Shown here in pieces: positions 1-64,000 of a stretch of DNA of 64,000 nucleotides. The notes beneath the pieces are model-generated. The model made no database searches. It had not been told where the DNA came from and was given only the letters and a program-made list of their open reading frames with translations. The position numbers and the translations under genes were made by a program. How positions within the stretch are numbered: position 1 is the stretch's first letter; each line of letters begins with the position of its first letter. The stretch lies in the sequence record PV231353.1; one strand, written 5' to 3'.

Positions 1-144
1 TGGATGGTCCCGACCTATCACGACATGCCCAGCCTCGACCTGATGCTCAGGCACGTCACCTTCCGCTGCCTGGACGTCAAGTCGGCCGCCTACTACGTCG
101 CCGACCTGATGAAGGAGTTCTGGGCCGAGGGCTCGCCGCGATGA
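1..144 (+). CDS. 3' end of hypothetical protein (partial)
   Basis: Frame 1 open from base 1 (WMVPTYHDMP...EGSPR*), GC3-rich codons, TGA overlaps next ATG. Confidence 0.7.
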   Translation, partial: WMVPTYHDMPSLDLMLRHVTFRCLDVKSAAYYVADLMKEFWAEGSPR

Positions 145-443
145 GCGACCACGACGCCTGCCTGACCAACTGGGTCCTCTGCGACGCGCCCGGCGGCGGG
201 CTGGTGGTGATCGGCGAAATCATGGCCGACAAGCGCGGGCGCTGGCCGGACGGGCGGCTCATCCACACCTCGCTCCTCCAGGTCAAGGCCGAGGCGGTGG
301 CGCCGGGCGCGGTGGTCGCCACGCTCAACTCCCGCTACATCCTGGGGCGCAAGGCCGAGGAGATCACCGTCCGGCACTTCGTCGGGGCGATGCTCGCCCG
401 CGTCGCGATCAGACCGCTTGACAACACTCTCGCGCCAACATAG
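141..443 (+). CDS. hypothetical phage protein
   Basis: ATGA coupling; W..L...IIGEI..D.RGRWPDG..IHTS pattern. Confidence 0.75.
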   Translation: MSDHDACLTNWVLCDAPGGGLVVIGEIMADKRGRWPDGRLIHTSLLQVKAEAVAPGAVVATLNSRYILGRKAEEITVRHFVGAMLARVAIRPLDNTLAPT

Positions 444-462
444 AAGGGTCCTCGACGACAAC
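418..462 (+). promoter_or_regulatory. sigma70-type promoter with CCTCGACGACAAC start-site motif
   Basis: TTGACA(418)-N17-TAGAAG(441), then CCTCGACGACAAC. Confidence 0.7.
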
Positions 463-510
463 GGCTGTCCGAAATTTGTAGACAGATTTCGGACATAGAG
501 GAGCACCCCG

Positions 511-894
511 ATGGCCCAGCGCCTGAAGATCAAGGAAGTCGTGGTGGCGCAGCAGGACGCTGTCTACCACTGGCGTGGCGAGGAAGGCGACGAGTATCAG
601 GTCATGAGCCTCGTCCACGTCCAGACCCTGGACGGCCGCTGGTTCCTGATGCCGGCCATGCGCCCCTACACCCGCGCCGAGGAGGCCGCGTTCGACGAGG
701 CCTGCGGCGAAATCCTGTTCGGGATGAAGACCCGCTACTCGGACCCGCAGGCCTTCGCCGCCATCGTCCGCGCCGCCGGCTCGATCGATCCTGATCTGTG
801 GGTCGAATATCAGCCCGACACCCGCACCCTGGAAGAGAAGTTCCACGACGACTGGGTCGAGGAACAGTTCGACCGCCAACGCTTCGCCGCCTGA
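511..894 (+). CDS. hypothetical protein
   Basis: GAGGAG SD, phage-typical codon usage. Confidence 0.8.
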   Translation: MAQRLKIKEVVVAQQDAVYHWRGEEGDEYQVMSLVHVQTLDGRWFLMPAMRPYTRAEEAAFDEACGEILFGMKTRYSDPQAFAAIVRAAGSIDPDLWVEYQPDTRTLEEKFHDDWVEEQFDRQRFAA

Positions 895-904
895 GGAGGA
901 CCCG

Positions 905-1372
905 ATGAGCTACCAACAAGCCCTGATGGACGCCCAGGCCGCGTTCCACGCCCACGAGATGGACGTCAACGACCGCGCCTGGGAGCGCTTCGTCAAGAAG
1001 CTGGAGGACGTCCTGGGCTTCGACATCGACGCCGACAACTCCGAGGAGGCCAAGGCCTTCTACTGCGACATGGGCTACTCGCTCGACGAGACCTTCGAGA
1101 TGTTCGACAAGGGCATGAGCGTCGAGCAGGCCCGCGTCGCCATCCTGCGCAGCGCCTATGAGGCCGCCGCCCGCGCCGCCGGCGTGGGCCTGGACGCCCT
1201 GGTCGAGGCCGAGAAGCGCGCGATCGCCTGCCGTGACGCCCTGCCCGAAAAGCGCAAGGTGGACCGCGAGCAATACGCCCACTACGCCAACCTGCTGGGC
1301 AAGATGATCGCCCGCATCCGCGAGGTCGGCGACGACTCGGGCGCGGCGCTTGAGAAGGCGTTCGGCCAATGA
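905..1372 (+). CDS. hypothetical protein
   Basis: GAGGAGG SD, 155 aa. Confidence 0.8.
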   Translation: MSYQQALMDAQAAFHAHEMDVNDRAWERFVKKLEDVLGFDIDADNSEEAKAFYCDMGYSLDETFEMFDKGMSVEQARVAILRSAYEAAARAAGVGLDALVEAEKRAIACRDALPEKRKVDREQYAHYANLLGKMIARIREVGDDSGAALEKAFGQ

Positions 1373-1596
1373 GCGGCGGTCTCCACATGCGCCGGATCGA
1401 TCACCCGCCGGGCCACGAGCTTCACGGCGTCACCGAGCGCGAGTTCGAGTGGTTCGGCAAGTCCTATCACGTGCGCAAGGAGTCCGGCGCCGTGCGGGTC
1501 TGGGTCCGCAAGAAGCGCGGGAGCCACTACCGCTTCCTGTCGCGCGACAGCGTGATCGCCGCCTGCGTCCGCCAAGCCTCGGGGCTCTTCCAATGA
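1369..1596 (+). CDS. hypothetical protein
   Basis: ATGA overlaps at both ends. Confidence 0.75.
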   Translation: MSGGLHMRRIDHPPGHELHGVTEREFEWFGKSYHVRKESGAVRVWVRKKRGSHYRFLSRDSVIAACVRQASGLFQ

Positions 1597-1991
1597 GCCG
1601 CCCGTCGATCGCGGTGGTCGCCGCCACGCCGGCCCTGGCGCCCATGCAGTGGGACATCGTCGACCTCAAGGTCGTCGACGACAGCCTGGGCGTTCGCGGC
1701 GGCGGCGTGCGGATGTGCGCTCGTGACGCCGATCCGGTGATGCCGGTCCCGCCCTGGGTCGAGTTCAAGGTCGTGCTCGGATGCTTCGACACCTATGAGG
1801 ACGCCTCGGCGGCCCGCCAGAAGGCCCGCGATCTCTGGGACGAAGCCACCAAGGCCGTTGACGCGGCGGATGCCGCCTGCGCTGCCGCGCACAAGGCCTG
1901 GAACCAAGCCATCGCCGTCGTTGACGTCGTCTTCACTGAGCGCACCCGCGCCTGTCGCGCGCCGTTCCTCGGCACGCCCACCGACTACTAG
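1593..1991 (+). CDS. hypothetical protein
   Basis: Internal ATG 1593 of the 1350-1991 ORF, coupled to upstream stop. Confidence 0.7.
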   Translation: MSRPSIAVVAATPALAPMQWDIVDLKVVDDSLGVRGGGVRMCARDADPVMPVPPWVEFKVVLGCFDTYEDASAARQKARDLWDEATKAVDAADAACAAAHKAWNQAIAVVDVVFTERTRACRAPFLGTPTDY

Positions 1992-1999
1992 GAGGTCCC

Positions 2000-2375
2000 A
2001 TGCGCAAGCCCAAGAAGACCGAGCAGGCCTATATCGTGTCGGGGACGTGGCCGTTTCCGACCGACATGCTGCGCTACGACGACGCCCGCCCGGCGACGGA
2101 GGGCGACGCCAACCTGATCAAGGCTCTGGAGAGCGAGGACCCTCGCTTTCGGACCTGCGCAACCGCGTCCAGATCAAGCTGATCCGCCCGGCCAACGGCC
2201 TGCCCGCCGTCAAGCGCTGGGAGTCCTTCCTCTGGAAGGTCGTGGGCGGCGACGAGGAGATCGCGGCGGACGTGGCGTGGCGCGAGGCCCTGGATAACCG
2301 CGACGCCCTGCGCAAGTCCGGCCTCGCCAAGCTGACCCCGCCGAGCGCGCCGCGCTCAATCTCGACATCCGCTAG
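2000..2375 (+). CDS. hypothetical protein (two apparent sequence-error frameshifts)
   Basis: AGGAGG SD; coding frame shifts near 2150 and 2340 (FP.DMLRYD ... DLRNRVQIKL ... LNLDIR*). Confidence 0.65.
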
Positions 2376-2389
2376 GACAAGGAGGTCCC

Positions 2390-2875
2390 ATGCCCTGCAA
2401 TTCCGAATATCAACAGCCGAACGCGCGCGAAGCCGAGTCCAAGAAGGTCGCCGGCCTGCTGGTCTATGTCCACGATAAGCTGGGCCGCACCGATCTTTCG
2501 AGCAGCATCCGTACCATCGCCAACACCTACTACGGCGCGCCCGAACGCTGCGATGAACTGACCGAACGGCTCTGCTCGATGCTGCGCGACCTGACGGTCG
2601 ATGAGCAGAACGAGGTCATCTACGACGGCCGCAATCCCAAGGCGCGCGAACTGGCCGACTGGTGGGAGCGTCACCAGGAGCATGACCGCAAGCGCGCCGA
2701 GGCCGAAGCCCAGGCCGCCAAGCCCACGCTGAAGCAAGCCGTCTCGGCGGTGATCGCCCAACTCGACTATTCGTCCAACGGCAAGGTGTTCCCGACCGAA
2801 GGCGGCGAGGCCCTGCCGCCGAAGCTGGCCCAGGCGTTGAACGCCATGACCGACGCCTGGAACGACGGGCGCTGA
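2390..2875 (+). CDS. hypothetical protein
   Basis: AAGGAGG SD; MPC N-terminus, LCSMLR ... WW.RHQEHD.KR. Confidence 0.8.
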   Translation: MPCNSEYQQPNAREAESKKVAGLLVYVHDKLGRTDLSSSIRTIANTYYGAPERCDELTERLCSMLRDLTVDEQNEVIYDGRNPKARELADWWERHQEHDRKRAEAEAQAAKPTLKQAVSAVIAQLDYSSNGKVFPTEGGEALPPKLAQALNAMTDAWNDGR

Positions 2876-2892
2876 TCGTTGGCTCCGATGTG

Positions 2893-2938
2893 TTGACAAG
2901 AAGCGGCGGCCTCCTGTAGAAGCATCCTCGACGACAAC
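2893..2938 (+). promoter_or_regulatory. sigma70-type promoter with CCTCGACGACAAC motif
   Basis: TTGACA(2893)-N18-TAGAAG, then CCTCGACGACAAC and AGGAGG. Confidence 0.7.
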
Positions 2939-2951
2939 AGGAGGCCCCGCC

Positions 2952-3446
2952 TTGACCGACACCATCGCGCCCGGAACCGAGTTCGAAGACGCCGTCGCCC
3001 TCGGCGTCGAGATCATCCAGTCCAAGCCGCCGCACCTGACCGCCCGTGAGGCGGTCGAGAAGTTCCAGCACCAGCCGGACGAGTTCCGCCTGCTGGTCAC
3101 CCGCTTCAACAAGGCGACCGCCGCCTTGCCGGCGGTGGTCCATGGCCACCAGTTGCAGTCGACCTGCGCCCAGTGGGTGCTCGACGCGGCCCAGCGGCTG
3201 CTCGATCTTCCGTTCGAGACGATCGAGCAGCGCGTGGCGTTCTACGCCAAGCAGATGACGCTCCCGGCCTATGGCTACCTGATGGATCGCTACAAGGACC
3301 GGCTCGACGCCAAGATCGCCATCATCCGGGCCTGCCTGGAAGACCGCAACCACGTCGGCGCCAGCTACAACCTGGGCATCCTGGAAGAGGACTTCCAGGA
3401 GATGGTCGACCGTCACGACGATCTGGTCTCGGACGGCTACCCTTGA
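2952..3446 (+). CDS. hypothetical protein
   Basis: TTG start with AGGAGG SD. Confidence 0.75.
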   Translation: MTDTIAPGTEFEDAVALGVEIIQSKPPHLTAREAVEKFQHQPDEFRLLVTRFNKATAALPAVVHGHQLQSTCAQWVLDAAQRLLDLPFETIEQRVAFYAKQMTLPAYGYLMDRYKDRLDAKIAIIRACLEDRNHVGASYNLGILEEDFQEMVDRHDDLVSDGYP

Positions 3447-3517
3447 TGGGCGCTTGCAGCCGTCACAACTCCAGCCTAGCTTCCCGCGCCGCGCTGTTGC
3501 GGTCATGAGGATCCGAA

Positions 3518-3778
3518 ATGGACAGGCTGAAAGTCAAGCTCTTCGCCAAGGGGATTCATACCTCGGCCGAGGCCCTGGTCGATGCGATCGCGGCGCTCCC
3601 CGAGGGACCGGAGAAGGACGCGGTGGTCGCGGCCGAGAAGCAGTTGCACGCGCGGCTGAACTGGGGCGCGGCGAAGGCCGGCGAGTTCTTCGGGGACGAG
3701 TCGATCTCGCTCCTGGCCCAGCGGCGCACCGGCGGCGAGGACAAGCCGGACGCCCCCGAGGTTCCGCCCGGCGGCTGA
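3518..3778 (+). CDS. hypothetical protein
   Basis: 86 aa, GAGGA SD, GC3 bias. Confidence 0.7.
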   Translation: MDRLKVKLFAKGIHTSAEALVDAIAALPEGPEKDAVVAAEKQLHARLNWGAAKAGEFFGDESISLLAQRRTGGEDKPDAPEVPPGG

Positions 3779-3788
3779 CGGGTGCGTC

Positions 3789-4289
3789 ATGGGCCTGACG
3801 GGCTGCACCTTCGCAGTCCTGACGGCCGGCTCGGTCGCCTATGCGATCGACCGTGGCGGTAAGGCGCTGAAGCTCAGCGCCTTCCTGCTGCTGGCGTCCT
3901 GGGCGTTCTCGGTCACCCTGGGCCAGACCCTCGACGCGGGCATGAAGCCCTACGTCTACGCCTGGGTCGACGCCCTGTTCGCGGGCGCCATGGGGATATT
4001 GATCTCCGCCCGCCTCCAGCGCTGGCGTGTCGCCCTGTTCGTCCTGGCCCTCGTCCAGATGGCCCTTCACGTGATCATGATCGGAGCCTGGGACTTCTCG
4101 CTCCACGTCCGCCGGCTCCACGTCCTGGGGCTCAACCTGACCTATGGCCTGGAACTCCTGACCCTGACGCTCGGCGCGGTGGTCTACCGCGTCGAGATCG
4201 AGGACGACATGCCGGCGCTGATCGAGGCCGACGGTCCCGGACTCGGCTGGCTTGAATGTGTTGACAAAGCCAGAGAGCCCAGTCTATAA
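3789..4289 (+). CDS. multi-pass membrane protein
   Basis: Four to five hydrophobic segments in 166 aa. Confidence 0.7.
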   Translation: MGLTGCTFAVLTAGSVAYAIDRGGKALKLSAFLLLASWAFSVTLGQTLDAGMKPYVYAWVDALFAGAMGILISARLQRWRVALFVLALVQMALHVIMIGAWDFSLHVRRLHVLGLNLTYGLELLTLTLGAVVYRVEIEDDMPALIEADGPGLGWLECVDKAREPSL

Positions 4290-4305
4290 GCACCTCGACG
4301 ACAAC
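4261..4305 (+). promoter_or_regulatory. sigma70-type promoter with CCTCGACGACAAC motif
   Basis: TTGACA(4261)-N18-TATAAG, then CCTCGACGACAAC and GAGGAGG. Confidence 0.7.
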
Positions 4306-4318
4306 GAGGAGGCCCTTC

Positions 4319-4756
4319 ATGCGCCGCGCACCCAAGACCGCCACGATCTCCCGCGCCCTCGCCTATCTGGCGATCACCGGCGGGACCTCCTGCCTGACGA
4401 TCAATACGCGTCTGGCTCTCTACCCCTATCACGAGTTTGTCGAGCAGAAGTACAAGATCGGCGACACCGAACTGACGCGCCACGTCTACAAGCTCACCCC
4501 GGAGGGCGAGGCCCTGGCCCAGAAGAGCCGCCTGTGGCGAGGCCACCAGAAGCTCACCGAGATGGGCTTCCGCTTCGAGCCGAAGCGCCGGCGGCGCCAG
4601 TCCTCTAGCTTCCTCTCCTACAACCACGCCGAGCACATGTGCCGCAACGACCGTCGCGGCGCTTTCATCTCCGGCGACCACGTCTACGCCCAGCCGGCGC
4701 CGGGCCAGACGCCTGAAGGCAAGAAGGACTGGGACTATATCGAGGTGAGCCTGTGA
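4319..4756 (+). CDS. hypothetical protein, possible winged-helix
   Basis: YKLTPEG wing-like motif; strong SD. Confidence 0.7.
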   Translation: MRRAPKTATISRALAYLAITGGTSCLTINTRLALYPYHEFVEQKYKIGDTELTRHVYKLTPEGEALAQKSRLWRGHQKLTEMGFRFEPKRRRRQSSSFLSYNHAEHMCRNDRRGAFISGDHVYAQPAPGQTPEGKKDWDYIEVSL

Positions 4757-5112
4757 GCGAACGCACCTCGTCCGACATCCTGATCGCCGCCGCCGAACTC
4801 CTGGAGACGCAGGGCTGGGGCCAGGGCGCCGCCGTGGTCGACACCGCCGACGCCGGCGGAGCCCTGTGCGCCAATATCGCGCTGGGCCACGCCTCGGTGC
4901 GCATCGACCCCAAGGACTACGCCGCCTACACCGGCGCCCAGGTCGCCCTCCTGAAGCATCTGGGGATCGACCTGGGGCCGGCGCTGCTCCAGAAGACGAC
5001 CAAGGCCAGCCTGATCATCGACTGGAACGACGCACCCGAGCGCACCGCCCGCGAAGTGGTCGACGCCCTGCGCGGCGCGGCGGACGCCCTGCGCCGGGAG
5101 GTGCGGTCTTGA
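4753..5112 (+). CDS. conserved phage protein, WNDAPxRT family, paralogue 1
   Basis: LL..QGWGQG...C..WNDAPERTAREVVDALR. Confidence 0.8.
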   Translation: MSERTSSDILIAAAELLETQGWGQGAAVVDTADAGGALCANIALGHASVRIDPKDYAAYTGAQVALLKHLGIDLGPALLQKTTKASLIIDWNDAPERTAREVVDALRGAADALRREVRS

Positions 5113-5489
5113 TCACCCCCGTCCAGCAAATCCTCACCGACGCGGCCGTGCTGCTTGAAGAGCGCGGCTGGGGCCAGGGCAGCGACACGATCCGGACGGC
5201 CGATCTGGGCGGGGCGATGTGTCTCAACCTCGCCCTGGGCGCGGTCCACTCCGAAGAGATGGCGACCTTCCGCGCGGCCCAGTACGCCCTCATCAAACAT
5301 CTGGGCCTGGAGGTGGTCACCGAATATGACCGCTTCGCTGGCCTGACGCGTGAGATGCCGGGCGTGACCCTGGTCAACTGGAACGACGCGCCGGGCCGCA
5401 CCGCCCGCGAGGTGACCGACGCCCTGCGGGCGACCGCCCTGTCGGTGGTGGTCGACGCCCTGTCGGCGGCAGAAGAGGCCATGGCCTGA
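5109..5489 (+). CDS. conserved phage protein, WNDAPxRT family, paralogue 2
   Basis: TTG 5109; LLEERGWGQG...C..WNDAPGRTAREVTDALR. Confidence 0.8.
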   Translation: MITPVQQILTDAAVLLEERGWGQGSDTIRTADLGGAMCLNLALGAVHSEEMATFRAAQYALIKHLGLEVVTEYDRFAGLTREMPGVTLVNWNDAPGRTAREVTDALRATALSVVVDALSAAEEAMA

Positions 5490-5833
5490 TGCCCCGTCCC
5501 GCCCAACGCCGCCACGCCCTCTACCTGCTGGTCGTCAGTTGCGGCCCGCTGGTGATCATGAAGGGGCCGGAGGCCTTCACCCCCTGGTCGGTCCTGCGCA
5601 AGGCGATCCTCAAGACCATGCGCGAGGCGCATGGGCTGAAGGCCGCCGAGGTCTCGGCTATCGAGGGTCTGGCCGATCCGCGCGACGAGGACCCGCAGGA
5701 TCGCAACGCCGTCGAGAAGTTCGCCGCCGCCTTTGCGGGCTCGGACAACTTCCCGGCCTTCCACCTCTACGCCTGGACCGGCGAAGGTTTCGCCCTGGTC
5801 CGCGCGCCCATCGAACAGGAGACCGCCGCTTGA
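5489..5833 (+). CDS. hypothetical protein
   Basis: TGATG coupling. Confidence 0.7.
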   Translation: MPRPAQRRHALYLLVVSCGPLVIMKGPEAFTPWSVLRKAILKTMREAHGLKAAEVSAIEGLADPRDEDPQDRNAVEKFAAAFAGSDNFPAFHLYAWTGEGFALVRAPIEQETAA

Positions 5834-6369
5834 CTTCGCCTTCCATCCTCTTGAGCCGCGCGGCGCGCCGCCTGGAACAGCGAGGCGGCATGGACGCCTA
5901 CGACGCCCTCTGCGCGGTCACGGCCGGCGAGAGCGTCCGCGAAGCCCTGGTCGCCCTGATCCAGCACCTGGGGCTGGACTATGATCCCAACCGGCGCTTT
6001 CGCGAGCCGGTGCGGCGGTGGTGCTTCGCCGAGGGCCGCTCCCAGGCCGAGGTGATCGCCGCCCTGCGAGCCGCCGCCGCCCAGTCCCTTTCCCATCCCG
6101 CCACCGGAGGCGCCATGAACGACCCCTACGAGATCATCAACGGCTGGTGGTGGCTGAGTTTCTCCAGCGCCACCGGCTTCCTGGGCGTGGCGATCCTGCA
6201 CGCCGAGAGCTTCGACGCGGCCCTGCGCAAGAGCCACGCCGACGGGCTCAATCCGGGCGGCTCGGTCCAGGGGTTTCCGATCCCCGAGGAGTTCGTCCCG
6301 GCCGAGACCTACCGCAATCGCCTGCTGGGCGAAGCCGAAGCCCTTGCCGCCGGCGGGGTGCGCGCATGA
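5830..6369 (+). CDS. hypothetical; N-half a divergent WNDAP-family paralogue, probably a second gene from ATG 6115
   Basis: TTG 5830; W..AEGRSQAEVIAALR; internal GGAGG + ATG at 6115. Confidence 0.6.
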   Translation: MTSPSILLSRAARRLEQRGGMDAYDALCAVTAGESVREALVALIQHLGLDYDPNRRFREPVRRWCFAEGRSQAEVIAALRAAAAQSLSHPATGGAMNDPYEIINGWWWLSFSSATGFLGVAILHAESFDAALRKSHADGLNPGGSVQGFPIPEEFVPAETYRNRLLGEAEALAAGGVRA

Positions 6370-6845
6370 CCGAGGCCCGCATCTATAACGGCGCGGCCGG
6401 CGCCATCTTCATCCGCAATCCCAAGTACGGGGTGATCGAGACGGACTCGCTGGTGGTGATCGACCGCCCCGACGATCTCGAACATCACGGCCTGATCGGG
6501 CGGCTGCACATCCAGCCCGGCATGGACACGGTGATCGTCAAGGCCGGCGTCGTCCACGTCAACGTCTACCCCTGTCAGGTCCGGCCGCTGGCGCTGGGCG
6601 AGCGCATCGGCGATCCCGAGGCCAACGCCCACCTCCAGCAGATCGCCGAGATGGTCGGCGAGGGCGAGGACGTCGGCGCGGCCTGGGAGAGCGTCCAGGC
6701 GATCATCTTCGAGCGCGACAAGCTCCATACGGCGGCCGAGCGCGTGCGCGACTGCCTGCGGTCGGCGAACCTGACCGACTCGGTGCAGGACGTGCGCGGC
6801 GAGATCGAGACGGCGGCCAACTTCATCGCCGAGGCCCTGGCATGA
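6366..6845 (+). CDS. hypothetical protein
   Basis: ATGA coupling, GC3 bias. Confidence 0.75.
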   Translation: MTEARIYNGAAGAIFIRNPKYGVIETDSLVVIDRPDDLEHHGLIGRLHIQPGMDTVIVKAGVVHVNVYPCQVRPLALGERIGDPEANAHLQQIAEMVGEGEDVGAAWESVQAIIFERDKLHTAAERVRDCLRSANLTDSVQDVRGEIETAANFIAEALA

Positions 6846-7450
6846 GGGTCCCGCTAAGACAATGTCCGCCCGGTCCCTTCCTCCATGAGGGCGTCCTGGG
6901 CTTCAAGACCGAGTACGGGGCGATGGCCAGCCGCGAGTTGCCGAGCCCGCCACTGTCGGGGCGCCACCAGCGCGAGTGGTACGTCACCGACCACGCCGAC
7001 GCCTATTGCATGTCGTCCGGCGAGGCCTTCTGGGCGGGCGCCAAGTCGCGCGAGGAGCGAGACGCCCTCCTGGTCCAGCCGCTCCACGAGGGCTGGCTGA
7101 AGCTCAACCGCCCGAGCGACCGCGAGCAGCCCTCGGCGGCCGTGCTGCGCGAGGCGATCGATACGGCCCTGGTCCAGATCAGCGGTGGTCTCTGCTACTT
7201 CACGGCCGACGCCAAGCACGCCCAGTTGAGGGACGCCGAAAAGACCCTGGAGCGGGCGCTGAACGGCGGGCAGGTCCCGATCGAGAAGCGCGTCTACGCC
7301 GAGGAGCCGGGCGACGACTGGAGCCTGGAGCTTCACGTCTTCCACGCCGCCAACGACCCGAACCTGCCCCAGGCCACGCGGGAGCTTCTCAAGACCCTGT
7401 GGAAGGCCTACTGCGACATGGAACAACGCTGCGAAGGAGCCCAAACTTGA
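6842..7450 (+). CDS. hypothetical protein
   Basis: ATGA coupling; CPPG.FL...LGFKTEYG. Confidence 0.75.
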   Translation: MRVPLRQCPPGPFLHEGVLGFKTEYGAMASRELPSPPLSGRHQREWYVTDHADAYCMSSGEAFWAGAKSREERDALLVQPLHEGWLKLNRPSDREQPSAAVLREAIDTALVQISGGLCYFTADAKHAQLRDAEKTLERALNGGQVPIEKRVYAEEPGDDWSLELHVFHAANDPNLPQATRELLKTLWKAYCDMEQRCEGAQT

Positions 7451-7995
7451 ACATCCTGCAAGACCTCCTCGCCCACCCCGAGAACATGACGGACGCCTAT
7501 GCGTCCTGCATCTCCATGCGGATCGGCGACACCCTGGCCAGCCCTCGGCGCCAAGACCTCTTCGATCTGGCGACCACCCTGACCTCGATCTCGCACGCCC
7601 TGCTGGCCCAGGCCCCGCAGGAGGTGCGCAACGCCCTCATCCACGACAAGGCCGACGCCGGCGATCCGGTCATGTGCGCCTTCCGCCTCGGGCAGTTGTC
7701 GATGGCCGGCGAGATCATGGGCTACGAGGCCAGCCGCCGGGCCGATGACGACATCATCGAGGTGGTTCGCGCCCATCGCGGGTTCCTCGCCGACATCGCC
7801 GCCGGCCGCAACACCCAGCGCGAACTCGCCGCCCAGTTCGGGATGTCGGGTCGGGAGGTCCGCGTCACCCTGCGGCTCCTCGGGAGCAAGGGCCTCGTCA
7901 ACACCGTGCTTGGCAAGAAGGTCGGCGAGTTCGAGGCCCGGCCGACGCCGCTGGCCGAATCGGTGCTCGACCAGATCAGGAAGGCCGCCGCATGA
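7447..7995 (+). CDS. putative DNA-binding protein with C-terminal winged HTH
   Basis: TTG 7447; TQRELAAQFGMSGREVRVTLRLLGSKGLV. Confidence 0.7.
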   Translation: MNILQDLLAHPENMTDAYASCISMRIGDTLASPRRQDLFDLATTLTSISHALLAQAPQEVRNALIHDKADAGDPVMCAFRLGQLSMAGEIMGYEASRRADDDIIEVVRAHRGFLADIAAGRNTQRELAAQFGMSGREVRVTLRLLGSKGLVNTVLGKKVGEFEARPTPLAESVLDQIRKAAA

Positions 7996-8349
7996 GCGAG
8001 GGCGCCAAGCGCAAGCGGGCCGCCCGGCGCGCGCCGCAAAAGACGCTGATCGAAAAGCTCGACACGATCTCTCGACGAGAGCCTCGCCGGGATCGAGCAT
8101 CCCTCGCAGGTGGCGATCAATGTCTGCGTGCCCCGCGCGGACCTTCAGGAGGCCGTCAGGGGCCTGAAGCTGCGGGAGGTGTCCACCGGCCTGCCCGAGG
8201 ACTTCCTGGTCGCCTGGGACGATCTGCGGCGGGCGATCACCGCCGTCGAGACCGCCAGCCTCTACTCGATCGGCGAGGCCGTCCGCTGGCTGGAGGAAGA
8301 GCGCATGAAGTTCGACGCCAAGGTTCGCGACACGGCAAGGTACGCATGA
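7992..8349 (+). CDS. hypothetical protein (apparent frameshift near 8068)
   Basis: MSEGAKRK...KLDTI continues into LDESLAGIEHPSQVAINV in another frame. Confidence 0.6.
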
Positions 8350-8672
8350 CTCCCAAGACCTTCATCGACAAGCTGCGCGTCGGCGCCCAGAAGGCCTTGG
8401 CGCGCTCACGGGCCTGGACGCCCGAAGAGAACATCGTTCTCCAGACCCTGGTCTGGGCGCCAGCCAACATCCAGCAGCGCTCGGACCTCTATGTGGCGGG
8501 GGTGATGCGCGGCATGCTGGCCCTGATCTCGACGATGAGCGGCAAGGTCTCCGAGGAGATCAAGACGCTCCTGTGGATGGCCGGCGAGGCGACCGAGACC
8601 GAAGCGCCCGTGCCGGACGATCAGGTCCTGGCGGCCCTGGCGGCGCTCGACAGCCTGCACGCGAGGGGGTGA
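8346..8672 (+). CDS. hypothetical protein
   Basis: ATG 8346 coupled to upstream TGA. Confidence 0.7.
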   Translation: MTPKTFIDKLRVGAQKALARSRAWTPEENIVLQTLVWAPANIQQRSDLYVAGVMRGMLALISTMSGKVSEEIKTLLWMAGEATETEAPVPDDQVLAALAALDSLHARG

Positions 8673-9066
8673 TGGTCAGCGCCTATCAGCAATCGCTCAA
8701 CGCCCAGGCCCAAGGTCTGTCGACCCAGGTCGATCCGATCGCCCGAGGCTACTGGAAGAACGGCCAGTGGGTGCGCAACTCGCTGCATAACCGGCTGAAG
8801 GCCTATATCGCCAGGGTCCCGGATGTGGAATTCCATCGCTACTGGATCGCCCGGCCGGTTCGATCACCGTCCGGGGCATCTCGCCCAACGCCTATGTCCC
8901 GGTCACCAATCAGACAATCCCGGCCGCCCCGTTCGCCAAGGGCAAGTGGTGCTACACCACCCAGACCTTGCGCGCGCTGGTCGAGGCCGGCGTCCTGATG
9001 GTCGCCAGTCTCGACGTCCAGATGGACGGCAGCACCAAGGTGGCGATCTACAAGCCGGTGCGCTGA
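8672..9066 (+). CDS. hypothetical protein (apparent frameshifts near 8850-8880)
   Basis: Coding signal resumes as SPNAYVPVTNQ...YTTQTLRALVEAGVL...KPVR*. Confidence 0.55.
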
Positions 9067-9344
9067 TGCGACGGTTCATGCGGGCGCCCAGCCTGTCGAC
9101 CTATCCGATCCCCTACCAGCTTGAGCGCTACCTGCTCAACAACCGCGACGTGCGGCTGGTGCGCTGCCGTGACGGCTGGCGCCTCCAGGGCCGCACCGGC
9201 GTCTTCCACCGATCCCGTGTACCCGGCACCGGGCGCTACTCCTGGCGGTCGGTGGCGATCTGCCTGGACAGCCTCTGCGTGATCGAGAGCTATGACGAGA
9301 CCATGCGCCCCGACGTTGTCGGGCTCGCCAAGGACGTGGTGTGA
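9066..9344 (+). CDS. hypothetical protein
   Basis: TGATG coupling. Confidence 0.65.
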   Translation: MRRFMRAPSLSTYPIPYQLERYLLNNRDVRLVRCRDGWRLQGRTGVFHRSRVPGTGRYSWRSVAICLDSLCVIESYDETMRPDVVGLAKDVV

Positions 9345-9706
9345 TGGTCTGGTGGGACCCTCAGGCGCGGGTCAAGAGTCACTGGTCCTATGATCCGAAG
9401 GACGGCACGCGCCCCTATTACATGTTCGACGGCCGGCGCTACAAGAGCGCCATCGCCGCCGCCACCGCCGAGGTGCTGAGCAATCGCCTGTGGGCGTTGT
9501 TCGACGTCCTCCCGATCCTGCTGCGCTGCGCCGACGGCTCCTATGTCGTCGACTGCGAACCGATCGGGAGCGAGCCGCACCTGCCGGCCCCCGACATCCG
9601 GGTCTCCAAGCGCATCGCGCTTGGGCTGGTCGAGGCCGGGCTGCTGCTGATCACCGAGTACAACGAGCGCGGCGTCCCTGACCGCCTGGAGCTTGCCGCC
9701 ACATGA
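9341..9706 (+). CDS. hypothetical protein, wHTH-like C-terminus
   Basis: RVSKRIALGLVEAGLL. Confidence 0.7.
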   Translation: MMVWWDPQARVKSHWSYDPKDGTRPYYMFDGRRYKSAIAAATAEVLSNRLWALFDVLPILLRCADGSYVVDCEPIGSEPHLPAPDIRVSKRIALGLVEAGLLLITEYNERGVPDRLELAAT

Positions 9707-9969
9707 GAGGCCTTCCCAAGCCCGCCGAGGTCCAGCTTCGCCGGTACCTCCAGGGCGGTCACTTCAAGCACCTGATCCGGGCCTATCGCGGCTGGCGGCC
9801 CTACAATCCCGCCACCGGGACCATCCACGTCGACAAGCGGTTCTCGACCAAGACGGTCCAGCGGGCCGTCAGCGCCGGCACGCTCGACGTCTACGAGTTC
9901 GACGAGGAGGGGCAGGTCCAGGTCTACGCCCTCGGCGCCCAGTTCCTCGGCTGGAAGTCCTCGTCATGA
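9703..9969 (+). CDS. hypothetical protein, wHTH-like
   Basis: RFSTKTVQRAVSAGTL. Confidence 0.7.
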   Translation: MRGLPKPAEVQLRRYLQGGHFKHLIRAYRGWRPYNPATGTIHVDKRFSTKTVQRAVSAGTLDVYEFDEEGQVQVYALGAQFLGWKSSS

Positions 9970-10274
9970 CCCCGCACGAAAAGGCGATGACCAAGTCGGT
10001 GATGCGCATCTGCGACGATATCCGCATGGTCGGCGGCGGGACGGGCGAGGCGACCGCGCTCTGGAAGTTCGTCTATCGCCCGGCGATCGAGCCGGGGCGC
10101 GCCGGGCGCTACGCCTTCGTGACGGCCAAGCGCGACATGCCCTTGCCAATGCGGACCGCCAGGGGTTATCGTCGCTGCGAGATGGAGGCGGTGGTCGACG
10201 TCGGCTATGCGGGGCTGCGCCCCGTGGCCTGGGACGAAACTGGCCGTGTCCTGGAGTATCGGGGTCGGGCGTGA
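9966..10274 (+). CDS. hypothetical protein
   Basis: ATG 9966 coupled to upstream stop. Confidence 0.65.
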   Translation: MTPHEKAMTKSVMRICDDIRMVGGGTGEATALWKFVYRPAIEPGRAGRYAFVTAKRDMPLPMRTARGYRRCEMEAVVDVGYAGLRPVAWDETGRVLEYRGRA

Positions 10275-10891
10275 AGGCCGATTGGCGCGAGACATTGGCG
10301 GTCGCTTTTGACCGGCCTCTTCCGGCTGCGGACGAGGTCAAGGACCCCTACGCCTTCGATCCCACCGCGCCGGCCATCATCCTCGACTTCGCCACCCCGC
10401 CCGAGCCGCCGCCCGAGAACGAATATCGTTGGCTGGCCCTGGACGCGGCGGGCGAACCGCTGGGGGAGTTCTGGACCATCCCGCTGGCGGCCGAGGGGCT
10501 CGCCCATATCCTCTATCCAGGCCACGCCCAGATCGTGCGGGGCAACGCCACCAGCCGCCTGCGGGCCAAGCGCCTGTCGCGCCTCTGCGAAGCCCAGAAC
10601 TGGCGCTGCTGCTACTGCTACGGGGTGATGCGCCTGCCGGTCGAGTGCCTGCCCCAGGCGCCGGACATGGCGACCCTGGAGCACCTGCACCGCCAGACCG
10701 ACGGCGGCGGCGGGCGGCTGGACAATCTGGTCGCCGCCTGCGCGTCCTGCAACTCCCATCGGGGCGCCTTCACGCCGCTGAAGTGGTGGAAGGTCCGCCA
10801 GCGCCTGCTCCCCGTCTGGCCCGCCTGCACGACGATGACCGAAGCCGCTCGCTACAACCTGCGCGGCTATGGACCGCTACGGGCCGGCTAG
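10271..10891 (+). CDS. HNH endonuclease
   Basis: CCYC...TLEHLH...GG...DNLVAACASCNSHRG. Confidence 0.85.
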   Translation: MKADWRETLAVAFDRPLPAADEVKDPYAFDPTAPAIILDFATPPEPPPENEYRWLALDAAGEPLGEFWTIPLAAEGLAHILYPGHAQIVRGNATSRLRAKRLSRLCEAQNWRCCYCYGVMRLPVECLPQAPDMATLEHLHRQTDGGGGRLDNLVAACASCNSHRGAFTPLKWWKVRQRLLPVWPACTTMTEAARYNLRGYGPLRAG

Positions 10892-10896
10892 GTTGA

Positions 10897-10944
10897 ACAA
10901 CCGTTTTTGGTTGTATTTCCGGAATACAACCGTTTTTGGTTGTA
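10897..10944. promoter_or_regulatory. two tandem palindromic operator-like sites
   Basis: ACAACCGTTTTTGGTTGTA at 10897 and 10926. Confidence 0.65.
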
Positions 10945-10955
10945 GCGCGACTGTG

Positions 10956-10985
10956 TTGACAGAGTTTACAGAACCGGGCTAGACC
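10956..10985 (+). promoter_or_regulatory. sigma70-type promoter
   Basis: TTGACA(10956)-N16-GCTAGACC, fits Caulobacter GCTANAWC -10. Confidence 0.7.
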
Positions 10986-10992
10986 GGAGGCC

Positions 10993-11421
10993 ATGATGGC
11001 TTCCGCCCCATTCATCCCGATGCTCCTCAAGGTCGGCGCGACCCGCCGGCGCTTGGCCGCCGCGCCCCAGCGGGTGCGCGACAAGGTCAACGCCCAGGCG
11101 GAGTTCTACACCGACGCCAAGGAGAAGGCCCGCCGGCGCCGGGCGTTCGTCCTGACGGCCCTGCTCGACGAGTTCCTGCATGGCACGGTGGTGTTCGAGC
11201 GCAACGCCCACGGGACCTACGACGCCCATTTCATTGGCACCTCGGCGCAGTTCCAGGCCCTGGATCGGCCGAGCGCCCATCTCCTGTTGGACGCGCGGTG
11301 GTCGCTCAAGACCCTGCGCTATCCCCTGTCGGTCGGCGATCTGGTGGTCGACGCCATGGACGAGAACAGGACGCCGCTGCGGCTGATCCAGCCCCCGATC
11401 GTTCCGGAGGACGCGGCGTGA
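10993..11421 (+). CDS. hypothetical protein
   Basis: GGAGG SD. Confidence 0.75.
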   Translation: MMASAPFIPMLLKVGATRRRLAAAPQRVRDKVNAQAEFYTDAKEKARRRRAFVLTALLDEFLHGTVVFERNAHGTYDAHFIGTSAQFQALDRPSAHLLLDARWSLKTLRYPLSVGDLVVDAMDENRTPLRLIQPPIVPEDAA

Positions 11422-11774
11422 AGCGCCAGACCCTGATGGACCTCAACGGGATCACCCGCGCCGAGGCCGCCTGCGTCGCGGCCCTGATCCACGGCACGCG
11501 GCTGAAGTTCGTCGACCGCGCGCCCGACGGCTATTATCGGGTCGTGGCCATGGTGACGCGCGATCTGACGCACCAGAAGCCCGACGGGCGGGTGCGGCTG
11601 AAGTGCTACGAGCGCAAGTTCTCCCGCCCGACCATCGACAAGCTGGTGGCGCGCAGGGCGCTCCAGGTCGTCCAGATGGACGAGCAGGGCCGCGTCCAGA
11701 TCGCCGCCTCGGCCGAGATGGTTCACGCCTGCATGGCGCTGCACGGGATCAGGCTGAAGAGACCGGGCGGATGA
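11418..11774 (+). CDS. hypothetical protein, wHTH-like
   Basis: GTG 11418; KFSRPTIDKLVARRAL. Confidence 0.7.
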   Translation: MKRQTLMDLNGITRAEAACVAALIHGTRLKFVDRAPDGYYRVVAMVTRDLTHQKPDGRVRLKCYERKFSRPTIDKLVARRALQVVQMDEQGRVQIAASAEMVHACMALHGIRLKRPGG

Positions 11775-12100
11775 AGACGCGCCGCGTCACCCGGCGACAG
11801 GCCGAGGCCAGGGCCGCCTATCGCGTCGCCGACGCGGTCGGCTATCTGGGGCCGCACCGGCTCCTGGTCGAGAAGGTTCACGGCGGCTGGGTGCTGGTCG
11901 ACCGCCTGGAGGGCTCCTACGCCCGCCGCGAGCCGCAGGACTTCATGACCTGCACGACCGACGATCTTTCCGAGGCCACGCGCTGGGCCTGGAACTCGAT
12001 CACCGAGGCCTGCGCCCAGTGCCGCCTTTCGCTCCAGGCCATCGCCTGGGATCACCTGCTGCGCCCGGTCCAGTACACCCTCAACAAGGAGCCCCTGTGA
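11771..12100 (+). CDS. hypothetical protein
   Basis: ATG 11771 coupling. Confidence 0.7.
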   Translation: MKTRRVTRRQAEARAAYRVADAVGYLGPHRLLVEKVHGGWVLVDRLEGSYARREPQDFMTCTTDDLSEATRWAWNSITEACAQCRLSLQAIAWDHLLRPVQYTLNKEPL

Positions 12101-12429
12101 GCGCCGCCTTCCGCGTCAAGCGCATCCTCGACTACATCGAGGGCCTGCGCGCCACGGGCGATGGTCGCCCCGCGACGATCCACGTCGACCACATCCGGGG
12201 CGACGTCTACCGCCTGCGGGTGATCGAGGCCAACGGCGAGACGTCCTATGGCTTCTACTCGCCGCGCCACTATTCGGCCGACCTCATCCCCGCCGCGCGC
12301 GGCGTCTTCTCGCGCTTCCGCCTGGGCTCGATCCGCGACGGCGTCATGCTCTGGCGCGACGACGCGGACCTGGAGATGATCTCCTGCGACCACCGCCAGC
12401 GGCCGATCGACTTCGTCGTCCGGTCCTGA
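12097..12429 (+). CDS. hypothetical protein
   Basis: AAGGAG SD, GTG 12097. Confidence 0.7.
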   Translation: MSAAFRVKRILDYIEGLRATGDGRPATIHVDHIRGDVYRLRVIEANGETSYGFYSPRHYSADLIPAARGVFSRFRLGSIRDGVMLWRDDADLEMISCDHRQRPIDFVVRS

Positions 12430-12440
12430 GAGGCCCCAAG

Positions 12441-12782
12441 ATGCAGACCAACGCCAAGACCCGCGCGCTCCTGATGGACCTCTTCGCGACCACCGAGCAC
12501 GCCTGGAAGGCCATTCCCTCCTCGCACTCGGCCAAGCGCGCCTTCCACCTGCGGCTGCTCGACGACCACACCGCCTTCCTGTTCAAGAACCCCGACGGCC
12601 TGTGGTCGCTCCAGCGCCAGGGCCACGCCCCGCGCGCCCTGTTCCACGCCTTCGACATCGGGATGGCGATGCTCGAACACGCCGGCCGCGCCCAGGTGAT
12701 CGACCACCTCGCCACCTGGGGCGGAAGCCTCACCTTCATCCCGCACGGCTATGTCGCGAACCGTGACCGTCATGACGCTTGA
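12441..12782 (+). CDS. hypothetical protein
   Basis: GAGAGG SD. Confidence 0.75.
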   Translation: MQTNAKTRALLMDLFATTEHAWKAIPSSHSAKRAFHLRLLDDHTAFLFKNPDGLWSLQRQGHAPRALFHAFDIGMAMLEHAGRAQVIDHLATWGGSLTFIPHGYVANRDRHDA

Positions 12783-12959
12783 CACGCCCGCAGGGCCGCG
12801 CTAACCATTTTCCTTAACGCAACCCATACGAAAATCCTGGTCCAGGGCGCCGCTGAACAGGCTCCCCGGCCGCGCGAAGCCCCGGACCCCAAAAGGGTGT
12901 CGCCCGAGGGCGCCGTAGGCGGACGCCAAATTTTTTCGTAAGAATGAGGAAATACATCC

Positions 12960-14078
12960 ATGCCCCGTGGTCCGCTGGTCGAGAAGTACGTCAAGGGCAA
13001 GCTCTACAGCCAGCGCCAGTTCCGCCGGCTCATCATCGACACCCTGCGGGCCATCCTCGATCTGCCCGGCTATGAGAAGGGGGCGCGCGCCCGCGACATC
13101 GCCGACAAGTTCGGCGACCCCGCCTGGGTCGAGGCCGAGAACCTGCGGCTGATCGCCGTCACCCTGAACAACCTCAAGACCCAGGGGCTGGTCAAGCAGA
13201 TCGAGCGCGGGCTCTACAAGGTCAACGAGGCCAAGGTCGATCTGGGCCTGGACCAGATGGAGCAGACCGAGCAGACCATCGCCGAGGTCCTGCGGGCCGA
13301 AGGGGCTACGCCAAGCGCCGGGTGATCGACCGCGAGCACGACGCCGACAGCCAGTCGACCGACGCCAAGGCCGGCGACATCCAGCGCACCCTCACCCGCG
13401 TGCTGATGAACAGCCAACGAATCCAGAAGGCCTACGGGGGGATGGTCTACGCGTTCTACAACCTCCCCCAGGCCGAATTGTCCCTCCTGCCCCAGATGGG
13501 GAAGTGGCTCCACCTCCAGTCGGCCGCCGCCACCCGCATGCTGACCGGCCAACCCTCCCACGAGGTCTACGGCCTGATCGAGAAAGCCACCCGCCTCCAG
13601 TACCGCCACATCGGGGCGGTCTTCAAGTTCGTGATCGACCACATCGACGAGGACTTCGCCGACGCCGCGCGCGGCTTTGAGCCCCTGCACGAGGCGATGG
13701 CCGAATTCAACGACGCCTTCTCGACGTCAACGCCGGCGCCCGGAACAAGATCGAGGACCGGTTCGGCCCCGAAGGCGAAGACCACCGCCAGATGCGCGAG
13801 GCCGGCAAGACCTACACCGAGATCGACGACGCGCGCGAAGCGGCCTTGCGCGCCTACGACGCCGAAGCCCCGCTGCGGCTGATCGACCTCTTCTGCGAGG
13901 GGAACCCCCAGGCCCACGAGCGCGCGCCGCTCTCTTCTACGAGGCGTTCGCCGACTGGGCGATGCTCGACGCGGCCCAACTCAGCCGGGGCATCCTCGTC
14001 GCCGACTTCACCCGCGCCAAGCGGATCAAGAAGCTCGACGACCGGGAAGACGGCCCGCTGCCCGGCTATGAGGGCTGA
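12960..14078 (+). CDS. winged-helix protein, candidate replication/regulatory factor (three apparent frameshifts)
   Basis: N-terminal ARARDIAD...LNNLKTQGLVKQIERGLYKV; frames join near 13305, 13725 and 13930. Confidence 0.6.
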
Positions 14079-14092
14079 GCCTGGAAGGCCAG

Positions 14093-14119
14093 GGGCTCTT
14101 GGTTTGTCAACCAAAGCCC
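14093..14119 (+). terminator. terminator-like hairpin
   Basis: GGGCT(C)TTGGTT-TGTC-AACCAAAGCCC after the stop. Confidence 0.45.
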
Positions 14120-14124
14120 TACTC

Positions 14125-14620
14125 CTCTATGGTCCATAAAGGTACACATATTAAATACATTCTTAGTTTACTCTGTATATGTAAACCTCTCCCTATACTC
14201 TCTATACCCTCTAAAAGCTAACCTAATTAAATACATAGTTAGTAATATGTGTGTCTTTCTACCATTTTACTACCCAGTTATTTATTATAGTTAGTTTTTC
14301 TCCTATAGTGTAGGGTAGAGAAGAGAAGAAAGGATGAAAAGTGGACTATCTACTAAATGAATAGATAATAATCCCTGCCGGGCAGACCTCGAAATTGGCG
14401 TCGAGCAAATCCCGAGCAAATCCTGGTCGCCTCGCCGCCTCGTCGAGGGGATCGACACGGTATGCAGGACCCGGAGGGAGAGCGGAGCGTGTCCAGGCCG
14501 TGTCGGCGGTGGTCCTGGCGATCTCCCTGCCGGGAGACCCGTCGACCGTCCAACCCGTCGACCACCTGTCCCGTCCGACCCGTCGACCGTCCTGCCGAGA
14601 AACGACCCGTCATCTGACAC
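14125..14620. other. candidate replication origin: AT-rich tract plus iteron-like repeats
   Basis: ~250-bp AT-rich non-coding tract in a GC-rich genome, followed by CGAGCAAATCC x2 and ACCCGTCGACC-like x4. Confidence 0.5.
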
Positions 14621-14710
14621 GGCGTCCAGGTCCCGGAGGGCAAGAGCCCGATAGGGCGGGTTCGGGCCGTGTCGGCGGGGAGTTGACAGTCGTTGATCAC
14701 GACGCTAGAC

Positions 14711-14726
14711 GTCGTGAATCTTGACA
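14711..14726 (+). promoter_or_regulatory. late-type promoter motif
   Basis: GTCGTGAATCTTGACA upstream of the resolvase/terminase operon. Confidence 0.65.
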
Positions 14727-14792
14727 TACGCCCGTCTGCATGAGAGACGTGGTTAACGAGATGGGCTGCTCCAAGGCCCTCGGGAGCCACCC

Positions 14793-15497
14793 ATGCCGAC
14801 CACCCTCCGCTCGACCTCGCCATCCGATCCGCGCCCCACCGCCATCGACCCTGACGTCCTGGCCCTGGCGATCGGCAAGGTCCTGCCCGACATCCTGGGC
14901 TGGGCGCGTCTGCGCCAGCCGGGCTTTGGCGAGGCCGATGTCCGCCATGCGGTGGTCGAGGCGCTGCACATCGCCGGCCTGGACGCCTTCCGCCTCGGCG
15001 TGGTCCTGGCCTCGAAGTTCAACTGGTCGGTCGACTACAGCCTCGTGCGCCTGCTCGACAGCGTCATCGAGGCCCTGCCGACCGCCTACCGGGCGGTGAC
15101 CGGCCGCTGGGTCGCCCGCACCGGCATCCGCTTTCCGGCTAAGGAAGGCGACACCATCGAGTTCTTCGACGCGGCCGGTCGCCGCCGCGTCGGCAAGGTG
15201 GTCGGGGTCTCGGGCCTGACCGCCACGGCCTATGTCCAGCCCGCCGTCGGCACCGAGTTCACCGACCCGCCGATCGAGATCGCCGCCGAGGCGGTCGCCG
15301 CCAACGTCACCCAGAAGCGCTACCAGCCCGAGCACCCGATCCTGGGCGCACGCTACGATGACGCCCCGGCGCTGGGGGCTCTGGCCGAGGCCGAACGCGC
15401 CCGCCGCACTGACGCGGCGGCTTCGCCGAGAACGCCGGCGCCCCACCCGCACCTGACCGACTTCCGCCCGGACCCTGACGGGCCGGCCATCGCCTGA
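14793..15497 (+). CDS. hypothetical protein
   Basis: GGGAG SD, 234 aa. Confidence 0.75.
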   Translation: MPTTLRSTSPSDPRPTAIDPDVLALAIGKVLPDILGWARLRQPGFGEADVRHAVVEALHIAGLDAFRLGVVLASKFNWSVDYSLVRLLDSVIEALPTAYRAVTGRWVARTGIRFPAKEGDTIEFFDAAGRRRVGKVVGVSGLTATAYVQPAVGTEFTDPPIEIAAEAVAANVTQKRYQPEHPILGARYDDAPALGALAEAERARRTDAAASPRTPAPHPHLTDFRPDPDGPAIA

Positions 15498-15507
15498 GAC
15501 CCTCCCC

Positions 15508-15681
15508 ATGAGCCTTTCCTTCAACGACGATCCCGAGCAATGCGTGCGTGACGCGCTGGACCTCGACCTGGACGAGGTGGCGGTGGTCTGCCGCGACGCC
15601 TCGGGCGAGGTCTATGTCCTGGCCTCCACCAAGGGCCGGCGCCTGGAACGCCTGCTCGCCGACGGGGTCGACCTGACGTGA
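15508..15681 (+). CDS. small acidic hypothetical protein (57 aa)
   Basis: MSLSFNDDPEQCVRDALD...DLT*, stop overlaps next GTG. Confidence 0.6.
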   Translation: MSLSFNDDPEQCVRDALDLDLDEVAVVCRDASGEVYVLASTKGRRLERLLADGVDLT

Positions 15682-16192
15682 AGATCATCGGCGTCGATCC
15701 GGGCATCGCCGGCGGCGTCGTGCTGCTGGACACCAAGGCCTGCACCCTGGCGGTTCACGACATGCCGACCGAGCCCTCGACCAAGGGCCGGCGGCTGGCG
15801 TCCTCGGCCCTCTTGACCGTCTTCCTGCACGACGTCGCCCCCGATCACATCTTCCTCGAAGAGGTCGGGGTCCGCCCCGGCGAGGGCGCGGTCGGGGCCT
15901 TTTCGTTCGGGCGCGGCATGGGACGCCTGGAGGGCGTGGCGGCCGGCACCCGCACCCCGCTGACCATGGTCACGCCCCAGGAATGGAAGCGCGTCACCAA
16001 GACCCCGGCCGACAAGAAGCGCGCCATCGCCCGCGCCTACCAACTCTTCCCCCGCTGCGTGAAGCTCTTCCAGGGCCGCGCGGCGGTGAAAAGGACGGGC
16101 GCGCCGAAGCCGCCCTGATCGCCTTCTACGGGGCGATGAAGCTCGGCGCCGTCCCCTCCTCTCCCATCGACCCGGCGGAGTTTCCGGCTTGA
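15678..16192 (+). CDS. RuvC-like Holliday junction resolvase (apparent frameshift near 16075)
   Basis: MKIIGVDPG...FLEEV...AFSFG...KDGRAEAALIA catalytic pattern. Confidence 0.85.
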
Positions 16193-16823
16193 CCCAGCCC
16201 CAGTACCTGACGCGCCAAGCGCTTTCCGCCGCCGCCAGCGCGGCGACATTTGGCCCGTCCATGACGAGATGGACTACGCCGCCAGCGCCTCCACCGTCGT
16301 CGACGATCCGCGCGAGCCGAGCATCGTCCCGACCGGGGTGCTCGACGCGGCTGGCGAGATGCTGCTGAAGGTCCACATGCCGATCAAGGTCCCGCTGGGC
16401 TTCGCCATCCCGCCGGTCGACCGCGACGACGCCGACGAGGTGGTCTCCTACGTCCCCGAGAGCCAGTTGATCGTCTCCGACATCGGCCTGGGTCGCGGCT
16501 ATGTCACCCCCGAGGAAGCCGACGCCGGCGAGATCGACGGCCATGAGGCCCACGAGGAACACCCCGGTCAGGCCTCGATCCGCATCCCCGCCACCAAGGA
16601 GGTGATCGCCGCCCACGGGGCCATGGGCGAGGCGGCCGAACGGGTCGCCGATCAGGTCACCGCCCTGCATGTCGATCTCACCCCCGAGGGGATCATCATG
16701 CTGCGCGGCCTGATCGCCGCCCAGGGCGAGGCGCTAATCGCCTTCCTCCAGGCGGCCCACACCGCGCGAGCCGAGGGCGGCGAAGACGACGAGGACGAGG
16801 ACGATGGCCCCGAAGAAGCCTGA
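16189..16823 (+). CDS. acidic hypothetical protein (apparent frameshift near 16223)
   Basis: TTG 16189 coupling; main frame 16269-16823. Confidence 0.65.
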
Positions 16824-17109
16824 CCTCTCGACCCGGTCGGGCGCGGCCCGCCATAGCGCCGAGCGCGACAAGGCCCTCGACGCGGCGGTCGCCGCCTTCC
16901 ACGAGGCGGTGCGGATGTACACGGGCCTGACCGCCCAGGCCAACCTCAACAAGGTCCGCCCGGCCATCGTCGAGGAGTACCGCTTCGGGGCGATCGCCGC
17001 CTTCGAAGCCCTGCTCGATAACATGAAGACCGCCTCCGACGCCCTGGTGATCCTCAACGCCGTGCGCGGGGCCTCCCCGCCCGACAAGCCCAAACGCACC
17101 GAGCTTTAG
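16804..17109 (+). CDS. hypothetical protein
   Basis: GAGG SD, 101 aa. Confidence 0.7.
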   Translation: MAPKKPDLSTRSGAARHSAERDKALDAAVAAFHEAVRMYTGLTAQANLNKVRPAIVEEYRFGAIAAFEALLDNMKTASDALVILNAVRGASPPDKPKRTEL

Positions 17110-17112
17110 ATC

Positions 17113-18003
17113 ATGCCGCGCCTTTCCAACGATCGCCACGAGATGTACGCCCTGATGCGGGCCAAGGGCATGAAGCCGCAGGCCGCCGCCCAGGCCGCCG
17201 GCTTCGTGGCTGGCTCGTCGATCTACGCCGAACTGGAGAAGGACCCCGAGGTCCAGGCGCGCGCCCAGGAACTGCTCGACGAGAACAACCTCAAGCGCGA
17301 GCAGATGCGCACCGCCGCCACCGAGGCGGCCAAGGTCGTCGGTCAGGTCTCGGGCCTGTCCAAGGCCTGGGTGCTTCAGAAGCTGGCCGAGAACGCCCAG
17401 ATGGCGGCCCAGGACGGCGACTACAAGGAGAGCAACGCCGCCCTCAAGCTGATCGGCGACGAGTTCGGCATGTTCAGCGGCGCTTCCTCGGAAGGGACCG
17501 AGGGCCAGAACGGCGAGCGCGTCTACGATCTTGACGGGCTGAGCGCCCTCCTCGTCAAGGGGACCTCGGCGATCCCCGTGCCGCCGCCCAAGGTCGACCC
17601 GTCCGCCGCCTTCGACCTGATCGCCGGCAACGGGGCCGCCTCCCGCCGCGCCCGCGAGAGCCGGGCCTTCTCCGACGGCGAGGAAAGCGACGCGGTGTTC
17701 TCCGAGGACGCCGATGTCGACGCGGTCATGGACGGGGCCTGGAGCGGCCCCAGCCCCGACGACTACCTGGAGGCCGAAAATTCGCTCCAGGAGGCCCCTG
17801 AAGCCGCTGACCGACCCGAGCCCCCGGCCGACCCCGTTCCGGCCGCTGGCGACCCCGCGCAGGAGCCGGGAACCTGGGAGCAGATCGATCCCAAGACCTC
17901 CCCCGAAGCGATCATGGCGCGCATCCAGCCGCCGGCCAATCCCCGACTTCCAGCGATGACCGGCCCAAGCGCCGCTCCTCGCGCTGACCCTAGAACGCCG
18001 TGA
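17113..18003 (+). CDS. terS: terminase small subunit (probable); true stop may be 17987
   Basis: Directly upstream of TerL; N-terminal HE.YA..RAKG..PQAAA.AAGF TerS-like helix motif. Confidence 0.65.
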   Translation: MPRLSNDRHEMYALMRAKGMKPQAAAQAAGFVAGSSIYAELEKDPEVQARAQELLDENNLKREQMRTAATEAAKVVGQVSGLSKAWVLQKLAENAQMAAQDGDYKESNAALKLIGDEFGMFSGASSEGTEGQNGERVYDLDGLSALLVKGTSAIPVPPPKVDPSAAFDLIAGNGAASRRARESRAFSDGEESDAVFSEDADVDAVMDGAWSGPSPDDYLEAENSLQEAPEAADRPEPPADPVPAAGDPAQEPGTWEQIDPKTSPEAIMARIQPPANPRLPAMTGPSAAPRADPRTP

Positions 18004-20731
18004 GCTACTATCCGATCGAGGACCGCGCCAAGGCCCGGTCCGTCGTCAAGAACCTGCTGGACCTTCAGCGCGAGGCGGTCAAGGCCTCGCGCGGCGGCCT
18101 GATCCTGCCGCCCGACCAGAAGGCGATCATCACCCAGGTCACCGAGACCGAGGACCCGGCCCGCTGGGTCGACCTCCTGGGTCAGTTCGCCGATCGCGTC
18201 CAGACCGATCACCTCGCCCGGCTCAAGCCCCTGGCCAAGCACGACTTCAACGCCTTCTGCGAATACGTCAACCCCGAGGAGGCCCCGGCCTCCAAGTGGC
18301 ACGTCTACCTGACCTCGCTCCTCCAGGAGATCGAGAACAACCACGAGCTTGAGCGCTTCGTGCTCAACTGCCCGCCCGGTCACGCCAAGCCGCTCGACGT
18401 CGACACCGAGGTCCTGATGGCCGACGGGTCCTGGAAGCGCCTGGGCGACATCGAGGTCGGCGAATACGTGGTCGGCGAGAGCGGCGCGCGCTGCAAGGTC
18501 ACCGCCGTCCACGAGCAGGGCGAGCTTGCCACCCTGAAGATCACCACCGCCCACGGCCGCCAGATCATCGCCGCCCCCGATCACGCCTTCCGGGTCGGAA
18601 ACACCTGGAAGGAGGCGGGCAAGCTGCGGCCGGGCGATGCGCTGTCCGTGGTCGGCGCCGCCAACCTCAACTACGACGCCAGCGGCAAGACCATCGACCA
18701 CTTCGAGCTTGCCGCCTACCTCCAGGCCAAGGGCGGACGCTCCTACTTCCACCGCATCCACAAGAGCGGGCCGAAGACCTACCGCAACGTCTTCCTGTGG
18801 ACCTCCGACCACCGCGAGGCCAGCAAGATCAGCGCCTGCCTCAAGCGCCTGGGGATCGCCTTCAAGGGGCGCCTCGCCAAGCACGAGCAGGTCTGGAAGA
18901 TGCGGCTCGCCACCGAATGGGGCGACGCCCTGGCCGAGGAGTACGGCCTGGACGCGCGGATCGACGCGCGCCGGGTTCCGGCCTTTGTCACGAAAGGCGA
19001 CGAGGAGCAGATCGCCCGCTACCTGTCGACCTACACCTCTCTGGCCGGCGAGGCGCCCGACCGCTACACCATCCCGCGCATCATTCTCTACTTCAAGAAC
19101 CCGGCCTTCGCCCGCGACATCCAGCGCCTGTTCGCCGTGGTCGGCGTCAACGCCCGCATCGAGGGGCGCAAGACCGGCCGCACCCGGCTGATCCTGTCGG
19201 GGCCGGACCTGGAGGCCTACTTCGCCGCCGGCCTGACCTACACCGGCCCCAACGCCGACAAGCTCGACGACAAGCGCGCGGCCTTCCCGACCTCGCCCTC
19301 GCTCCTGGCCGACACCGTCACCTGGATCGAGCCGCACGGCGTGCGCCCCTGCCGCTGCCTGACCGTCGAGGACGAGCACACCTTCATCGCCGAAGGCGTG
19401 GTGGTCCACAACTCGACCTACGCCTCGCGCCTGTTCGTGGCGTGGCGCCTGGGGCGCGATCCGCGCCAGAAGATCATCGGCGGCGGCCACTCCCAGCGCT
19501 TCGTCGAGAACGAGTTCTCCGGCAAGATCTGCAACCTCGTGCGCACCCCGCAATATCGCGACGTCTTCCCCGACGTGGTCATCGACCACGCCACCTCGGC
19601 CAAGGACATGTGGGCGATCGCCGGGCACGGCGGGCAGTACGCCGCCAAGGGCGCCGGGCAGGCCATCCACGGTCTGCGCGCCCACTTCGTCTGCGTCGAC
19701 GACCCCTACCGGTCGATCGAAGTGGCCGAGTCCGCGATCGAGCGCGAGAAGATCAAGACGTGGTTCTTTGGTGACGTTGGCTCGCGTTTGTTGCCGCTCG
19801 CCAAAGTATTCCTCATCATGACGCGCTTCCACGAGGAAGATTTGACCGGGGAGATCATCAAACTCAACCAAGAAGTTCTCACCGGCGCCGACCGTTATCA
19901 CATCGTTGAAGCGCCCGCCCTGTGCTACGACCCCGAGAACGACGTCCTGGGCAGGGCTCTGGGCGAAGTTTTGTGGGACTACTATGACTTGCATTATTTC
20001 AAGCGCAAGCGGTCCGAGTGGAAGTACCAAAGATTTGCTTTGGTTTATCAACAACTTGCCGACGCGGCCTCGGACACCTCCATCGCGTCCAAGTTTCAGA
20101 CCTACGATCACCTCCCCCACCTGGAGCCGAAGGTGCTCAAGGCCCGGCTTGACGCGGGTCACGCCGACGAGCGCGGGCGGCCGATTCCGGACCGCAAGGA
20201 GCACTTCCGCCGGGTGGTGGTGAGCGTCGACTCGGCCAACAAGCCGGGGGCGCGGAACGACTACAGCGTGGCCCAGGTCTGGGGGAGACCCACGCTCGCA
20301 AGCACTACCTGATCTACCAGGAGCGCAAGAAGGTCGACATCACCGGCCTGACCGAGATGATCGAGCGGATCGCCAAGCGCTACGAGGTCGACGCCATCCT
20401 GGTCGAAGACAAGGGCAACGGCACCGCCTACATCCAGGCGCGGGGCCAGACCGACAGCCAGCGCCGGCTTGCCCCGGCCCCGATCGAGGCGATCCAGGTC
20501 CCGAGCACCTATTCCAAGGAGTTCCGCTTCAACGAGATCGTCCCGATGATCGAGGCCGGCGAGGTCTTCCTGCCGGGCAAGGCCCCGTGGCTCGACCTGC
20601 TGATCCGCGAAATCGGTCAGTTCCCCGAAGGCGCCCATGACGACCAAGTCGACGCCATGACGCAGTACCTCCGCTGGGCCAAGTCCAAGCGCACGCGGTT
20701 CGGCGCGCGCAAGGTCGGCTCGATGGGCTGA
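18000..20731 (+). CDS. terL: terminase large subunit with intein (apparent frameshift in G-run near 20285)
   Basis: Walker A PPGHAK|ST split by intein; IHGLRAHFVCVDDP Walker B; MTRFHEEDL; nuclease domain SVDSA...VEDKGNG...HDDQVDAMTQ. Confidence 0.95.
18390..19412 (+). mobile_element. 341-aa intein, class-3 type, with degenerate LAGLIDADG region
   Basis: PLDVDTEVLMADG...; block B DHAF; block F CRCLTV; ends VVVHN|S. Confidence 0.9.
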
Positions 20732-20802
20732 CGAGGCCCGTTAACCATGTTTGTTAACCTCCGCCGGGGCCTTAACCCTAACACGGCGAGGGTTAACAGG
20801 CC

Positions 20803-20959
20803 AGGGACCCTTCGAAATTAACCCTTCGGGGACCCTGGGAAATCGACAGACGGGGACCCTGGCCATTTTCCGGCTGGGGACCCTGCCAAATTCATCGCCG
20901 GGGACCCTCCGAAATTCATCTCTGGGGACCCTGGCGAATTCAGAGCCGGGGACCCTGGC
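20803..20959. repeat. 24-bp-period array of GGGGACCCT (7 copies)
   Basis: Cores at 20804, 20828, 20852, 20876, 20900, 20924, 20948. Confidence 0.9.
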
Positions 20960-20964
20960 GAATC

Positions 20965-21168
20965 ATGGAGCCGACGATGGCCGGATTTCTCAACCTGATC
21001 CCGAACCTCGCGCCGTTCGCGCTTTGGGGCGTCCTCCTCTGGATCGCCGCCGAGGTGGTCTGGAGCGTCTGCCTCTGGGTCTATGGCCTGCGGACCCTGT
21101 TCAAGCTGCACCGCGACGATCTGGCCGAGGCGATCAGCTTCGAGCGGGCGCTCAGCCCCTTCGACTAG
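20965..21168 (+). CDS. small membrane protein
   Basis: One long hydrophobic segment. Confidence 0.6.
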   Translation: MEPTMAGFLNLIPNLAPFALWGVLLWIAAEVVWSVCLWVYGLRTLFKLHRDDLAEAISFERALSPFD

Positions 21169-21184
21169 GCGCGGCCTGCCGACC

Positions 21185-21211
21185 TAAGTCACGGACTGTA
21201 GGTTTCGTGAC
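21185..21211. promoter_or_regulatory. AAGTCAY-N14-RTGAY palindromic site (copy 1 of 6)
   Basis: GTCAC-14-GTGAC; other copies at 21494, 30000, 51941, 52081, 58012. Confidence 0.7.
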
Positions 21212-21251
21212 AAGGTAGAATATTCCACAGCAAATTCAAAGGCTTATAGCC

Positions 21252-21488
21252 ATGCTGATCCACCGTCTCTTCCACGATCTGACCGTCCGTATCGTCGTTT
21301 TGGGGTGGATTTATGCCAAAAAGCCCCGAAAAACCGCTCCAAAAGGGCATAATTTTCAGCCGAATCCGCCGGCCCAGGCCGTCCAGTGGTACGGCGACGT
21401 GGTGCGCTCGTTCCTCGAATCGCTTGAGGCGCTCAAGCCGGCGCTCACGAAACGCGGCTGGCGTCAAGCCATCTCGACCACCGCCTGA
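21252..21488 (+). CDS. hypothetical protein
   Basis: 78 aa, weak SD. Confidence 0.5.
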   Translation: MLIHRLFHDLTVRIVVLGWIYAKKPRKTAPKGHNFQPNPPAQAVQWYGDVVRSFLESLEALKPALTKRGWRQAISTTA

Positions 21489-21561
21489 CCTAAGTCATAG
21501 ACCGTGGGCTTCGTGACAGGATCACGCTTTCGTTACCGCTCCAGCCCTTGTGAGGCCTCGG

Positions 21562-21666
21562 ATGTTCGCCTTTCTCCGCCGGCTCAGCCTCGCCGCCGTC
21601 CATGGCGCGCTCTGGGCGATCCTGCTGGCGATGGTCGCCGTGGGCGGGCCGCGCCGCGCGCCCTAA
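21562..21666 (+). CDS. 34-aa hydrophobic peptide
   Basis: GAGG SD; MFAFLRRLSLAAVHGALWAILLAMVAVGGPRRAP. Confidence 0.5.
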   Translation: MFAFLRRLSLAAVHGALWAILLAMVAVGGPRRAP

Positions 21667-21718
21667 AGCGCCATATCTGACGCATAAGGCCCTCTAAGGC
21701 CTCATCTGTGAGACATTC

Positions 21719-21754
21719 AACGCCCTCGTGTTCCTCTGAACGCGGGGGCGTTTT
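21719..21754 (+). terminator. intrinsic terminator
   Basis: AACGCCCTCGTGTTC-CTCT-GAACGCGGGGGCGTT then TT. Confidence 0.6.
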
Positions 21755-21862
21755 GACGTCGGCGCGTTTTCGACTTGACGCGCGAGCGTTTTGACGCGGG
21801 CGCATTTTTGATCTCGACGGGCGAGCGTTTTGACGTCCGCGCATTTTTCAACTTGACGTCGT
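21748..21862. repeat. three 38-39-bp tandem repeats rich in TTGACG
   Basis: GCGTTTTGACG units at 21748, 21786, 21825. Confidence 0.85.
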
Positions 21863-21881
21863 TTCATTTACCGGGAGCGCC

Positions 21882-22132
21882 TTAGGGTTAACGCCGGCCG
21901 CCGAGCCCTGGGGCGATTTACCACCGCCACGTTAACCTAACGCCTGTTAACCTATCGGTTGTTAAGGTTAACGCCCCGTTAGGGTTAACGCCCCTTAACC
22001 CTGCCCGCGTTAAGGTTAACACCCCGTTAAGGTTAACGCCGGGCGCGCCCAGGCCCTACCGGGCCATACCGGGTATGACCGGCCCTACCCGGCCCTACCG
22101 GTTAGGGTTAACGCCCCGTTAGGGTTAACGCC
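21882..22132. repeat. GTTAAC / CtrA-site cluster with 17-bp unit GTTA(A/G)GGTTAACGCCCC
   Basis: Nine GTTAAC; TTAA-N7-TTAA at 22016; TTAA-N7-TTAG at 21968 and 22108. Confidence 0.85.
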
Positions 22133-22137
22133 CGGCG

Positions 22138-22244
22138 AGCGCCCAGCCCCGCCGTAGCGCCCCTACGGTTCGAAGAGCCCAGCCCAGCCGGGTCCCGCCC
22201 GGCGACCCCTACACCCTAGAGGCTATTTCTTAACAAGAGGTAAA
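22138..22244 (-). ncRNA. candidate sRNA 1 from a leftward CtrA-type promoter
   Basis: Minus-strand TTTA-N7-TTAA-N11-TAGGGT; 54-nt core shared with 24102-24155. Confidence 0.45.
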
Positions 22245-22273
22245 CGCGAAAAAGATTCTGCGGCGGCGCGGCG

Positions 22274-22352
22274 TTTACTTTTTGTTAAGACTTTGCGCCC
22301 ATAGTCCCCCTTGTCCCCGCCGCATCCCGCGCCGGGCAAGGAGCTTCCCGCC
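22274..22352 (+). promoter_or_regulatory. CtrA-box early promoter and hairpin leader (first of 12 forward copies)
   Basis: TTTA-N7-TTAA-N11-CATAGT; other boxes at 22563, 23659, 24236, 24697, 25275, 25868, 27062, 28217, 30181, 30770, 31243. Confidence 0.8.
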
Positions 22353-22538
22353 ATGATCCCCGACTCGATCATGAACCCCCGCGACCATTTCCACCGTCTG
22401 CGCGAGGAAACCGCCCGCGCTCTGGTCGAGGCCTTCGCCGAAACCGACCCCGGCGAGGATTACCGCGCCGAAGAGAAGGCCGGCGCTTGGGTTGTCGCCT
22501 ATTACGACGCGGCGGGCGAATTCGTCGCCTATCTCTAA
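22353..22538 (+). CDS. early hypothetical protein
   Basis: AAGGAG SD behind CtrA promoter. Confidence 0.75.
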   Translation: MIPDSIMNPRDHFHRLREETARALVEAFAETDPGEDYRAEEKAGAWVVAYYDAAGEFVAYL

Positions 22539-22637
22539 CCGCCTTCGCCCCCTGGCGCCGCGTTAACGGTTTGTTAACATGTTGGCGCCAGGGTCGCCCT
22601 AGCCCGGCGCGTCGCCGCGCCTTCGGAGAAAAACGCC

Positions 22638-23441
22638 ATGCTCTACACCCCCGCCGCCCGCCGCCTTCGCGGCTATCGCGAAACCGCCGCGAAGAACGCC
22701 GAAATTCACGCCCGCCCGCACATGGCCGACAACGTCGCCGGCTACAACGAGTCGGTGTGGCCGACGACGGCGCTAGGCGTCGCCGCCAAGGCCGGCGCCT
22801 TCAAGCGCCCCGAAACCGCTGGCAACTGGTCGGAAGATCGCAAAGCCTATTACGCCCCCGCGTGGCCGGCCGGCTGGCGCGTGCTAGGCACGGCGCAAGA
22901 GGTTTGCCACAAGGAAGGATCGCGCCGGGTCGACCATTCCGGATGGTACACGACGCCCGACGACTACAGCGCCACGCTTTCGGGCTATGTGCTGCAAATC
23001 CCCGCCCGCGACGGCCGCCCGCAATACGTCGCCGGGACCGCCCATAGTGAATGGGACGGGGTGACCCTCTATCCCGCCGACCGCTACGACAACCCGCTTG
23101 ACGCGGCGAGCGCCGCCGACCGTCACGCCGAACGCGACGCCGAAGAGGAACGCGAATATCAAACCGCGTGGCAAGCGGGCGTGCGCTACGCCGAACTCGG
23201 AGCCGAAGCCAAGGAGGCCCGCAAGGAAGCGCTGGCGATCCTCGCCGAACGCCGCAAGGTCAAGGGGCTGGAAACCCCCGCCTTGTGCGGCGCGATCCGG
23301 GCGCAGGTCGAGGCCCTGCTAAGCCGGATCGAAGAGGCGCGCGCCTCGCGCGCCAAGCTCAAGGAAGGCGAGGACTCGCGCCTCATGTTCTACCCGTCCG
23401 CCGCCATGGTCGCGGCCTTCAATGACGGCGCGGCGTCGTGA
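22638..23441 (+). CDS. early hypothetical protein
   Basis: GWY...GYVLQIP...Y.AG...AAD..AE..AEEEREY. Confidence 0.8.
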   Translation: MLYTPAARRLRGYRETAAKNAEIHARPHMADNVAGYNESVWPTTALGVAAKAGAFKRPETAGNWSEDRKAYYAPAWPAGWRVLGTAQEVCHKEGSRRVDHSGWYTTPDDYSATLSGYVLQIPARDGRPQYVAGTAHSEWDGVTLYPADRYDNPLDAASAADRHAERDAEEEREYQTAWQAGVRYAELGAEAKEARKEALAILAERRKVKGLETPALCGAIRAQVEALLSRIEEARASRAKLKEGEDSRLMFYPSAAMVAAFNDGAAS

Positions 23442-23628
23442 AGGTCGCCCGCGATAGCTTCGCCGTGTTCTGGACCCTCCCGCAAGGCGGGGTCAATTTC
23501 ATGCAGACATGAAACGGGCGCTCTACCCGACCGCCCGCGACGCCGCCCGCGCCTTCCGCGCCATGTTCCCCCGTGACCGGGTCAAGAGCGTCCGCGACGC
23601 GTCCGGGCGGTTTCTCGCCTTCCGCTAG
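23438..23628 (+). CDS. small early protein (apparent frameshift near 23500)
   Basis: VKVARDSFAVFW...NF joins (H)ADMKRALYPTAR...FR*. Confidence 0.5.
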
Positions 23629-23737
23629 GCCAGAGCGCCCCGGACCTTTTCCGGGGCGTTTACTCTTTGTTAAGACTTTGAGCCCATAGTCCCCTTGTCG
23701 CCGGGCAATCCCGCCCGGCGCTTTGTAGGATCGCCCC

Positions 23738-24031
23738 ATGTCGCACGTCTACGACATAGAATATACCGACACTTTCGCGGGGGAGGCTAATTATTCATGG
23801 ATTCGCCGCGCGGCCGTGACCATGCCGGAATTGACCCATTATGGGTACGATGGCGGGTCTAACTACGCCAAGGCTAACCGCGTATTTAACCGCGAACTCA
23901 TGAGGCGCGCCAAGGCCGCCATGGGCTTGACGGGGGTGCGCGGCGTCTCCGCCGCGCATGGCGACAATCTCGAATTTCGCCCGCACCGGTCCGCGACAAT
24001 CCTTTTTGTGACCTACCGCGACGCGGACTAG
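23738..24031 (+). CDS. early conserved phage protein
   Basis: YTDTFAGEANYSWIRR...EFRP. Confidence 0.8.
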   Translation: MSHVYDIEYTDTFAGEANYSWIRRAAVTMPELTHYGYDGGSNYAKANRVFNRELMRRAKAAMGLTGVRGVSAAHGDNLEFRPHRSATILFVTYRDAD

Positions 24032-24101
24032 GCCAGAGCCCGGCGCCGTCCCTTGGCGCCGGGCGTCACGCTTGCCGGACGCGTTAACCATGTTTTTGAA
24101 A

Positions 24102-24206
24102 AGCGCCCAGCCCCGCCGTAGCGCCCCTACGGTTCGAAGAGCCCGGCCCAGCCGGCTCCGCCGGCTACGGGATCAATCTAGCGCCAAAGTCTTAACAAGA
24201 GGTAAA
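24102..24206 (-). ncRNA. candidate sRNA 2 from a leftward CtrA-type promoter
   Basis: Minus-strand TTTA-N7-TTAA-N11-TAGATT; shared 54-nt core. Confidence 0.45.
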
Positions 24207-24315
24207 CGCCAGCGCCCGGCGATATCTTTTTCACGTTTACGTTTTGTTAAGACTTTGGCGGATAGTGTTCCCTTGCCGCCGGGCAATCCCGCCCCGCCGC
24301 TTGGAGCTTGCCGAC

Positions 24316-24699
24316 ATGGGGAAAACCCTGTTCCGCGAAATGGCCAAGGTCGCCGCCCCGGTGATCACCGCCTATCATGCCGACCTAGAAATTCATGACC
24401 GCAAGGTCATTGAAGGCCTGAAGGCCGGTGACGTCATCCTTTGGGCGCCCGACAAGGCCGGGACGACTCTTATCGTCCTGGCCCGCCAAGGCCGCCCCAA
24501 TCACCGCGCCGCCGAACACTTCGAGGCCGCCCAATGTCGCCAGCCCCCGGCGTGGTATCTGGCCAGCGTGTCGCACAATGGCGAGGCCGGGCAATGGCAA
24601 TTTGGCCCCGCCCCGGACGCCCCCGCCATCGTCGCCCGCTGGGCGGAGCAAGCCGCCCGCGATACCGCCCCGGACCCGGTGCGCGAGCTTCACCTGTAA
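24316..24699 (+). CDS. early hypothetical protein
   Basis: GGAG SD behind CtrA promoter. Confidence 0.75.
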   Translation: MGKTLFREMAKVAAPVITAYHADLEIHDRKVIEGLKAGDVILWAPDKAGTTLIVLARQGRPNHRAAEHFEAAQCRQPPAWYLASVSHNGEAGQWQFGPAPDAPAIVARWAEQAARDTAPDPVRELHL

Positions 24700-24759
24700 A
24701 CCTTTTGTTAAGGCCTCGCCGCTACGGTGGCGAGGTCAAACAACCAAGGAGCGCCGACC

Positions 24760-24957
24760 ATGGCCCCGCGAGGCGATACAGGCGAAGCCATGACCAAGGT
24801 CATAAGCCTAGACCTAGACAAGGCCACGGCCGAAGCCGTGAGCGAAGCGCTCGCCCATGTCTGGCGTGAAATATACGATCGCGAGCGCCGGGGCCAGGGC
24901 GGCAAGCTTCGCGCCGTGCTGGACAAGCTCAACACCGTTACCGACGCCCGCCGCTAA
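24760..24957 (+). CDS. early hypothetical protein
   Basis: AAGGAG SD. Confidence 0.65.
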   Translation: MAPRGDTGEAMTKVISLDLDKATAEAVSEALAHVWREIYDRERRGQGGKLRAVLDKLNTVTDARR

Positions 24958-24970
24958 AGGAGTCCAAGCC

Positions 24971-25243
24971 ATGCGCTACAACGTCAACGGGACCGGTTTT
25001 AAGGGCGGCTCCGCCCCGGCCGTCCCCGCCCAAGGCCTGACCGGTCACGCCGACGCCGCCGGCCTTTGGGTTCCCTCGCGCGAGCATATCGCCGCCATGC
25101 TCCCGCAACGCTGGCGCCACGCCTTCGCCCGCGCTTCGTTTTGGTATGACGCCCGCGACAACAAAAAGCCGTGCCGCGCCGACCTCTACGACTCGCGCGG
25201 CCGGTACCTGACTCAGGTCTGGGCGCATCCGGTTTTCAGCTAG
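24971..25243 (+). CDS. early hypothetical protein
   Basis: AAGGAG SD; FWYD...PCRADLY. Confidence 0.75.
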   Translation: MRYNVNGTGFKGGSAPAVPAQGLTGHADAAGLWVPSREHIAAMLPQRWRHAFARASFWYDARDNKKPCRADLYDSRGRYLTQVWAHPVFS

Positions 25244-25355
25244 GCCAGGACGCCCCGGAAAATCTTCCGGGGCGTTTACCTTTTGTTAACCTCTGGCCTC
25301 TAGGGTGACTTTCGCCGCCGGGCAATCCCGCCCGCCGCTTCGGAGTTTCGGCCCC

Positions 25356-25871
25356 ATGCCGCAATTCGTTCTTGATACCTCCGGCCAAGTCGCCCCGCCC
25401 GCTTCGGCCAAGCTTTGGCCGCATCCGCTGCGCTGGAATCAACTGAGCCCCTTCGCCCAAGGCTATATCGAGGCCCTGTTTTTCACTGAAAGCGCGCCGG
25501 GCGTGACCTCGCGCCAGTTCATGACCAAGGCCTATCAAAAGCGCCTCGAAAGCGGCGAGGCGGACGGCGCCTTGCCGGGCGACGTCGGCTTTTCCGACCT
25601 CGCGCCCGACACTCTCAACGCGATCTTGAACGATTGCGGGCGCTTCCAACGCGACAACGCCGACGCCCTGGCCAAGGCCTATGACCACGGGGGCGACTCG
25701 GGCGACTACGACGAGGCCGCCGCCGGCCGGGATTATTGGTACACCCGCAACGGCCATGGCGTCGGGTTTTGGGATCGCGGACTCGGCGAGATTGGCGAGG
25801 CCCTGGCCAGCGCCGCCCGCTACAGCGAACGTTACGCGACGTTTTACAACGGTAAAGTTCACCTCGATTAA
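25356..25871 (+). CDS. early conserved phage protein
   Basis: GYIEALFFT...DC..F...AGRDYWYTRNGHGVGFWDR. Confidence 0.8.
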   Translation: MPQFVLDTSGQVAPPASAKLWPHPLRWNQLSPFAQGYIEALFFTESAPGVTSRQFMTKAYQKRLESGEADGALPGDVGFSDLAPDTLNAILNDCGRFQRDNADALAKAYDHGGDSGDYDEAAAGRDYWYTRNGHGVGFWDRGLGEIGEALASAARYSERYATFYNGKVHLD

Positions 25872-25954
25872 GCTTTTGTTAAGACTTGTCCTCTAGGTTT
25901 GACTTCGCCGCCGGGCAATCCCGCCCGGCGGTCCTCTTCTCAGGATCGCCCCTT

Positions 25955-27006
25955 ATGACCTCTCATTCCATGGTTGCGCACCGTTGGGCGCAGGACGACG
26001 AGAACGGCCGCACCGCGCGCGGCTTCAACATGTATTTCGAGCGCTACGGGCGCGGCGCCGACCGCGTCAACGTGATTTTTCCTACGGGACTCACTTCCCG
26101 GCCGCCGCCTTCGTGACCGACGCGCACGGCCGCCGCGTGGTTCTCTACACGACGCACCGCCGGAGCATTTCGACCGCGAAACACCTTTCCCACATCCGCC
26201 ACGCGATTCCGTCGGGCGTGCCGGTGTTTTCCGTGCCGAACGTGTCGCGGATGCACAAGCCGGGCGGCGCGGGCGACTTCCACGGGGACAACCTGCGCGC
26301 CTATATCGAGAGCGCCGCCGGCCTCGCCGAAAAGGCCAAGCGCGCCCGCGTCAACGGCCCTTGGCTGCTTAGCCAAGCCCGCGACCAACTCGCCGAAGCC
26401 GCCCGTTACGCCGACGCCTTCAAGGTCAAGGGCTTCAAGGTTCCGGCCTTGGAAGACGTCGCCGGCCAATGGGCGAAGATGACGGCCGCCAAGGCGCGGG
26501 CCGAAGCCAAGGCCCGCAAGGAAGCCGAAAAGGCCGCCCGCGAACGCCGCGAAGCCGAACGGATCGCCGACGCCGAAGCCTTCGCCGCATGGATGCGCGG
26601 CGAGCGCCAGAGCGCCCCGTTTAGCTACCGGGTGCGCGATGACGGGACCGTCTATCTTCGCCGTTTCCGGGGCGTGGTCCGCGACCTGCGCAGCCAAGCG
26701 CGCGACGGCTCGCGCGTCGATGAGCTGCAAACCTCGCAAGGCGCGGCCGTGCCGTGGGAACACGCGGTCAAGGCCTTCCGGTTCATTAAGCTTTGCCGCG
26801 AACGCGGCGAGAGCTTCCACCGCAACGGCCGGGTGATCCGCGTTGGTCACTTCCAAGTTGACGCGATCGGCGCCAACGGGGACATGACGGCCGGGTGCCA
26901 CCGGTTCGCGTGGGATGAAATTGAACGCCTCGCCAGGGCCGAAGGGGTTTTCGACCTCCCCGCCGACGCCGGCGCCGTCGAAACCCGGCAAGCCGAACCG
27001 GCCTAA
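25955..27006 (+). CDS. early hypothetical protein (apparent frameshift in T-run near 26078)
   Basis: MTSHSMVAH.WA...IF joins SYGTHF...; C-terminal TSQGA.VP...GHFQVD.I..NGD..AGCH. Confidence 0.75.
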
Positions 27007-27141
27007 GCCCGCCCGACCCTCCAGCGCCCCGGCTCCCCGCCGGGGCGCTTTCGTGTACGCGGTAACCTTTTGTTAACTTCTGGCCTCTAGGGTGACTTTC
27101 GCCGCCGGGCAATCCCGCCCGCCGGCCAAGGATCGCAGACC

Positions 27142-27440
27142 ATGAATCTTTTCGTTGTCGCCATTGACCCCGCCCTCATCCCTTCGGCCGCCGGCTTCGT
27201 GGTCGCCTCCCCTACGGGTGCGGCAAGTGGCGCGCGTGCGTCGGGAGCGAGGCGGACATGATCGCGCTTCGCGACAAGATGCGCCGCGCGCACCCGGCCC
27301 CGGAAGGCTACAGCGTCCAGCCCCTGGCGTCGTTCCTGGCCTATCTCGAAACGGTCGGGGATAGCCCCTATGACCAGTTTCGCGCCCGCGACGCCGCCGC
27401 CCGCATCCTTGACACCCTGACAACGCACCTCGCCGCCTAG
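27142..27440 (+). CDS. early hypothetical protein (apparent frameshift in C-run near 27210)
   Basis: AAGGA SD; MNLFVVAID... joins YGCGKW...MIALRD. Confidence 0.6.
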
Positions 27441-27494
27441 TCCCGCCGCCCCCGGCCGCGCGCCGGGGCGCTTTCCTCGAAAGGATCGCCGACC

Positions 27495-27797
27495 ATGACA
27501 ACCCGTCTTATCGCCGTGCGCGGCCCGACCGCCGCCGAACTCGCCGACCCGTCCAGCCGCGCGGGCGGCGCCGAAGTCGTTTTCGAGCGCCGCGACCGCG
27601 AAGGCCACACGCGCCTTGTGTTCGCCGCGACCTGCTACGGGTCATATCAGCAATGGGGCGAAACCCGCGACGTGCTCGCCGACAACGTCGAGGCGGTCAC
27701 GCTCTGGGCCGAAGGCATGGCGGCCGTTGCCGCCCTCATCGACGAGAGCGACGACGACGAGGGCGACGACGCCCCGGCCGACGACGGGGAGGCGTGA
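27495..27797 (+). CDS. early hypothetical protein, acidic tail
   Basis: AAGGA SD. Confidence 0.75.
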   Translation: MTTRLIAVRGPTAAELADPSSRAGGAEVVFERRDREGHTRLVFAATCYGSYQQWGETRDVLADNVEAVTLWAEGMAAVAALIDESDDDEGDDAPADDGEA

Positions 27798-27800
27798 GCC

Positions 27801-28220
27801 ATGCGCACAACCAAGGCTCAACGCTTCGCCGCCATCGCCTTTGACGCCCTGGCCAAGGCCCTAAGCGAGCCGCGCCAAGCCGTCGCCCGCATGACCAAAT
27901 GGGAGGGGGCGGGCCATAGCTTCGCCAACCTGCAACGCGATTATGAGCGGTACGGCCCCGGCGCCCGCTCATGGTTTGGCCGGGCTGAAATGCGCTTCTT
28001 TGGGACGCGCCTTGAGGCCGCGCCGCTGGACTTCCCGGCGCTGGGCTGCACCCTGTTTCTGACCTCCGAAACCCCGCCCGGCGCCGGCCGGGTCTGGACC
28101 CTTCGCGCCTATGTCTGGGCTTCGGCCGATATCACTACGCTAACCCATGGCGACGAAACCGACGCGGCGACCGCGCAAGCGGCCTTTGACCTCTTATGGC
28201 GGGTCCTTTCCGGGCGGTAA
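27801..28220 (+). CDS. early hypothetical protein
   Basis: WF...EMRFFG.RL. Confidence 0.75.
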   Translation: MRTTKAQRFAAIAFDALAKALSEPRQAVARMTKWEGAGHSFANLQRDYERYGPGARSWFGRAEMRFFGTRLEAAPLDFPALGCTLFLTSETPPGAGRVWTLRAYVWASADITTLTHGDETDAATAQAAFDLLWRVLSGR

Positions 28221-28296
28221 CCTTTTGTTAACTTCTGCCCGCTAGGGTCTTCTTGCGGCCGGGCAATCCCGCCCGGCCGCCCAAGGATTGGATCGC

Positions 28297-28569
28297 ATGA
28301 CCCGCGCTCAAGCCCTCGCCCAAATGAACGCCCTTCCCGGTATCATCGCCTCCTTTGAGCGCGAGACGGGCGAATATCGCGTGACCCTGCGCTTTGGCCC
28401 GCTCCCCATGGGGCGCGGCGCCCAAGAGTGGATGCGCGCGCGCCGCGAAGCCGTCGCCAGCTACAGCGACGACAAGGCCGACGCCCTGGCCACCGCCCGC
28501 GACATGTCCGCCCGTTGGGAGGCGATGAGCGCCGAACAACGCGCCCGCCTCTATCACAACCCCGCCTAA
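28297..28569 (+). CDS. early hypothetical protein
   Basis: Behind CtrA promoter 28217. Confidence 0.75.
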   Translation: MTRAQALAQMNALPGIIASFERETGEYRVTLRFGPLPMGRGAQEWMRARREAVASYSDDKADALATARDMSARWEAMSAEQRARLYHNPA

Positions 28570-28636
28570 AGCCCCGCGCGCCGCCCTGGCCTTCGCCGGG
28601 GCGGCTCCCTTAAACCCCTCGCAAGGATCGCACCCC

Positions 28637-28930
28637 ATGACCGCCAAGTCCGCCCGCAAGCCCCTGACCAAGGAACAAAAGACCCGCCGCCGCGAAACCC
28701 GCCGCGCCGCCCGCCTCAACTGGTCGGATGAGCGCCGCGCCCGCGAATTCGAGCGTCAAGCCCGCTTCTTCCTGATGATCGCCACCCGCGCCCAAGGCGC
28801 CGGCCAAGGCCAGGAAGCCGCCCGCCTCGCCACGGTCGCACAACGCAAGGTGACCAACTGGCGCATGGCGCAGGCCTGCGCCCGGATTAACGCCCTGGCC
28901 GCGCATCCGTTCGCGGCCGTGGTCGCCTAA
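28637..28930 (+). CDS. basic early hypothetical protein
   Basis: AAGGA SD, Arg-rich. Confidence 0.7.
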   Translation: MTAKSARKPLTKEQKTRRRETRRAARLNWSDERRAREFERQARFFLMIATRAQGAGQGQEAARLATVAQRKVTNWRMAQACARINALAAHPFAAVVA

Positions 28931-28943
28931 GGAGGCCCCGCCC

Positions 28944-29126
28944 ATGACGCACCCTCACGCCCTGGCGCTGATCGCCCTCGCTGAAAAGGTGTTGCCGCTT
29001 ACCCGGCTGCACCCGCTCGACCAACGCGCCGCCGCCGTCGATCTAATCGGCGACCTCTACCGCCTCGCCGACGATATCGACGCGGCCCCGCAAGCCCCCG
29101 CCCTGGCGCAACCGAAGGCCGCCTAA
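28944..29126 (+). CDS. early hypothetical protein
   Basis: AAGGAGG SD. Confidence 0.7.
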   Translation: MTHPHALALIALAEKVLPLTRLHPLDQRAAAVDLIGDLYRLADDIDAAPQAPALAQPKAA

Positions 29127-29127
29127 C

Positions 29128-29433
29128 GTGACCGCCCTCCAACGCGCCGGTTTCGCTGCGCACCGTCGCGGCGTCAAATGGTGGAACAACCCGCATCGGG
29201 CCGGTTCCCCCGCCGCCTATCAATGGGACCAAGGCCACACCCTCGCCCGCCGCGACGCCGAACAAGCCGCGCTCGACGCCTTGGAGGCCGCCGACTTGGC
29301 CCCCGAACCGGGCGAGGTGATCACCGAAGCCTTGCGCCCCTATCTGGGCGCCGCCCTGGCCGAAAACCACGCCGACGACGTGCTAGACGCCCTCACGCGC
29401 GCCGGCTTCCAAATCACCCGCAAGGAGGCCTAA
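29128..29433 (+). CDS. early hypothetical protein
   Basis: GTG directly after upstream stop. Confidence 0.65.
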   Translation: MTALQRAGFAAHRRGVKWWNNPHRAGSPAAYQWDQGHTLARRDAEQAALDALEAADLAPEPGEVITEALRPYLGAALAENHADDVLDALTRAGFQITRKEA

Positions 29434-29438
29434 AGCCC

Positions 29439-29999
29439 ATGACCGACTCCGCCAAGATCACCGGCGCGCTCGCGCTACTCGCCGTCGCGGCCGATAATCT
29501 CCGCCAAGGCCCGGCCATGTCCAAAGCCGCCGACAACGTCACCAACGTCTGTAACTACGCCCTGACGCGCGCCGTCATGCTCAAAGCCGCCGACCAAATC
29601 GGCGAGGCGCTGGGCGCCCTGCAAACGGGCGGCTATGTGATCGCCCGCCGTCGCGATGTCTTCACCGATGAGGGCGAGAAGCTGGGCGACCTGTTGGCGG
29701 CGCTTTATGACGCCGTCCCGAACTACGCCGTAAGATCGCAGCGGCTCGCCGACGCCCTGGCCCCGGCGCGAGATTACGTCTATCAGCCCCGGTTCCGGGT
29801 CAAGCTGGACGCCGCGCCCGGCGCGCTCTTGACCGACTGCGACACGGGCGCAACGGTCTATTTCCAGCCGGGCGACGACGCCGACGCCTTCCGGGCCGAA
29901 TTCGCCCCGTGGGTTCACGCCGCCAACGTGACGGCCGAAGGCGCGGCCCTGGCCTCGATGATGAACCCGACCGCCGAAGAGTATTTCAGCCCCGCCTAA
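29439..29999 (+). CDS. early hypothetical protein
   Basis: AAGGAGG SD. Confidence 0.75.
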   Translation: MTDSAKITGALALLAVAADNLRQGPAMSKAADNVTNVCNYALTRAVMLKAADQIGEALGALQTGGYVIARRRDVFTDEGEKLGDLLAALYDAVPNYAVRSQRLADALAPARDYVYQPRFRVKLDAAPGALLTDCDTGATVYFQPGDDADAFRAEFAPWVHAANVTAEGAALASMMNPTAEEYFSPA

Positions 30000-30109
30000 G
30001 TCATCATTCCTACCGTCTATGACTTGTCACCGGCCGAAGTCTTACCCGGTGACAGTCTGGGCAAGTAAAGCTCACTCTGGATTTTATGACTTAGCGCAAA
30101 GGATTGAAT

Positions 30110-30184
30110 TTGCTCGAAAAATTCCTAGAAGCTCACAAAGTCGTTTTCTGGCTGCTCTTGCTGGCCTGTTTGTGGCGCTTTTAA
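30110..30184 (+). CDS. 24-aa hydrophobic peptide (not in ORF track)
   Basis: AAGGA SD, TTG start; MLEKFLEAHKVVFWLLLLACLWRF. Confidence 0.45.
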   Translation: MLEKFLEAHKVVFWLLLLACLWRF

Positions 30185-30265
30185 CGGTTTGTTAACCCCT
30201 GGCCCTCTAGGGTCGAATTCCCGGCGCGGCAATCCCGCCGCCCGGCCTTCCTTCGGAGCTTCCTA

Positions 30266-30712
30266 ATGTTCGCTTCCGTGACCCTTCCCGCCCATGACGC
30301 CCAAGGCCTGAGCCTCGAAACCGTCCACATGGTTTTCGCCCGTGAACTGGCGCAACACTTCGAGCACGTAATTTCCGCCCCCGTGATCGAAAGCTGGACC
30401 GACGAGGAAACCGGCGCCGTGCAAGAGCAAGCCGCCGTTTGCTTCACCGTTTCGGCGACCCCGGCCGCGTGGGAAGCCAAGGGCGGCCGGCTCGCGCGCC
30501 GGCTGGAAAACCTCGCCGCGCGCTATGCCGCCGACTGCGACGCCCCGGCCCTGACTGTCACCCATTGCGACGGGCAAACGGTCTATGTCGGCGCTCTGGA
30601 AGCCCTGGCGCGCCCCGCCCCGGTGCAAGGCCCGACCCGCGCGGCGGACCCGGCTTTCCTCCCCCGCCAGCGTGAAGACAAGGCCGCCCGCTTCGATCGC
30701 CTGACCGCCTAG
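30266..30712 (+). CDS. early hypothetical protein
   Basis: Behind CtrA promoter 30181. Confidence 0.75.
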   Translation: MFASVTLPAHDAQGLSLETVHMVFARELAQHFEHVISAPVIESWTDEETGAVQEQAAVCFTVSATPAAWEAKGGRLARRLENLAARYAADCDAPALTVTHCDGQTVYVGALEALARPAPVQGPTRAADPAFLPRQREDKAARFDRLTA

Positions 30713-30730
30713 CCCCTGGCCTCCCCTAGC

Positions 30731-30759
30731 GCACCGCCCCTAGAAAGGCGGTGCGCTTT
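30731..30759 (+). terminator. intrinsic terminator
   Basis: GCACCGCC-loop-GGCGGTGC then GCTTTT. Confidence 0.65.
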
Positions 30760-30853
30760 TCTGTGTCTGTTTACTTGTTGTTAAGGAATAGCCTGCTAGT
30801 GTCTCCTTGTCGGCGGACGCATCCCGCGCCCGCCCCTTTCTGGATCGCTTCCC

Positions 30854-31246
30854 ATGGCTCGCCCCTCTGACCTGCTCAACGTCAACGCCGCCCGCGTCCT
30901 GGCTTGCCTTGAGCCTATCGCCGCCGCCGCTAAGACGGCCCCGGCCGCCGACCGCGCCGCCCTTTCCTACCTGCTCGACGCTGGCGAGTATGTCGCCGCG
31001 TGGCGCCGCAACCTCACGGAAACCGACCGCCGCAAGGCCTATGGCGCGGCCTGCGCCGCCGAAGCCCTGGCGCTCGCCAACGCCTATCAGCCCGCCACCC
31101 TGCAAGGCGGCGCCGTCCGCCGCGCTCTGGGCGCCTATGCCGCCGCCCTTAAGGTCCTGCTAGACGGGGAGCCGGTTAAGGCGGTCCGCGCCGCCGAAGG
31201 CGCGGCGCTTTCGGTCCGCGCTCGCTACGCCAACACCCGCCTTTAA
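30854..31246 (+). CDS. early hypothetical protein
   Basis: Behind CtrA promoter 30770. Confidence 0.75.
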   Translation: MARPSDLLNVNAARVLACLEPIAAAAKTAPAADRAALSYLLDAGEYVAAWRRNLTETDRRKAYGAACAAEALALANAYQPATLQGGAVRRALGAYAAALKVLLDGEPVKAVRAAEGAALSVRARYANTRL

Positions 31247-31300
31247 CCTCTTGTTAACACCTCCCGGCTATGGTCGGGAGGTCGCAAGGAGACACCCGAC

Positions 31301-31495
31301 ATGACCCGCCCCGGCCCCGCCTCGCTCTTGACCCCGCAAGCCCGTTTCTCGTCGCCGCGCGTCCTGATCCTTCCGGGCGCGGCTCCCATGCCGATTCGCC
31401 AGCCGCGCGGCCTTTGCGCCGTCGAGTGCGTCGCCCTTGGCGTGACGCTGGGCGCGGCGCTCTACCTCGCCGCCCGCGTGTTCGGTCTGGTCTGA
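31301..31495 (+). CDS. small membrane protein
   Basis: AAGGAG SD; C-terminal TM segment. Confidence 0.6.
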   Translation: MTRPGPASLLTPQARFSSPRVLILPGAAPMPIRQPRGLCAVECVALGVTLGAALYLAARVFGLV

Positions 31496-31877
31496 CCAGA
31501 CCCCCGCCCCGCCCCCGGTCGGACCGGTCGGGGGTGTGTCCCATAATGACACACCCCCGCCACCTAGTATCTTTTTTGATTCGGAGGGACCCAAAGGCCC
31601 CCTACGTTAACCATTTTGGCGGCGCCCCCGGCGCCTACGGATCATTTTGAAAAATCGCGTTGACAAAACCAGCGATCAACGTCAAGGATCGTGACGTCGA
31701 GCAGCCCCGCCCGACACGGGCGGCCCGCCCCCATTCGCCGCCCGACGGCCCCATCTCCGACGTCCACCGGGGGTGGGGCCTTTTCATTTTCCAGCCAGGG
31801 GACCCAAGGCCCCCTGGCTTTGTAAATCGGACCGCCAAAAGGTCCCTCCAAAAATTTTCAAAACCAGAAACGCCCGG

Positions 31878-31918
31878 TTGACACTTCCAGACTTGGCTTC
31901 TAAGTGTTGCGCGACGAC
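31878..31918 (+). promoter_or_regulatory. sigma70-type promoter with CGACGACA start-site motif
   Basis: TTGACA(31878)-N17-TAAGTG...GCGACGACAC. Confidence 0.6.
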
Positions 31919-31938
31919 ACGCAATCGAGGAGCCCGTC

Positions 31939-32685
31939 ATGACCGACGACATCACCAACGCCACCCCCTACCACAAGTTCACGCCCTACGACTGGCGCGG
32001 CTATATCGAGTTCCCGGCCACGGTCGATCTGGCCAAGCTGGTCCAGACCATCTACGCCCGCTCGACCCCCAGGGGCCTGGGCTTCCTCCACTTCACCCCC
32101 GGCGATCTGGACGAGGGCCGCGTCACCACCGCCATCTATGACGCCCAGGAACGTTTCACCGAGGCCGAAGCCCAGTCGGCGCTCGACTTCAACGGCGAGC
32201 CCCGCGACAGCCGTCACCGCTTCTTCGACTTCGACTATGTCGACGGCCGGGCGGTGAAGTTCAACCTCTACCGCGACCTCAACGATCGCCGCTTCTACTG
32301 CGAACTCGACTGGTTCGACCATTCCGAGTATGACGTCTTCGATCTGGTCGCCACCCTGCGCGACCTGTCCGACGACGCCACCAAGGCCTATCTCGACGCG
32401 GTCGCCGCCGCCAAGGCCCAGAAAAAGGCCGACGAGTTCGCCGCGACCGAAGCGCGCGCCCTCCTCCTGGTCCGCGCCCTGAAAAACGTCATGGGCGGCT
32501 CGGAGACCATCCCCCGCGAGGAGTTCTATCGCCGCTACGGCGGCAAGCCGAGCGTCATGTACGCCGCCGACGCCCAGGATCGCCCCTATTTCGACTACGC
32601 GTTCAACCGCGACCACACCATTGTCACCGTCCGGCCGGACGAGGGCGGCGAGGCCCTCTACGCCCGCGACGCCGTCCCGGCCTGA
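31939..32685 (+). CDS. hypothetical protein
   Basis: GAGGAG SD; PRGLGFLHF...FDYV.GR.VK. Confidence 0.8.
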   Translation: MTDDITNATPYHKFTPYDWRGYIEFPATVDLAKLVQTIYARSTPRGLGFLHFTPGDLDEGRVTTAIYDAQERFTEAEAQSALDFNGEPRDSRHRFFDFDYVDGRAVKFNLYRDLNDRRFYCELDWFDHSEYDVFDLVATLRDLSDDATKAYLDAVAAAKAQKKADEFAATEARALLLVRALKNVMGGSETIPREEFYRRYGGKPSVMYAADAQDRPYFDYAFNRDHTIVTVRPDEGGEALYARDAVPA

Positions 32686-32689
32686 TCCC

Positions 32690-32917
32690 ATGAGCGACGA
32701 ACGCGGCCCCGGCCACACCAAGTTCTACGCCTCCGAGGACGGCAAGCACGTCATGCGCTGCCTGAACAACGACCCGGCCTGGGTCAGTCCGGTCGTCCAT
32801 GACGAGGCCCCGTTGCCGGCCTGGAAGATCGCCTCGATGTTGCAGGACGCCTATAATCTCGGCCGGCGCGAGCAGCAGGAGATCATCCGCCGCGCCATTG
32901 GAGCCTCTTCGAAATGA
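32690..32917 (+). CDS. hypothetical protein
   Basis: ATG 32690, coupled stop. Confidence 0.65.
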   Translation: MSDERGPGHTKFYASEDGKHVMRCLNNDPAWVSPVVHDEAPLPAWKIASMLQDAYNLGRREQQEIIRRAIGASSK

Positions 32918-33588
32918 CCGACCTGACCCTTGGCGAGCGCTATGCGCGCGAGGCCCTGGCGGTCGCCCTGTTCAGTCTGCGGAGCATGCCCGCGACGATT
33001 GGCGGCGCCTCGACCGCGTTCTGGCACGAGATCACACCCCAGCAGCGCGGAAGCTGGCGCGAGCAGGCCGATCGCCTCGTCGCCGAGCAGGGCGGCGACG
33101 CCACGGCCGTCACCAAGGACCAGACTCGCATCCTGGAGCCCTGGGAGGCGGCGCTGAAGGCCCTGGCCGACGGCAAGGATCCGGACGACTACTATGGCGG
33201 CGACGACCACCGCGCCGATCGCCCCATTTCGACCTACTACCGCACCACGGTCACCTACGACTACGCCCTGACCGACGAGACCCTGCTGAAGGCCTGGGCC
33301 AGCGCCGAGCGCCAGGGTCTTTCCCTGCCGGCCTTCCCCGAGGACGCCTTCTCGGGCGCGGCGATCGACGAGACCAAGTTCCGCACCCTGACCGCCTGGG
33401 AGGCGGCCGTCATGGCGGTCACCCAGTACGACAAGGCCGAGCGCTTTGACGCCTACCGCTTCAAGGTTCCGTTCGAGTTCCGGTTCACCGCCCAGACCCT
33501 GGCGGAGTTCAACGACCTGCTGACCGCCGCTGATGAGCAAGCCCTGCCCAACCGCACGCCGGCCGACAACAAGAGGTACCCCGCCTGA
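32914..33588 (+). CDS. hypothetical protein
   Basis: 224 aa, GC3 bias. Confidence 0.75.
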   Translation: MTDLTLGERYAREALAVALFSLRSMPATIGGASTAFWHEITPQQRGSWREQADRLVAEQGGDATAVTKDQTRILEPWEAALKALADGKDPDDYYGGDDHRADRPISTYYRTTVTYDYALTDETLLKAWASAERQGLSLPAFPEDAFSGAAIDETKFRTLTAWEAAVMAVTQYDKAERFDAYRFKVPFEFRFTAQTLAEFNDLLTAADEQALPNRTPADNKRYPA

Positions 33589-33860
33589 TGCGCCGTCTCG
33601 CCATCCTGACCCTCGCCGCGATCACCCTGACCGCCTGCGCCGAGCAGACCAAGGTGGACGATCAGGTCTACGCCACGCTGGAGAACGGCTGCGTCGTCCA
33701 CAAGATCGTCCGCCAGGAGAAGGGCAGCATGTTCGTCGAGGAGGTCTTCACCACCGTCTGCCCCAACGGGGCGACCCGGACGGAGTGGGAGACGACCAAG
33801 ATGGTCGGCAAGACGGTGACCGTCGAACGGCACGCCACCGAAACCCCGGCGACGCGCTGA
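33588..33860 (+). CDS. putative lipoprotein
   Basis: MRRLAILTLAAITLTA-C lipobox. Confidence 0.75.
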   Translation: MRRLAILTLAAITLTACAEQTKVDDQVYATLENGCVVHKIVRQEKGSMFVEEVFTTVCPNGATRTEWETTKMVGKTVTVERHATETPATR

Positions 33861-33944
33861 TGACCGCCGCCCTGACCCTCTCGCGCCGCTTCACACCCGC
33901 CGCCCCGGCCGACGCCATCGAAGACTTCAACCCGTAGGCGTAGC

Positions 33945-34319
33945 ATGAGCGTCAACTACTATATCGAGCAAAAAGGTCGCTACCCGCAGATCGTCGATTG
34001 GGTCAAGGAAGATCACATCGGCCAGTGGGCGGACGGCCGGTTCCTGTTTTGTGGGACCAAGCACCGCACCACCCGCGAATGGCGTGATCGCCTGCGCAAG
34101 CTGTACGCCAACGAGCGCATCGTCAGCGAGAACGGCGTGGTCATGAGCCCGAGCGAGTTCTGGAACATGGTCGGTCAGACCCTGGCCAACGACACCACGC
34201 TCGACTACGCTTTGAACGTCGCCCAGGGCTTCGAGCAATACAGCCTCGCGCGCGGCTTCCTGGAGGGCCGCTTCTGGATGGACGGTCCCTTCGCCTTCAC
34301 CAGCAACGAGTTCCATTGA
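33945..34319 (+). CDS. hypothetical protein
   Basis: 124 aa. Confidence 0.7.
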   Translation: MSVNYYIEQKGRYPQIVDWVKEDHIGQWADGRFLFCGTKHRTTREWRDRLRKLYANERIVSENGVVMSPSEFWNMVGQTLANDTTLDYALNVAQGFEQYSLARGFLEGRFWMDGPFAFTSNEFH

Positions 34320-34744
34320 TGCCCGGATTTTTCGCCCGCCTGCTTTACCGGATCGCCGGCGTCGCCCCGATTAGCACGCCGAAGACCGCCGCCCTGGTCG
34401 CGGCGGTCTGGTGGACGACCCGGATGAATATCGAGGCGGCCGTCGACCCCGGCACGAGCGACGCCGAAAAGCTCCAACTGGCCGATGCCTTCCAGGACGA
34501 GCTTTGCCGGCTGATCGACGGGCGCCTGCGGCGGATCGGCAAGCGTTCCGAGGGGCTGTCGATCGACTTCGACTACACGCCCGACCCGCTTCTGGCCGAG
34601 GCCTTGCGCAAGGCCGGCGTCTCGCGCAGCGTCTGGAGCGACCTGTGGCTCAACAAGACCCGCATGGTCGTCCAGTCCCACCAGATCAGCGTCAAGCCCG
34701 GACTGGCCGGGCAGCGCTACACCATCCCCATCGGAGAGGTCTGA
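34319..34744 (+). CDS. hypothetical protein
   Basis: TGATG coupling; IDFDYTPDPLL.EA. Confidence 0.7.
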   Translation: MPGFFARLLYRIAGVAPISTPKTAALVAAVWWTTRMNIEAAVDPGTSDAEKLQLADAFQDELCRLIDGRLRRIGKRSEGLSIDFDYTPDPLLAEALRKAGVSRSVWSDLWLNKTRMVVQSHQISVKPGLAGQRYTIPIGEV

Positions 34745-35046
34745 TGCCCTACTACCGCAAGAAGCCCGTCGTGATCGAGGCCATCACCTTCGACGAACTC
34801 GTCGCCCACGGGATCGCCGAGTACAAGGCCGGGCGCGGGAACTACGTCAACGGCATGCCCTGGTCGTTCGACTACAAGGGCCAGCGGGTCACCCACGAGG
34901 ACGACGACACCTATCTGATCCCGACCCTGGAGGGGACCATGACCTTCAGCCGGGGCGCGATGCTGATCACCGGCGTCCAGGGCGAGGTCTACCCGTGCGC
35001 GATGGACATCTTCGAAGCAACCTACGAGCGCGTGGAGGCTCCGTGA
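34744..35046 (+). CDS. conserved phage protein (RKKPVVIEA...IPTLEG...GE.YPC..DIF..TYE family)
   Basis: Family-typical motif. Confidence 0.8.
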   Translation: MPYYRKKPVVIEAITFDELVAHGIAEYKAGRGNYVNGMPWSFDYKGQRVTHEDDDTYLIPTLEGTMTFSRGAMLITGVQGEVYPCAMDIFEATYERVEAP

Positions 35047-35312
35047 GCAAGTCCCAGCCGAGCAAGGCCGAACTGATGGCGGTCGGCGAGCGCAAGCACG
35101 AGACTTGCCGCTACGGCCGGCTGACCGAGATGTGGACCACCGACCTCGTCACCAACAAGGAGACGGCGGGCGTGGCGCCGCTCTGCACCTTCGACCCGCC
35201 CGGCGATCTCCCGCCGGCCCTCAAGCGGGTCTGGGGCGGCATCATCGATCTTGACCGCGACTGCGCCGTCTGCCTCGCCCACCGCGAGGTCCCGCTGGAG
35301 CCGCTGCCGTGA
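35043..35312 (+). CDS. hypothetical Cys-containing protein
   Basis: GTG coupling. Confidence 0.65.
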   Translation: MSKSQPSKAELMAVGERKHETCRYGRLTEMWTTDLVTNKETAGVAPLCTFDPPGDLPPALKRVWGGIIDLDRDCAVCLAHREVPLEPLP

Positions 35313-35599
35313 AAACCTGGGACCACCGCGTCTTCTGCCCCTGCGGCCACAACGACGAGCACTATGGCGGCGATCCGGCCCTGGCCGGGTACTGGTACAA
35401 GAACGACGTCTGTCCCCGCTGCGCCACGCGCGGCGATCGCTGGCGCGTCTTCACTGTCCGCTGGGTCTCGCTGGCCAAGCTCTGGGCGCCGTGGACCTGG
35501 GGCCGGGGCTATTGGGAGGCCGACACCGGCGAGGCGCGCCAGCCCCTGACCGAGGTCTGGCCGGTGCTTGCCGGCAAGGAGGTGGTCCATGCCGACTGA
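35309..35599 (+). CDS. putative zinc-ribbon protein
   Basis: CPCGH...CPRC. Confidence 0.65.
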   Translation: MKTWDHRVFCPCGHNDEHYGGDPALAGYWYKNDVCPRCATRGDRWRVFTVRWVSLAKLWAPWTWGRGYWEADTGEARQPLTEVWPVLAGKEVVHAD

Positions 35600-35957
35600 C
35601 GCCTTGGTCAAGGTCTGGACCTACGACAAGGCCCCGCGCTACCGCGCCAAGCGGGTCATGCGCATGGAGCACCACGCCGCCCCGAGGCCCGTCTGGGTCG
35701 TCGGCCGGCGCCTGCCGCTCCCCTGGCTCAATCTCTACTGGCCGCTGCGCTACTGGTATGTCGAGTTTGGCGAGAAGCCCGTCAAGCTCGCCGCCGAGTT
35801 CAGCACCGCCGAGGCCGCCGCCAAGTTCATCACCACCCAGCCGGACTTCTTCCCCCATCGCCCCGCCGTGCGCCTGGACGCCATCCACTACTTCACCGAG
35901 CGCGGCGAGCCGGCCATCCTCGGCGAGCCAAAGCCCCGCAAGGAGCGTGTCTTTTGA
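35589..35957 (+). CDS. hypothetical protein
   Basis: GGAGG SD. Confidence 0.7.
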   Translation: MPTDALVKVWTYDKAPRYRAKRVMRMEHHAAPRPVWVVGRRLPLPWLNLYWPLRYWYVEFGEKPVKLAAEFSTAEAAAKFITTQPDFFPHRPAVRLDAIHYFTERGEPAILGEPKPRKERVF

Positions 35958-36619
35958 GCATCCGGATTGGCGAGCGCCACCTCGAATACACCACCGACAA
36001 GGTCTACTGGCTCCCGCGCGGCTACTCCAAGCGGAGCGGCCGGTACGTCTATCCGCACCAAGGCTGGTCGTGGACCGAATGGCGCTCGGAGGTGACCGAC
36101 ACCTACGAGACCCTGGAGCGCGCCCAAAGCGCCATCTCCGGCGGCTATCTCAAGGACATGATCAAGTCCCAGGAGATCGTCGACATCGTCATCCTCCAGG
36201 TCCGCACGGTCCGGGAGATCGTCGAGGACCGCACCATCGTGGCCCATGATCTCGCCGGCAAGCCGCTCGACCGGGCCGAGCCGTCGGTGAGCGCCCAGGA
36301 CCATGTCCTGGAGCCGGGCGCCTATGTCTTCCTCAACTACGACGGCGACGCGGACCCGACCACCTACGCGGTCTATGGCAAGGTCCTGGCCATCCACGAC
36401 GACCGCGTCAGCCTCTGGGTGATCAACGGCGCCTGGACCATGGTCCTGACCGCCGCCGACGGGACCTTGCGGGTCGCCCCAGACAGCCACGGCCCCGCCG
36501 GGCGCGAGGTCTTCATCCTCTATGCCGGCGAGCCGCCCAATCCCTTGACCGGGTCGGACTTCTACACCGACCAGTTCAACGCCTATCTCAAGTTGCGCGG
36601 CCTGCAAGAAGCCGCCTGA
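35954..36619 (+). CDS. hypothetical protein
   Basis: AAGGAG SD, TTG start. Confidence 0.7.
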   Translation: MSIRIGERHLEYTTDKVYWLPRGYSKRSGRYVYPHQGWSWTEWRSEVTDTYETLERAQSAISGGYLKDMIKSQEIVDIVILQVRTVREIVEDRTIVAHDLAGKPLDRAEPSVSAQDHVLEPGAYVFLNYDGDADPTTYAVYGKVLAIHDDRVSLWVINGAWTMVLTAADGTLRVAPDSHGPAGREVFILYAGEPPNPLTGSDFYTDQFNAYLKLRGLQEAA

Positions 36620-36627
36620 AGGACAAC

Positions 36628-37239
36628 ATGACCGACTCGCCCCTTCACCCGACCGACCGCGCGATCCTCGACCTCCTCCAGGAGGAGGCCGCCGAGACCC
36701 TGCTGGAATTTGCCCCGGTGATCAGCCGGCTGATCAAGATCGCCTCCAAGGTCAAGCGCTTTGGCAACGGGACCAACCCGTTCGATCCGGGCGCCAAGCC
36801 CAATCTCGAACTACTGGAGGACGAGATCGGCGATCTGGAGGCCCTGGTCGACCTTCTGTCCGAGCAGGGCCTGATCTCGCGCGAGCGGATCAACGCCCGC
36901 AAGGTCTGGAAGCGTGGCATGCTCAAGACCCACGGGACGCTGCCCGAGGACGCCTTCTCAGTCGAGAACCTCCCGCCGCCCACCGTGCAGGGCCTTGACC
37001 TGGACCCGTCCAACCCCATTGTCGCTCTGGCGGCGCACGTCCGCAACGGCGGCTACACCGCCCTCTTTGGCGGTCACGCCCCGTCGGCCGAGCCGCCCGA
37101 GCCGGGCAAGCCGCTCTACATCCGCTACATCGACAGCCAGTCGATCCATTCCAACCGCTTCCTGGCCTGGGAAGAACTGAGCCGCACCGACCGCCAGCGG
37201 TGGAACGACGCGGCCAAGGCCGGCAAGATCGCCCCGTAA
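36628..37239 (+). CDS. MazG-like NTP pyrophosphohydrolase
   Basis: LQEEAAE...K..RFG...N.E.LEDEIGDL.A.VDLL acidic pattern. Confidence 0.75.
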   Translation: MTDSPLHPTDRAILDLLQEEAAETLLEFAPVISRLIKIASKVKRFGNGTNPFDPGAKPNLELLEDEIGDLEALVDLLSEQGLISRERINARKVWKRGMLKTHGTLPEDAFSVENLPPPTVQGLDLDPSNPIVALAAHVRNGGYTALFGGHAPSAEPPEPGKPLYIRYIDSQSIHSNRFLAWEELSRTDRQRWNDAAKAGKIAP

Positions 37240-37249
37240 CGAGGACCCC

Positions 37250-37819
37250 ATGACCCAGCTTCTCCCCGACACCCTCTATGTGACGTCCCAGGACCTGCCC
37301 GAGGGTCCCGTCTACAGCGCCACGACCCAAGAAGGCCTGTCCGGCGCCGTGCGCTACACGCGGTTCGATCACGACCAGCATATCAAGGCCGCTCAAATGC
37401 TTCTGGCCGGCGCCACGATCCACGAGGCCCACGGGCAGTACGGCATCGCCGCCGGCCTGAAGGCGGCCGTGACCGAGGCCGGCGTCAACATCGTCGGCGA
37501 GGCCTCCGACCTCCTCAAGGCCCAGGAACTGACGATCGCCCAGTTGCGCCGCCAGCGCAACGACCTCCTGGTCGCCAACAACCACTATCTGGCCGACGCC
37601 CGCGCGGCGCGAGCCGGCGAGCCGTCCCCGCCGGTGACCCCGGAGGTCGCCGACGCCATCCGGGCGATCGGGATCGACGCCCTTCAGCGCAAGGCCAAGG
37701 ACTACCTGGAGGACTACGAGTACCGGGGCGAGTTCGGGACCTTCCAGCCCGGCCCGCAGGAACGGATCGTGCTCGACGATCTCCTGCAAGGCTTCCTGGC
37801 CCTGATCACCGAGGCCTGA
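37250..37819 (+). CDS. hypothetical protein
   Basis: GAGGA SD. Confidence 0.75.
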   Translation: MTQLLPDTLYVTSQDLPEGPVYSATTQEGLSGAVRYTRFDHDQHIKAAQMLLAGATIHEAHGQYGIAAGLKAAVTEAGVNIVGEASDLLKAQELTIAQLRRQRNDLLVANNHYLADARAARAGEPSPPVTPEVADAIRAIGIDALQRKAKDYLEDYEYRGEFGTFQPGPQERIVLDDLLQGFLALITEA

Positions 37820-37820
37820 C

Positions 37821-38051
37821 ATGGACGAAGCGGCCATCCGAGAGGAGTTCGAGCGCCGGATGTTGACGCTGATGCGCAACGCCCCGCCCGGCTATGTCCA
37901 AGCCGCGCTGGAACGCCGCCCGGATGGACGCTACGTCCAGATGACCATCCAGCGCAACTACCGTCACTTCCGGATCGGCTTCGAGATGGGCTACATCGCC
38001 CGCGCCAAGGACGACGCCCTGAAGGGCATGAAGAAGGGCTCCAAGCGGTGA
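37821..38051 (+). CDS. hypothetical protein
   Basis: 76 aa. Confidence 0.7.
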   Translation: MDEAAIREEFERRMLTLMRNAPPGYVQAALERRPDGRYVQMTIQRNYRHFRIGFEMGYIARAKDDALKGMKKGSKR

Positions 38052-38266
38052 TCCCCTACGATCTGCGTCAGCAGCATGACGAGTGGGGCAACGCCGAGCA
38101 CCTCCTGTCCCCGCTCGACGCGGGCAAGCTGCGCGACAACGACTGGCGCCGCGTCTCGGGCGATTGCGTCTGCGCGGTCTGTGGCAAGCTCTACTACGAC
38201 CACCCGCCCGTCCTGGGCGCGCTCTGGCTCAACCGCATCTGCGATGGGAACTTGGTGAAGCTCTGA
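38048..38266 (+). CDS. small Cys-rich protein
   Basis: SGDCVCAVCGK.YYDHP...C. Confidence 0.7.
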   Translation: MIPYDLRQQHDEWGNAEHLLSPLDAGKLRDNDWRRVSGDCVCAVCGKLYYDHPPVLGALWLNRICDGNLVKL

Positions 38267-38433
38267 TGAAGGACGACAAGGGCATCAAGGCCGCCTTCAG
38301 CCTGATCGGGGCGATCGCCCTGATCATCATCCTGTCGACGATCTTCCTCGGAGTCGCGCGGCGCTATGGCTGGACCGAGCCGAAGCTGGACCTGAATCTG
38401 GACCCGCCCGAAACTGTGAGGCCCATTCGATGA
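38266..38433 (+). CDS. small membrane protein
   Basis: TGATG coupling; one TM segment. Confidence 0.65.
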   Translation: MKDDKGIKAAFSLIGAIALIIILSTIFLGVARRYGWTEPKLDLNLDPPETVRPIR

Positions 38434-38636
38434 ACAATCCCGACGGCGTTCTGATCAAGACCTGGGAGGTCCACTGCCGGGCCTGCCAGGAGCCCTATTT
38501 GGGCATCCGGGGCGACATGTCCCAGGCCCAGGCGGAGCTTCGCAAGATGGGCTGGCGCACGCGCGGCGGGCGCTGGGTCTGCGCGGTCTGCGAGCCGGGC
38601 GTGCCGATCGGCCACCGGTGGACAGATGAGCCCTGA
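38430..38636 (+). CDS. putative zinc-binding protein
   Basis: CRAC...GW...CAVC. Confidence 0.7.
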   Translation: MNNPDGVLIKTWEVHCRACQEPYLGIRGDMSQAQAELRKMGWRTRGGRWVCAVCEPGVPIGHRWTDEP

Positions 38637-38727
38637 ATGACTTACCTATCGTCCATATAGGGCCATTACGCCTTACCTGTAAGGCGCCCGGAAATGGGCT
38701 AGTCGCGGCCCCAAGCCCTCTGGAGGG

Positions 38728-38931
38728 CTACTTTTCCATGAATTTCCGCACCTGGAGGTAGCGCCCAAGCAAGTCGTGCAGCACCTCCGCCTCCCGGAGC
38801 GTGATGATCTGCTCGCCCAGCGAGGTCGGCCCCTCCAGGGCTACGAGGACCTGATCGTCGACCGCATCCTCGATCGTCACCACGATGGGATTGCCGAGTT
38901 CGTTGATGAACGCCTTCTGAAGCTGTCGCAC
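38728..38931 (-). CDS. hypothetical protein
   Basis: AAGGAG SD on minus strand. Confidence 0.7.
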   Translation of the reverse strand: MRQLQKAFINELGNPIVVTIEDAVDDQVLVALEGPTSLGEQIITLREAEVLHDLLGRYLQVRKFMEK

Positions 38932-38935
38932 GGTG

Positions 38936-39690
38936 CTACTCCTTGAGGTAGCCGGCGGCGATCGCCTCGGCCCTGGTGTCGGCTTTGCTCAGGACCGAAT
39001 AGCCCCGCGCCTGGATGAAACGGACGTCCTCGTAAAGCTGGACCTCCAGCTTGCCGTCGAGCGCGATGCGCCCCAGCCTGACGGGCGAGGCCACGAATGG
39101 CGCCGGCTCGCCGTCCTTCCAGACGTTGACCTCGACCTCGCCGCGATCGGCCGTCGCCACCACCAGCGAGGCGTGGCCCCCGATCCAGTTGGGGTTCCAG
39201 ATTTCCAGCCACATCGTGTCGCCGCCCGCGCCGGCGTCGGCCAAGCGGCGCGCCAGCGTCAGGGCGTAGTCCTCGCAGTCGCCGCAGAAGGCGTTCTCGG
39301 CCCAGAAATCGCCCTTCTGGTACATCGTGCGGTCAGAAGTGTACTGAAAAGTGCTTCTGAGCGCCTTGTCTTGCTCAAAAACCTCCGAAAATGTCAATTT
39401 TCGACCCTTTCTGACCTCGCAGAGGGGATTTTTGGCCCATTTTTCGCAGAAAATCCGCAGATCGGGGATCGCCACCGCCACTTCGCCGCCATAATCGGGC
39501 GTTTCGCCTCCCGAGCCGCTGGATTTGGGGTCGGCGGGGCATTGGTGGTCGACGGCGGCCGGCGCGGTGACGAACGGGAGGTCCTGGCCCGGCGCGGCGA
39601 GGAAAGAGCGTTCCAGGCGAACCAGCCCAGGCCGCCAAACAGGATCGTTGCGATCGCGACGACGACAAGCCAGAAACGCATGATCGACAC
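38936..39690 (-). CDS. membrane-anchored transglutaminase-like cysteine proteinase (BTLCP/LapG-like); apparent frameshift near 39600
   Basis: FQYTSD...DFW...GDCEDYAL...GHASLVV; N-terminal TM in ORF 39394-39690. Confidence 0.75.
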
Positions 39691-39745
39691 CCCTTAAGTG
39701 TCATTAACCATGACACAAGATGTCGTGAATCGCAACATTCGCGCA

Positions 39746-39918
39746 TAAGAAGAGCCCCGCCTGTCGTGATTCCAGGCGGGGCTCGTGCTGCTTAGGAGAA
39801 ACAGAAGAGAAGAGGTCGATCCCTGGGTGGCGGATCAACCTCTCGACAGTTTACTTGAGCATACGGGTCTCCTTCCTTGGTCTGGTCTGTCTGGCGGCCT
39901 TGAACGGCCCCTTGTGAA
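39746..39918 (-). ncRNA. candidate ~170-nt sRNA/leader with minigene
   Basis: Promoter TTGACG-N17-TAGCTT (39953-39925), SD + ATG CTC AAG TAA, 11-bp hairpin, 12-bp terminator. Confidence 0.55.
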
Positions 39919-39982
39919 GATTTGAAGCTAAACCGGCAACGAAACGGCGTCAAGACCTAAATGTGCTGATTCACGACTTAGA

Positions 39983-40016
39983 ATGTCGTGAATCTTGACA
40001 ACCGGGCGTTAACCAT
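39983..40016 (+). promoter_or_regulatory. late-type promoter motif with CtrA half-site
   Basis: ATGTCGTGAATCTTGACA, then TTAACCAT at 40009. Confidence 0.7.
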
Positions 40017-40108
40017 GCCATTTTCCCGCCTACCTGCCCCACCGGTAGGGCCTCCAACGTCAACTTGGGGAGGATGCGTGCGTCCTCCCCTCCTTCTCCG
40101 GGCGCCGC

Positions 40109-42010
40109 ATGGCCGGTCGAACGCCGAACTCCCTGAACATCTCGCGGGTCGCCCGCGCGACCTCGCAGGCCATCTATCTGGTCACCCATCCCGAGTACCA
40201 GCACTGGCGCTCGGAGTGGACCAAGCTGCGTGACGTCCTGGCGGGTCAGCGCGAGATCAAGCGCAAGGGCGAGGCCTACCTGCCGGCCATGAAGGGCGCC
40301 GACAAGGACGACTACAAAATCTACCTGGAGCGGGCGACCTTCTTCAACATGCTCGCCCAGACGCGCGATGGCATGACCGGCATGGTCTTCCGCCGCGATC
40401 CGTCGATCAAGAACCTGCCGCCCAAGTTCAAGGACGCCGTGCGGCGCTTCGCCAAGGACGGCTCCTCCCACGCCACCTTCGCCAAGGCGGTCCTGTCGGA
40501 CCAGTCGGGCATTGGCCGCTACGGCGTCTTGGTCGACGTCACCGATTCCCCGGTCCGCAACGCCCAACCGTCGAGCTTCGCGGTCGGCTACGCGGCCGAG
40601 AACATCCTCGACTGGGACGAGGTGGTCGACACCGCTGGCTTCTATGTCCCCAGCCGCGTCCTGCTGCGCGAATTCGTCCGCGACCTGCGCTGGAAGAGCG
40701 ACATCGAGCCCCTGACCACCGCCCAAGGCCCGCAAGGCGCGCGCCGAGGCCCTGGCCTCCGGCTCCTCGTCCAGCCCCTGGTGCGCCAGACCGCCCGCAC
40801 CCTGGGCGGCTACAGCTACATCACCGTCTACCGGGAACTGAAGCTCGAAGAGATCGAGTGGCCGTCCGGCGAGGTCAAGCCCGCCTACGTCCAGTACCTC
40901 TACGAAGAAGACCCCGAGTCGACGCCGATCGCCCGCCTCGTTCCCAATGTCCGGGGCGAGCCGCTCGACTTCATCCCCTTCAAGTTCTTCGGCGCCTCGG
41001 GCAACACCGCCGACGTCGAAAAGCCGCCGCTGCTCGACATCTGCGACCTCAACCTGTCGCACTACCGCACCTACGCCGAACTCGAATACGGCCGCCTGTT
41101 CACCGCCCTGCCGGTCTATTACGCGCCGGGCACCGACAGCGAGGGCACCGGCGAATACCACATCGGCCCGAACATGGTCTGGGAAGTCCCGCAAGGCTCC
41201 GAGCCGGGCATCCTGGAGTACACCGGCCAGGGCCTGAAGGCCCTCGAAACCGCCCTCAACGACAAGGAGCGGCAAATCGCCGCGATCGGCGGCCGGATGA
41301 TGCCCGGCGCCTCCAAGTCGGTGTCGGAGAGCAACAACCAGACGACTCTTCGCGAGGCCAACGAGCAATCGCTGCTCCTCAACATCATCCAGGCCTGTGA
41401 GGCGGGGATGACCGACGTCGTCCGCTGGTGGCTGATGTGGCGCGACGTCCCGCTGGCCGAGACCGAAAACCTGCGCTACGAGATCAACACCGACTTCCTG
41501 TCGACGCCGATCGGCGCGCGCGAGATGCGGGCGATCCAGCTTATGGCCAACGACGGCCTGCTGCCCGACCCGGTTTTCTACGATTACATGCGCAAGGCCG
41601 AGGTCATCTCCTCGGACATGACCTTCGAGGAGTTCCAGGAACTGCGCGCCGATCCGGATTCGTTCATCAACAACCCGGACGCCCAGGCCCGCCAGCGCGG
41701 CTTCACCAACCGCAGCCAGGAACTCGAACAGACCCGCATGGCGCGCGAGGCCGACTTCACCCAGCAGAAGATCGACATCCAGGAGCGCGCCGTCGCCGTC
41801 CAGGAAGGTCATGCCGAAGTCGCCCACGCCGTCGGTTCGACCTCGGTCTCGGCCTCGCGCAAGCTGGGCGATCCCGAGCAGGCCAAGCCGGCGCAGGCCG
41901 AGGCCGCCCAGATCGCCAACCAGCGCCGTCAGATCAACAACGCCGCCGCCCCGCCGGCGGCCCCTGGCGCGCCGCCCGCTCCCGCCCCGAACCCGAGGAC
42001 CGCCCGATGA
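40109..42010 (+). CDS. portal protein
   Basis: HPEY...W...RD..AG...YL.RA.F.NM...T..G..G..FR, DUF4055-like phage portal; compensating +1/-1 indels near 40726-40780. Confidence 0.85.
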   Translation: MAGRTPNSLNISRVARATSQAIYLVTHPEYQHWRSEWTKLRDVLAGQREIKRKGEAYLPAMKGADKDDYKIYLERATFFNMLAQTRDGMTGMVFRRDPSIKNLPPKFKDAVRRFAKDGSSHATFAKAVLSDQSGIGRYGVLVDVTDSPVRNAQPSSFAVGYAAENILDWDEVVDTAGFYVPSRVLLREFVRDLRWKSDIEPLTTAQGPQGARRGPGLRLLVQPLVRQTARTLGGYSYITVYRELKLEEIEWPSGEVKPAYVQYLYEEDPESTPIARLVPNVRGEPLDFIPFKFFGASGNTADVEKPPLLDICDLNLSHYRTYAELEYGRLFTALPVYYAPGTDSEGTGEYHIGPNMVWEVPQGSEPGILEYTGQGLKALETALNDKERQIAAIGGRMMPGASKSVSESNNQTTLREANEQSLLLNIIQACEAGMTDVVRWWLMWRDVPLAETENLRYEINTDFLSTPIGAREMRAIQLMANDGLLPDPVFYDYMRKAEVISSDMTFEEFQELRADPDSFINNPDAQARQRGFTNRSQELEQTRMAREADFTQQKIDIQERAVAVQEGHAEVAHAVGSTSVSASRKLGDPEQAKPAQAEAAQIANQRRQINNAAAPPAAPGAPPAPAPNPRTAR

Positions 42011-42333
42011 GCTACCTCCTTTCGTCCTACAAGGCTCCCGCGTCCGAGGCGGTCGCCGCCCACGCCAAGTCCCTCCTGGCCGAGCAGGGCTACGCCGCCC
42101 GCGAGGACCTGATCGGGCGCTGCCAGGAAGCCAGCGTTGATCTGGCCCGCACCGCCGGGCTGAACGCGGCCGAAGCCGCCGAGGTCGAGGCGGAGATCGC
42201 CAACTTGCAGCGGCTGGTCGCCGAACTGACCGCCACCCAAGCCAAGCTGGAGGCCGAGGGCCGCAGCGCCTACGAAGCCGCCGCCCTCAACGCCGCGACG
42301 GCCGTCTATCTGTCGCGCGGCCTGACGCCGTAA
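42007..42333 (+). CDS. hypothetical protein
   Basis: ATGA coupling to portal. Confidence 0.7.
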   Translation: MSYLLSSYKAPASEAVAAHAKSLLAEQGYAAREDLIGRCQEASVDLARTAGLNAAEAAEVEAEIANLQRLVAELTATQAKLEAEGRSAYEAAALNAATAVYLSRGLTP

Positions 42334-42352
42334 CCCTAGCTTGTAGAGTAAC

Positions 42353-42532
42353 ATGCCCTCGCGCTACGATTCCCTTGAAGACCTGATGCACGACCTCGAT
42401 CACGAGGGCATCGTGGACGATGGCTTTGGCGAACTGGACGAGGAGGACCTGTCTCTTCTCGCCCCGCCGGGCAAGAAGACCGCGCCCGCGCCGGCCGCCA
42501 AGAAGCGGGGCCGCCCCAAGAAGGCGACCTGA
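42353..42532 (+). CDS. 59-aa acidic protein with C-terminal AT-hook
   Basis: MPSRYDSLEDL...DEEDL...KKRGRPKKAT. Confidence 0.65.
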   Translation: MPSRYDSLEDLMHDLDHEGIVDDGFGELDEEDLSLLAPPGKKTAPAPAAKKRGRPKKAT

Positions 42533-42771
42533 TGCGCCACACCTCCGCTCGCTGGAACGTCCTGACCGTGCGGCTGGACGACGTCGCCCACTGGGTCGAC
42601 GAGGTCGACGTGGTCATCACCGATCTGGAGACGGGCGAGCACCCGCGCGGCGAGGACGGCGAGTTCCTCCCCATCCTGGCGGCGACCCCCGAAACCATCA
42701 CCCTCTACAACGGCCACGCCATCGCCGGCCGCTACGAGATCACCTCCAGCCTTGAGGCGCCCCGTGTCTGA
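42532..42771 (+). CDS. hypothetical protein
   Basis: TGATG coupling. Confidence 0.7.
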   Translation: MRHTSARWNVLTVRLDDVAHWVDEVDVVITDLETGEHPRGEDGEFLPILAATPETITLYNGHAIAGRYEITSSLEAPRV

Positions 42772-42952
42772 GACGACCCTGATCGGCGATCCGAACGCCG
42801 AGCGGACCATCGAGGTCCTGGCCATGCACCCTGACGAGGCCGCGACCTTCGTCCCCACGCCCGAGCAGGCCGCCAAGATCGCCTCGGGCGACATGATCAT
42901 CGGGATCATCCGCTACAGCCCGCCGCCCCAGGACGGTCTCGTCGGCGGCTGA
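42764..42952 (+). CDS. hypothetical protein
   Basis: GAGG SD, GTG start. Confidence 0.6.
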   Translation: MSETTLIGDPNAERTIEVLAMHPDEAATFVPTPEQAAKIASGDMIIGIIRYSPPPQDGLVGG

Positions 42953-42956
42953 TGTG

Positions 42957-42974
42957 ATGTCGTGAATCTTGACA
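42957..42974 (+). promoter_or_regulatory. late-type promoter motif
   Basis: ATGTCGTGAATCTTGACA. Confidence 0.7.
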
Positions 42975-43025
42975 CGCCATGTCAGGTGTGATGACGTAGC
43001 CCTCGTTAACCACGAGGGCTTTTCC

Positions 43026-43283
43026 ATGACCACCGCCGTCGACATCCAGGCCGCCGGGCACAACCTGATCGTCTACCTGACGGACACCTTCCTGATCGAC
43101 GGCGAAGTCCAAGAACGCGATTCCATCGAGTTCGTCCGCAAGGGCGCCAAGCGCACCTTCCACGTCCATCAGACCCGTGATCTCTACGTCACCGAGGTCC
43201 GGGACGCCGAAACCGATCTCAACGCGCTGATCGATGCTGGCGACGAGGCTACGGCCCGCCAGTACATCCTCGACGCGTCCTAG
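43026..43283 (+). CDS. hypothetical protein
   Basis: ATG 43026, GC3 bias. Confidence 0.7.
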   Translation: MTTAVDIQAAGHNLIVYLTDTFLIDGEVQERDSIEFVRKGAKRTFHVHQTRDLYVTEVRDAETDLNALIDAGDEATARQYILDAS

Positions 43284-43470
43284 TTTGTAGCGGCGCCGAT
43301 TGCCCAGCGGGCGCATGCCGGACACGCGCTGGGAACCAAATCGGCCGCGATGCGCGCGAGGGCTTTTTGATGCAGGCCTAGCGCGTCAACAGGTGGCGCC
43401 GGCCTCTGGCTTCCAGGGGTTCCTTTCAACCTGAATCGCGGCAAGTCCGGGCTCCTTTCCCGAGGGCTCC

Positions 43471-44055
43471 ATGAGCGACGATTTCGACAAGCGTTTCGAC
43501 GAGAAGAAGGCGGCCCTCGACGGCGCCGCGCGGGGCCAGCTTTCGCTCCCCTTCCCTGGATCGTCCTCGGCCTCGGCCGAGGAGTTGATCCGCCGCTTTT
43601 CGTCGCTCAACCCCACCCCGCTGCCGCCGTTCGTGCTGGGCGCGGCCGTCAAGCTGTCGGACACGCCCATCCAGCCCGCGCCGCGCGAGGGTCATGCCGA
43701 CGAGGTGTTCATCGACCTGCCGTTCGATCACAAGACGGTGTCCGACTGCAAGGCCAAGTTCGTCGACGACAAGAAGGCCTTCCAAAGCTTTCCGGGCGAG
43801 CCGGTCGAGGAAGCGGCGCCCAAGATCACGATCCAGGTCTATCTCAAGAACGGGCAGGTGCGCGAGTACGACGTCGACACCCAGGCCGCCGCCCGCGAGC
43901 ACGCCTTCGAGATCATCCAGACCGGCTATCGCGCCGTCGACGAGGCCGATGCCTGCACCCTGACCCACTGGCCGCCGCACGAGATCAAGAAGGTCAAGCT
44001 CAAGGCCGCCAAGCCGTGGACGACCCAGTATTTCGACCGCGTGCGGGGCACCTGA
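43471..44055 (+). CDS. hypothetical protein
   Basis: GAGGG SD; C-terminal domain ending in PPH.I.KVK. Confidence 0.75.
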   Translation: MSDDFDKRFDEKKAALDGAARGQLSLPFPGSSSASAEELIRRFSSLNPTPLPPFVLGAAVKLSDTPIQPAPREGHADEVFIDLPFDHKTVSDCKAKFVDDKKAFQSFPGEPVEEAAPKITIQVYLKNGQVREYDVDTQAAAREHAFEIIQTGYRAVDEADACTLTHWPPHEIKKVKLKAAKPWTTQYFDRVRGT

Positions 44056-44681
44056 TGACCCCGACCGAAGCCGTCCTCGCCCGGATCGAGTCCGGCGAGC
44101 CTTTCACCTATGCCGGCCTGAGCGCGGTCAACGACGCGGCGGGCGGGAACGAGGCGCGCGACCGACTGGCCGACCGCACCATCCAGAAGTATCGCCGCAA
44201 GGGCTGGATCACCTTCACCCGCGAGGGCCACTACGTGGTCTGGCGTCCGACGCCGGCCGGCGCCGCCAAGTTCAACCTCAAGCTTAGGAGCCCGTCCATG
44301 TGCGTTGCTTCCGCCGTGATGGACTACGGCCGCCGGCAATGGCCCGACCTGATGGGGCCGGGCAGTCCGACCATCGTGCCGGGCGTGGATCAGCCCTGGT
44401 TTGAGATCGTCTCGCCCGGCCTGCCGCCGGTCCCGGTCCATCCCCGGCCCAAGGTCCCGACCCGCGCCGAGATCGAGGCCTTCCGCCGGCTGGTCCAGGC
44501 CGCCAACGAGTTCGATGAGCAGACGGGTCAGCCGCACTGCGAGGACCCCGAGAAGATCAAGCTGCTCGACGCGATCAACAAACTGGCCGATCGCCTCGAC
44601 GCCATCGAAAAGCGTCTCGCCGCCCAGGACAGCGCCGACGCCGAGGACGCGGCGGCGATCACCGCCTCGGTCAAGACGTGA
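44055..44681 (+). CDS. hypothetical; probably two genes (second from ATG 44298)
   Basis: N-half wHTH-like (DRTIQKYRRKGWI); internal AGGAG + ATG. Confidence 0.6.
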   Translation: MTPTEAVLARIESGEPFTYAGLSAVNDAAGGNEARDRLADRTIQKYRRKGWITFTREGHYVVWRPTPAGAAKFNLKLRSPSMCVASAVMDYGRRQWPDLMGPGSPTIVPGVDQPWFEIVSPGLPPVPVHPRPKVPTRAEIEAFRRLVQAANEFDEQTGQPHCEDPEKIKLLDAINKLADRLDAIEKRLAAQDSADAEDAAAITASVKT

Positions 44682-44920
44682 GCATCTTCGATCTCCCGGC
44701 CGACGGCTTTGATCGCCGCAAGCCGCTCTACCGGGTCTTCAACATCGACGGCGAGAAGCAGTGGTGGACGGTGATCGCCGCCCTCAACGCGCCGGGCCGC
44801 CGCTGCACCAAGCAGGAGGCCATGGGCTGCGAGGACTATGTCGCCGCCCATGCCTGGGCCGAGCACTTCTGGAACTGTTACGCCGCCACCGGCAAGGCGA
44901 CCATCTACGAGAGCACGTGA
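44678..44920 (+). CDS. hypothetical protein
   Basis: GTGA coupling. Confidence 0.7.
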   Translation: MSIFDLPADGFDRRKPLYRVFNIDGEKQWWTVIAALNAPGRRCTKQEAMGCEDYVAAHAWAEHFWNCYAATGKATIYEST

Positions 44921-45203
44921 TGAAACTCACCGTCAGCGGTCAGGACATGAGCGGGACCGAGACCGTCTATCTGATGCTGGTCCCCCGCGTGGGCGTGCGC
45001 CTGGAGAGCGACAAGCCCGTCACCCTGACCTTCGATCCGCTGCCCGGCGCGGCCGGCGCCGTCAGGGTCGATCCCAAGACCCCCTGACCCTGGCCGAGAA
45101 CCCCAAGCCGAGCGAACTGCGGCTGCTGCCGGCCGGCGCCGAACAGGTCTTCTACCTCAACGCCAATGGCCGCTGGATGGTGACCTTCCGGGAGGAGCCG
45201 TGA
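44920..45203 (+). CDS. hypothetical protein (apparent C-run frameshift near 45083)
   Basis: KTP joins LTLAENPKP...WMVTFREEP*. Confidence 0.55.
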
Positions 45204-45439
45204 AACCGGCCCAGCCCATGCCCAATGGCATGCCGTTCGGGCGCGACGGCTTTCCGCGCGTCGAGAAGATCGACGCGGTGCGCAACATCGTCACCTTCCA
45301 CACCGGCGAGACGGCCCCGATCACCAGTTACCTCGCCGGCGGCGAGGAGGTCGGCAACCCGCTGCGCGCCCAGGTCATCGTCTGTGGCCCCTATCGCGGC
45401 AAGTGGCTGGTCATTCCGGTCGAGGAGGGCGACATTTGA
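45200..45439 (+). CDS. hypothetical protein
   Basis: GGAGGAG SD. Confidence 0.7.
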   Translation: MKPAQPMPNGMPFGRDGFPRVEKIDAVRNIVTFHTGETAPITSYLAGGEEVGNPLRAQVIVCGPYRGKWLVIPVEEGDI

Positions 45440-45675
45440 GCCGGCCCCGCAGCGTCACCGAAGTCCTCTGCGACGACTTCCGCGCCCTCCTGACCACGGG
45501 CTTCTACGTCACCGACGAGCATGGCGAGGTCCATGGGCCGGGCACCCCGCTAGGTGATGCGGCCCTGGCGGCGACCAAGGCGTGGCGCGGCGATCTCTGG
45601 AAGGCCTTCCGCCCGATCGACGACAGCATGTGCCCGGTCCGCGTACACGAGCGCGAAGCCGCCAAGCGTCCGTGA
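45436..45675 (+). CDS. hypothetical protein
   Basis: TTG coupling. Confidence 0.65.
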   Translation: MSRPRSVTEVLCDDFRALLTTGFYVTDEHGEVHGPGTPLGDAALAATKAWRGDLWKAFRPIDDSMCPVRVHEREAAKRP

Positions 45676-46042
45676 CCCACCGTCCCTCGGCTTATCTCCG
45701 GACCCCGCCGATGCGCTATCCCGGCCCTTCCGGCTTCGATGAACGGCTGCACCGGGCCGACGGCCGCGCCACGCGGCTTTGGTCGCGCCGCATCTGGCCT
45801 GGGCGCTCCACCAGCTACGGCGCTATGGTTCGCCGATCGACTGGCTCCTGCCGGTGACGCGCGAGGGCCTCGCCGCGCCGGGCGATCGTCCGTTCGGCCA
45901 GAAGACGGTGCGTCTCAAGCTCGGGCGCCGGAGGCTGACCCGCCTGGGCGGCTATCTCGAATACATGCAGTTCGCGAGCGATGCGGACCTTGCAACCTAC
46001 AGGCAATGGCTGAAGGAGACGCCAATTTTTCCGGTGTCATGA
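45672..46042 (+). CDS. hypothetical protein (apparent frameshift near 45775)
   Basis: GTG coupling; C-terminal RLGGY.E...LATYRQWL. Confidence 0.55.
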
Positions 46043-46089
46043 TTCTTGACACCCTATGTCGTCTGTGGTGACATCCGCTCGTTAACCAT
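46035..46089 (+). promoter_or_regulatory. late-type promoter variant with CtrA half-site
   Basis: TGTCATGATTCTTGACA; TTAACCAT at 46082. Confidence 0.6.
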
Positions 46090-46101
46090 GACGGGCTCCC
46101 G

Positions 46102-46448
46102 ATGATCCGCCTGACCAAGTCCCAGCACTACACCAACACGGCCAAGAACGACCGTAGCTGGTACCTGGACCCGACCTTGAAGTTCGAGGTCCATGCCCTT
46201 CCGATCGTGGCCGAGGGCAAAAGTGCGGCTATCCGTCGGCGGGCGCCCTGGTCTGTATGAATGGCGAGGCCCACTATGTCGACGAGGACGTCGACACCAT
46301 CCTGACCCTGATCAAGATCGCCCGCGCCCCGCACCTCTACCCCCTGCAAGACTCGAACGGTCGCCTGATCAATCGTGACGCCTTGATCTATCTGGGCTTC
46401 TCGAACGGCGCGTTCGACTACGGCCTGATGAGCGGGGTGGACGCGTGA
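46102..46448 (+). CDS. hypothetical protein (apparent frameshift near 46218)
   Basis: MIRLTK...AEG joins KCGYPSAGALVCMNGE. Confidence 0.55.
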
Positions 46449-47125
46449 TCGGCAACCTCATCGCGCTTCGTCAGAACGAAGCCCTGGCCCTGGCGCGCGG
46501 CGTGCTGTCGAGCCCCGATCCGGTCGGTCACATCACCCGCAAGCTGGCCCAGGCCCTGGTCGACGAAGCCGCGCTCTACGAGGACCGGCGCCTCGCCTTC
46601 ATGCACCCGTCGATCCTCTGCGCCAACGGCGAGTATTACGATTTCACCGATCCGGACGCCTTTTCCTGGGACATCGAGGTGATCGCCGCCGGCCTGCGCG
46701 CCCCGCGCTTCACCGCCCAGACCCGGAGTCTCGGGACCTATTCGATCCTCCAGCACTCGGTCCTGGCCAGCTACATCGTCCCCAAGGGCTTCGAACTGGA
46801 GGCCCTGCTGCACGACGCCCAGGAGAGTGTGCTCGGCGACAAGGCCACGCCGTTCAAAATCCTCCTGCCTGACTACAAGCACTACGAGGACGCGGCCGAG
46901 CGCGCCGTGCGGCGCAAGTACGGCCTGCCCGAGACGATGTCGCGCGAGGTCAAGCACGCCGACGTCGTCATGCTCGCCACCGAGAAGCGCGACATCATGC
47001 CCAACCCCGAGGACGAGTGGGAAATACTCAGGGATATCAAGCCCTTGGACTTCCCGATCGAGGTCTGGGACGTCGAGCACGCCCGCAAGGTCTTCCTCGA
47101 ACGCTTCGCCGATCTGACGGCCTGA
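46445..47125 (+). CDS. HD-domain phosphohydrolase (YfdR/5'-deoxynucleotidase-like)
   Basis: RF...YSILQHSVL...EALLHDA.E..LGD..TP.K...KHAD..ML.TEKRD. Confidence 0.85.
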   Translation: MIGNLIALRQNEALALARGVLSSPDPVGHITRKLAQALVDEAALYEDRRLAFMHPSILCANGEYYDFTDPDAFSWDIEVIAAGLRAPRFTAQTRSLGTYSILQHSVLASYIVPKGFELEALLHDAQESVLGDKATPFKILLPDYKHYEDAAERAVRRKYGLPETMSREVKHADVVMLATEKRDIMPNPEDEWEILRDIKPLDFPIEVWDVEHARKVFLERFADLTA

Positions 47126-47164
47126 CGTCCGCTCCTGACGTAGAACGATACGAGAACATCAGCT

Positions 47165-47689
47165 ATGCGCAATGTCACCCTCACCCTGGATGGTCCGATC
47201 GCTGTCGGCAAGTCGCGCCTGCTGCGCACCATCGCCTTCGCCCTGGAGAAGACCTATCCGGGCAAGTTCGCCTTCACGGGCGACGTGGTCGACTGCGCGC
47301 CCCTGGCGGTCAACACCATCGAGCCGATGACCATCACCGTGGTCGAGAAGACCGACGGCCGCGCCTATCCCGCGACCCAGGCCGCGCTCCTGAGCGCCGA
47401 GACGGCGCGCGAACTGACCGCCGGCCTGACCAGCGACGAACTCGTGGCCGAAATCTCCAAGGCCGTCGGCGCCGCCGCTCGCGCCGGCCTGAGCCGCGCG
47501 GTGATCGGCAAGGACATCGTGCGCGGGGTCTCCGACTGGAACGGCGACGCCAACGACACCGTGATCGGCCGGGCCGCCAAGCAGGCGCGCGCCGCCGGCT
47601 ACGCGGTCAAGAAGGGCATGGATGGCGACCTCGTCATCGAGTGGAAGACCAAGGTCGCCCCGCCCTTCGCCGGCTATCTGGATCGCTGA
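47165..47689 (+). CDS. hypothetical protein
   Basis: N-terminal G....GKS (degenerate P-loop-like). Confidence 0.7.
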   Translation: MRNVTLTLDGPIAVGKSRLLRTIAFALEKTYPGKFAFTGDVVDCAPLAVNTIEPMTITVVEKTDGRAYPATQAALLSAETARELTAGLTSDELVAEISKAVGAAARAGLSRAVIGKDIVRGVSDWNGDANDTVIGRAAKQARAAGYAVKKGMDGDLVIEWKTKVAPPFAGYLDR

Positions 47690-47693
47690 GCCG

Positions 47694-47897
47694 ATGTCGA
47701 CCCGCATCCAGCCGCATGACCTTCGCCTCCAGTCGGCGATCGCCGACTTTCACGAGCGCAACCTGATGTGCCCGGAGCCGGACTGCGACTGGGGCGTGAT
47801 CGAGACCGGGGAAGAGGACCCCGACACCTGCATCCCCATCACCAAGACCTGTCCGGTGTGCGCCGGCCAGGGCTTCCTGCCGAAGAAGGCCGCCTGA
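47694..47897 (+). CDS. small zinc-finger-like protein
   Basis: CPEPDC...CPVCAG.G. Confidence 0.65.
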   Translation: MSTRIQPHDLRLQSAIADFHERNLMCPEPDCDWGVIETGEEDPDTCIPITKTCPVCAGQGFLPKKAA

Positions 47898-48955
47898 TGA
47901 CCGACATCTACGCCCCCGATCTCTGCATCTACCACGGCAACTGCGCCGACGGGTTCACCGCCGCCTGGGCGGTCTACCGCCGCTTCGAGGGCGCGGTGCA
48001 GTTCCTCCCCGGCGTCTACGGCCGCCAGATCAGCGACGACGTCGTGCTGGGCCGCCACGTCCTGCTGGTCGACTTCTCCTTCAAGAAGGAGGAGTTGAAG
48101 CGCATCGCCCAGATAGCCGCCTCGGTGACCATCATCGACCACCACAAGTCGGCGGCCGAGGACCTCAAGGACTTCATCGTCTCCGAGGCGCTGATGGACC
48201 TGACCCCGGCCGAATACGCCGAACTCTGCCATTTCGCCGGGCGCCTGCCGATCCGCGCCCTGTTCGACATGGACCGCTCGGGCGCGGGCATGACCTGGGA
48301 CTTCTTCCACCGCGCCACCCCGCGCATGAAGATCATCGACTATGTCGAGGACCGCGACCTGTGGCGCTTCAACCAGGAAGGCTCGCGCGAGGTCTCGGCC
48401 TACATCTTCGCCCACGACTACCGCTTCGACAACTGGGACGCCCTGGCCGGCGAGATCGAGATCGACCTCCCGACGGTGATCGCCGCCGGGGCGGCGATCG
48501 AGAAGAAGCACCACAAGGACATCGGCGAGCTTCTGCGCCAGACCCAGCGCGAGATGATCATCGGCGGCTACCGCGTGCCGGTCGCCAACATGCCCTACAC
48601 CCTGGCCAGCGACGCGGCCAACAAGATGGCCTCCACCCCGCGCGCCGACGGGACCATGCCGGCCTTCGCCGCCTGCTACTTCGACAACAACGCCGGCAAG
48701 CGGGCCTTCTCGCTGCGGGCGATCGACGGCGGCGCCGACGTCTCGCAGATCGCCAGCCAGTACGGCGGCGGCGGCCACGCCAAGGCCGCCGGCTTCTCGG
48801 CCGACCAGGGCTGGGAGGGCGAGGGCGACGAGGCCTATGACGCATGGCTGAAGACCAGGATCGCCGCCAGCATCGCCGAACTGGAAGCCGGCAAGGGCAT
48901 CCCCGGCGAACTGGTCGAGGTCGAATTCGCCAAGCGCCGGGCGGGGACGGCGTGA
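47897..48955 (+). CDS. DHH/DHHA1-family phosphoesterase
   Basis: IYHGNCADG...VDFS...IDHH...RSGA...DRDLW...GGGHAKAAGF. Confidence 0.9.
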   Translation: MTDIYAPDLCIYHGNCADGFTAAWAVYRRFEGAVQFLPGVYGRQISDDVVLGRHVLLVDFSFKKEELKRIAQIAASVTIIDHHKSAAEDLKDFIVSEALMDLTPAEYAELCHFAGRLPIRALFDMDRSGAGMTWDFFHRATPRMKIIDYVEDRDLWRFNQEGSREVSAYIFAHDYRFDNWDALAGEIEIDLPTVIAAGAAIEKKHHKDIGELLRQTQREMIIGGYRVPVANMPYTLASDAANKMASTPRADGTMPAFAACYFDNNAGKRAFSLRAIDGGADVSQIASQYGGGGHAKAAGFSADQGWEGEGDEAYDAWLKTRIAASIAELEAGKGIPGELVEVEFAKRRAGTA

Positions 48956-49128
48956 CCGAGACCCGCACCCGGATCGCCAAGGCCGTCCACACCCTCGTCA
49001 AGGTGCTGACCGCGCCGGACGTCCCGGACGAACTGACCAAGAAGCTCGTCCTCGAAAACATCAAGCGCGCCCGCTGGGAACTCCAGGAGATCGAGCGCAT
49101 CTGTCAGCAGGAGATCGCCGGTGGCTGA
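48952..49128 (+). CDS. hypothetical protein
   Basis: GTGA coupling. Confidence 0.6.
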   Translation: MTETRTRIAKAVHTLVKVLTAPDVPDELTKKLVLENIKRARWELQEIERICQQEIAGG

Positions 49129-49585
49129 TCTTGACGCCCTGCCGGCTCCGCCCGAGCCGCCGGCCTACGATTTCCGGGACGATCGCAACCTCGTCCCCCG
49201 CGCCCGGATGATCGCCGACGGCCTCCTGGCCGGCCGCCACATCCTCCATGGCGACGAGCACACCCTGGCGCGCGCCGTGATCGTGCTGCTGGAGGAGCGG
49301 GAGAAGAAGGCCAATTCGCCCTGCACCTTGATCGTCGTCGAGGGCGTGGTCGAGCGCGATCGGCTGCAAAAGCTGCTCGATCCGACCACCAGGGCCTTCC
49401 ACGTCATCACCCCGATGCAGCGCGGCGACGCCATGGCGGGCCGGCGCTATGCGTCGATCTTCGTCCGCTATCCCTCGTCCGCGTGGTTCGACGCCAAGAA
49501 CGTCGAGACCCACCAGTTCCAGGCCTGGGAACGCGAGCACCTCTTTCCCCGCCTCCTCAAGGGCGGTCACTTCCAGCACATCTAG
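49121..49585 (+). CDS. hypothetical protein
   Basis: AGGAG SD. Confidence 0.7.
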   Translation: MADLDALPAPPEPPAYDFRDDRNLVPRARMIADGLLAGRHILHGDEHTLARAVIVLLEEREKKANSPCTLIVVEGVVERDRLQKLLDPTTRAFHVITPMQRGDAMAGRRYASIFVRYPSSAWFDAKNVETHQFQAWEREHLFPRLLKGGHFQHI

Positions 49586-49591
49586 GACCCC

Positions 49592-49756
49592 ATGCAACAG
49601 CCTGAAACCATCACCGTCGACGTCCAGCCGGCCGAAGTCCCCGCCCCCAAGCCGCGCCCGCGCGCCAAGGTCCATGAGCCCCAGCGGTTCAACACCTTCA
49701 AGGCCGCCCTGTTCGGCACCACGTCCCTGATCCAGATCACCCGCTACGCCGGATGA
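49592..49756 (+). CDS. small hypothetical protein (54 aa)
   Basis: AGGA SD, coupled stop. Confidence 0.55.
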   Translation: MQQPETITVDVQPAEVPAPKPRPRAKVHEPQRFNTFKAALFGTTSLIQITRYAG

Positions 49757-50022
49757 ACCCCTCCCGCCGCCGCGCGATGCTGGCCCAGATTGAGACCTGC
49801 AAGCAGTCGAGCTTGGTCGTCGAGGAGGCGACCAAGCACTGGCGGCGCGATTACGAGGCCTATCACCACGTGATGGTCTCCGGGCAGGTGGGGCGCTATT
49901 CCGAGGAGGCCCTGAAGGCGCTTACCCTTCAAGCCTCCGCCACCTACGAGGCGCTCTTGGACGCGCTCCGTGTACACGCCAATAACCTCGAACGCCTGCG
50001 TTCGCTGCGAGACCATTTCTGA
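49753..50022 (+). CDS. hypothetical helical protein
   Basis: ATGA coupling. Confidence 0.65.
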   Translation: MNPSRRRAMLAQIETCKQSSLVVEEATKHWRRDYEAYHHVMVSGQVGRYSEEALKALTLQASATYEALLDALRVHANNLERLRSLRDHF

Positions 50023-50462
50023 TGCGCTACTACCTCGACACCGAGTTCAACGGCTTTGGCGGGGAACTGATCTCCCTGGCCCTGGTCCGCGAGGACGGCA
50101 ACTGGCTCTATCTGATCTACGAGACGACCCAGCCGATCGATTCCTGGGTCGCCGAGAACGTCATGCCGATCCTGCACCTGCCGGGCCTGCTGCCGATCCA
50201 CGTCAACCAGGAGGCCGGGGCCGAGTTCATCGCCCACTTCCTGGCCGGCGACGACGCCGTCGAGATCATCACCGACTGGCCCGACGACATCCGCTATTTC
50301 TGCCAGTCGATCATCTCCGGACCGGGCATGATGTCGCGCCTCGTCCCGAGCCTGAAGTTCTCGATGATCCGCGCCGACGCCTACCCGACCACCTTGCCGG
50401 GCGCGGTGCAGCACAATGCCGTCTGGGATGCGCGCGCCCTGCGCCACCTCATGCTGTCGTGA
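50022..50462 (+). CDS. DEDDh 3'-5' exonuclease (DnaQ/RNase T-like)
   Basis: YLDTEF...DW.DD..YF...HNA.WDARAL. Confidence 0.85.
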   Translation: MRYYLDTEFNGFGGELISLALVREDGNWLYLIYETTQPIDSWVAENVMPILHLPGLLPIHVNQEAGAEFIAHFLAGDDAVEIITDWPDDIRYFCQSIISGPGMMSRLVPSLKFSMIRADAYPTTLPGAVQHNAVWDARALRHLMLS

Positions 50463-50508
50463 GGCCCACGGCTCGGCGCCGGCGTAGAAGCCGGCGCGCA
50501 ACTTCCGG

Positions 50509-50990
50509 ATGATGGCGGCGACCTCGACCACGAGCGTCGCCACACACCGCACCTATCCCGGCAAGCTGATCTCGCCCGCCCCCGGCCACTGCCGCTGGTG
50601 TACTGGCCCCATCCTCAAGCCGGACGGCTCGATCAACCGCCGCAAGACCTTCTGCTCGCAGGTCTGCGTCTCCCACTACCTGCTGCGCGCCGATCCCGCC
50701 GAGATGCGCCGCCACGTCTTCTTCCGCGACCAGGGCGTCTGCGCTGCGTGTAAAAGAGATGGCTCTACCTTGACGATAGTGGATGGCAGGCCGACCACAT
50801 CGAGCCTCTCTTCCTGGCGTTCGGCGACCTCTCCTACTGGGAGCCGGAGAACGTCCAGGTCCTCTGCACCGACCCGTGCCACAAGCAAAAATCGGCCGAC
50901 GACATGCGCAAGTACGGCTTCGTGCTCAAGCTGACCCGCGAGCGCAAGCAGCCCGAAAAGCGGCGGCGGTTAGCCGAAAGACTATCTTGA
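50509..50990 (+). CDS. zinc-binding HNH endonuclease (apparent A-run frameshift near 50752)
   Basis: CRWC...CSQVC...CAAC...WQADHIEPL...N.Q.LC..CHKQKS. Confidence 0.75.
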
Positions 50991-51003
50991 GTCAAGCGCG
51001 ATC

Positions 51004-51043
51004 TGTCGTGAATCTTGACATTCGGCGAATTTTTTGCTAGGTT
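51004..51043 (+). promoter_or_regulatory. late-type promoter
   Basis: TGTCGTGAATCTTGACA-N17-TAGGTT. Confidence 0.7.
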
Positions 51044-51148
51044 CCCCAGCATCCCGATAGAGGTTGGCATATCCCGACGCCGCCAGCCGTCTCGCAACGC
51101 GACGGGTCGTCGCCCATACCACGGGGTCCGTGGGAAGAGAGAAACTGT

Positions 51149-51940
51149 ATGCCTGTTCTGTCCTACGATACGCTCGACATGGTCCCCGAGGGCCTGCGCG
51201 AGTTCGCAAAGCAAGTCGACGGCAGCGAGAAGTTCCAAGTGAACGTCGTCAGCGCCGCGAAGATCGACGAGTTTCGCGACAACAACATCAAGATTTCGAA
51301 GGAGCGCGACGCGCTCCTGGAGAAGGTGGCCCGGCTGGAGCCGATCGTCGGCGAAGACCCGGACGCCTTCAGCGCCAAGCTGACGGAACTGCAAGCGATC
51401 GCCCAGCGCGTCGCCGACGGTGACCTGAAGGAAGGCCGCGCCCTCGAAGAAGCGCTCCAGAAGCGCACCGAGGAGATGCGGAAGCAGTACGACGACCGTC
51501 TTCAGCAGACGGGCAAGGAACGGGCCGCGTGGCAGGCCAAGCACGATGAACTGGAGCGCCGGTTCAAGCAGTCGCTGGTCAGCAACGCGATCACCGCCGC
51601 CGCGATGGCGCAGGGCTCGGGCATCGACCCGACCGCGATCACCGAGGTGGTTCGCTCGGGCCTGGACGTGTTCAAGGCCGACGATCAGGGCCGTCTGACC
51701 CCCTATGTGGGCGACGCTCCGCTCTACGGCGCCGACGGTGTCACGCCGATGACGCCGAAGGAATGGCTGCAAAAGCTGAAGGAGGAGAAGCCGTTCTTCT
51801 TCCTCAACAGCAGCGGCGGCGGCGCCGGCGGCGACAAGACCAAGACGGTTCACGGCGTCACGCCGGAGCGTCTGAAGGGCATGTCGGCGGCCGAGCGTCT
51901 GGCCATCGCCAATGGCGAGAAGTCGGCGCGGCTGCGCTAA
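51149..51940 (+). CDS. capsid scaffolding protein
   Basis: Coiled-coil, W...L...KP.FF...SGGGAGG, directly upstream of MCP. Confidence 0.8.
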   Translation: MPVLSYDTLDMVPEGLREFAKQVDGSEKFQVNVVSAAKIDEFRDNNIKISKERDALLEKVARLEPIVGEDPDAFSAKLTELQAIAQRVADGDLKEGRALEEALQKRTEEMRKQYDDRLQQTGKERAAWQAKHDELERRFKQSLVSNAITAAAMAQGSGIDPTAITEVVRSGLDVFKADDQGRLTPYVGDAPLYGADGVTPMTPKEWLQKLKEEKPFFFLNSSGGGAGGDKTKTVHGVTPERLKGMSAAERLAIANGEKSARLR

Positions 51941-52204
51941 GTCACGAAACCCTGGTTTCGTGATCTGATCTAGGCCCCTCGGGGCGGAGTTGCCGGGCTC
52001 TCTTGCAAAAGCCCGGACCGATTTCGCCCGCACGGGCCAGAGCTTGAGCGCCGATCCTGGCGATCGCTCGAACAAGTCAAGTCATGAAACCCTGGTTTCG
52101 TGACAAGAGAATTCCCTCGGTGACGGCCGGTCGACCGAGGGGCAGACCGAGACGGGGTCCGTCTCTCAACCAGACCGGTGCGAACACCAAAGAGGAGCAA
52201 GCCA

Positions 52205-53140
52205 ATGGCTGCTGTGACCCTGCTGCAAGCGTCCGAAATGGCGCTCGGCAACGACGAAGTCAAGCGCGCCGCGATCATCGAGCTTTTCGCGACGCCCGAC
52301 ATCCTGCGCGTGATCCCGTTCCTGGACATCCAGGGCGGCGCGTACACCTACCTGCAAGAAGGCCAGCTCTCGGGCGTCGCCTTCCGGGGTATCAACGAGT
52401 CCTACGACACGTCGACCGGCGTGATCAACCCGCAAGTCGAGCGCCTGCGCATCGTCGGCGGCGACCTGGACGTCGACAAGTCCCTGCTGAAGACCCACGG
52501 CGCCAACGTGCGTTCGCAGCAGGAGCGCATGAAGGTCAAGGCCCTGAGCCTGTACCTCGCCGGCAAGATCATCAACGGCGACTCGGAAGCCGACCCCCGC
52601 GAGTTCGACGGTCTGCGCAAGCGCATCACCGGTTCGCAACTGTTCCCGGCCGGCGCGACCGCTGGCGGTGACGCCCTGTCGCTGGCCGTCCTGGACGAAG
52701 CCATCGACGCGGTCGACGGTGCGACCCACCTGATCATGTCGAAGCGCATGCGTAACCTGCTCGCGCAGTCGGCCAACAACCCCAACGTCACCGGCTACGT
52801 GTCGTGGGAAAAGGACGAGTTCGGCATGCGCGTGATGCGCTACGCTGACCTGCCGATCCTGGTCACCGACTACGACGACAAGAACCAGCAGGTCATCGAC
52901 TTCAACGAAGCCTGCCCTGGCGGCGGCTCGGCGGTCGGCACCTCGATCTACGTCGTCAACATCGGCGACGAAGGCGTGGTCGGCCTCCAGAACGGCGTCA
53001 TGGAGATCGAAGACCTCGGCGAGATCGACGCCAAGCCGGTTCTGCGCACCCGCGTCGAATGGCTGGTCTCGCTGGCCGTCCTGAGCGGTCGCTCCGCCGC
53101 TCGCGTCTGGGGCATCAAGAAGGCCGCCGTCACCCGCTAA
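52205..53140 (+). CDS. major capsid protein
   Basis: HK97-like pattern: IPF..I.G..Y.Y..E..L.GVAFR..NE...GGD..VD...FDGL; AGAGGAG SD. Confidence 0.9.
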   Translation: MAAVTLLQASEMALGNDEVKRAAIIELFATPDILRVIPFLDIQGGAYTYLQEGQLSGVAFRGINESYDTSTGVINPQVERLRIVGGDLDVDKSLLKTHGANVRSQQERMKVKALSLYLAGKIINGDSEADPREFDGLRKRITGSQLFPAGATAGGDALSLAVLDEAIDAVDGATHLIMSKRMRNLLAQSANNPNVTGYVSWEKDEFGMRVMRYADLPILVTDYDDKNQQVIDFNEACPGGGSAVGTSIYVVNIGDEGVVGLQNGVMEIEDLGEIDAKPVLRTRVEWLVSLAVLSGRSAARVWGIKKAAVTR

Positions 53141-53215
53141 GGGTGATGGCTCAGGGGCTCCGGCCCCCTGACCTTCCTGGTCCTCTCCACCCCCATCTAA
53201 GCAGGAAATCCCCAG

Positions 53216-53662
53216 ATGGAATCCAAGATTCGTCACCAGTACGACGCGCTCCTGGCGCTTCAGCCGGTCGGCACCGCTGCGGTGACCGCCGACGGCTCGT
53301 CCGTCAACGCGGTGGACATCTACCGCATCGCCAACGGTCGCGGCGACGTCGCCGGCCGCTACGGCATCGGTTCGTTCGACATCGTGTTCTACTTCAAGTC
53401 GGCCGTCACCGGCGGCGCGACCCCGGAGACCTACACGATCAACGTCGTGACCACCGACGCCGACGGCGCCAACCCCGTGGTGCAGGAGACCTTCACGGTC
53501 GAAAGCACCATGATCGGCGACCCCTACGTCCTGGCCTTCCACCCGGCCACGCTGAAGCTGAAGGACGCCGACGCCGCCAAGGTGAAGCTGACCATCGACG
53601 TGGCCGGCACCGCGCCGTCGCTCGACTTCTACGCCTTCGTGGCCCCGCACTCGCACCAGTAA
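53216..53662 (+). CDS. minor capsid / decoration protein (probable)
   Basis: Beta-rich 148 aa directly after MCP, followed by a terminator. Confidence 0.65.
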   Translation: MESKIRHQYDALLALQPVGTAAVTADGSSVNAVDIYRIANGRGDVAGRYGIGSFDIVFYFKSAVTGGATPETYTINVVTTDADGANPVVQETFTVESTMIGDPYVLAFHPATLKLKDADAAKVKLTIDVAGTAPSLDFYAFVAPHSHQ

Positions 53663-53700
53663 TGGGCGAGCCGGGTTCCCGGCGTTCGGTCAAAGTCAAC

Positions 53701-53727
53701 CCCCGGACCCTGGTCCGGGGTTTTCTT
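53701..53727 (+). terminator. intrinsic terminator
   Basis: CCCCGGAC-CCTG-GTCCGGGG-TTTTCTT. Confidence 0.8.
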
Positions 53728-53746
53728 TGGGTGCTGCGGCCCAGAA

Positions 53747-53764
53747 ATGTCGTGAATCTTGACA
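53747..53764 (+). promoter_or_regulatory. late-type promoter motif
   Basis: ATGTCGTGAATCTTGACA. Confidence 0.7.
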
Positions 53765-53851
53765 CAAGGGCCGTTTCATGCCAGAAGTCAAGTCTCTTTT
53801 GAGCGCGGCGTTGAAGGGCCGTGCCGGTCTCCCCGAAACGGAAAATCCCCC

Positions 53852-54235
53852 ATGAGCAACAAGAACCTCGTGCCCGTCTACTCGCCGGAAGGCAAGAAGG
53901 AACTGCACACCCGCCTGAACGCCTACGACCTCGTCAATGGCGCGGGCTGGACCTGGAAGCCGGGTGTCGAGACCACGCCGGCCGCGATCCCGCCCTACCG
54001 CGCTCCGCCCGTCGGCGCTGAGCCGGCCCAAGCCGTGCTGGACCGCGCCGGTCACCGCAACGACCGCACCCTGACCGAGGTGGTTGGCGCCGATGACGCC
54101 GACGCTGATCTGGACGCCGCCGAGGACGAAGTCGTCGAGGACGCCGCCGACGAGGCTCCGGTCGCCGAAGAAGCCCCCGCCGCTCCTGCCGCCCCGGCGG
54201 CGCGCGGTCGCGGCCGCAAGCCCACGGCGGCCTAA
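53852..54235 (+). CDS. virion-region hypothetical protein
   Basis: ATG 53852; acidic/Ala-rich tail ending RGRGRKP. Confidence 0.75.
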   Translation: MSNKNLVPVYSPEGKKELHTRLNAYDLVNGAGWTWKPGVETTPAAIPPYRAPPVGAEPAQAVLDRAGHRNDRTLTEVVGADDADADLDAAEDEVVEDAADEAPVAEEAPAAPAAPAARGRGRKPTAA

Positions 54236-54238
54236 GCC

Positions 54239-54520
54239 ATGGTGGAACTCGGCTACTTCAGCAAGACCTGGGTGGTGGACGTCACTGCTGCCTCCGACGT
54301 CTTCGCCAATCCCGGCAACGGGCAGACCTTCATGCTGCGCGCCGACCGCAAGATTCACATCGCGCGGTCGGTGGACAACAACGCCGAGGCCACCACGGGC
54401 GACTGCCTCCTCCTGGCCGACGAGCCCGCCAGCTTCGCTATGGAAGTCGGCGGCTCGATTGCCTTCATCCTGGCCGACGGCGAGACCGACGGCAAAATCT
54501 TCATCACCCAGGTGAACTAA
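54239..54520 (+). CDS. virion-region hypothetical protein
   Basis: Beta-rich 93 aa. Confidence 0.75.
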   Translation: MVELGYFSKTWVVDVTAASDVFANPGNGQTFMLRADRKIHIARSVDNNAEATTGDCLLLADEPASFAMEVGGSIAFILADGETDGKIFITQVN

Positions 54521-54523
54521 GCC

Positions 54524-54916
54524 GTGGCGAACCAGTCCTACAAGCTGCACGACGTGATCATCGCCTACGTCAAGGCCAGCAACCCGGAACTCGGGCTGCT
54601 GACCGCCGCGCCGAACCCGGACGGCACTGGCGTGGTCGAGCCCAACAGCGTCTACGGCTACGGACGTCAGCCCATCACGTTCGGCACGACCGTGCGCATG
54701 ACCGGCGTCGACGCCGGCAAGTCCTCGATCTCCAACACCGTGCCGATCGTCTTCGGCCCGACCGTCACCGACGGCTGGCCGACGGTCACCCACTGGGGCG
54801 TGTTCGACGAGAACGGCGACCTGCTCGATTATGGCCCGCTGCCGGCGACCCGCACCCTGCCGGTCGGCGACTCGATCTCGTTCGGCGTGGGGGCGGTGCA
54901 ACTCCGCTACGCCTAA
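54524..54916 (+). CDS. tail/fibre-associated protein
   Basis: Y.RQ.ITF...SNT..I.F...W.TVTH..VFD..G.LL..G.L...GD...F. Confidence 0.75.
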   Translation: MANQSYKLHDVIIAYVKASNPELGLLTAAPNPDGTGVVEPNSVYGYGRQPITFGTTVRMTGVDAGKSSISNTVPIVFGPTVTDGWPTVTHWGVFDENGDLLDYGPLPATRTLPVGDSISFGVGAVQLRYA

Positions 54917-54919
54917 GCC

Positions 54920-56860
54920 ATGGCCCGCGTCTGGACCGCACGCGCTGGCGCCCTGGTCCGCTCCGAAGCGGTCCTGGTCTCCAATCTCCAGCAGGCGACC
55001 GAGTTCGTCGGCGAGATCGCGTTCGACGCCACCCTCAAGCCCTATTCGGGGCAGTCCTCCACCATCGTCGCCGAGTTCGGCCTCGATGGCGACTCGGTCT
55101 GGTGGCCGGGCTATCCGGTCGCGTTCGATCCGCCGTTCCTGATCATCGGCGAGTTCGGGCTGAGCCTGTCGAAGGGCGCCTCGTCGATCTTCCCGTTCGA
55201 GTTCGACCGGGGCATCGACGACAAGACCTCCCTGGTCCAGGCCCTGAACGACGCCGGCTACACGGGCGGCGGGGCGGCACGCCCTTCGATGACAGCTTCG
55301 ACATCGTCCTGAGCGACGGCGACGAGGATGTCTCGCAAGGCGCACTGGACCTCACCGGCCTGTCGGTCGGCGAGTCGATCGTCAATCTCGACGTCCTGCT
55401 CGGCAAGCTGATCCCGCCGATGCCGCCGGCCTTCCCGAACGGCACCCTGTCGATCAGCAACACCGCCGGCAACGACCCGCGACTGGCGAGCGGCTTCACC
55501 GACAACATCGGCTCGGGCCTGACGGCGGGGACCTCGGTAACCCGCATCACCGCCGCCGGCGTCTCGACCTTCGCCTTCAACGACGTCGGTCCGGGCAATG
55601 ACGGCGTCCTCCAGGCCCTGCTCAATGGCGCGGTCGCCGCCACCCGCACCCTGACCGGCGCCGACGAGGGCAACTATTCGGGTCTGGTGATCGCCGACCA
55701 GAAGGACTACCCGACCGACCGGCCGGGCTTCTGGAAGTCGATGGACGTCAGCCTCAACCTCCTGGCGGTCCCGGTCGGGGTCGACAAGATCAGGCTGAAC
55801 CATACGGCGGCGGGCCAGACCAACGAGGTAGTGTTCATCCGCGACACCCTGACGGCGGTCCCTACGGTGAGCGCCGGCAGCGTCGTCCAGGAAAACGCCG
55901 GCACCCTGGCCTATTCGTCGGGTGTGCCGCACTACGGCACCGGCGCGACCCTGACGGTGGGCCTGTCGTTCAACAACCTCGCGGGGAGACCTATTACGGC
56001 GGCACGGACCCGGTGACGATCTCCGGCTCCAACTCGATCATGTCGAACAAGACGCTGAGCTACGGCGCGATCGGGTTCACCACGCCGTTTGCGCGCAACA
56101 CCACCGCCGCCCAGGCGATCACCCCCAGTCGGTCGCCATCGACGGCACCAACGTCCACACCTCGGGCGTGATCCAGGGCACGGCGCGCAACGTCAACGGG
56201 GCCTCGGCCACGGCGACCCTGTCGTCGACGGTGATCCTGGTCAAGCGAGGCACGGCGACCGGCAAGCTCGACGAGCTTTCGATCCCGGTCACGGGCATGG
56301 GCTCCACCCCCAACGGCCTCAACGCCATCCGGGTGGGCCTGGGCGCGGGCGACACCCCGGCCGGCACGCCTCAGTCCTGGGATCAGACGGCGGCGCTCGC
56401 CTCGCATGAAGCGGCGGTCGTCGCCGGCATCATGGGGCACAACCAGAACAACTACGCCACCGGCTACCTCCCGGTGGGTCCCAACCTCTCGGTGGGCCGC
56501 ACCGGGGCGCAGTACGTCACCCTGTCGTTCAAGCGCGCCTCGCGTTCGACGTTCCGGATCGCCATCACCGGGTCCTACGCGGGCTGCTGGATCAAGCTGC
56601 CGGGCGTCTCGGACGTCCAGCCCAACGCCCCGAACGGCTGGTGGAACGGCTTCCAGGCCTATGACGGCGCCGGCATCCCCGGCGAGGCCGGCGACCCGAA
56701 CGCCGGCTGCGCGCTCGGCGCGGTCATGACCGGAGCCTCCGGGACGTTTCAGATGACCTTCGGTACGGAGTCCTCGACCAACGCGACCAACAACGAAATC
56801 CTGGTCCGCTTGAAGTTCAACGCGGGCCAGAGCCTCACGGCTCTGTCGTTCACGAGCTAA
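54920..56860 (+). CDS. virion structural protein (three apparent frameshifts near 55270, 55985, 56125)
   Basis: ORFs 54920-55312, 55102-56016 and 56168-56860 join into one beta-rich protein. Confidence 0.7.
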
Positions 56861-56869
56861 GGGGCGGCC

Positions 56870-57568
56870 ATGGCGATCAACAGCACTGAACTCGTCGACC
56901 GGCTGATCAAGCTGGTCGCCTTCGAGGTCACCAAGACCGGCAAGGCCTCCGACAAGACCGGCTCCAACGAGTCGATCCCCTCGCCGACCGTGGTGTTCCC
57001 CGAGAACATCTGGAACGAGAAGGCGCTGCTGCCGGCGACGCCGCCGACGGCCGACACCGCCCAGGTCAAGGTCTATTCAGGCGCCACCCGCATCCGGGCG
57101 ACCGCCGATCCGACCGCCCAGCCCAACGAAACGTGGCTGGCGACTTCGACCTACGGGACGCCGTCGACGCGGCTGACCAACTTCATCGCTCCCTCGGTGG
57201 GCGGCTCGGGCTACGCGGCCCGCGTCTTCATCGGGGACCCCAACACTGGCCCGGCGGCCCGTATCTTCCCCGACACCACGGGCGAGGAATGGACCTTCGA
57301 CTATATCGCCGGCGTCCTCAACTTCCCGACCGCCGTGCCGGGCTCCAAGACCGCCACGATCGGCACGGGGTCCGTCAGCATCGCGGCCAACGGCATCTAT
57401 CTCGAACTCTACCGCTACATCGGGGCCACCGGCGGCGGCGGAGGCGGGGTCGACCCCGGCAGTCTCGGCACCATGGCCTACCAGGACGCCGACGCAGTCG
57501 ACATCACCGGAGGCGACATCAGCAACGTCGTCTTCACCAACGTCACCATCGACGGTGGAACCTTCTAA
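56870..57568 (+). CDS. virion structural protein
   Basis: W.FDY.AGVL.F...YRY.G; C-terminal LGTMA.Q.A..V.ITGG.I fibre-type motif. Confidence 0.75.
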   Translation: MAINSTELVDRLIKLVAFEVTKTGKASDKTGSNESIPSPTVVFPENIWNEKALLPATPPTADTAQVKVYSGATRIRATADPTAQPNETWLATSTYGTPSTRLTNFIAPSVGGSGYAARVFIGDPNTGPAARIFPDTTGEEWTFDYIAGVLNFPTAVPGSKTATIGTGSVSIAANGIYLELYRYIGATGGGGGGVDPGSLGTMAYQDADAVDITGGDISNVVFTNVTIDGGTF

Positions 57569-57587
57569 CCCCCAGGAGCCCTGAACC

Positions 57588-58004
57588 ATGGCCTCTCTCG
57601 TCTATAACTCCATGCTGCACGATCTGGTCAACGGCGACATCGCCTTTGACACCGACACCTTCAAGGTGATGCTGGTGACCTCGGCCTACACGCCGAACAA
57701 GGACACCCACACCCGCAAGAACCAAGTCACCAACGAGGTGACGGGCGCGGGCTACACCGCTGGCGGACAGAACTCGGCCGTGACCATCACGCCCGACACC
57801 GCCAACGACCGCGAGGACCTGTCCTTCGCCACGGTCACCTGGACCAGCGCCACCATCACCGCCCGCGCGGCCGTGATCTACAAGGACACCGGCACGGCCG
57901 CGACCTCGCCGCTGATCGCCTATGTCGACTTCGGCACGGACGTGTCGTCGACCAACGCGAACTTCGCCGTGTCGTTCTCGTCGCCGCTGCGCTTCCAGAA
58001 CTAA
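57588..58004 (+). CDS. tail-associated structural protein
   Basis: DTDTFKVML...Y...GY..GG...TWT..TITAR.AVIY...LIAY.DFG. Confidence 0.8.
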   Translation: MASLVYNSMLHDLVNGDIAFDTDTFKVMLVTSAYTPNKDTHTRKNQVTNEVTGAGYTAGGQNSAVTITPDTANDREDLSFATVTWTSATITARAAVIYKDTGTAATSPLIAYVDFGTDVSSTNANFAVSFSSPLRFQN

Positions 58005-58077
58005 GCCCTAAGTCACGATCCTCTGAGATCGTGACTTAGTCCGCCTCCTCGTCTCCGCCGCCTCAAGGGTCTTCGCG

Positions 58078-61000
58078 TTGGTCGATATCGTCGCCGGCAC
58101 GCCTGTGTCCGTCTCCTATTCGGGGGCGTCGACGACCTATGTCGCGGCGGAAACGGGCCAGATGACCGTCCACCTGTGGGGCGGCGCGGGCGCGGGCGGC
58201 TACTATTCCAACGGCGCGGGCGCCGCCAACAAGTACGGCGGCGCGGGCGGCTACGCCACGCTCTCCTTCCTGGTCAAGCAAGGCGATGTCCTGACGATCG
58301 AGGTCGGCCAGGGCGGGCAGGTCGCCACGGGCTCGGGCACCACGGCGACGGCGGGCGGCGCGGGCGGCTGGCCCGATGGTGGCTATGGCGGCAAGTCGAC
58401 CAACGCCTATATCGGCTTTGGCGGCGGCGGCGGCTCGACCCGCCTCTACCGCAACGGCGAACTGATCGGAGTCGCGGGCGGCGGCGGCGGCGCGACCGGT
58501 CTCTATAACGGCGGCAATGGCGGCGGTGTTGCCGGCTTGGCCTCGGCCGACGCCAACTCCGGCGCGGGCGGCACCCAGAGCGCGGGGGGCACGGCGGGTA
58601 CGGGCACCCTGGCGATCCAGACCGGCCTTGGGTTCCAAGGCGGTCGCGGCGGCACGACCGCCTCGACCGCCCATGCCTATGCTGGCGGCGGCGGCGGCGG
58701 CGGCCTTTACGGCGGGGCCTCCAACGGCGGCGGCTCGCTGGGCGGCGGCTCGGGCGGCGGCGGCTCGGGCTACATCAACCAGAACCTCCTCTACACCGGA
58801 CGCCTCCAGGCGGCGCGGGCTGATACGAACGGCGTGCCGTTCGATGTCGCCGGCATCCGTCCTGCCGGGGTCGCCGAGGGCGGCACGGGACCGACGGTCG
58901 CGAGCACCGGCTGGGGCTCGATCACGCCGGGCGGTGACGGTTTCGCCTATCTGTCCCTGACCTCCGTGGCTTCGGCGACGGCCTTCCCGACCTCGGGCAC
59001 GACCACGCTCGCCTATAGCGGCGCGCGGCAGGTCTACACCGTCACCCAGCTTTCCACGGTCGACATCGAGATGTGGGGCGCGGGTGGTGGCGGCGGCTTC
59101 TACACCACCGGCGGCGCTTCGCCGCGCTACGGCGGCGCGGGCGGCTATACCAAGTTCACCAAGGTCTTGTTCCCCGGTGATCTCGTCGAGATCGAGGTGG
59201 GTCAGGGCGGGCAGGCCCCGGACGGGGTTGGCGGCAATATCGGCGGCGCGGGCGGCTGGCCCAATGGCGGGGACGCGGGACGTCCGTCCGCTAACGTCAA
59301 TGCCTATATGGGCGGCGGCGGCGGCTCGACCAACATCTACGTCAACGGGCGGCTGCTGGGCGTGGCCTCGGGCGGCGGCGGCGGGACCGGCTTCCTGAAC
59401 GGCGGCAACGGCGGTGGCAAGTGGGGCCTCGCCGACGCCAATGGCGCGTCCGGCACGGCCGCCACCTGGGCGCGGGACAACAGCACCAGCACGGGTCTGG
59501 CGCGTGGCTTCCTGCTGCGCGGCGGCCACGGCTCGCCGAACGAAACCCGTGACATCGCCCACGCCAATGCGGGCGCGGGCGGCGGCGGCGGTTACTGGGG
59601 CGGCGGCGGCGCGCGGGGCAGTGTCGGCGGCGGCGGCGGCGGCTGCGGCTACATCAACGGCGACCTGACCTGGAATCGCGATTATCAGTGGGGCACCCAA
59701 GGCACCGGCCAGCCTTACACCGGCGGCGCCTATGCGTCTGGCGTGGGCGTGGGGGGCACGTGCGGCACCAGCGCCGGCACCACGACCAATGGCGGCGACG
59801 GCCAGATCGTCTTCACCGTCACGGCCGCCAGCACCACGACCCTGCCGTCCGACAAGAACGCCCTTACCTATAGTGGCGTGGTCCAGCACTATGTCGTCCC
59901 GGCCGCTGGCGTCATCGATCTGAAGATGTGGGGCTCGGGCGGCGGCTCGGCGGTGCGTTCCACTGGCACGCCAGCGCGGGGCGGCGGTGGCGGCTGCACG
60001 CAGGTCCCCTTCATCCCGATCAAGCCGGGCGATATCGTCACGTTCGCCGTGGGGCAAGGCGGCCGAGGCGCGGTCGACGCCAACTCCATCTCGCCCGGCG
60101 GCTGGCCCAACGGGGGCTATTCGGGTCCGTCGGCCTCGGCCGGCGGCGGCGGCGCCAGCCTGTGCTACCTCAATGGCGAACTGGTCGCGGTCGCCGGCTC
60201 GGGCGCGGGCGCGGGCATCTCCAACGGCGGGTTCGCCGGCGGCGCGGCCTCGTGCGATCCCGGCTACGCCAACTTCACCTCCCACGGGGGCACCCAGACC
60301 ACGGCGGGCTGGTGCCCCACGCGCGTCCTCGAAGGCACCACCTACGGCACCTACATGCTGGGCGGCGATGGCCAGATCGACGGCGTCGCTCCCGACAACG
60401 TCAACGTCAATACCGGCGGCGGCGGCGGCGGCGGCTACTATGGCGGCGGCGGCAACGCCACCAACTCCAGCCGCTATTGGGGCGGCGGTGGCGGCTCGGG
60501 CTACATCAACCCGAAGTTCGCCGGCGCCATCACCGGCTCGACCAGCGTCAACGCCGCCAACAACACCGATCCCGACTATGTCGCGGGCGTCGGCGTCGCG
60601 GGCGTCGGCTCGACGACCTATAACAACCCCGTCACCAATGGCGGCGATGGCCGGATCGTCTTCACCTATGATATCCCGCCCAATCTGGTCGAAAGCCTGA
60701 CCACGGCGGTGCCGGTCGACGGTACGGTCAAGACCTATATCGTTGGCGCCGACGGCGATCTTGTCCTCGATCTGTGGGGCGGCGGCGGCGGCGCCGCCAC
60801 CATGTTGGCCGGCGGTGGCAGCGAACGTGGTGGTGGCGGCGGCTATGTCGGCGGTACCTACCCGGTCACCGCCGGGCAGGTCATCCGGTTCTATAATGGT
60901 CGCGGCGGCGGCGGTGGGGTCTATACCAGCGGCACGGCCACGACCCTGGTCGGGACGGGTGGTCCTGGCGGCTGGCCCGACGGTGGTCCTGGCGGTTATT

Positions 61001-64000
61001 ACGCTGGTGCGGTGAGCCCGGCTCAGAACGGCATCCTGGCGGGCGCTGGCGGTGGCTCGTCGCGGGTCTATGTCGACGATCAACTGATCCTGGTGGCTGG
61101 TGGTGGAGGCGGCGGCGGTGACGGGGGGACTACCCGCACGCCGGGCGGCGGCGGCGGCCTGACGGGTGGAGATTCCGATGCGCCGTCGGGGCGTAACTTT
61201 GGCGCCACGCAAATTAGAGGGGGCTATAATAGTAACCGACCGACTGATCAAACGTCGTCTGGTGGGCTGCTGCGTGGCGGCTCGGGCTTTGCTACTGGTG
61301 CTTCGAATAGCACCAGCAGCGCCTCGGCAGGCGGTGGCGGCGGCGGCGGCCTGTTTGGTGGCGCTGGTTCTGGTAACTCGGTCATCTTCATTGGCGGCTC
61401 TGGCGGCTCGGCCTTCATCTACGACGGTCTGACGGTCGCGAAGAGCGATCCTTTCCGCGCCGAGGTCATCGCCCAGATGACCTTTGAAAGCGGCGGGGTC
61501 ATTGACGATGGCCGGCTCCGTGAAATCTTGCCGGTCGATACTGCACCGACGGCTGTCACCACTTCGCCCAAGTACGGTACCTATTGTGGCAACTACCCCG
61601 GTAGCGGCCATACTACCATGTTCGTGCCGGCCTTCGGCTTGCAGAATTTCACGATCGAAGCTTGGTTCAACCCACCCTCGCTGAGCAATGGCGTGCTGTT
61701 CGCCTACGGCAACGGTGGTGTCGGCGGGTTTACGCTGCACTATGCGGGCACGACGCTCTACCTGCGTCACAATGGTGACGCGGCGACCGATGTGACCTGG
61801 GCCGACACGGGGCGCACCGCCAACGTCTGGGCGCACTATGCTGTCGTGCGCGACATGGCGGGCACCCGCGTCTACAAGGATGGCCGGCTGGTCATTACCT
61901 ATGTCAACTCGATCGGCACGAGCTTCACCGCCACCCAACTGACCCTGGCCAACTACACCGGGGCTGCGGGCGCCAGCACGCGCTTCACCGGTCGGATCGA
62001 CGAGTTCCGCGCCACCCTCGGCGCGGCGCGTTATGTCAAGCCGTTCACCCCGGCGTCGTTCGCGGCGACGTCCCCGGCGGTTCCGACGTTGACGTCCACC
62101 GTCCAGGCCCCGCAGGGCTCGTCGGGTAACGCAGCCAACAACACCGCTACGAATTATATCGCCGGACGCGGCGTCGGCGCCCAGACGCGTCTCACGGCGG
62201 GCACCGCTCCGTCGGGCGGCGACGGTCAGATCAGTTATTTCATCGCCACCTCCACGGTCTCGGCGTCCGGGCCGATCGGCACGGTCACGGTCTCGGGCCT
62301 GACCGACGCCGCCGCCGGCGCCTTCTACCCCCTCCCGCCCGTGGGCTCGGTCGTCGTCGAGCCCTATACGGGCGCGCGCGTCAACTACGAGGTCACCGAG
62401 CCCGGCGGCGCGCGGATCAAGGTCGAGATGTGGGGCGGCGGCGGCGGCGGCAGTTCGGCCAATAACACCCTGACCACCAACGGCGGCGGCGGCGGCGGGT
62501 ACACCGTCATCGAACTCGATCTCGTCCAGGGCGACCGGATCACCGTCCAGACGCCGTCGGGCGGCGCGGGCGGCGTCAACGCCGGCAGTGGTTCGGCGAT
62601 CAACCTCGGCGGCTACCCCGACGGCGGCGATGGTTATCGTCCGGCCCTCACGGCGCTCAACTGCGGCGGCGGCGGCTCGGCGCGCCTGTGGGCGCAAGGC
62701 AATCTGGCGGCGGTCGCCGGCGGCGGCGGCGGCGCGGCCTATGGCGGCGGCGGCTATGACTTCCCTGGCGGCGCGGGCGGCGGCAACCTCGGCGGCCCTG
62801 GCGCCTATGACGGCGTCAACGCCACCTTCCCCAATGGCGGCGGCACCCAGATCGCCGGCGGCGTCGGCACGGCCAATGGCTTCAACGGTGCCTCGCTGCA
62901 AGGCGGGCATGGCGGTGTCGTTTCGGGCGTCGCCAACAACGGCTGCGGCGGCGGCGGAGGTTATTACGGCGGCGGCGGCGGCGGCGCCTACAAATCTGGC
63001 GGCGGCGGCTCGGGCTACGTCAACACCGGCCTGCCGGGCTACCGCACGGGCTCGACCACGGGTGGCTCTGGCAACCTGCCGGCCGGCATGTCCTCGCCCA
63101 ACTATGTCTCGGGCATCGGCGTCGGCTCGAACGGCAAGGGCGGGGCGTTCACCAACGGCGGCAACGGCCGTATCGTCATCTCGGTCATCACCCCGACCCC
63201 CGGCAATGCCTCAGGTACGATCGGCACTGTTGACGTCTCGGGCCTGGACAACTTCGGCCTGCTGATTGGTGTCCCGACGGGTGACATCGGGACGATCGAT
63301 GTCGTCGTTCCGGTGGGGCAGTCGGGCCAGCCGGGCTTTGCCGAAGGTCCGCTGACCACCATTGGCGTGGGTCCGCCGGAAACGATTCCCCAGGCCCAGG
63401 CCGTCGTCATCGTTCCGATCAACGATCAGACCTCGATCCTGATCGAGCCGCCGATCAACGCGCCGCTGGAGGTTCCTGGCGAGGGCATTGGCGAGCTTCC
63501 GACGATCGTCGTCACGGGATTTGAGTCCAGCCTCGAAGCGGGCGCGACTTTCGACGCCACCGATCTCGGGACGATCCTCCTCGTCGCTCCTGAGGCCGAT
63601 GCGGTCGAGATTCCGCCGGTCGAAACCAGCGGCGCCATCGGCACGGTCATCGTCACCGCGCCCGAGGCGTCGACCCAGGTCATTCCGCCGGTGGAGACCA
63701 GCGGCGACATCGGCACCATCACCGTTGTGACGGTGACGGGCGCGGCGTCGTGGAACAACGATGTCTCGACCAGCGGCGACATCGGCACGATCGTCGTCAC
63801 CTCGCCGGAGGCCGATGCCGTTGGCGACGATCTGGCCACGGGGGACCTCGGCACGATCATCGTGACCGCGCCCGAAGGCGTCGCACATCAGGACGCCAAT
63901 GTTTCGAGTGACATCGGCACCATCTCGGTCTATCCGATCGAGGGTGGCCAGCCTGCCGACGTGGTCGGTGATGTTCCTTATATTCAGGTCGTCACGCCGG
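58078..64000 (+). CDS. giant glycine-rich fibre/adhesin protein (partial, >1,970 aa)
   Basis: TTG 58078; five (L/M)WG.GGGG Gly-rich domains, a LamG/ConA-like domain (about 61500-62040), C-terminal GDIGTIxVxxPE repeats; absent from the track because it runs off the window. Confidence 0.85.
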   Translation, partial: MVDIVAGTPVSVSYSGASTTYVAAETGQMTVHLWGGAGAGGYYSNGAGAANKYGGAGGYATLSFLVKQGDVLTIEVGQGGQVATGSGTTATAGGAGGWPDGGYGGKSTNAYIGFGGGGGSTRLYRNGELIGVAGGGGGATGLYNGGNGGGVAGLASADANSGAGGTQSAGGTAGTGTLAIQTGLGFQGGRGGTTASTAHAYAGGGGGGGLYGGASNGGGSLGGGSGGGGSGYINQNLLYTGRLQAARADTNGVPFDVAGIRPAGVAEGGTGPTVASTGWGSITPGGDGFAYLSLTSVASATAFPTSGTTTLAYSGARQVYTVTQLSTVDIEMWGAGGGGGFYTTGGASPRYGGAGGYTKFTKVLFPGDLVEIEVGQGGQAPDGVGGNIGGAGGWPNGGDAGRPSANVNAYMGGGGGSTNIYVNGRLLGVASGGGGGTGFLNGGNGGGKWGLADANGASGTAATWARDNSTSTGLARGFLLRGGHGSPNETRDIAHANAGAGGGGGYWGGGGARGSVGGGGGGCGYINGDLTWNRDYQWGTQGTGQPYTGGAYASGVGVGGTCGTSAGTTTNGGDGQIVFTVTAASTTTLPSDKNALTYSGVVQHYVVPAAGVIDLKMWGSGGGSAVRSTGTPARGGGGGCTQVPFIPIKPGDIVTFAVGQGGRGAVDANSISPGGWPNGGYSGPSASAGGGGASLCYLNGELVAVAGSGAGAGISNGGFAGGAASCDPGYANFTSHGGTQTTAGWCPTRVLEGTTYGTYMLGGDGQIDGVAPDNVNVNTGGGGGGGYYGGGGNATNSSRYWGGGGGSGYINPKFAGAITGSTSVNAANNTDPDYVAGVGVAGVGSTTYNNPVTNGGDGRIVFTYDIPPNLVESLTTAVPVDGTVKTYIVGADGDLVLDLWGGGGGAATMLAGGGSERGGGGGYVGGTYPVTAGQVIRFYNGRGGGGGVYTSGTATTLVGTGGPGGWPDGGPGGYYAGAVSPAQNGILAGAGGGSSRVYVDDQLILVAGGGGGGGDGGTTRTPGGGGGLTGGDSDAPSGRNFGATQIRGGYNSNRPTDQTSSGGLLRGGSGFATGASNSTSSASAGGGGGGGLFGGAGSGNSVIFIGGSGGSAFIYDGLTVAKSDPFRAEVIAQMTFESGGVIDDGRLREILPVDTAPTAVTTSPKYGTYCGNYPGSGHTTMFVPAFGLQNFTIEAWFNPPSLSNGVLFAYGNGGVGGFTLHYAGTTLYLRHNGDAATDVTWADTGRTANVWAHYAVVRDMAGTRVYKDGRLVITYVNSIGTSFTATQLTLANYTGAAGASTRFTGRIDEFRATLGAARYVKPFTPASFAATSPAVPTLTSTVQAPQGSSGNAANNTATNYIAGRGVGAQTRLTAGTAPSGGDGQISYFIATSTVSASGPIGTVTVSGLTDAAAGAFYPLPPVGSVVVEPYTGARVNYEVTEPGGARIKVEMWGGGGGGSSANNTLTTNGGGGGGYTVIELDLVQGDRITVQTPSGGAGGVNAGSGSAINLGGYPDGGDGYRPALTALNCGGGGSARLWAQGNLAAVAGGGGGAAYGGGGYDFPGGAGGGNLGGPGAYDGVNATFPNGGGTQIAGGVGTANGFNGASLQGGHGGVVSGVANNGCGGGGGYYGGGGGGAYKSGGGGSGYVNTGLPGYRTGSTTGGSGNLPAGMSSPNYVSGIGVGSNGKGGAFTNGGNGRIVISVITPTPGNASGTIGTVDVSGLDNFGLLIGVPTGDIGTIDVVVPVGQSGQPGFAEGPLTTIGVGPPETIPQAQAVVIVPINDQTSILIEPPINAPLEVPGEGIGELPTIVVTGFESSLEAGATFDATDLGTILLVAPEADAVEIPPVETSGAIGTVIVTAPEASTQVIPPVETSGDIGTITVVTVTGAASWNNDVSTSGDIGTIVVTSPEADAVGDDLATGDLGTIIVTAPEGVAHQDANVSSDIGTISVYPIEGGQPADVVGDVPYIQVVTP

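Follow-up and report, generated by a model that had tools for sequence, protein, structure and literature searches.

The 64,000-nucleotide stretch of DNA analysed here (the window) corresponds to positions 62001-126000 of the 208,414-bp record of Caulobacter phage RBC57 (PV231353.1), with which a 6.5-kb query around the repeat array described below is 100% identical. With the same query, phiCbK, Karma, and Swift show 95-96% identity and the Rogue-type phages about 80%; RBC57 is a phiCbK-like jumbo siphophage. Coordinates are those of the window, and the terminase genes, the array, the elements around it, and the two genome ends all refer to the plus strand. The terS gene (17113-18003), assigned on the basis of the annotation of relatives and of profile matches, codes for a small terminase subunit with an SF6/SPP1 G1P-type N-terminal helix-turn-helix; specifically, the profile of its N-terminal 80 amino acids matches solved small terminases, namely Pam5 TerS (3e-16), 4zc3, 3zqp, and 2cmp, while the search for a Pfam match to TerS returned none. 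The adjoining terL gene (18000-20731), identified by homology, codes for an intein-containing large terminase and is split in the RBC57 record into two open reading frames (18000-20312 and 20357-20731) by a missing G after position 20280. Since the extra G is found in 4/4 public sequencing runs and in all the relatives, the split reflects either a sequencing or assembly error or a frameshift specific to the record; the site is part of the terminal repeat.

Past the duplicated 3' portion of terL, the first non-coding stretch harbors an array of seven 24-bp units (20803-20971), each composed of a GGGACCC core followed by T-N4-AWTT and delineated from the sequence and from its relatives. The cores start at 20804, 20829, 20853, 20877, 20901, 20925, and 20949, with one spacing of 25 bp followed by five of 24 bp, and occupy an intergenic position (20804-20955) between the terL stop codon and a small open reading frame. 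The exact 9-mer GGGGACCCT is found at six of the cores (20828-20948) and Tandem Repeats Finder reports a 24-bp array of 5.7 copies (20827-20963), so that the seven cores, six of them at an exact 24-bp period, noted in an earlier reading of the letters without database searches (hereafter the sequence-only reading), are confirmed. Across the whole 208,414-bp record, six of the seven exact copies of GGGGACCCT fall in the array, and neither the 9-mer on the other strand nor a reversed control pattern yields any match; this census and the conservation in relatives rule out an array arisen by chance.

Downstream, the small hydrophobic open reading frame (20977-21168), homologous to phiCbK gp001/gp319, has a ribosome-binding site that overlaps the last array unit, although in Colossus and in L025 the element does not include this reading frame; searches of the small open reading frames against Pfam returned no matches. 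An inverted-repeat promoter-like element (GTCAC ... CGTGACAAGG) occurs twice upstream of the small open reading frames, at 21186-21215 and 21492-21520, and looks like a phage early promoter; similar elements (TTGTCA ... CGTGACAAG) are present 3' of terL in L150, L151, and L025. A large gene-less region (21690-22340) contains three further repeat families, consisting of a 39-bp unit in three copies (21740-21858), GTTARGGTTAACGCCCC in about eight copies (21931-22133), and GGCCCTACCG in about five copies (22052-22101); Colossus (L034, 1300-1800) has its arrays in the same order, as do L150 and L151 in part.

The RNA-seq contigs of infected cells span terL, the array, and the following sequence up to about 21741, skip positions 21742-22303, part of which (to about 22020-22167) is covered by the DNA runs, and resume at 22304; hence, the array appears to be co-transcribed with terL and the small open reading frames. 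Transcription does not argue against a function of the array at the DNA level. A scan for sigma-70-like promoters in 20500-22700, of a kind that excludes the Caulobacter and phage promoter types, found none. The presence of the array in RNA, an open reading frame that reads through it (20751-21218), and the possibility that adjacent cores pair with each other, CCC with GGG, could point to a translated peptide repeat or to a structured RNA repeat. Nevertheless, the relatives carry a 1-nt insertion after 20800, no reading frame survives unit lengths of 21-34 nt, the spacers vary without constraint around an invariant core, and pairing between units stops at the palindromic core. The pattern of indels and the lack of conserved pairing rule out translation and RNA structure, leaving these readings a negligible probability; conservation of a translated array at the protein level, named in the sequence-only reading as an outcome that would overturn its interpretation, is at odds with a frame broken by indels.

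Four TTAAC sites precede the cores (20741, 20754, 20772, and 20793; overall 20741-20797), as had been described, and are conserved in relatives. The first of them reads TTAACCAT, which we take to be the consensus of the CtrA half-site, and the third and the fourth form an inverted repeat, TTAACCCT-N9-AGGGTTAA; the arrays of Colossus, Bajun, and RXM have pairs of TTAAC sites in front of them as well. A test for the CtrA box TTAA-N7-TTAA failed at the array, where the spacing is N9 for 20741/20754 and N17 for 20772/20793, and a canonical N7 CtrA-type site is located near 22563. CtrA-type sites are enriched in the terminal repeats of phiCbK phages (Mascolo et al. 2022, PMC9437464), and the sites adjacent to the array match this enrichment, though with a spacing of N9 instead of the canonical N7.

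The genomes of phiCbK-like phages have non-permuted direct terminal repeats of 10-17 kb (Gill et al. 2012, PMC3556154), and the RBC57 record is deposited with the repeat collapsed. The ends of phiCbK were mapped experimentally through the ligation of oligonucleotide tags and a two-fold step in coverage, which placed the left end at codon 652 of terL and the right end in the non-coding DNA between genes 20 and 21, with packaging inferred to start at the left end (Gill et al., PMC3556154). The 60-nt sequence of the phiCbK left boundary matches the window with two mismatches at 19924-19983, placing by homology the left physical end of RBC57 within terL, between 19953 and 19954, and the match of the final 40 nt of the phiCbK repeat to 31591-31630 places the right end between 31629 and 31630. 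These matches set the terminal repeat of RBC57 at about 11.7 kb (19954-31629) by homology. In the DNA run X1, the contigs (Logan) located entirely inside the repeat have a depth of 23-27x compared to 11x for a contig located mostly outside, a difference of about 2.4-fold that is consistent with a doubled repeat, the position of the step not being resolvable from these contigs. The array is therefore enclosed by the terminal repeat, at 850-1000 nt from the left end as positioned by homology to the mapped ends of phiCbK. The sequence-only reading had placed the array beside a terminal repeat of about 10 kb that starts after it: the long terminal repeat and the proximity of the array to one physical end hold, whereas the repeat is longer and begins upstream of the array, which it includes.

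Two minor features are found around the left end. The 10-mer CGACCCCGAG (19929-19938; L043, 5470-5479) is located inside terL, 15-24 nt before the left cut, in both RBC57 and phiCbK, and 6-15 nt past the annotated left end in Colossus and CcrPW; it may contribute to the left cut signal or be there by chance. Moreover, the contigs of the RNA run X4 break at 19748-19777, about 180-200 nt before the left end, where the mean depth rises from 175 to 282, which may reflect a transcript boundary, carry-over DNA, or an effect of assembly.

At the opposite end of the repeat, a right-end block (31586-31629), defined by homology and from relatives, comprises a single GGGACCC, AAAGGCC, TTAACCAT, a T run, and a GC-rich stretch that extends to the cut. 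Its core at 31586 is 44 nt inside the right end of RBC57 as determined by homology. A further GGGGACCC core (31799), recognised from the sequence, is contained in a hairpin (31793-31821) about 170 nt outside the right end, and its position is kept in phiCbK, Rogue, and BL57 despite the differing flanks of Rogue. The far-side elements previously listed as GGGACCC at 31586 and 31798, a hairpin, and an inverted GGTCCC at about 31840 are all present (31586, 31799, 31793-31821, and about 31841). Judged within the 64-kb window, these far-side cores are not significant: outside the array, GGGACCC is found four times in the forward and five times in the reverse orientation, and the count with one mismatch equals the expectation from shuffling (25 found, 27 expected). 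Their reality is instead established by conservation in relatives.

Specifically, a core at -44/-45 from the right end is shared by RBC57, phiCbK, Karma, Swift, Magneto, Rogue, BL10, RBC63, BL57, CcrSC, and CcrPW, bearing out the claim that the array is echoed at the other boundary. The final 45 nt of the repeat are nearly identical in the first eight of these phages (RBC57, phiCbK, Karma, Swift, Magneto, Rogue, BL10, and RBC63), with diverged flanks in Rogue. CcrSC, which has a 23.9-kb repeat and shares almost nothing else, carries the core at -44 from its annotated end and the same GGCGCCTA 3' of the cut; the records of BL57 and CcrPW stop 44-45 nt past the core, and in RB23 the core is at -38 from the annotated end. 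The annotated ends of CcrSC, RB23, BL57, and CcrPW were possibly set by homology, in which case the box-to-end distances in these phages are not independent. Bajun, Bambus, and BL9 each have a single copy of the 13-mer GGGACCCAA(A)GGC(C) per unit genome, and CcrPW has one in each copy of the terminal repeat, while in BL57 the 13-mer occurs in the end copies and at +183, outside the end. Homologous single-copy blocks are present in Colossus, BL9, Bajun, and Bambus. The block of Bajun lies about 16.7 kb after the expected left end, and that of Colossus (17,194-17,245, L050) lies about 430-480 nt beyond an annotated right end that is fuzzy and derived from a drop in coverage (16,589-16,764), so that the true right end of Colossus may be near 17,238. 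Neither the array nor the right-end block was found in the complete 225-kb genome L151.

The conservation of the array extends well beyond the close relatives of RBC57. In nine of the latter, neither the core nor the period changes, while the spacers have drifted and 6-7 copies are present, so that the conservation of the period, which had been proposed as a check, is borne out. More broadly, an array located 3' of terL on the same strand is present in about 26 lineages of phages of Caulobacter, Brevundimonas, Sphingobium, and Citromicrobium and of metagenomic phages; the isolates include Colossus, CcrPW, CcrSC, BL9, RB23, and BL57, as well as Bajun, Gurke, and Bambus of Brevundimonas, Lacusarx of Sphingobium, and RXM of Citromicrobium. 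The arrays consist of 5-9 boxes, placed where non-coding DNA first occurs past the left end of the repeat. The consensus of the unit, obtained from 136 units of 26 lineages, is C-R-GGGACCC-T-N4-A-W-T-T, in which the columns of the core are invariant by construction of the search and the flanking columns are not so constrained, and 70% of 110 unit intervals measure 23-25 nt. Colossus has one full unit outside its left end, at a distance of 59 nt, and the array inside, at 355 nt. The double-coverage region of Lacusarx, of about 10.5 kb, starts directly after terL (PMC5648845). Moreover, the terminal repeats of these phages otherwise have about 1-12% nucleotide identity to that of phiCbK (Mascolo et al., PMC9437464), and the persistence of the box in repeats that share so little indicates that it is selectively retained.

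The association with terL holds in both directions of the search. Pattern-only scans of IMG/VR also returned many unrelated simple repeats; the non-simple arrays on contigs with a clear TerL relative (at least 35% identity to the query TerLs) are all located 3-2500 bp after the terL stop codon and on the same strand, and in L058 and L066, which have weak TerL matches only, a GGGACCC cluster is found upstream and on the other strand. Conversely, among 80 loci fetched by TerL alone, arrays are present in most of the close TerL relatives and in 0 of about 60 more distant ones. Within the close TerL clade, the array is missing in L150, L151, and L159/L160, and it is also missing in the Ruegeria phages RpAliso and DSS3P8; barring these exceptions, it is conserved with, and restricted to, phages that share the terminase. 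Two adjacent bipartite units were found in none of the 185,579 bacterial genomes scanned, which rules out a host regulatory array and makes a host factor less likely as the binder of the units.

An alternative function of the units would be that of boundary or insulator sites, at which a phage or host transcription factor bound to the array and to the right-end box would block or regulate read-through from the late to the early region and beyond. Boxes are found at each of the two borders of the early block: the array separates the last gene of the late group from the first promoters of early type (at about 21186 and 21492), in a region crossed by continuous RNA-seq contigs, and the right-end core is directly 3' of a terminator-like hairpin and a T run, with the core at +170 enclosed in another hairpin. 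Such a role leaves unexplained the fixed distance of 44-45 nt to the physical end and the conserved sequence between core and cut, and is further weakened by the negative sigma-70 scan around the array. A host factor with chromosomal targets is disfavored by the bacterial genome scan, and TgrL, the early XRE factor of phiCbK, is rejected as the binder of the boxes given that its ChIP motif differs. As a whole, boundary sites are an unlikely explanation.

The architecture of the units, that is, direct repeats with a period of 22-24 bp and an internal dyad, also recalls the iterons of a replication origin or of a machinery that duplicates the repeat, in which an initiator would oligomerise on 5-9 direct repeats beside an easily melted stretch. 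The iterons of lambda and of plasmids are similar direct repeats with an internal dyad. An A+T-rich stretch is indeed present directly 3' of the array in Colossus, CcrPW, and L025, but in RBC57 and in the phiCbK group the array abuts the small open reading frame instead. Furthermore, no initiator gene was identified nearby, iterons would leave unexplained why one box keeps a constant distance to the right end, and the replication module is distant (PMC3556154) and of the T7 type. Iterons are quite unlikely.

A different function could be exerted upon entry of the DNA into the cell. In T5, repeat-rich DNA is located at the inner end of the first-step-transfer DNA, and the array might likewise lie at the inner end of the repeat that enters first and halt entry once the early genes are in. 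Packaging from the left end, if correct (Gill et al., PMC3556154), would imply that the right repeat is ejected first, the array is positioned just beyond the leftmost early promoters, and the phiCbK phages encode a homologue of T5 A1. However, this homologue is encoded outside the repeat, two-step transfer is unreported for phiCbK, the outer right-end box would have no role, and the mode of action of the T5 signal is itself unproven, all of which makes an ejection pause improbable.

The reading that best accommodates the position of the units at both ends is that they are recognition boxes for the terminase, with the array at the start of packaging and the single box before the termination cut. 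We assign it a probability of about one half; it agrees with the terminase or TerS recognition signals put forward in the sequence-only reading. The TerS encoded at 17113-18003 is the obvious candidate for the binding of the boxes on positional grounds. According to the proposed mechanism, a ring-shaped small terminase of the SF6/G1P type would assemble on the array in the concatemer, with the 23-25-bp period setting the successive boxes along the path of the DNA wrapped on the oligomer. The array-bound TerS would position TerL for the left cut, 0.35-1.9 kb behind, and the DNA would be pumped rightwards. After a full genome and the next repeat, the single box and the adjoining block would arrest or re-position the enzyme, and the right cut would occur 44 nt further on.

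Several observations stand against this assignment. The left cut and the array are separated by variable lengths (355, about 850, and about 1944 nt), a spread that greatly exceeds that of lambda cosB or SPP1 pac, and in Colossus the block lies about 430-480 nt past the annotated fuzzy right end. Packaging and other boundary roles are also inseparable by position, since the genome ends where the late operon borders on the early region. Besides, the helix-turn-helix of TerS is 20-57% identical among the phages that bear the array, and the array-less L151 keeps the same invariant residues, so that no co-variation between TerS and the box is evident.

The proposed boxes share features with several known systems. 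As in the pac site of SPP1 and SF6 (pacL, pacR), short boxes are repeated near the start of packaging, on the side that is packaged first, and RBC57 TerS has the G1P-type N-terminal DNA-binding domain. The SPP1 pac site, in contrast, is inside terS and is cut between two clusters of boxes within about 100 bp, whereas the RBC57 array follows terL and the phiCbK-type cut is 0.35-1.9 kb away; SPP1 packages by headful with no sequence-specific termination, while in the phiCbK type a second precise cut accompanies the single box. In lambda cos, the R sites of cosB are repeated terminase-binding sites downstream of the start cut, and cosQ is a separate termination element just upstream of the cut, as the -44 box would be. 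Lambda, however, employs one nick site for both ends and has 12-nt cohesive ends, in contrast to two cut sites about 11.7 kb apart and a long direct repeat, and the sequence of the box and its 24-bp period are unrelated. The kind of signal thus resembles SPP1 pacL/pacR and lambda cosB/cosQ and differs in the two distant cut sites, in the location of the array after terL, and in the fixed offset of 44-45 nt.

T7, which has short repeats (SRL/SRR) close to a direct terminal repeat and non-permuted ends, was the analogy chosen in the sequence-only reading, and it fails on position. The T7 repeats, for which we know of no established function, flank a 160-bp repeat on the outside and on both sides, whereas in RBC57 the array is inside the left end only, a single box is inside the right end, and one core is outside. 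The 24-bp period near a genome end also recalls the p6 protein of phi29 and suggests DNA wrapped on a protein multimer. Protein p6 recognises the bendability of DNA rather than a conserved 7-mer, such as that of the RBC57 array, and serves protein-primed replication. To our knowledge, there is no settled mechanism for the recognition of two cut sites with the duplication of 10-25 kb, a strategy of T5, SPO1, phiCbK, and many jumbo phages, and no defined recognition sequence for the phiCbK class of terminases.

The CtrA-type sites described in phiCbK occupy the same region, and TTAAC and TTAACCAT are found beside the array and in the right-end block; that study, however, deals with TTAA-N7-TTAA sites and the regulation of early genes and describes no GGGACCC boxes (Mascolo et al. 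2022, PMC9437464). The GGGACCC array and the right-end block are described neither in Gill 2012 nor in Mascolo 2022, nor were they retrieved by a full-text literature search, which also returned no paper that pairs GGGACCC with a phage terminase. The long repeats with their ends (Gill 2012) and the enrichment in CtrA sites (Mascolo 2022) were already known, and the array and the right-end block are apparently new.

A broader and rather doubtful proposal is that one box, GGGACCC, specifies both ends of the long repeats across this clade of alphaproteobacterial jumbo siphophages, with the array nucleating the terminase, the single box ruling the cut 44-45 nt downstream, and TTAACCAT possibly recruiting CtrA as an accessory factor, as IHF in lambda. 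If true, the recruitment of CtrA would tie genome packaging to the host cell cycle. The candidate signal is short, conserved, easily mutated, and present at both ends and, with its fixed box-to-cut distance, makes the question of end recognition directly testable. Moreover, it would allow the ends of relatives with collapsed repeats to be predicted from sequence only: a repeat of about 16.7 kb is expected in Bajun, and the right end of Colossus is predicted near 17,238 rather than at 16.6-16.8 kb.

Lastly, two phages display divergent units after terL. In the array-less L151, the position equivalent to that of the array, at about 5300-5400 (550-650 nt after the terL stop codon), holds two to three GAAAT-GTCCGGA units spaced by about 24 nt, and TGTCCGG occurs seven times within 3.9 kb after terL; these units may be a replacement box. 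In Microcystis phage Mwe-JY26 (L234), whose recorded host is a cyanobacterium, the TerL is related and two units are located 307-345 nt past the terL stop codon. Their cores are in opposite orientation, GGGTCCC followed by GGGACCC, and both are flanked by T-N4-GAWTT, an arrangement suggesting that the middle base of the core is not read.

Follow-up and report, generated by a model that had tools for sequence, protein, structure and literature searches.

A family of stem-loops with an invariant foot at gene junctions of phiCbK-like Caulobacter phages and its possible role in mRNA stability or processing

What reads a palindrome that recurs between the genes of a large Caulobacter phage with the same distance between its half-sites: a protein bound to double-stranded DNA, or something acting on a hairpin in the transcript? 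The question was raised by copies of GTCAY-N14-RTGAY in the window, i.e. the entire 64,000-nt stretch analysed here, which comprises bases 62001-126000 of Caulobacter phage RBC57 (PV231353.1), a phiCbK relative. For the Caulobacter model system phiCbK serves as the standard phage, whose gene expression is, to our knowledge, known only as time classes. All six copies listed in a preliminary description were recovered, at 21188, 21494, 30000, 51941, 52081 and 58012 (hereafter s1 to s6), each with a spacer of exactly 14 nt. These six sites yield 11 strand-matches in the window as against 0.52 expected from shuffles, and 11 or more were reached by none of 100 shuffles. A whole-genome spacer histogram (N0-N40) likewise showed a sharp peak at N14 with 11 matches, the other spacers giving 0-8 (mean ~2.6), and a sharp N14 peak was also present in phiCbK, Rogue, and BL10. 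Nine of the 11 whole-genome N14 matches are intergenic, the remaining two (record 43.4-43.8 kb) being chance matches in coding sequence. These sequence comparisons support the view that the sites are one family under selection, of which we found no earlier description as a stem-loop family in the literature.

The invariant spacing that had been claimed turned out to be a product of searching with N14. The same genome carries an N15 member at record 136718, outside the window, and an N18 member at window 30026, and members validated by orthology include N14, N15, N16, N18, and N27. For instance, N15 is found at Colossus 48760 and in every structural-module member of Gurke and Domovoi, and the N16 and N27 members belong to two metagenomic relatives. 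As far as the sequences tell, N14 is a 10-bp stem plus a 4-nt loop, and spacing tracks loop and stem length. Fixed half-site spacing was seen only among the early-region sites.

Ten phage genomes were examined, and the 27 distinct members that eight of them contributed were aligned; the foot GTCACG/CGTGAC is invariant across these members and kept over at least four phage genera. This box helix is 97.5% paired and shows no two-sided changes. The inner helix, i.e. the four pairs above the foot, is 90.7% paired with double changes at all four pairs, and the outer helix also has double changes at four of four, such that up to four pairs outside the foot covary; slid controls were 25-41% paired. 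The covariation score of 0.392 compares with 0.145 in shuffles and was matched by none of 500. The inner arm reads GAAAC/GTTTC in the phiCbK group, GATTC/GAATC or GATCC/GGATC at other sites, and is swapped to GTTTC/GAAAC in Colossus, PW, Gurke, and Domovoi. A full member thus has a 6-bp lower stem, (A)GUCACG / CGUGAC(U), that is never altered, 3-5 pairs above it plus a further 2-5 below it in some genera, all free in sequence if paired, and a loop of 3-12 nt of free sequence.

Stable stem-loops (dG -10 to -17 kcal/mol) are predicted at 21188, 51941, 52081, and 58012, and are absent at 21494 and 30000 (dG -4 to -5.4). In the hairpin class, all on the + strand, s4 (51941..51964) directly follows the TAA that ends the head scaffolding gene and has a 10-bp stem and a 4-nt loop (dG -12.5), the next gene lying ~240 nt downstream. 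The neighbouring s5 (52081..52104; dG -12.8 sense vs -8.5 antisense) precedes the major capsid gene by 100 nt. It opens a conserved structured leader (window 52081-52204) as its first helix; covariation extends to further pairs of this leader, and s5 orthologues have N15, N16, and N27. Member s6 (58008..58039, box 58012-58035; dG -16.6) has its stem extended by CTAA/TTAG. It follows the TAA of a gp073-like gene by 7 nt, and the giant tail-fibre gene starts 42 nt downstream of it. The N18 member (30026..30053, +) is a GTCAC...GTGAC hairpin with a 9-bp stem and a 12-nt loop (dG -12.2) that starts 2 nt after s3 and escaped the N14 pattern; its Rogue counterpart has the full GTCACG/CGTGAC box, again with N18. 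Orthologues of the N15 member at record 136718 are perfect box hairpins in other genera.

The early-region sites behave differently. While s1 (21188..21211, +), kept in phiCbK, Rogue, and BL10, still forms a moderately stable hairpin, an 8-bp stem including one G.U with an 8-nt loop (dG -10.3 sense vs -7.3 antisense), s2 (21494..21517, +) is asymmetric and pairs weakly (dG -5.4), and s3 (30000..30023, +) has no stable hairpin on either strand. Conservation in s2 covers the outer 9 nt and 8 nt, the middle 6-7 nt being variable, and the N14 counterparts of this site occur in ten of ten genomes, 0.9-1.7 kb downstream of the TerL gene. The reverse complement of s3 resembles s2, with 9 of 14 spacer bases in common vs 3 of 14 in the forward direction. 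These early-region sites are asymmetric, with both outer blocks conserved around a variable centre. Their spacer is N14 throughout the ten genomes, even in Gurke and Domovoi, whose hairpin class has N15. In at least five genera the copies on either side of the early region are inverted relative to each other, and the sites persist although no homologues of the adjoining small genes are detectable from one genus to another. Their inverted orientation and constant N14 are not predicted by an RNA model. Because of this poor pairing, constant N14 and asymmetry, 21494, 30000, and in part 21188 may be recognised at the DNA level, for example as a dimeric double-stranded operator.

With respect to placement, the statement that five of the six copies stand just after a stop codon held: s1 follows a TAG by 19 nt, s2 a TGA by 5 nt and s6 its stop by 7 nt, while s3 and s4 abut a TAA. 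Five of the nine N14 sites begin 0-7 nt after a stop codon vs 0.8 expected (P = 3e-4), and at s6 and s8 several genera share the distance of 7 nt despite differing intervening sequence. It had also been said that five sites precede a gene by 40-100 nt; this is correct for four of them (21188 at 40 nt, 21494 at 32, 52081 at 100, and 58012 at 42), but at 30000 and 51941 the next gene is ~240 nt away. Three sense-strand places recur: directly behind a stop codon, at 0-7 nt, for the scaffold, gp073-like, major tail protein, PhoH-like and small early genes; the extreme 5' end of a late transcript (the head-tail adaptor operon); and the 5' leader of the major capsid and major tail genes. The second is represented by the member at record 136718, which in four phages begins 7 nt after the GATAAT -10 element of a late promoter and hence at the predicted +1. 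Most members lie inside operons.

Outside the loop-closing pair, ~9 independent sense-strand G.U events were counted vs 2 A.C (one-sided P = 0.03), a modest bias which is also compatible with a hairpin in the non-template DNA strand, and the sense fold is more stable than the antisense fold at s1, s4, and s5. In phage RNA-seq available as assembled contigs, one contig spans the entire region; three raw-read RNA-seq runs contained no phage reads.

On balance, we consider it somewhat probable that the sites form a transcribed stem-loop family of phiCbK-like phages (Dolichocephalovirinae) acting as intercistronic mRNA stability or processing elements; we infer that they act on the RNA, that they alter its stability or processing, and that a partner exists. 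The stem-loops would then be boundary elements within the mRNA that hold off 3'-to-5' exonucleases, cap 5' ends or label sites of processing, by which neighbouring cistrons of long operons could reach unequal steady-state levels, and the invariant box might be read by a candidate protein, either a nuclease or an RNA-binding factor. Intercistronic hairpins are expected to shield the upstream segment from 3' exonucleases, leading to unequal mRNA levels. As with the Rhodobacter capsulatus puf hairpins and the E. coli malE-malF REP hairpins, we find hairpins without a U-tract directly 3' of a high-demand cistron (here scaffold and major tail protein), which is the arrangement of intercistronic mRNA-stabilising hairpins; they lie inside polycistronic operons and, like the puf hairpins, in an alphaproteobacterial host. 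The phage family differs from these in its invariant 6-bp box over several genera, its repeated placement 0-7 nt from the stop and the members at 5' ends and in leaders. What speaks against mRNA stem-loops is that an A-form helix is rarely read in a sequence-specific manner, and that four N14 sites (21494, 30000, record 138782, and record 175116) retain both pentamers although their folds are weak (dG -4 to -5.4) and no more stable than those of shuffles. Furthermore, no candidate partner that reads the box was found.

Could the hairpins instead stop or pause RNA polymerase? They might be factor-dependent or leaky terminators (attenuators) that do so in the absence of a U-tract, possibly aided by a factor of phage or host origin that reads the box, and would lower transcription of the distal genes (the fibre, the tail chaperone and tape measure, and the small genes after TerL). 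This appears unlikely to us, even though GC-containing hairpins directly behind stop codons recall intrinsic (Rho-independent) terminators, the CcrSwift counterpart of 58012 is annotated as a "predicted rho-independent terminator" by TransTermHP, and the pair 30000/30026 is followed by an early promoter in the usual terminator-promoter order. Behind the gp073-like gene, moreover, the orthologous position in Gurke and Bajun is occupied by hairpins with a T-rich tail, which read by eye as canonical terminators. However, a hairpin-plus-T-run scan detected no U-tract after the stem at any of the six sites, whereas the same scan flagged canonical terminators at window 53701, 23633, 25248, and 30728, and the phage employs such terminators at operon ends. 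Most sites lie within operons whose distal genes are essential structural ones with no late promoter box (GANTCTTGAC) in between, termination makes little sense for members at a predicted +1 or in 5' leaders, and a conserved foot sequence is not something that terminators need.

Somewhat less likely still is that the sites at large are bound, as double-stranded DNA, by a dimeric protein of the phage or host (as an operator, a roadblock, a looping or nucleoid-organising site) that recognises GTCAY and RTGAY 14 bp apart, as the preliminary description had inferred from a spacing fixed regardless of pairing. Two inverted pentamers at a preferred spacing within one genome, in ~10 copies per genome, do resemble dimeric helix-turn-helix operators, and the N14 peak in four phages argues for it together with the early sites, whose pentamers and N14 are retained in ten genomes despite weak pairing, around variable centres, in inverted positions and next to non-homologous small genes. 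Yet the spacing varies, the spacer of the hairpin class covaries as a base-paired helix with a lean to sense G.U, and shifts of 1-13 bp between orthologues of this class would rotate the half-sites out of phase. In Bajun and CcrBL9, from two genera, the junctions behind the scaffold, gp073-like and major tail genes hold GC-rich hairpins unrelated to the family, which stand in for it there. The members do not appear to be placed over promoters as operators are: recognisable promoters were found only at record 136718 and near record 138782, which lies ~45 nt downstream of a predicted +1. The reported likeness of TCGTGA to the late promoter is real in that the motif is common to site and late promoter box GTCGTGAATCTTGACA, but it is missing in Colossus-like and Gurke-like phages, which retain the box, as judged from a comparison at a single late promoter, which precedes the major tail gene. 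A cognate protein did not emerge either, the candidates from phylogenetic profiles all being of unknown function. Members of the family probably do not dock a DNA-binding protein. Least credible, and in our view very improbable, are palindromes acting as such in DNA, either as single-stranded hairpins or crossover sites for a transposase or recombinase (REP-like or mobile) or as linkers for module exchange. Extragenic palindromes with a conserved foot behind stop codons would suit this idea, as would early sites that are inverted repeats around a gene-variable segment and an inner AAACC-NN-GGTTT, which we take to recall hix/gix crossover sites. A tyrosine recombinase was reported in phiCbK-like phages (Gill et al. 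2012), which also favours it. Against it, searches of five phage genomes gave no match above cut-off to the serine recombinase family (resolvase/invertase, PF00239) that would act on hix/gix-type sites, and none to the Y1/RAYT transposase (PF01797) of the REP reading, and the consensus hairpin is absent from Caulobacter and Brevundimonas species-representative genomes. The ~10 copies are few and syntenic across genera rather than scattered, recombination between sites is unlikely as their central regions differ, and in a non-systematic look at the genomes examined early and structural genes were on the same strand, giving no sign of inversion. REP elements proper, the foot tag of which is GTAG or CGTC (Di Nocera et al. 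2013, PMC3733652), are argued against by the foot (A)GTCACG without such a tag, the lack of a RAYT match in the five genomes and the ~10 syntenic copies.

Returning to transcribed stem-loops, the invariant 6-bp foot across at least four genera suggests a common sequence-reading partner, and in this broad sense only the earlier idea of a second phage regulon survives, shorn of its dimeric DNA-binding basis. We tentatively speculate, while leaning against it, that the GUCACG/CGUGAC box could be the address label of a phage-specific post-transcriptional regulon, in which a dedicated protein (a nuclease or helix-binding factor) would dock on hairpins 0-7 nt behind stops or at 5' ends and so couple translation termination to the fate of an mRNA segment, the asymmetric fixed-N14 sites that bracket the early region being a second, DNA-level use of the same word. 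If transcribed stem-loops are indeed at work, ~10 of them, conserved where the most abundant structural genes meet their neighbours, would account for the unequal output of scaffold, capsid, tail tube, and fibre from long late operons, and the box would be a direct handle for finding a new RNA-processing or RNA-binding factor. For annotation, neither "terminator" nor "operator" is a warranted label without end-mapping.

The family is also reminiscent of the RNase III sites of T7 and the T4-type PeSL (promoter plus stem-loop) cassettes: its ~10 related stem-loops are likewise dispersed over the intergenic regions of a large virulent phage, where genes with different expression adjoin. RNase III sites are typically ~20 bp, and the phage-family stems are shorter (10-15 bp); the phages encode no RNase III gene, of which the host control genome has one. 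Although the family is syntenic rather than shuffled and has no sequence similarity to the T7 or PeSL elements, the N18 hairpin at window 30026 and the early promoter that follows it resemble the PeSL order.

Screening of the 208,414-bp genome of Caulobacter phage RBC57 (PV231353.1), a phiCbK-like siphophage whose capsid region shares 96-98% identity with phiCbK and CcrSwift, recovered all six GTCAY-N14-RTGAY sites of the preliminary description, located at 21188, 21494, 30000, 51941, 52081 and 58012 of the window, which spans bases 62001-126000 of the record, against 0.52 expected from dinucleotide-preserving shuffles. The preference for this spacer was confirmed genome-wide, as N14 yielded 11 matches versus 0-8 (mean ~2.6) across N0-N40. 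Two of the 11 are chance matches in coding sequence, and the remaining nine comprise the six window sites and those at 138782, 140652 and 175116 of the whole-genome record. The spacing is not invariant as had been claimed, since N15 and N18 versions occur in RBC57 itself and N15, N16 and N27 versions in its relatives. Thus, the member at record 136718, which overlaps the PhoH-like gene's stop and has perfect box hairpins as orthologues in Colossus and Gurke, carries an N15 spacer, and at window 30026, two bases past the site at 30000, there is a hairpin with an N18 spacer. Orthologous junctions, found via their flanking proteins, were compared in nine genomes (phiCbK, CcrRogue, CcrBL10, Bajun, CcrColossus, CcrPW, CcrBL9, Gurke and Domovoi): the orthologue of 58012 in Colossus and PW is N15 with a 5-nt loop, and every structural-module member in Gurke and Domovoi is N15. 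Two metagenomic relatives possess N16 and N27 versions upstream of the capsid gene, the latter made of two nested boxes.

Near-perfect hairpins are formed at 51941, 52081, 58012 and record 140652 (dG -12.5 to -16.6) and a fair one at 21188 (dG -10.3), while the folds of 21494, 30000, record 138782 and record 175116 are no more stable than those of shuffled sequence. In an alignment of 27 distinct members, the six pairs of the lower stem, or foot (GTCACG/CGTGAC), were 97.5% paired with zero double-sided changes; the four pairs above it were 90.7% paired with compensatory changes at all four, and the four pairs outside the foot covary too. The covariation score of 0.392 compared with 0.145 in shuffles, none of 500 of which reached it, and slid controls gave just 25-41% pairing. 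In the phiCbK group the inner arm reads GAAAC/GTTTC, GATTC/GAATC or GATCC/GGATC, whereas Colossus-like and Gurke-like phages have it swapped, as GTTTC/GAAAC; hence, the spacer of the well-pairing members (the hairpin class) is a helix. With the loop-closing pair excluded, the sense strand shows about nine independent G.U events versus two A.C (one-sided P = 0.03), and at 21188, 51941 and 52081 the sense fold is more stable than the antisense one. The family therefore consists of sense-strand stem-loops with an invariant foot, a free loop and variable spacing, placed at stop codons or 5' ends and lacking a U-tract.

As to this placement, five of the six window sites begin 0-19 nt past a stop codon, as previously noted, whereas the companion claim that five lie 40-100 nt before a gene holds for only four, at 32-100 nt from the next gene. 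Among the nine N14 sites, five begin no more than 7 nt from the upstream stop codon (0.8 expected; Poisson-binomial P = 3e-4), even though three of these five sit in spacers 150-266 nt long. In several genera, sites follow the gp073-like and major tail genes at exactly 7 nt, with differing intervening sequence. Most sites are operon-internal, e.g. in the stretch from the promoter at record 115754 to the fibre gene. Others are found at 5' ends: the hairpin at record 136718 begins 7 nt past a late-promoter -10 (GATAAT) in RBC57, phiCbK, Rogue and BL10, so that its start coincides with the predicted transcription start, and its Colossus counterpart lies slightly further on, ~5-6 nt past the start predicted there. 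The site at record 138782 is restricted to phages of the phiCbK and Rogue groups; it belongs to the 5' leader of the major tail gene, with a late promoter ~45 nt upstream, and its right arm GGTGAC likely serves as ribosome-binding site as well. Finally, the capsid-gene leader is conserved and structured, with 52081 as its first helix and covariation at further pairs. The whole scaffold-capsid spacer (51941-52204, 264 nt) is conserved across genera and looks like a structured capsid mRNA leader; behind the 52081 hairpin, window 52081-52204 also contains conserved helices, namely CCCTCGG...CCGAGGG and GAGACGGGG/CCGTCTC, the latter with a compensatory GC-to-AU change, as well as long-range pairs.

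Several junctions are occupied by other structures. In Bajun and CcrBL9, the scaffold, gp073-like and major tail genes are followed by unrelated GC-rich hairpins, which indicates that a hairpin is needed at these junctions, the GTCACG type being one version. Intercistronic stabiliser hairpins are known from the puf operon and from the REP element in malEF, and 5'-terminal stem-loops protect mRNAs; by analogy, we propose that the RBC57 stem-loops act within the mRNA, where they may delimit segments of unequal stability or mark processing sites. In this way they could tune the scaffold/capsid, tail-tube/chaperone and upstream-gene/fibre ratios. Judging from known ribosome footprints, the 7-nt gap would leave a ribosome standing on the stop codon with the hairpin at its mRNA entrance. 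Furthermore, the invariance of the foot while both adjoining helices drift argues for a sequence-reading partner, which would recognise the foot. Six ORFs match the profile expected of its gene (present with box hairpins, absent in Bajun and CcrBL9); the five that were scanned are all without known function, and none could be identified as the partner. No phage-encoded RNase III was found. With respect to transcripts, the phage was found only in Logan contigs of one study, a single 28-kb contig covering the region, and three raw RNA-seq runs contained no phage reads.

The stem-loops might alternatively be leaky or factor-dependent terminators, a plausible but less probable reading. Of the sites, 58012 alone carries an annotation elsewhere, TransTermHP having called it a "terminator" in CcrSwift, and the hairpins that follow the gp073-like gene in Gurke and Bajun end in a T-rich tail and, as judged by eye, are canonical terminators. 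A hairpin-plus-T-run scan flagged none of the six window sites; the same scan detected canonical terminators at window 53701, 23633, 25248 and 30728, and operon ends carry such terminators. The dimeric double-stranded-DNA-binding protein favoured by the preliminary description is unsupported for the hairpin class, given that spacing varies, the spacer is a helix, other hairpins substitute for it and mismatches on the sense strand favour G.U; we retain it as a quite unlikely reading because of the weakly pairing early-region subset. REP-like or recombination sites are likewise unlikely, as neither a serine recombinase nor a Y1 transposase was detected in five phage genomes and the positions are syntenic. 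Hix/gix-like sites were rejected for want of a serine recombinase, and REP/RAYT elements for want of a Y1 transposase and because of a different foot sequence.

Further candidates were rejected. A host repeat was dismissed, as the phiCbK-type consensus hairpin gave 7 scattered matches in unrelated bacteria among 185,579 species genomes, a number close to chance, with Caulobacter and Brevundimonas yielding none. Sigma-70-type promoters (CTAAGTC as -10, GTGACA as -35) lacked a consistent -35/-10 partner, and stimulation of stop-codon read-through or frameshifting was rejected since, past the scaffold, gp073-like and tail genes, the frames run for no more than 10-17 codons before closing. A general link to the late promoter through a common factor reading TCGTGA was rejected in view of the promoters of relatives: the comparison covered one late promoter, that in front of the major tail gene, where TCGTGA is absent in Colossus, Gurke and CcrBL9, yet Colossus-like and Gurke-like phages retain the hairpin box, so the likeness looks coincidental.

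The late/middle promoter box itself, (T)GTCGTGAATCTTGACA, has ~20 copies in the genome (e.g. window 51005-51020 and 53749-53764), several of them preceded by an inverted copy (TCACGAC-N7-GTCGTGA), which would fold into a hairpin of 7-8 bp that overlaps the box. The sequence AAGTCAAGTC is found around the predicted start of the late promoter at 53754 and also immediately before the 52081 hairpin (53693-53730, 53785-53796; 52074-52084). AAGTCA is ~8-fold enriched in intergenic DNA.

To date, we have found no description of these hairpins in the literature, and no Rfam family matched within the window. Gill et al. 2012 predicted terminators with TransTermHP only and described no such motif; McLaughlin et al. 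2023 give only time classes for phage expression. Intercistronic stem-loops are a known kind of element, and we rate as new the conserved sequence box and its coupling to stop codons. CcrColossus carries a separate ~30-nt repeat, CCG-GTCACGAGG...GAGTGAT-GGGA (N17), in four copies (record 210822, 223307, 255536 and 271574) whose positions are unrelated to the hairpin family.

The early-region sites (21188, 21494 and 30000) are asymmetric and pair weakly, with the outer 8-9 nt on each side conserved and the centre variable. Their counterparts are N14 in each of the ten genomes, including those whose hairpin class is N15, and a DNA-level reader is possible for this subset. They form two clusters, the first always following the large terminase gene at a distance of 0.9-1.7 kb and the second 7-21 kb beyond it in opposite orientation; in the phiCbK group, Bajun and Gurke, their spacers agree at 9-10 of 14 positions when reversed versus ~3 of 14 forward. 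No homologues of the small flanking genes were detected across genera, and the sites persist regardless. The clusters (window 21188-21517 and 30000-30053, with counterparts in nine other genomes) together enclose the early-gene part of the terminal repeat. At 21512-21526, a TCACG further downstream offers the right arm of 21494 an alternative partner (CGTGA-N5-TCACG); with CTTTCGTT next to it, this makes a small terminator-like structure. Two near-identical early promoter regions of CtrA type, TTAAC...CTCTAGGGTGACTT, lie at window 25286-25311 and 27073-27098 (minus-strand, 2-mismatch motif matches), and a leader hairpin whose loop is AATCCC follows each of them.

Follow-up and report, generated by a model that had tools for sequence, protein, structure and literature searches.

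The window analysed here is a 64-kb stretch (64,000 nucleotides) from the phiCbK-like Caulobacter phage RBC57 (PV231353.1). Its part between 21600 and 24800 is in part 93–97% identical to Ccr2, Karma, Magneto and phiCbK, and maps onto 1.6–4.7 kb of the left terminal repeat annotated in the records of these phages. By the same mapping, coordinate 1 of phiCbK corresponds to about position 19977 of the window, within the large terminase ORF, which is consistent with Gill et al. (PMC3556154). From this mapping to phiCbK-type records, both of the leftward units described below lie within the direct terminal repeat, a region of small early genes of unknown function. In phiCbK, the terminal repeat is densely filled with CtrA-binding sites (Mascolo et al. 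2022, PMC9437464); the gp005 and gp018 promoters are bound by CtrA, and their expression is lost in a ctrA temperature-sensitive strain (PMC9437464). The features of the locus, in window coordinates, are:

21880..22135, no strand: array of CtrA-like half and full sites with a 17-nt period, into which copy 1 points
22138..22186, minus: G-rich conserved core ('block') of copy 1, from the paralog and family alignment
22187..22203, minus: 5' GC stem-loop of copy 1 (6 bp, loop CGGGA), from the fold and covariance model
22213..22218, minus: -10-like hexamer TAGGGT of copy 1, 11 nt past the box
22230..22244, minus: CtrA-like box (TTTA-N7-TTAA) of the copy 1 leftward promoter, the same box type as in 12 forward early promoters
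22274..22305, plus: forward early promoter, back-to-back with copy 1, driving a 61-aa gene at 22353
23738..24031, plus: gene X (phrog_22729, 97 aa), of unknown function and converging on copy 2
24038..24064, no strand: GC hairpin between gene X and copy 2, from fold and alignment
24067..24101, no strand: conserved A/T tract plus TTAACCATG (CtrA half-site type) just past the core of copy 2, 29 of 35 columns invariant
24102..24149, minus: G-rich conserved core ('block') of copy 2, 44 of 49 columns invariant in five phages
24150..24166, minus: 5' GC stem-loop of copy 2 (7 bp, loop GGA), from the fold and covariance model
24175..24180, minus: -10-like hexamer TAGATT of copy 2, from the motif scan
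24192..24206, minus: CtrA-like box of the copy 2 leftward promoter, from the motif scan
24236..24267, plus: forward early promoter, back-to-back with copy 2, driving a 127-aa gene at 24316

A CtrA-like box followed after 11 nt by a TAG..T hexamer is a pattern with four matches in the window, where none are expected by chance. Two of them are on the minus strand (22213–22244 and 24175–24206), the other two being forward promoters. The initial annotation had described two leftward CtrA-type promoters standing back-to-back with forward boxes that start at 22274 and 24236, and this holds in coordinates, motifs and arrangement; the promoter type is one known from this phage group (predicted CtrA sites). 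At both loci the starts of the leftward and forward boxes are 44 bp apart (22230/22274 and 24192/24236), and at copy 2 the promoter pair forms an inverted repeat. There are 17 boxes with at most one mismatch to TTAA-N7-TTAA in the 64-kb window, all within 21968–31243: twelve belong to forward promoters, three to the array, and two (22230–22244 and 24192–24206, with one mismatch each) to the leftward promoters, both of which carry the core. The spacing of box and hexamer is shared with the gp005-type promoter at 22563 and 11 other forward promoters, and in an alignment on the box the leftward sites match the forward ones in geometry, down to the GC hairpin some 8–12 nt past the hexamer. While an SD and a start codon follow the hairpin at the forward promoters, the leftward ones have neither.

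Compared with the early promoters of phiCbK (PMC9437464), the units share the box over the -35 region, the hexamer spacing, the 5' GC hairpin and the genomic region; however, the phiCbK promoters point rightward and drive ORFs, whereas the units here point leftward, are ORF-less and have a 48-nt core. Leftward gene-less units are not mentioned in PMC9437464, and no mention was found in the searched literature on this phage group. The CtrA promoter class is already known; what is new is the leftward gene-less units with their conserved core. The published phiCbK RNA-seq is from a phage that does not have the unit, and its supplement, which is at gene level, gave no match for the gene names tried.

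The stretch shared by the two loci (22138–22191 and 24102–24155) is confirmed as a 54-nt block with 53 identical positions, or 98%, compared with 84% identity over the whole unit. An exact 42-mer is common to both loci, and shuffles gave 0 chance matches. The core is G-rich (23 G and 14 C), with five runs of at least three G in 49 nt on the sense strand of the predicted RNA, which places it in the top 0.23% of windows. A G-quadruplex was considered and rejected, as G-runs 4 and 5 are not conserved. Within the 64-kb window, no target complementary to the core over at least 10 nt was found. By our own reading, the core has no dyad or direct-repeat symmetry of the kind typical of a protein site.

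A BLAST search of the unit against 50,697 phage records gave eight records with full-length copies, which belong to six phages (RBC57, Ccr2, BL57, BL64, CcrColossus and CcrPW), while Brevundimonas phage Bajun has a partial, degenerate copy with the core kept and the promoter decayed. Local searches give 13 full units, two in RBC57, one each in Ccr2, BL57 and BL64, and four each in Colossus and PW. The order of promoter, hairpin and core is the same in 13/13 units. Two of these (Col_3 and PW_3) have the opposite genomic orientation and yet the same order, so the rule tracks the promoter and not the neighbouring genes. Type A units (RBC57_1, BL57, Col_1, PW_1 and the Bajun copy) point into an array of CtrA-like sites, and a layout like that of the array at 21880–22135 is also found beside the type-A copies of BL57, Colossus, PW and Bajun. 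Type B units (RBC57_2, Ccr2, BL64, Col_2 and PW_2, with PW_4 and Col_4 as variants) are convergent with the 97-aa gene and have beyond them an A/T tract plus TTAACCATG and then a GC hairpin. Type C units face forward, with a terminator before them and the next promoter after them, and have a partial direct repeat on their flanks. A T-run past the core occurs in types B and C only, and is absent in type A, PW_4 and Col_4; a CtrA half-site of the TTAACC type lies 10–30 nt beyond the core. The core always lies between CtrA sites, a setting that would suit a DNA-level element too.

In a tree of the units, RBC57_1 groups with types A and C, and RBC57_2 with type B of other phages. As each window copy clusters with orthologues from other phages, the two are old paralogs, and the earlier view of them as paralogous members of one family stands. 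The alternative of a neutral recent duplication absent from relatives fails, since orthologues exist and the core is better conserved than the neighbouring gene. Because BLAST found no unit in phiCbK, Karma, Magneto and others, this type of phage can do without it; in phiCbK and Ccr2, a tandem repeat occupies the site where RBC57 and BL57 have copy 1. A scan of IMG/VR with the core pattern returned only CcrPW and Colossus, and the exact pattern gave only chance seed matches in 185,579 genomes, none of them in Caulobacter, and in JGI metagenomes.

The orthologous cassette of five phages allows the parts to be compared directly: invariant columns amount to 90% in the core, 83% in the A/T tract plus TTAACCATG, 72% in gene X and 18–22% in the 5' UTR and spacers. 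When the 13 units are compared, little or nothing changes in the box, the TTGTTAAG part, the hexamer and, most of all, the core, while the promoter spacer and the letters of the hairpin are variable. Most of the RBC57 repeat can no longer be aligned at the DNA level with Colossus and PW; the unit and gene X are two of the few exceptions.

Both predicted transcripts do open with a GC stem-loop (22187–22203 and 24150–24166), as originally proposed. When each copy is folded, the 5' stems have 5–7 bp and five different spellings. A covariance model with both hairpins, a check named in the initial annotation, was built here and used to realign 14 copies; in this model the 5' hairpin is kept with compensatory change, and the core hairpin has none. 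In the 5' hairpin 100% of the cells are paired, with compensatory changes in 2/5 pairs, and paired 1-nt indels occur in both arms across copies; in Col_4, by our own reading of the fold, it has a G-U pair that is compatible with the promoter strand only. The core hairpin CCGUAG-GGGCG-CUACGG, to which the initial annotation had drawn attention, is present in both window copies but is not kept in relatives: 87% of the cells are paired, with 0 compensatory pairs and 10 broken cells, the affected copies being PW_1, PW_3, Col_1, Col_3, Col_4, BL57 and Bajun. RNAalifold gave no covarying pair in the units, whole-transcript folds are unremarkable (z about -1.5 on either strand), and a terminator scan found no intrinsic (Rho-independent) terminator with a U tail on the minus strand for either unit. 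Of the hallmarks of an Hfq-type trans-acting small RNA, the units thus show a promoter of their own and the lack of an ORF, and not the terminator; the invariant core would be the candidate seed. The missing terminator, the ordinary fold energy and the lack of covariation within the core are points against an RNA product, as are the degenerate promoter in Bajun and the absence of the unit from many close relatives.

No start codon opens a conserved frame in the units. The only long minus-strand ORF begins with an ATG at 24091, inside TTAACCATG; it has 98 aa, no SD, and is antisense to gene X. This ORF was dropped as a candidate because its length is not conserved, ranging over 19–99 aa in four orthologues and being still open at the limit of the stretch read for Col_4. 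A further argument against coding across the unit comes from the 1-nt indels that are paired between the hairpin arms. The DNA downstream of both promoters, first described as free of ORFs, is non-coding and strongly constrained. A search of Rfam at a permissive threshold gave chance-level matches only, the best of them a palindrome artefact of the back-to-back promoters, in agreement with the initial statement that no described RNA family matches. ARAGORN found no tRNA in the window, and the idea of the TTCGAA core as a T-loop remnant was dropped, there being no T-arm pairing and no tRNA match in BLAST.

All 5 Caulobacter phages that have gene X have a type-B unit next to it, after the gene, while in other phage groups the gene is widespread without the unit. 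Gene X has no Pfam match and, by our own reading of the translation, no hydrophobic stretch; Pfam and PHROGs assign no function to the neighbouring genes. Convergent cis-antisense sRNAs are well known, for example the 3'-overlapping antitoxin RNAs of type I toxin-antitoxin loci. Copy 2 is like these in being convergent with gene X, which it always accompanies in Caulobacter phages, but gene X lacks hydrophobic stretches, and types A and C have no such partner. A type I toxin-antitoxin system, with a small hydrophobic toxin overlapped by its antisense RNA, does not match gene X, given its 97 aa, its lack of a hydrophobic stretch and its occurrence without the unit elsewhere. In the hairpin between gene X and copy 2 (24038–24064), one G-U pair of BL64 fits the plus strand (own reading of the alignment). 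The TTAACCATG motif recurs in palindromes of Bajun.

Judged from their sequence, the conserved gene-less units are a real, undescribed non-coding element, and the element is most likely a CtrA-driven untranslated RNA or small RNA. This is the simplest reading, because the unit is promoter-linked, orientation-locked, capped by a 5' hairpin, non-coding and highly constrained. In its fuller form, to which we tentatively give a little less than an even chance, each locus would be a self-contained gene-less early transcription unit, belonging to a family common to phiCbK-like phages. In sequence, its anatomy is a promoter with a CtrA box as the -35 region, followed by a 5'-terminal GC stem-loop and a 48-nt G-rich leader that is conserved in its primary sequence. 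Host RNA polymerase with phosphorylated CtrA would initiate minus-strand transcription at about 22205 and about 24168, in the manner of the rightward early promoters, and the stem-loop would shield the 5' end of the RNA. In the initial annotation, such RNAs would be made at the moment of entry and may act on host mRNAs or as decoys. The working part would be the invariant, largely unstructured core rather than the hairpin CCGUAG/CUACGG, and this core may act by base-pairing to a second RNA or as a protein-binding site. Together with the convergent gene X, copy 2 would form a cassette in which the copy 2 RNA heads towards, and could overlap, the 3' end of the gene X mRNA, while the copy 1 RNA would run into the CtrA-box array.

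The main rival to an RNA is an element that acts at the DNA level, with the core as the site of a host or phage protein that cooperates with flanking CtrA, and with the leftward promoter as a secondary matter. It might serve as an insulator or as an architectural element placed between early units that converge and diverge, or belong to an origin-like region. Such a module would explain why the conservation of the core lies in its primary sequence and not in a structure, why the core is always flanked by CtrA motifs (its own box upstream, a TTAACC motif or the next box downstream), why the type A copies of RBC57, BL57, Colossus, PW and Bajun have iterons and a CtrA-box array as neighbours, and why the core of Bajun was retained despite its decayed promoter. 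However, the fixed order of promoter and core in both orientations, together with the maintained 5' hairpin, suggests a transcribed unit, and the symmetry usual for a protein site is not seen in the core. On the whole we hold a DNA-level role to be rather unlikely. The remaining readings, an R-loop at an origin, a boxA-like leader and a relic, are less likely. Transcription-dependent origins are known in T4, in ColE1 and in Caulobacter, where Cori has a strong promoter, and a G-rich RNA made close to its promoter could form a stable R-loop that aids the start of phage replication. The five G-runs of the core would fit this, as would the position of copy 1, which adjoins the CtrA-box array and A/T-containing iterons in a Cori-like layout. 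It is nevertheless very improbable: G-runs 4 and 5 are missing in PW_4 and Col_4, no iterons lie near the type-B and type-C copies, and phiCbK, Karma and Magneto replicate without any unit.

Paired leader elements are a feature of lambdoid phages (nutL/nutR of lambda and putL/putR of HK022), and boxA-like sites are found in rrn leaders as well. If the GCUCUU-containing stretch of the core were such a site, the units might be leaders that modify the polymerase and let untranslated or antisense transcripts escape termination. The likeness consists in two near-identical non-coding elements immediately 3' of early promoters, each with a GCUCUU stretch, the invariant GGGCUCUUCGAAC resembling what we take to be the boxA core, GCUCUU. 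The type C unit lies upstream of a second promoter and gene, so that the core can be a 5' leader. In contrast to the nut and put elements, the would-be boxB hairpin is not conserved, both copies run in the same direction into gene-less DNA, and neither copy in RBC57 is followed by anything codable; we know of no N-like partner for the units, and the probability that we attach to such leaders is very small. Hardly any more weight is given to a functionless relic, in which promoter and stem-loop modules recombine and the core hitch-hikes, its copies being similar through recency or gene conversion. Presence and absence are indeed mosaic among close relatives, a tandem repeat replaces copy 1 in phiCbK and Ccr2, copy 2 and gene X move together as a cassette, and type C is surrounded by a partial direct repeat. 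The conservation figures contradict it: within the cassette, the coding gene and the spacers are far less conserved than the core; between the old paralogs, the core has changed less than the remainder of the unit; and the core survives in a Brevundimonas phage. A Rho site on the C-rich plus strand was also considered, and fails as the type-C copies are inverted.

Within the preferred reading of an untranslated RNA, a more specific proposal, which we regard as improbable, would place the units in the cell-cycle circuit of the host, as a viral equivalent of the Cori/CcnA arrangement: phage ncRNAs that are switched on by CtrA and whose G-rich loops or core (GGGA, GGGG) act on C-rich partners such as the CCCC loop of CcnA. 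CcnA is a CtrA-driven non-coding RNA with CtrA boxes on its flanks, located inside the Caulobacter origin (PMC8959179). It is the closest host analogue, and its layout is shared by copy 1; unlike the phage units with their G-rich core, its active loop is CCCC, and the units have no Rfam match. The unit has no similarity to the 5' 24 nt of CcnA, as taken from published primers. The units could occupy the loop of host CcnA by imitating the GGGG motif found in the leaders of ctrA and gcrA, which would bias the levels of CtrA and GcrA in the infected cell, and copy 1 with its CtrA-box array could represent a phage-borne, Cori-like control region.

Among other phages, the PeSL cassettes of T4-type phages, reportedly described by Arbiol et al. 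in 2010, are said to be repeats of an early promoter and a stem-loop that flank shuffled early ORFs. The units resemble them in that promoter and stem-loop modules are repeated within an early region that is hypervariable and whose gene content is a mosaic among relatives, but differ in having an extra invariant core and no ORF, and in being mostly inverted relative to the genes.

The phiCbK-like phages are classic tools in research on the Caulobacter cell cycle, and the unit is a small, easily deleted candidate for phage feedback on the cell-cycle circuit or for the organisation of the phage's own early region. As a non-coding element it would be without a described precedent in the phiCbK-like group, and the phages with zero, one, two and four copies form a natural comparison set. 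Its value is limited by the small size of the family (six or seven phages), by the absence of the unit from phiCbK itself, and because no function can be assigned yet.

The 5' hairpin of copy 1 matches forward 5' UTR hairpins over 12–13 nt at 23709, 25919 and 28267, and these matches can mostly be put down, trivially, to the palindromic GC stems that the hairpins have in common. Loop-loop pairing with the forward mRNA hairpins was not adopted, as the loop letters vary within one phage. Bajun has gene-less promoter units of its own, with a different G-rich hairpin leader, which face palindromes of the GTTAACCATGTTTG motif; for this reason, gene-less promoter units adjoining the GTTAACCATGTTTG motif may be a general feature of the subfamily.

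The leftward promoters of copies 1 and 2, the two gene-less units of RBC57, each lie back-to-back with a forward early promoter, and in most copies from RBC57 and its relatives the spacer between the paired promoters holds a conserved motif, AAAAAGATTCT, which may face one way or the other. This motif includes GANTC, the CcrM methylation site; in RBC57 copy 2 and in Ccr2 it is replaced by GATATC. The spacers and the other elements of the region are as follows (window coordinates).

20803–20970: tandem array, about seven units of 24 nt (GGGGACCCTGG ... AAAT)
21740–21860: five spaced TTGACG-containing repeats, in GCGTTTTGACG and TTTTTCAACTTGACG forms
21880–22135: array in which CtrA-like sites recur every 17 nt; its GTTAGGGTTAACGCCCC units form full sites of the type TTAA-N7-TTAG
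22245–22273 and 24207–24235: spacers between back-to-back promoters, at the same position in relatives
23699–23722, 24277–24295, 25315–25335, 25909–25930, 27100–27120 and 28257–28280, forward strand: 5′ UTR hairpins

To the left of copy 1, the layout of the CtrA-like array, which has a short palindrome of CATACCGGGTATG type inside it (near 22060–22075), is common to RBC57, BL57, Colossus, PW and the Brevundimonas phage Bajun. The array may serve in CtrA titration, or may mark a control or origin region. The TTGACG repeats form the sole A/T-containing stretch nearby and look like iterons; TTGACG also resembles the Caulobacter -35 consensus. In phiCbK the place of copy 1 is taken by a 22-nt GC-rich unit of GGCGGAGGCCAGGGACCGCCCC type, repeated in tandem about four times (2180–2290 in phiCbK), and Ccr2 has fewer copies of this unit than phiCbK (about 2180–2230 in Ccr2). 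Most forward early mRNAs in the window open with the hairpin GCCGGGC AATCCC GCCCGGC, which is an independent conserved 5′ UTR element.

Another recurrent motif, GTTAACCATGTTT(T)G, is found after the terminase gene (20739–20757) and beside copy 2 (24083–24097), and forms long perfect palindromes in Bajun (6540–6640 and 8300–8345 in that genome). TTAACCAT is the CtrA half-site/SciP-type motif. Bajun also carries its own set of three gene-less promoter units, listed here in Bajun coordinates.

6640–6700, minus strand: gene-less promoter unit
8245–8300, plus strand: gene-less promoter unit
8340–8403, minus strand: gene-less promoter unit

All three carry a conserved leader hairpin whose loop is UUAGGGAGGGAUC; two units converge on one of the palindromes. 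They are analogous to the RBC57-type units, but their leaders belong to a separate family.

The 24-nt tandem array, kept in Colossus and PW, lies about 0.85 kb into the terminal repeat, some 70 nt past the point where the terminase reading frame ends, and may have a role in packaging. The large terminase frame itself is broken into two ORFs (18000–20312 and 20357–20731). A G-run at about 20300–20305 lacks one of the bases that it has in Ccr2 and phiCbK, both of which have an intact frame, and the split in the RBC57 record is probably a homopolymer sequencing error. Towards the far end of the window (58100–63900), long glycine-rich repeat families (GGCGGCGGC-rich; D1–D11) span several large ORFs, presumably encoding tail-fibre-like proteins.

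Follow-up and report, generated by a model that had tools for sequence, protein, structure and literature searches.

What is the GC-rich hairpin that recurs at the head of early genes in the Caulobacter phage RBC57, and at which level does it act? The stretch of DNA analysed here (the window) covers 64 kb of this phiCbK-like phage, and the hairpin block is the part of it that matches the direct terminal repeat, where the early genes lie. A preliminary description had counted nine copies in this block, and all nine were found in place: seven of the form GGGC/CGGC-AAUCCC-GCCC/GCCG (class A), comprising exact GGGCAATCCCGCCC at 23703, 24281, 25320, 25913, 27107 and 28261 and CGGCAATCCCGCCG at 30227, all on the + strand, and two of the form CGC-AUCCC-GCG (class B) at 22321 and 30818. 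Nine early genes of RBC57 therefore carry a GC-rich hairpin with the tip (A)AUCCC right at the predicted transcript start (Table 1). Within the window, GCAATCCCGC has seven exact matches, which fall only between 23.7 and 30.2 kb.

Each hairpin lies 3' of TTGTTAA and of a conserved (C/A)TAG −10 element, and TTTGTTAA occurs 11 times in the window versus 0.16 expected. Each unit is a CtrA~P-activated promoter of the host RNA polymerase, with (T/G)T(T/A)A-N7-TTAA, a spacing of ~11 nt and (C/A)TAGNNN as the −10. CtrA~P binding was shown for the orthologous phiCbK promoters of gp018 and gp005, whose activity is lost in a ctrA-ts strain, the CtrA dependence of the gp005 promoter being more than 29-fold (PMC9437464). 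The hairpin might have proved to lie upstream of the transcript start; instead it is at the predicted start, since the first paired base follows the −10 after 4–9 nt at 9 of 9 sites and the stem begins 38–40 nt after the CtrA box's 5' nucleotide, which in the CtrA-activated ctrA P2 promoter is at −39 (PMC4287350). On this alignment, +1 would fall no more than ~2 nt from the base of the stem-loop in each unit. The SD lies 3–25 nt beyond the stem-loop and is itself followed by the start codon. Across the terminal repeats, GC(A)ATCCCGC is on the + strand in 78 of 79 cases, and the sole − strand copy precedes a − strand gene. The proposed structured cis-element, placed where the early leaders start and oriented in the sense direction throughout, is upheld.

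Table 1 Promoters, leader hairpins and a candidate reader gene in the RBC57 window.
Feature	Position	Strand	Details
CtrA-box promoter of gp004-like gene	22274..22307	+	TTTA-N7-TTAA; −10 TAGTCC
Class-B leader hairpin	22316..22336	+	CCCG.CGC-AUCCC-GCG.CGGG; ATG 22353
Hairpin of another kind, same position	22606..22621	+	GGCGCG-UCGC-CGCGCC; after CtrA-box promoter 22563-22594, orthologue of phiCbK gp005 promoter
CtrA-box promoter	23659..23692	+	−10 TAGTCC
Class-A hairpin	23697..23721	+	8 perfect bp (CGCCGGGC/GCCCGGCG), loop AAUCCC; SD GGAUCG; ATG 23738
CtrA-box promoter	24236..24268	+	−10 TAGTGT; divergent copy of same promoter on − strand, 24198
Class-A hairpin	24275..24300	+	10 positions with 2 C.C mismatches; SD GGAG; ATG 24316
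CtrA-box promoter	25275..25306	+	−10 TAGGGT; directly 3' of terminator-like hairpin ending GTTTAC
Class-A hairpin	25316..25337	+	SD GGAG; ATG 25356
CtrA-box promoter	25868..25899	+	TTAA-N7-TTAA; −10 TAGGTT
Class-A hairpin	25907..25932	+	9 bp + G.U; SD GGAUCG; ATG 25955
CtrA-box promoter	27062..27093	+	GTAA-N7-TTAA; −10 TAGGGT
Class-A hairpin	27101..27126	+	5 bp / C.C / 4 bp; SD AAGGAUCG; ATG 27142
CtrA-box promoter	28217..28248	+	−10 TAGGGT
Class-A hairpin, head of six-gene unit	28255..28280	+	10 perfect bp, first base = predicted +1; SD AAGGAUUGGAUCG; ATG 28297; 53.6 bits
CtrA-box promoter	30181..30213	+	TTAA-N7-TTAA; orthologue of phiCbK gp018 promoter
Class-A hairpin	30221..30245	+	Compensated inner pair CGGC/GCCG; SD GGAG; ATG 30266; 38.3 bits
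CtrA-box promoter	30770..30802	+	−10 TAGTGT
Class-B hairpin	30812..30834	+	GGCGG.CGC-AUCCC-GCG.CCGCC, A.C mismatch; SD GGAUCG; ATG 30854
Gene of 97-aa protein, weak candidate reader	28637..28930	+	Arg-rich N-terminal helix (KEQKTRRRETRRAARLNW); PHROG 6524

The covariance-model check called for in the preliminary description was run with a model built from 30 distinct class-A copies of 14 phages. Applied to the 64 kb, it recovered exactly the seven class-A copies (38–54 bits, E 3e-9 to 5e-6); the next match, at 21 bits, was the reverse strand of a class-A copy, and all others scored at most 16 bits. The outer stem covaries. Among the 30 copies, 88% of cells are paired, versus 32–54% with slid partners, four stem pairs change on both sides (pair 8 is GC in 13 copies and CG in 11), and the covariation score was reached by 0 of 500 shuffles, all of which bears out the compensatory stem change first described. 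The perfect stems at 25.9 and 28.3 kb measure 9 (plus a G.U) and 10 bp, as had been stated, but the one at 23.7 kb counts 8 bp, not 7. Columns 9–25 of the class-A alignment show little or no variation, in contrast to the variable flanks on either side. Both CGC-AUCCC-GCG copies score only ~10 bits under the class-A model; their homologous position and their relatives (GGCGC-AUCCC-GCGCC in Colossus, CcrPW, BL57 and BL64) suggest that they are real members.

In 13 related phages, a hairpin was found at ~+1 after nearly every CtrA-box promoter identified, with a class-dependent loop. The 36 nt after the −10 of 78 distinct CtrA-box promoters from 14 phages fold with a mean of −15.7 kcal/mol, versus −8.8 for random windows and −10.6 for shuffles (Mann-Whitney P 9e-25 and 2e-17, respectively). 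At orthologues of the gp004-type promoter, the loop reads AUCCC in RBC57, ACUCCC in phiCbK, Karma, Ccr2 and Ccr5, ACUUCC in BL10 and AAUCCC in BL57, and the hairpins of Ccr29 and Rogue are GGCGCG-AUCC-CGCGCC and GGGG-CCAC-CCCC. Upstream of a gp012-like gene of BL57 (position 6890), GGGCGGGGG-AUCG-CCCCCGCCC replaces class A. Since the loop varies by class even between orthologous promoters, a 5'-terminal hairpin is the general feature. Wholly different hairpins at orthologous promoters indicate that base pairing itself is selected, and (A)AUCCC is, as judged from these comparisons, one preferred apex among several loop classes. The loop described as invariant is thus constant inside the window, with a sequence-constrained apex, but gives way to other loops in relatives, even at orthologous promoters.

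The same apex recurs outside phiCbK-like phages. The class-A 18-mer was found in 25 viral stretches, ~14 of them from non-phiCbK families, versus 2 for each of two loop-permuted controls; for the class-B 15-mer there were at least 119 matches versus 85 for its control, counts that alone do not establish enrichment. In unrelated viral contigs, the identical apex follows unrelated sigma-70-type promoters and precedes an SD and ATG. Contig L506 reads TTGACA-N17-TAGTGT-N7-hairpin-AGGAG-ATG; L517 carries four cassettes, each with −10 TATACC, 5–6 nt, hairpin, SD and ATG; in L604 and L605 a class-B hairpin comes after TTGAC-N17-GATAAC; in L570, an AT-rich phage, a GC hairpin stands between TAAATA and AGGAGG; and in Klebsiella phage vB_KpnS_Op1_ER4, GGGCAAUCCCGCCC follows TTGACA ... 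TATAGG. Among the bacterial-genome matches listed, the hairpin is found upstream of RadC and DUF2958 genes, and the bacterial copies lie 3' of ~130 nt of conserved sequence. An SD and ORF lie downstream of the class-A 18-mer elsewhere in 14 sense versus 5 antisense cases, and of class B in 19 versus 5 (loop-permuted control, 6 versus 7). Independent contexts have complementary outer stems of unrelated sequence (gatcg/cggtc, ggggt/gcccc, cccgg/ccggg), and of 129 contexts, 32 have a stem extended by 3 bp or more, versus 3–11 with slid partners. Because unrelated phages and mobile elements carry this hairpin at the same site, it has the look of a portable leader module that has so far gone undescribed. 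Rfam contains no family matching it, and in the literature searched no paper contained the hairpin sequence or described it, in line with the initial designation as an undescribed cis-element.

We tentatively favour, with a probability of roughly 45%, a stem-loop at the 5' end of the mRNA that works in cis to protect and insulate the early messages, and whose apex is selected sequence-specifically for a putative, probably widely conserved partner. Acting in cis on the RNA, the stem-loop would put the 5' end out of reach of 5'-end-dependent decay (RNase E; RppH-type pyrophosphate removal), and so keep early messages stable. It would also insulate the ribosome-binding site from whatever sequence lies upstream, so that small early-gene cassettes could be shuffled with their expression intact. 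Beyond this generic stem role, the apex GC(A)AUCCCGC would be under sequence-specific purifying selection: because it returns unaltered after promoters of unrelated kinds, in unrelated phages and mobile elements, it most likely docks a partner that is either conserved among bacteria or widely spread on mobile elements. A generic stabiliser needs no invariant apex, so protection and insulation would explain only part of the conservation.

Three weaker alternatives give the loop or the hairpin another task. The foremost, although unlikely, is a translational operator in which the loop (A)AUCC pairs with GGAU(U/C) in the SD region, forming a pseudoknot or a kissing interaction that would tune or gate early translation. 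Staphylococcal UCCC loops are C-rich, SD-pairing loops of trans-acting sRNAs. In Caulobacter, SD-like G tracts are paired by a C-rich loop in CcnA, loop A (PMC8959179). The complementarity noted at the outset is real for GGAU-type SDs: GCAAUCC matches GGAUUGC of the phiCbK gp008 leader at 7 of 7 positions and GGAUCGC at 6 of 7, such SDs are concentrated in the early block, including internal genes at 27483 and 28625 on class-A-headed transcripts, and GAGGAUC or GGAUU SDs follow class-B hairpins in the unrelated contigs L604, L605, L574 and L642. However, the 7-mer GGAUCGC is unchanged with class A, class B and internal genes, and hence there is no loop-SD covariation; about half of the class-A leaders (16 of 31) and all class-C leaders have a GGAG SD with only 3 bp to the loop; with a linker of 3–5 nt, at the short end of the 3–25 nt range, a loop on a 10-bp stem could hardly reach the SD; and hairpins with CGG, AUCGG and UCGC loops occupy the same place. 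Ranking below this, and doubtful, is action as DNA, either as an operator at +5 to +25 for an early-shutoff repressor or as a hairpin of the non-template strand that is read within the transcription bubble. Expression of the early phiCbK genes reaches its maximum at 15 min and falls thereafter (PMC10688885), and the TTATCCC operators of the RHH repressor Reg576 at p576 establishment-gene promoters set a precedent, on a mobile element, for operators of the ATCCC type (PMC6294495). The G.U statistics give sense RNA no preference: interior G.U pairs number 26 in the sense versus 31 in the antisense strand, which folds slightly better, so by sequence either RNA or single-stranded DNA would fit. 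A duplex operator would not be expected to show variable yet complementary outer stems, as found both here and in independent contexts, nor is an asymmetric centre in fixed orientation to the gene expected of a dimeric palindrome binder; a phage with several hairpin classes would require as many repressors, and the SciP motif GCGNC-N5-GNCGC has its arms in the reverse arrangement and is located at −60 to −90 (PMC4287350).

A boxB/nut-like site, at which an early phage protein would bind the nascent hairpin and let RNA polymerase read through cassette-end terminators, seems improbable. The short GC stem with a 5–6-nt loop, invariant in its upper stem and loop, is as in protein-bound hairpins, and many of the promoters are preceded by terminator-like hairpins. 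The preliminary description had suggested a co-encoded small reader, for which one Arg-rich ORF (28637..28930) is the candidate. Its conserved basic N-terminal helix (KEQKARRRATRRAARLNW), possibly similar to the arginine-rich motif of lambda N, extends past a helical hairpin in an AlphaFold model (pLDDT 85), and the family has members in Colossus and CcrPW. This proposal fared poorly, as Pfam, PDB-sequence and fold searches gave no N-family or other informative match and the family is confined to phiCbK-like phages; a further argument against a phage-specific reader is that unrelated phages and mobile elements carry the hairpin too. Moreover, the interval from +1 to the hairpin is too short for a boxA, and nine or more copies with their own promoters make read-through unnecessary. 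Least probable is that the promoter and hairpin units are recombination modules bounding cassettes, their identity kept by gene conversion and not by loop function. Every small early cassette is flanked by such units, and close relatives differ by entire cassettes in the genes that the repeat carries (55–70% coverage, 92–98% identity). Against this, conservation is position-specific, with near-invariant class-A columns between variable flanks, and identity reaches unrelated elements, where conversion is impossible; a cassette-boundary role is in any case compatible with RNA function rather than an alternative to it.

Among known systems, the CtrA-site clusters of phiCbK-like terminal repeats (Mascolo et al. 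2022, PMC9437464) involve the same promoters, with binding and dependence shown for two; a term search of that paper for "hairpin" gave 0 occurrences. The Reg576 operators of p576 (PMC6294495) share an ATCCC core by promoters and ribosome-binding sites of immediately expressed mobile-element genes; unlike the RBC57 element they are no hairpin, but consist of direct repeats in duplex DNA and are located upstream of the −35. The CCCC loop A of CcnA (PMC8959179) is likewise a C-rich loop on a GC stem complementary to G-rich SD-like tracts, but this sRNA acts in trans, whereas the RBC57 loop lies in cis in an mRNA leader and its pairing lacks covariation support. Lambdoid nut sites (boxA + boxB) with N share the short GC stem, 5–6-nt loop, conserved apex and location in early leader RNA; RBC57 differs in having no boxA, a hairpin at the very 5' end, no N homologue found, and at least nine copies in a genome, all of them equipped with a promoter and a terminator of their own. 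Promoter-early stem-loops (PeSLs) bound cassettes of T4-type phages and are, as in RBC57, repeated promoter and stem-loop units around small function-unassigned early ORFs in a plastic genome region, but in RBC57 the stem-loop is downstream of the start, inside the leader, and the promoter is CtrA-dependent. Well-known 5'-terminal stabiliser stem-loops are ompA hp1 and those of the T7 gene 10 and B. subtilis aprE and ermC leaders. Like the RBC57 hairpin, these are stable hairpins a few nt from the 5' end with the ribosome-binding site directly after, act in cis and need no fixed SD distance. They have no sequence in common between genomes, and their stabilising effect is presumed for RBC57; by contrast, many paralogues share the RBC57 apex GC(A)AUCCCGC without change, and it turns up again in unrelated elements.

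The window is 99.8% identical to Caulobacter phage RBC57, a phiCbK-like jumbo siphophage, and its 22.2–30.9 kb region is the counterpart of the direct terminal repeat of Ccr2, Magneto, Karma and phiCbK, in which all genes are annotated as hypothetical. This early block holds small ORFs on the + strand, many of them parted by a terminator-like hairpin with GTTTAC at its end and TTGTTAA immediately 3' of it. GC-stem hairpins with an AAUCCC loop (class A) and CGC-AUCCC-GCG hairpins (class B) were found where the preliminary description had placed them, in a number far above chance. A covariance model built on 30 distinct class-A copies from 14 phages gave the seven class-A copies of the window 38–54 bits, against 16 bits for the best unrelated match. 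The two copies with an AUCCC pentaloop scored ~10 bits with the class-A model, which is within noise, and are backed by their position and by relatives.

Every copy is preceded by a CtrA box (TTAA-N7-TTAA), consisting of the half-site (T/G)T(T/A)A, N7 and TTAA within TTGTTAA, and ~11 nt past the box lies (C/A)TAGNNN, which agrees with the CTA core of the Caulobacter sigma-73 −10 element. In sequence and spacing these are CtrA-activated sigma-73 promoters, and binding and dependence data have been published for the phiCbK orthologues: the gp005 and gp018 promoters bind CtrA~P by EMSA, and in a ctrA-ts strain reporter activity drops >29-fold for the former and 5-fold for the latter (PMC9437464). 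Clusters of CtrA sites in phiCbK-like terminal repeats have also been described (PMC9437464), and the same phenomenon is seen upstream of the early block, where TTAA-N7-TTAA and GTTAAC(C) repeats form dense CtrA-box arrays. The hairpin starts 4–9 nt (median 7) past the −10, and the stem lies 38–40 nt from the 5' base of the CtrA box. Since that base is at −39 from the mapped start of the CtrA-activated ctrA P2 promoter (PMC4287350), the predicted +1 coincides with the stem base. One 10-bp stem begins precisely at this position, and the −10 geometry, the ctrA P2 calibration and the spacing in the viral locus L506 place the stem start ~0–4 nt from the predicted +1. Judged by sequence, the hairpin thus appears to fall at the start of the transcript and not upstream of it, the location that had been named as speaking against a leader element.

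The 10-pair helix is 88% paired across the 30 class-A copies, as opposed to 32–54% when the 3' partners are slid; four of its pairs vary on both sides, pair 8 being GC in 13 copies and CG in 11. None of 500 shuffles reached the covariation score, with the usual caveat that the class-A copies are related sequences. Over 78 distinct CtrA-box promoters from 14 phages, the 36 nt past the −10 fold at a mean of −15.7 kcal/mol, compared with −8.8 kcal/mol for random windows of the same loci (P = 9e-25) and −10.6 kcal/mol for shuffles (P = 2e-17). In related phages the hairpins found at this offset from the promoter are of quite different kinds: the gp004-type promoter has six distinct apices across relatives, and the gp012-type promoter, which bears class A in most phages, has GGGCGGGGG-AUCG-CCCCCGCCC in BL57. 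Because orthologous promoters swap hairpin class, what is conserved in general is a stable stem-loop where the transcript starts, and (A)AUCCC is the commonest among several apices at this position. Pairing is therefore kept over sequence, as in 5' stabiliser hairpins, by covariation, by the swapped hairpins at orthologous promoters and by the excess in folding energy. The invariant loop, put forward earlier as the defining feature, does not survive within the phage group, where orthologous promoters carry other loops. The undescribed structured leader element proposed along with it is real by covariation, fold energy and relatives; Rfam returned only chance-level matches elsewhere in the window's 19–34 kb (E up to 1), and no description of the hairpin sequence as such an element was found in the literature searched.

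Coordinates and sequences of leader hairpins, promoters and neighbouring elements
Feature	Sequence	Source	Position
Class A, six exact copies	GGGCAATCCCGCCC	window	
Class-A variant, one copy	CGGCAATCCCGCCG	window	30227
10-mer, 7 exact occurrences in 64 kb	GCAATCCCGC	window	confined to 23.7–30.2 kb
Class B, two copies	CGC-ATCCC-GCG	window	22321 and 30818
10-bp stem at predicted +1		window	28255
Other leader hairpin	GGCGCG-UCGC-CGCGCC	window	22606
Other leader hairpin	GGCGC-AUCCC-GCGCC	Colossus, CcrPW, BL57, BL64	
Other leader hairpin	GGCGC-ACUUCC-GCGCC	Rogue, Swift, BL10	
Other leader hairpin	GGCGGGA-CGG-UCCCGCC	Colossus, CcrPW	
Other leader hairpin	GGGCGGCGG-AUCGG-CCGCCGCCC	Colossus, CcrPW	
Other leader hairpin	GGGG-CCAC-CCCC	Rogue	
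Orthologues of phiCbK gp005 and gp018 promoters		window	22571 and 30189
CtrA-box arrays	TTAA-N7-TTAA, GTTAAC(C)	window	20750–22130
Candidate small RNA	GUAGCCGGCGGAGCCGGCUGGGCCGGGCUCUUCGAACCGUAGGGGCGCUACGGCGGGGCUGGGCGC	window, − strand	~24155..24085 and ~22195..22120
Candidate small RNA promoters		window, − strand	24198 and 22236
Second promoter design	CCUCGCC-GCUACGGU-GGCGAGG; CCUCCCGG-CUAUGG-UCGGGAGG (examples)	window	24705–24740, 31251–31285
Second promoter design		Rogue	6693, 9950
Second promoter design		BL10	9339
GGAUCGC as SD and spacer	GGAUCGC	window	23728, 25943, 27130, 27483, 28285, 28625, 30842
phiCbK gp008 orthologue, two frames (window coordinates)		RBC57	25955..26116 and 25984..27006
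phiCbK gp009 orthologue, two frames (window coordinates)		RBC57	27142..27261 and 27258..27440
Arginine-rich protein, 97 aa		window	28637..28930

Several further elements were seen near the early block. A candidate non-coding phage small RNA of ~70–75 nt lies behind each of two divergent copies of this CtrA-box promoter, again with a hairpin at the predicted +1 and, in one copy, a terminal U run. Its core hardly varies among Colossus, CcrPW, BL57, BL64 and Ccr2 (1–3 copies each), and in other respects the terminal repeats of Colossus and CcrPW differ greatly from that of the window; RNAalifold gave 22 pairs, two with compensatory change, and Rfam gave no match. In a second promoter design, TTGTTAA is followed by an inverted repeat with a −10-like CTA(C/T)GG in its loop, which may serve as an operator covering the −10 or, on read-through transcripts, as an RNA hairpin. 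The 7-mer GGAUCGC serves as SD and spacer of early genes, two internal genes included; in two unrelated contigs, L604 and L605, GAGGAUC(G/A)C stands between the class-B hairpin and the ATG, and GGAUCG is also the loop region of the class-E hairpins of Colossus, CcrPW and BL57. In RBC57 the orthologues of gp008 (350 aa) and gp009 (99 aa) are both broken into two reading frames, apparently by frameshifts or sequencing errors.

Within class A, alignment columns 9–25 (GCCGGGCAAUCCCGCCC) are invariant or nearly so between flanks that vary on both sides, and the top three base pairs are constant although compensatory change could preserve the fold. This constraint on the apex exceeds the needs of a generic stabiliser and lies beyond the definition of that family. 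Orientation is fixed as well: 78 of the 79 copies of GC(A)ATCCCGC in terminal repeats are on the + strand, and the lone − strand copy, in Rogue, precedes a gene on that strand. Wobble pairs are balanced and favour neither RNA nor DNA: interior G.U pairs number 26 in the sense and 31 in the antisense strand, which folds marginally better than the sense; two sense-strand G.U pairs in one CcrPW copy have their counterweight in an A.C in class B. Because the apex is oriented and asymmetric, the outer stems are variable yet complementary and the element lies between +1 and the SD, we favour a folded single strand, which would most simply be nascent or mature RNA.

The most interesting result is the wider distribution of the apex. 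In viral contigs, CCGGGCAATCCCGCCCGG was present in 25 stretches, which include ~14 families outside the phiCbK-like phages, against two stretches for each of two loop-permuted controls. These contexts repeat the architecture of the window behind unrelated promoters, such as TTGACA-N17-TAGTGT-N7-hairpin-AGGAG-ATG (L506), TTGACA-N17-TAGAAC-N11-hairpin (L512) and, in a locus of 70% GC (L517), four cassettes each made up of a −10 TATACC, 5–6 bases, hairpin, SD and ATG. In the cultured Klebsiella phage vB_KpnS_Op1_ER4, TTGACA ... TATAGG is followed directly by GGGCAAUCCCGCCC, ahead of the gene next after the small terminase. For the class-B apex, GGCGCAUCCCGCGCC, enrichment was not demonstrable by count (at least 119 against 85 for the control). 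Class-B contexts had an SD and ORF downstream in 19 of 97 cases in the sense and 5 in the antisense direction, and the loop-permuted control in 6 and 7 of 77, respectively; a strict −35/−10 at the right distance preceded 5 of 100 class-B and 0 of 78 control contexts (Fisher P = 0.07). Class-B examples are L604/L605, with TTGAC-N17-GATAAC, and an AT-rich phage (L570) whose GC hairpin lies between TAAATA and AGGAGG. The outer stems of independent contexts are complementary and unrelated in sequence, and were extended by at least 3 bp in 32 of 129 contexts versus 3–11 with slid partners. For the metagenomic contigs L604, L506 and L517, no relative in culture was found, and among the matches listed for the gapped patterns TTAA-N30-52-GGCAATCCCGCC and TTGTTAA-N-TAG-N-ATCCCGC in viral and metagenome collections there were only chance matches and known isolates. 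Caulobacter phage RB23 (L007, Bertelyvirus), a related jumbo phage, is without the CtrA-box and hairpin module over 4056–20400, and its repeat carries another recurring promoter, gaaagc(t/g)gTTGAC...catgcgacaa.

An exact search for CCGGGCAATCCCGCCCGG in bacteria, with one genome per species, gave at least 120 loci, a count made without a control, and many of the contexts are non-random. The hairpin lies directly 5' of the SD of RadC-like JAB and DUF2958 genes (Pfam) in Variovorax, Xenophilus, Paucibacter, Luteimonas and others, ahead of a small zinc-ribbon gene in Firmicutes and ahead of a Rhodobacteraceae cold-shock gene; in one genome of the Caulobacteraceae it follows two palindromic operators and a TATGGT −10. 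None of fifteen hairpin-bearing bacterial loci had an Rfam match at the gathering score. At the RadC-like/DUF2958 loci of beta- and gamma-proteobacteria (L381, L398, L419, L425, L429, L443, L444, L465, L477 and L478), ~130 nt of highly conserved structured sequence (...cgccgtcaagg...cgcacgctggcggcc...gaacctgacggctgcgctgcggcgtgcc...) stands ahead of the hairpin. This sequence has no Rfam match, nothing relevant appeared for L429 2350–2800 at E up to 10, and a possible role is that of a single-strand promoter or a leader RNA in integrative conjugative elements.

Chemically, the loop could pair with the GGAU-type SDs that are concentrated in the early block, but in half of the class-A leaders the SD is GGAG, the GGAUCGC 7-mer shows no co-variation with hairpin class, and the spacing from hairpin to SD is variable and often too short. 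Antitermination of the N/boxB kind has one lead, the 97-aa arginine-rich protein (PHROG 6524, function unknown), whose conserved N-terminal helix juts from a helical hairpin in the predicted model. Searches tie this product to neither N nor any RNA-binding fold: AlphaFold with Foldseek gave a generic helical hairpin only, and the PDB sequence search composition-level matches to Stm1 only (E of 2). Among ten early proteins Pfam found DUF7447 and a sub-threshold PGBA_C but no N family, and PHROGs placed the early proteins in families of unknown function only. A boxA 5' of the hairpin on the same transcript is absent, because a hairpin at ~+1 (predicted), 4–9 nt past the −10, leaves no transcribed sequence before it. 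A reader encoded among the small early proteins, as suggested earlier, is unlikely to be the whole story, since the candidate family is confined to phiCbK-like phages and the hairpin is more widespread.

For recognition as a DNA operator, the TTATCCC sites bound by the RHH repressor Reg576 of plasmid p576 offer a precedent (PMC6294495), but this reading leaves the covarying outer stems and fixed orientation unexplained. Gene conversion between cassette boundaries may contribute to maintaining the identity of the hairpins, although it cannot account for identity in unrelated elements. Several known identities were also rejected. The SciP operator (GCGNC-N5-GNCGC, at −60 to −90) has its arms inverted relative to class B (GNCGC-N5-GCGNC, at ~+5). 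An N4-type hairpin promoter for a virion RNA polymerase does not fit copies that all have an upstream CtrA box and −10; in uninfected cells the host polymerase uses these promoters (PMC9437464). CcnA, considered as a partner, itself has CCCC and targets GGGG; neither CcrM GANTC nor Dam sites occur in the motif; its likeness to a DnaA box is limited to the ATCC core; mimicry of a tRNA T-arm or initiator anticodon stem is partial and does not fit class B; and pairing of the loop with GGAU of the 16S 3' tail has the wrong topology, the element being 5' of the SD.

Taken together, a cis-acting 5'-terminal mRNA stem-loop is the best-supported reading. In well-studied 5' stabilisers, a stem that starts a few nt from the 5' triphosphate bars 5'-end-dependent attack and also keeps the ribosome-binding site clear of upstream pairing. 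The leader hairpin would likewise shield the 5' end of early mRNAs from such attack and free the ribosome-binding site from pairing with upstream sequence, a role that would suit short early cassettes traded between phages; relatives match the early block over 55–70% at 92–98% identity. In the Caulobacter cell-cycle model, phiCbK is the phage in standard use, and we know of nothing on its early-gene control beyond CtrA binding; a leader element on nearly every early transcript offers a handle on the stability and translation of early messages, and possibly a synthetic-biology part serving as a host-independent insulator and stabiliser.

The stabiliser role leaves over the invariant, widely reused apex, and from this we infer a sequence-specific partner that may be host-conserved or carried by many mobile elements. 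Were that partner conserved, it would form with the apex a new small RNA-protein or RNA-RNA recognition pair. An identical 14–18 nt hairpin at the same position behind unrelated promoters of unrelated mobile elements also hints at a general rule for the first expression of incoming DNA. A bolder reading, which we consider unlikely, is that of a portable leader module shared by phages, integrative elements and plasmid-like DNA across bacterial phyla, docking a universally conserved machine, the ribosome or RNA polymerase, at the 5' end of the earliest transcripts after DNA entry. If that were so, the element would be a new class of small cis-acting RNA, with phiCbK-like phages as its richest natural array (7–9 copies), and would act as a translational enhancer or stand-by site, or confer factor-independent resistance to pausing, Rho and termination like the put RNA of HK022.
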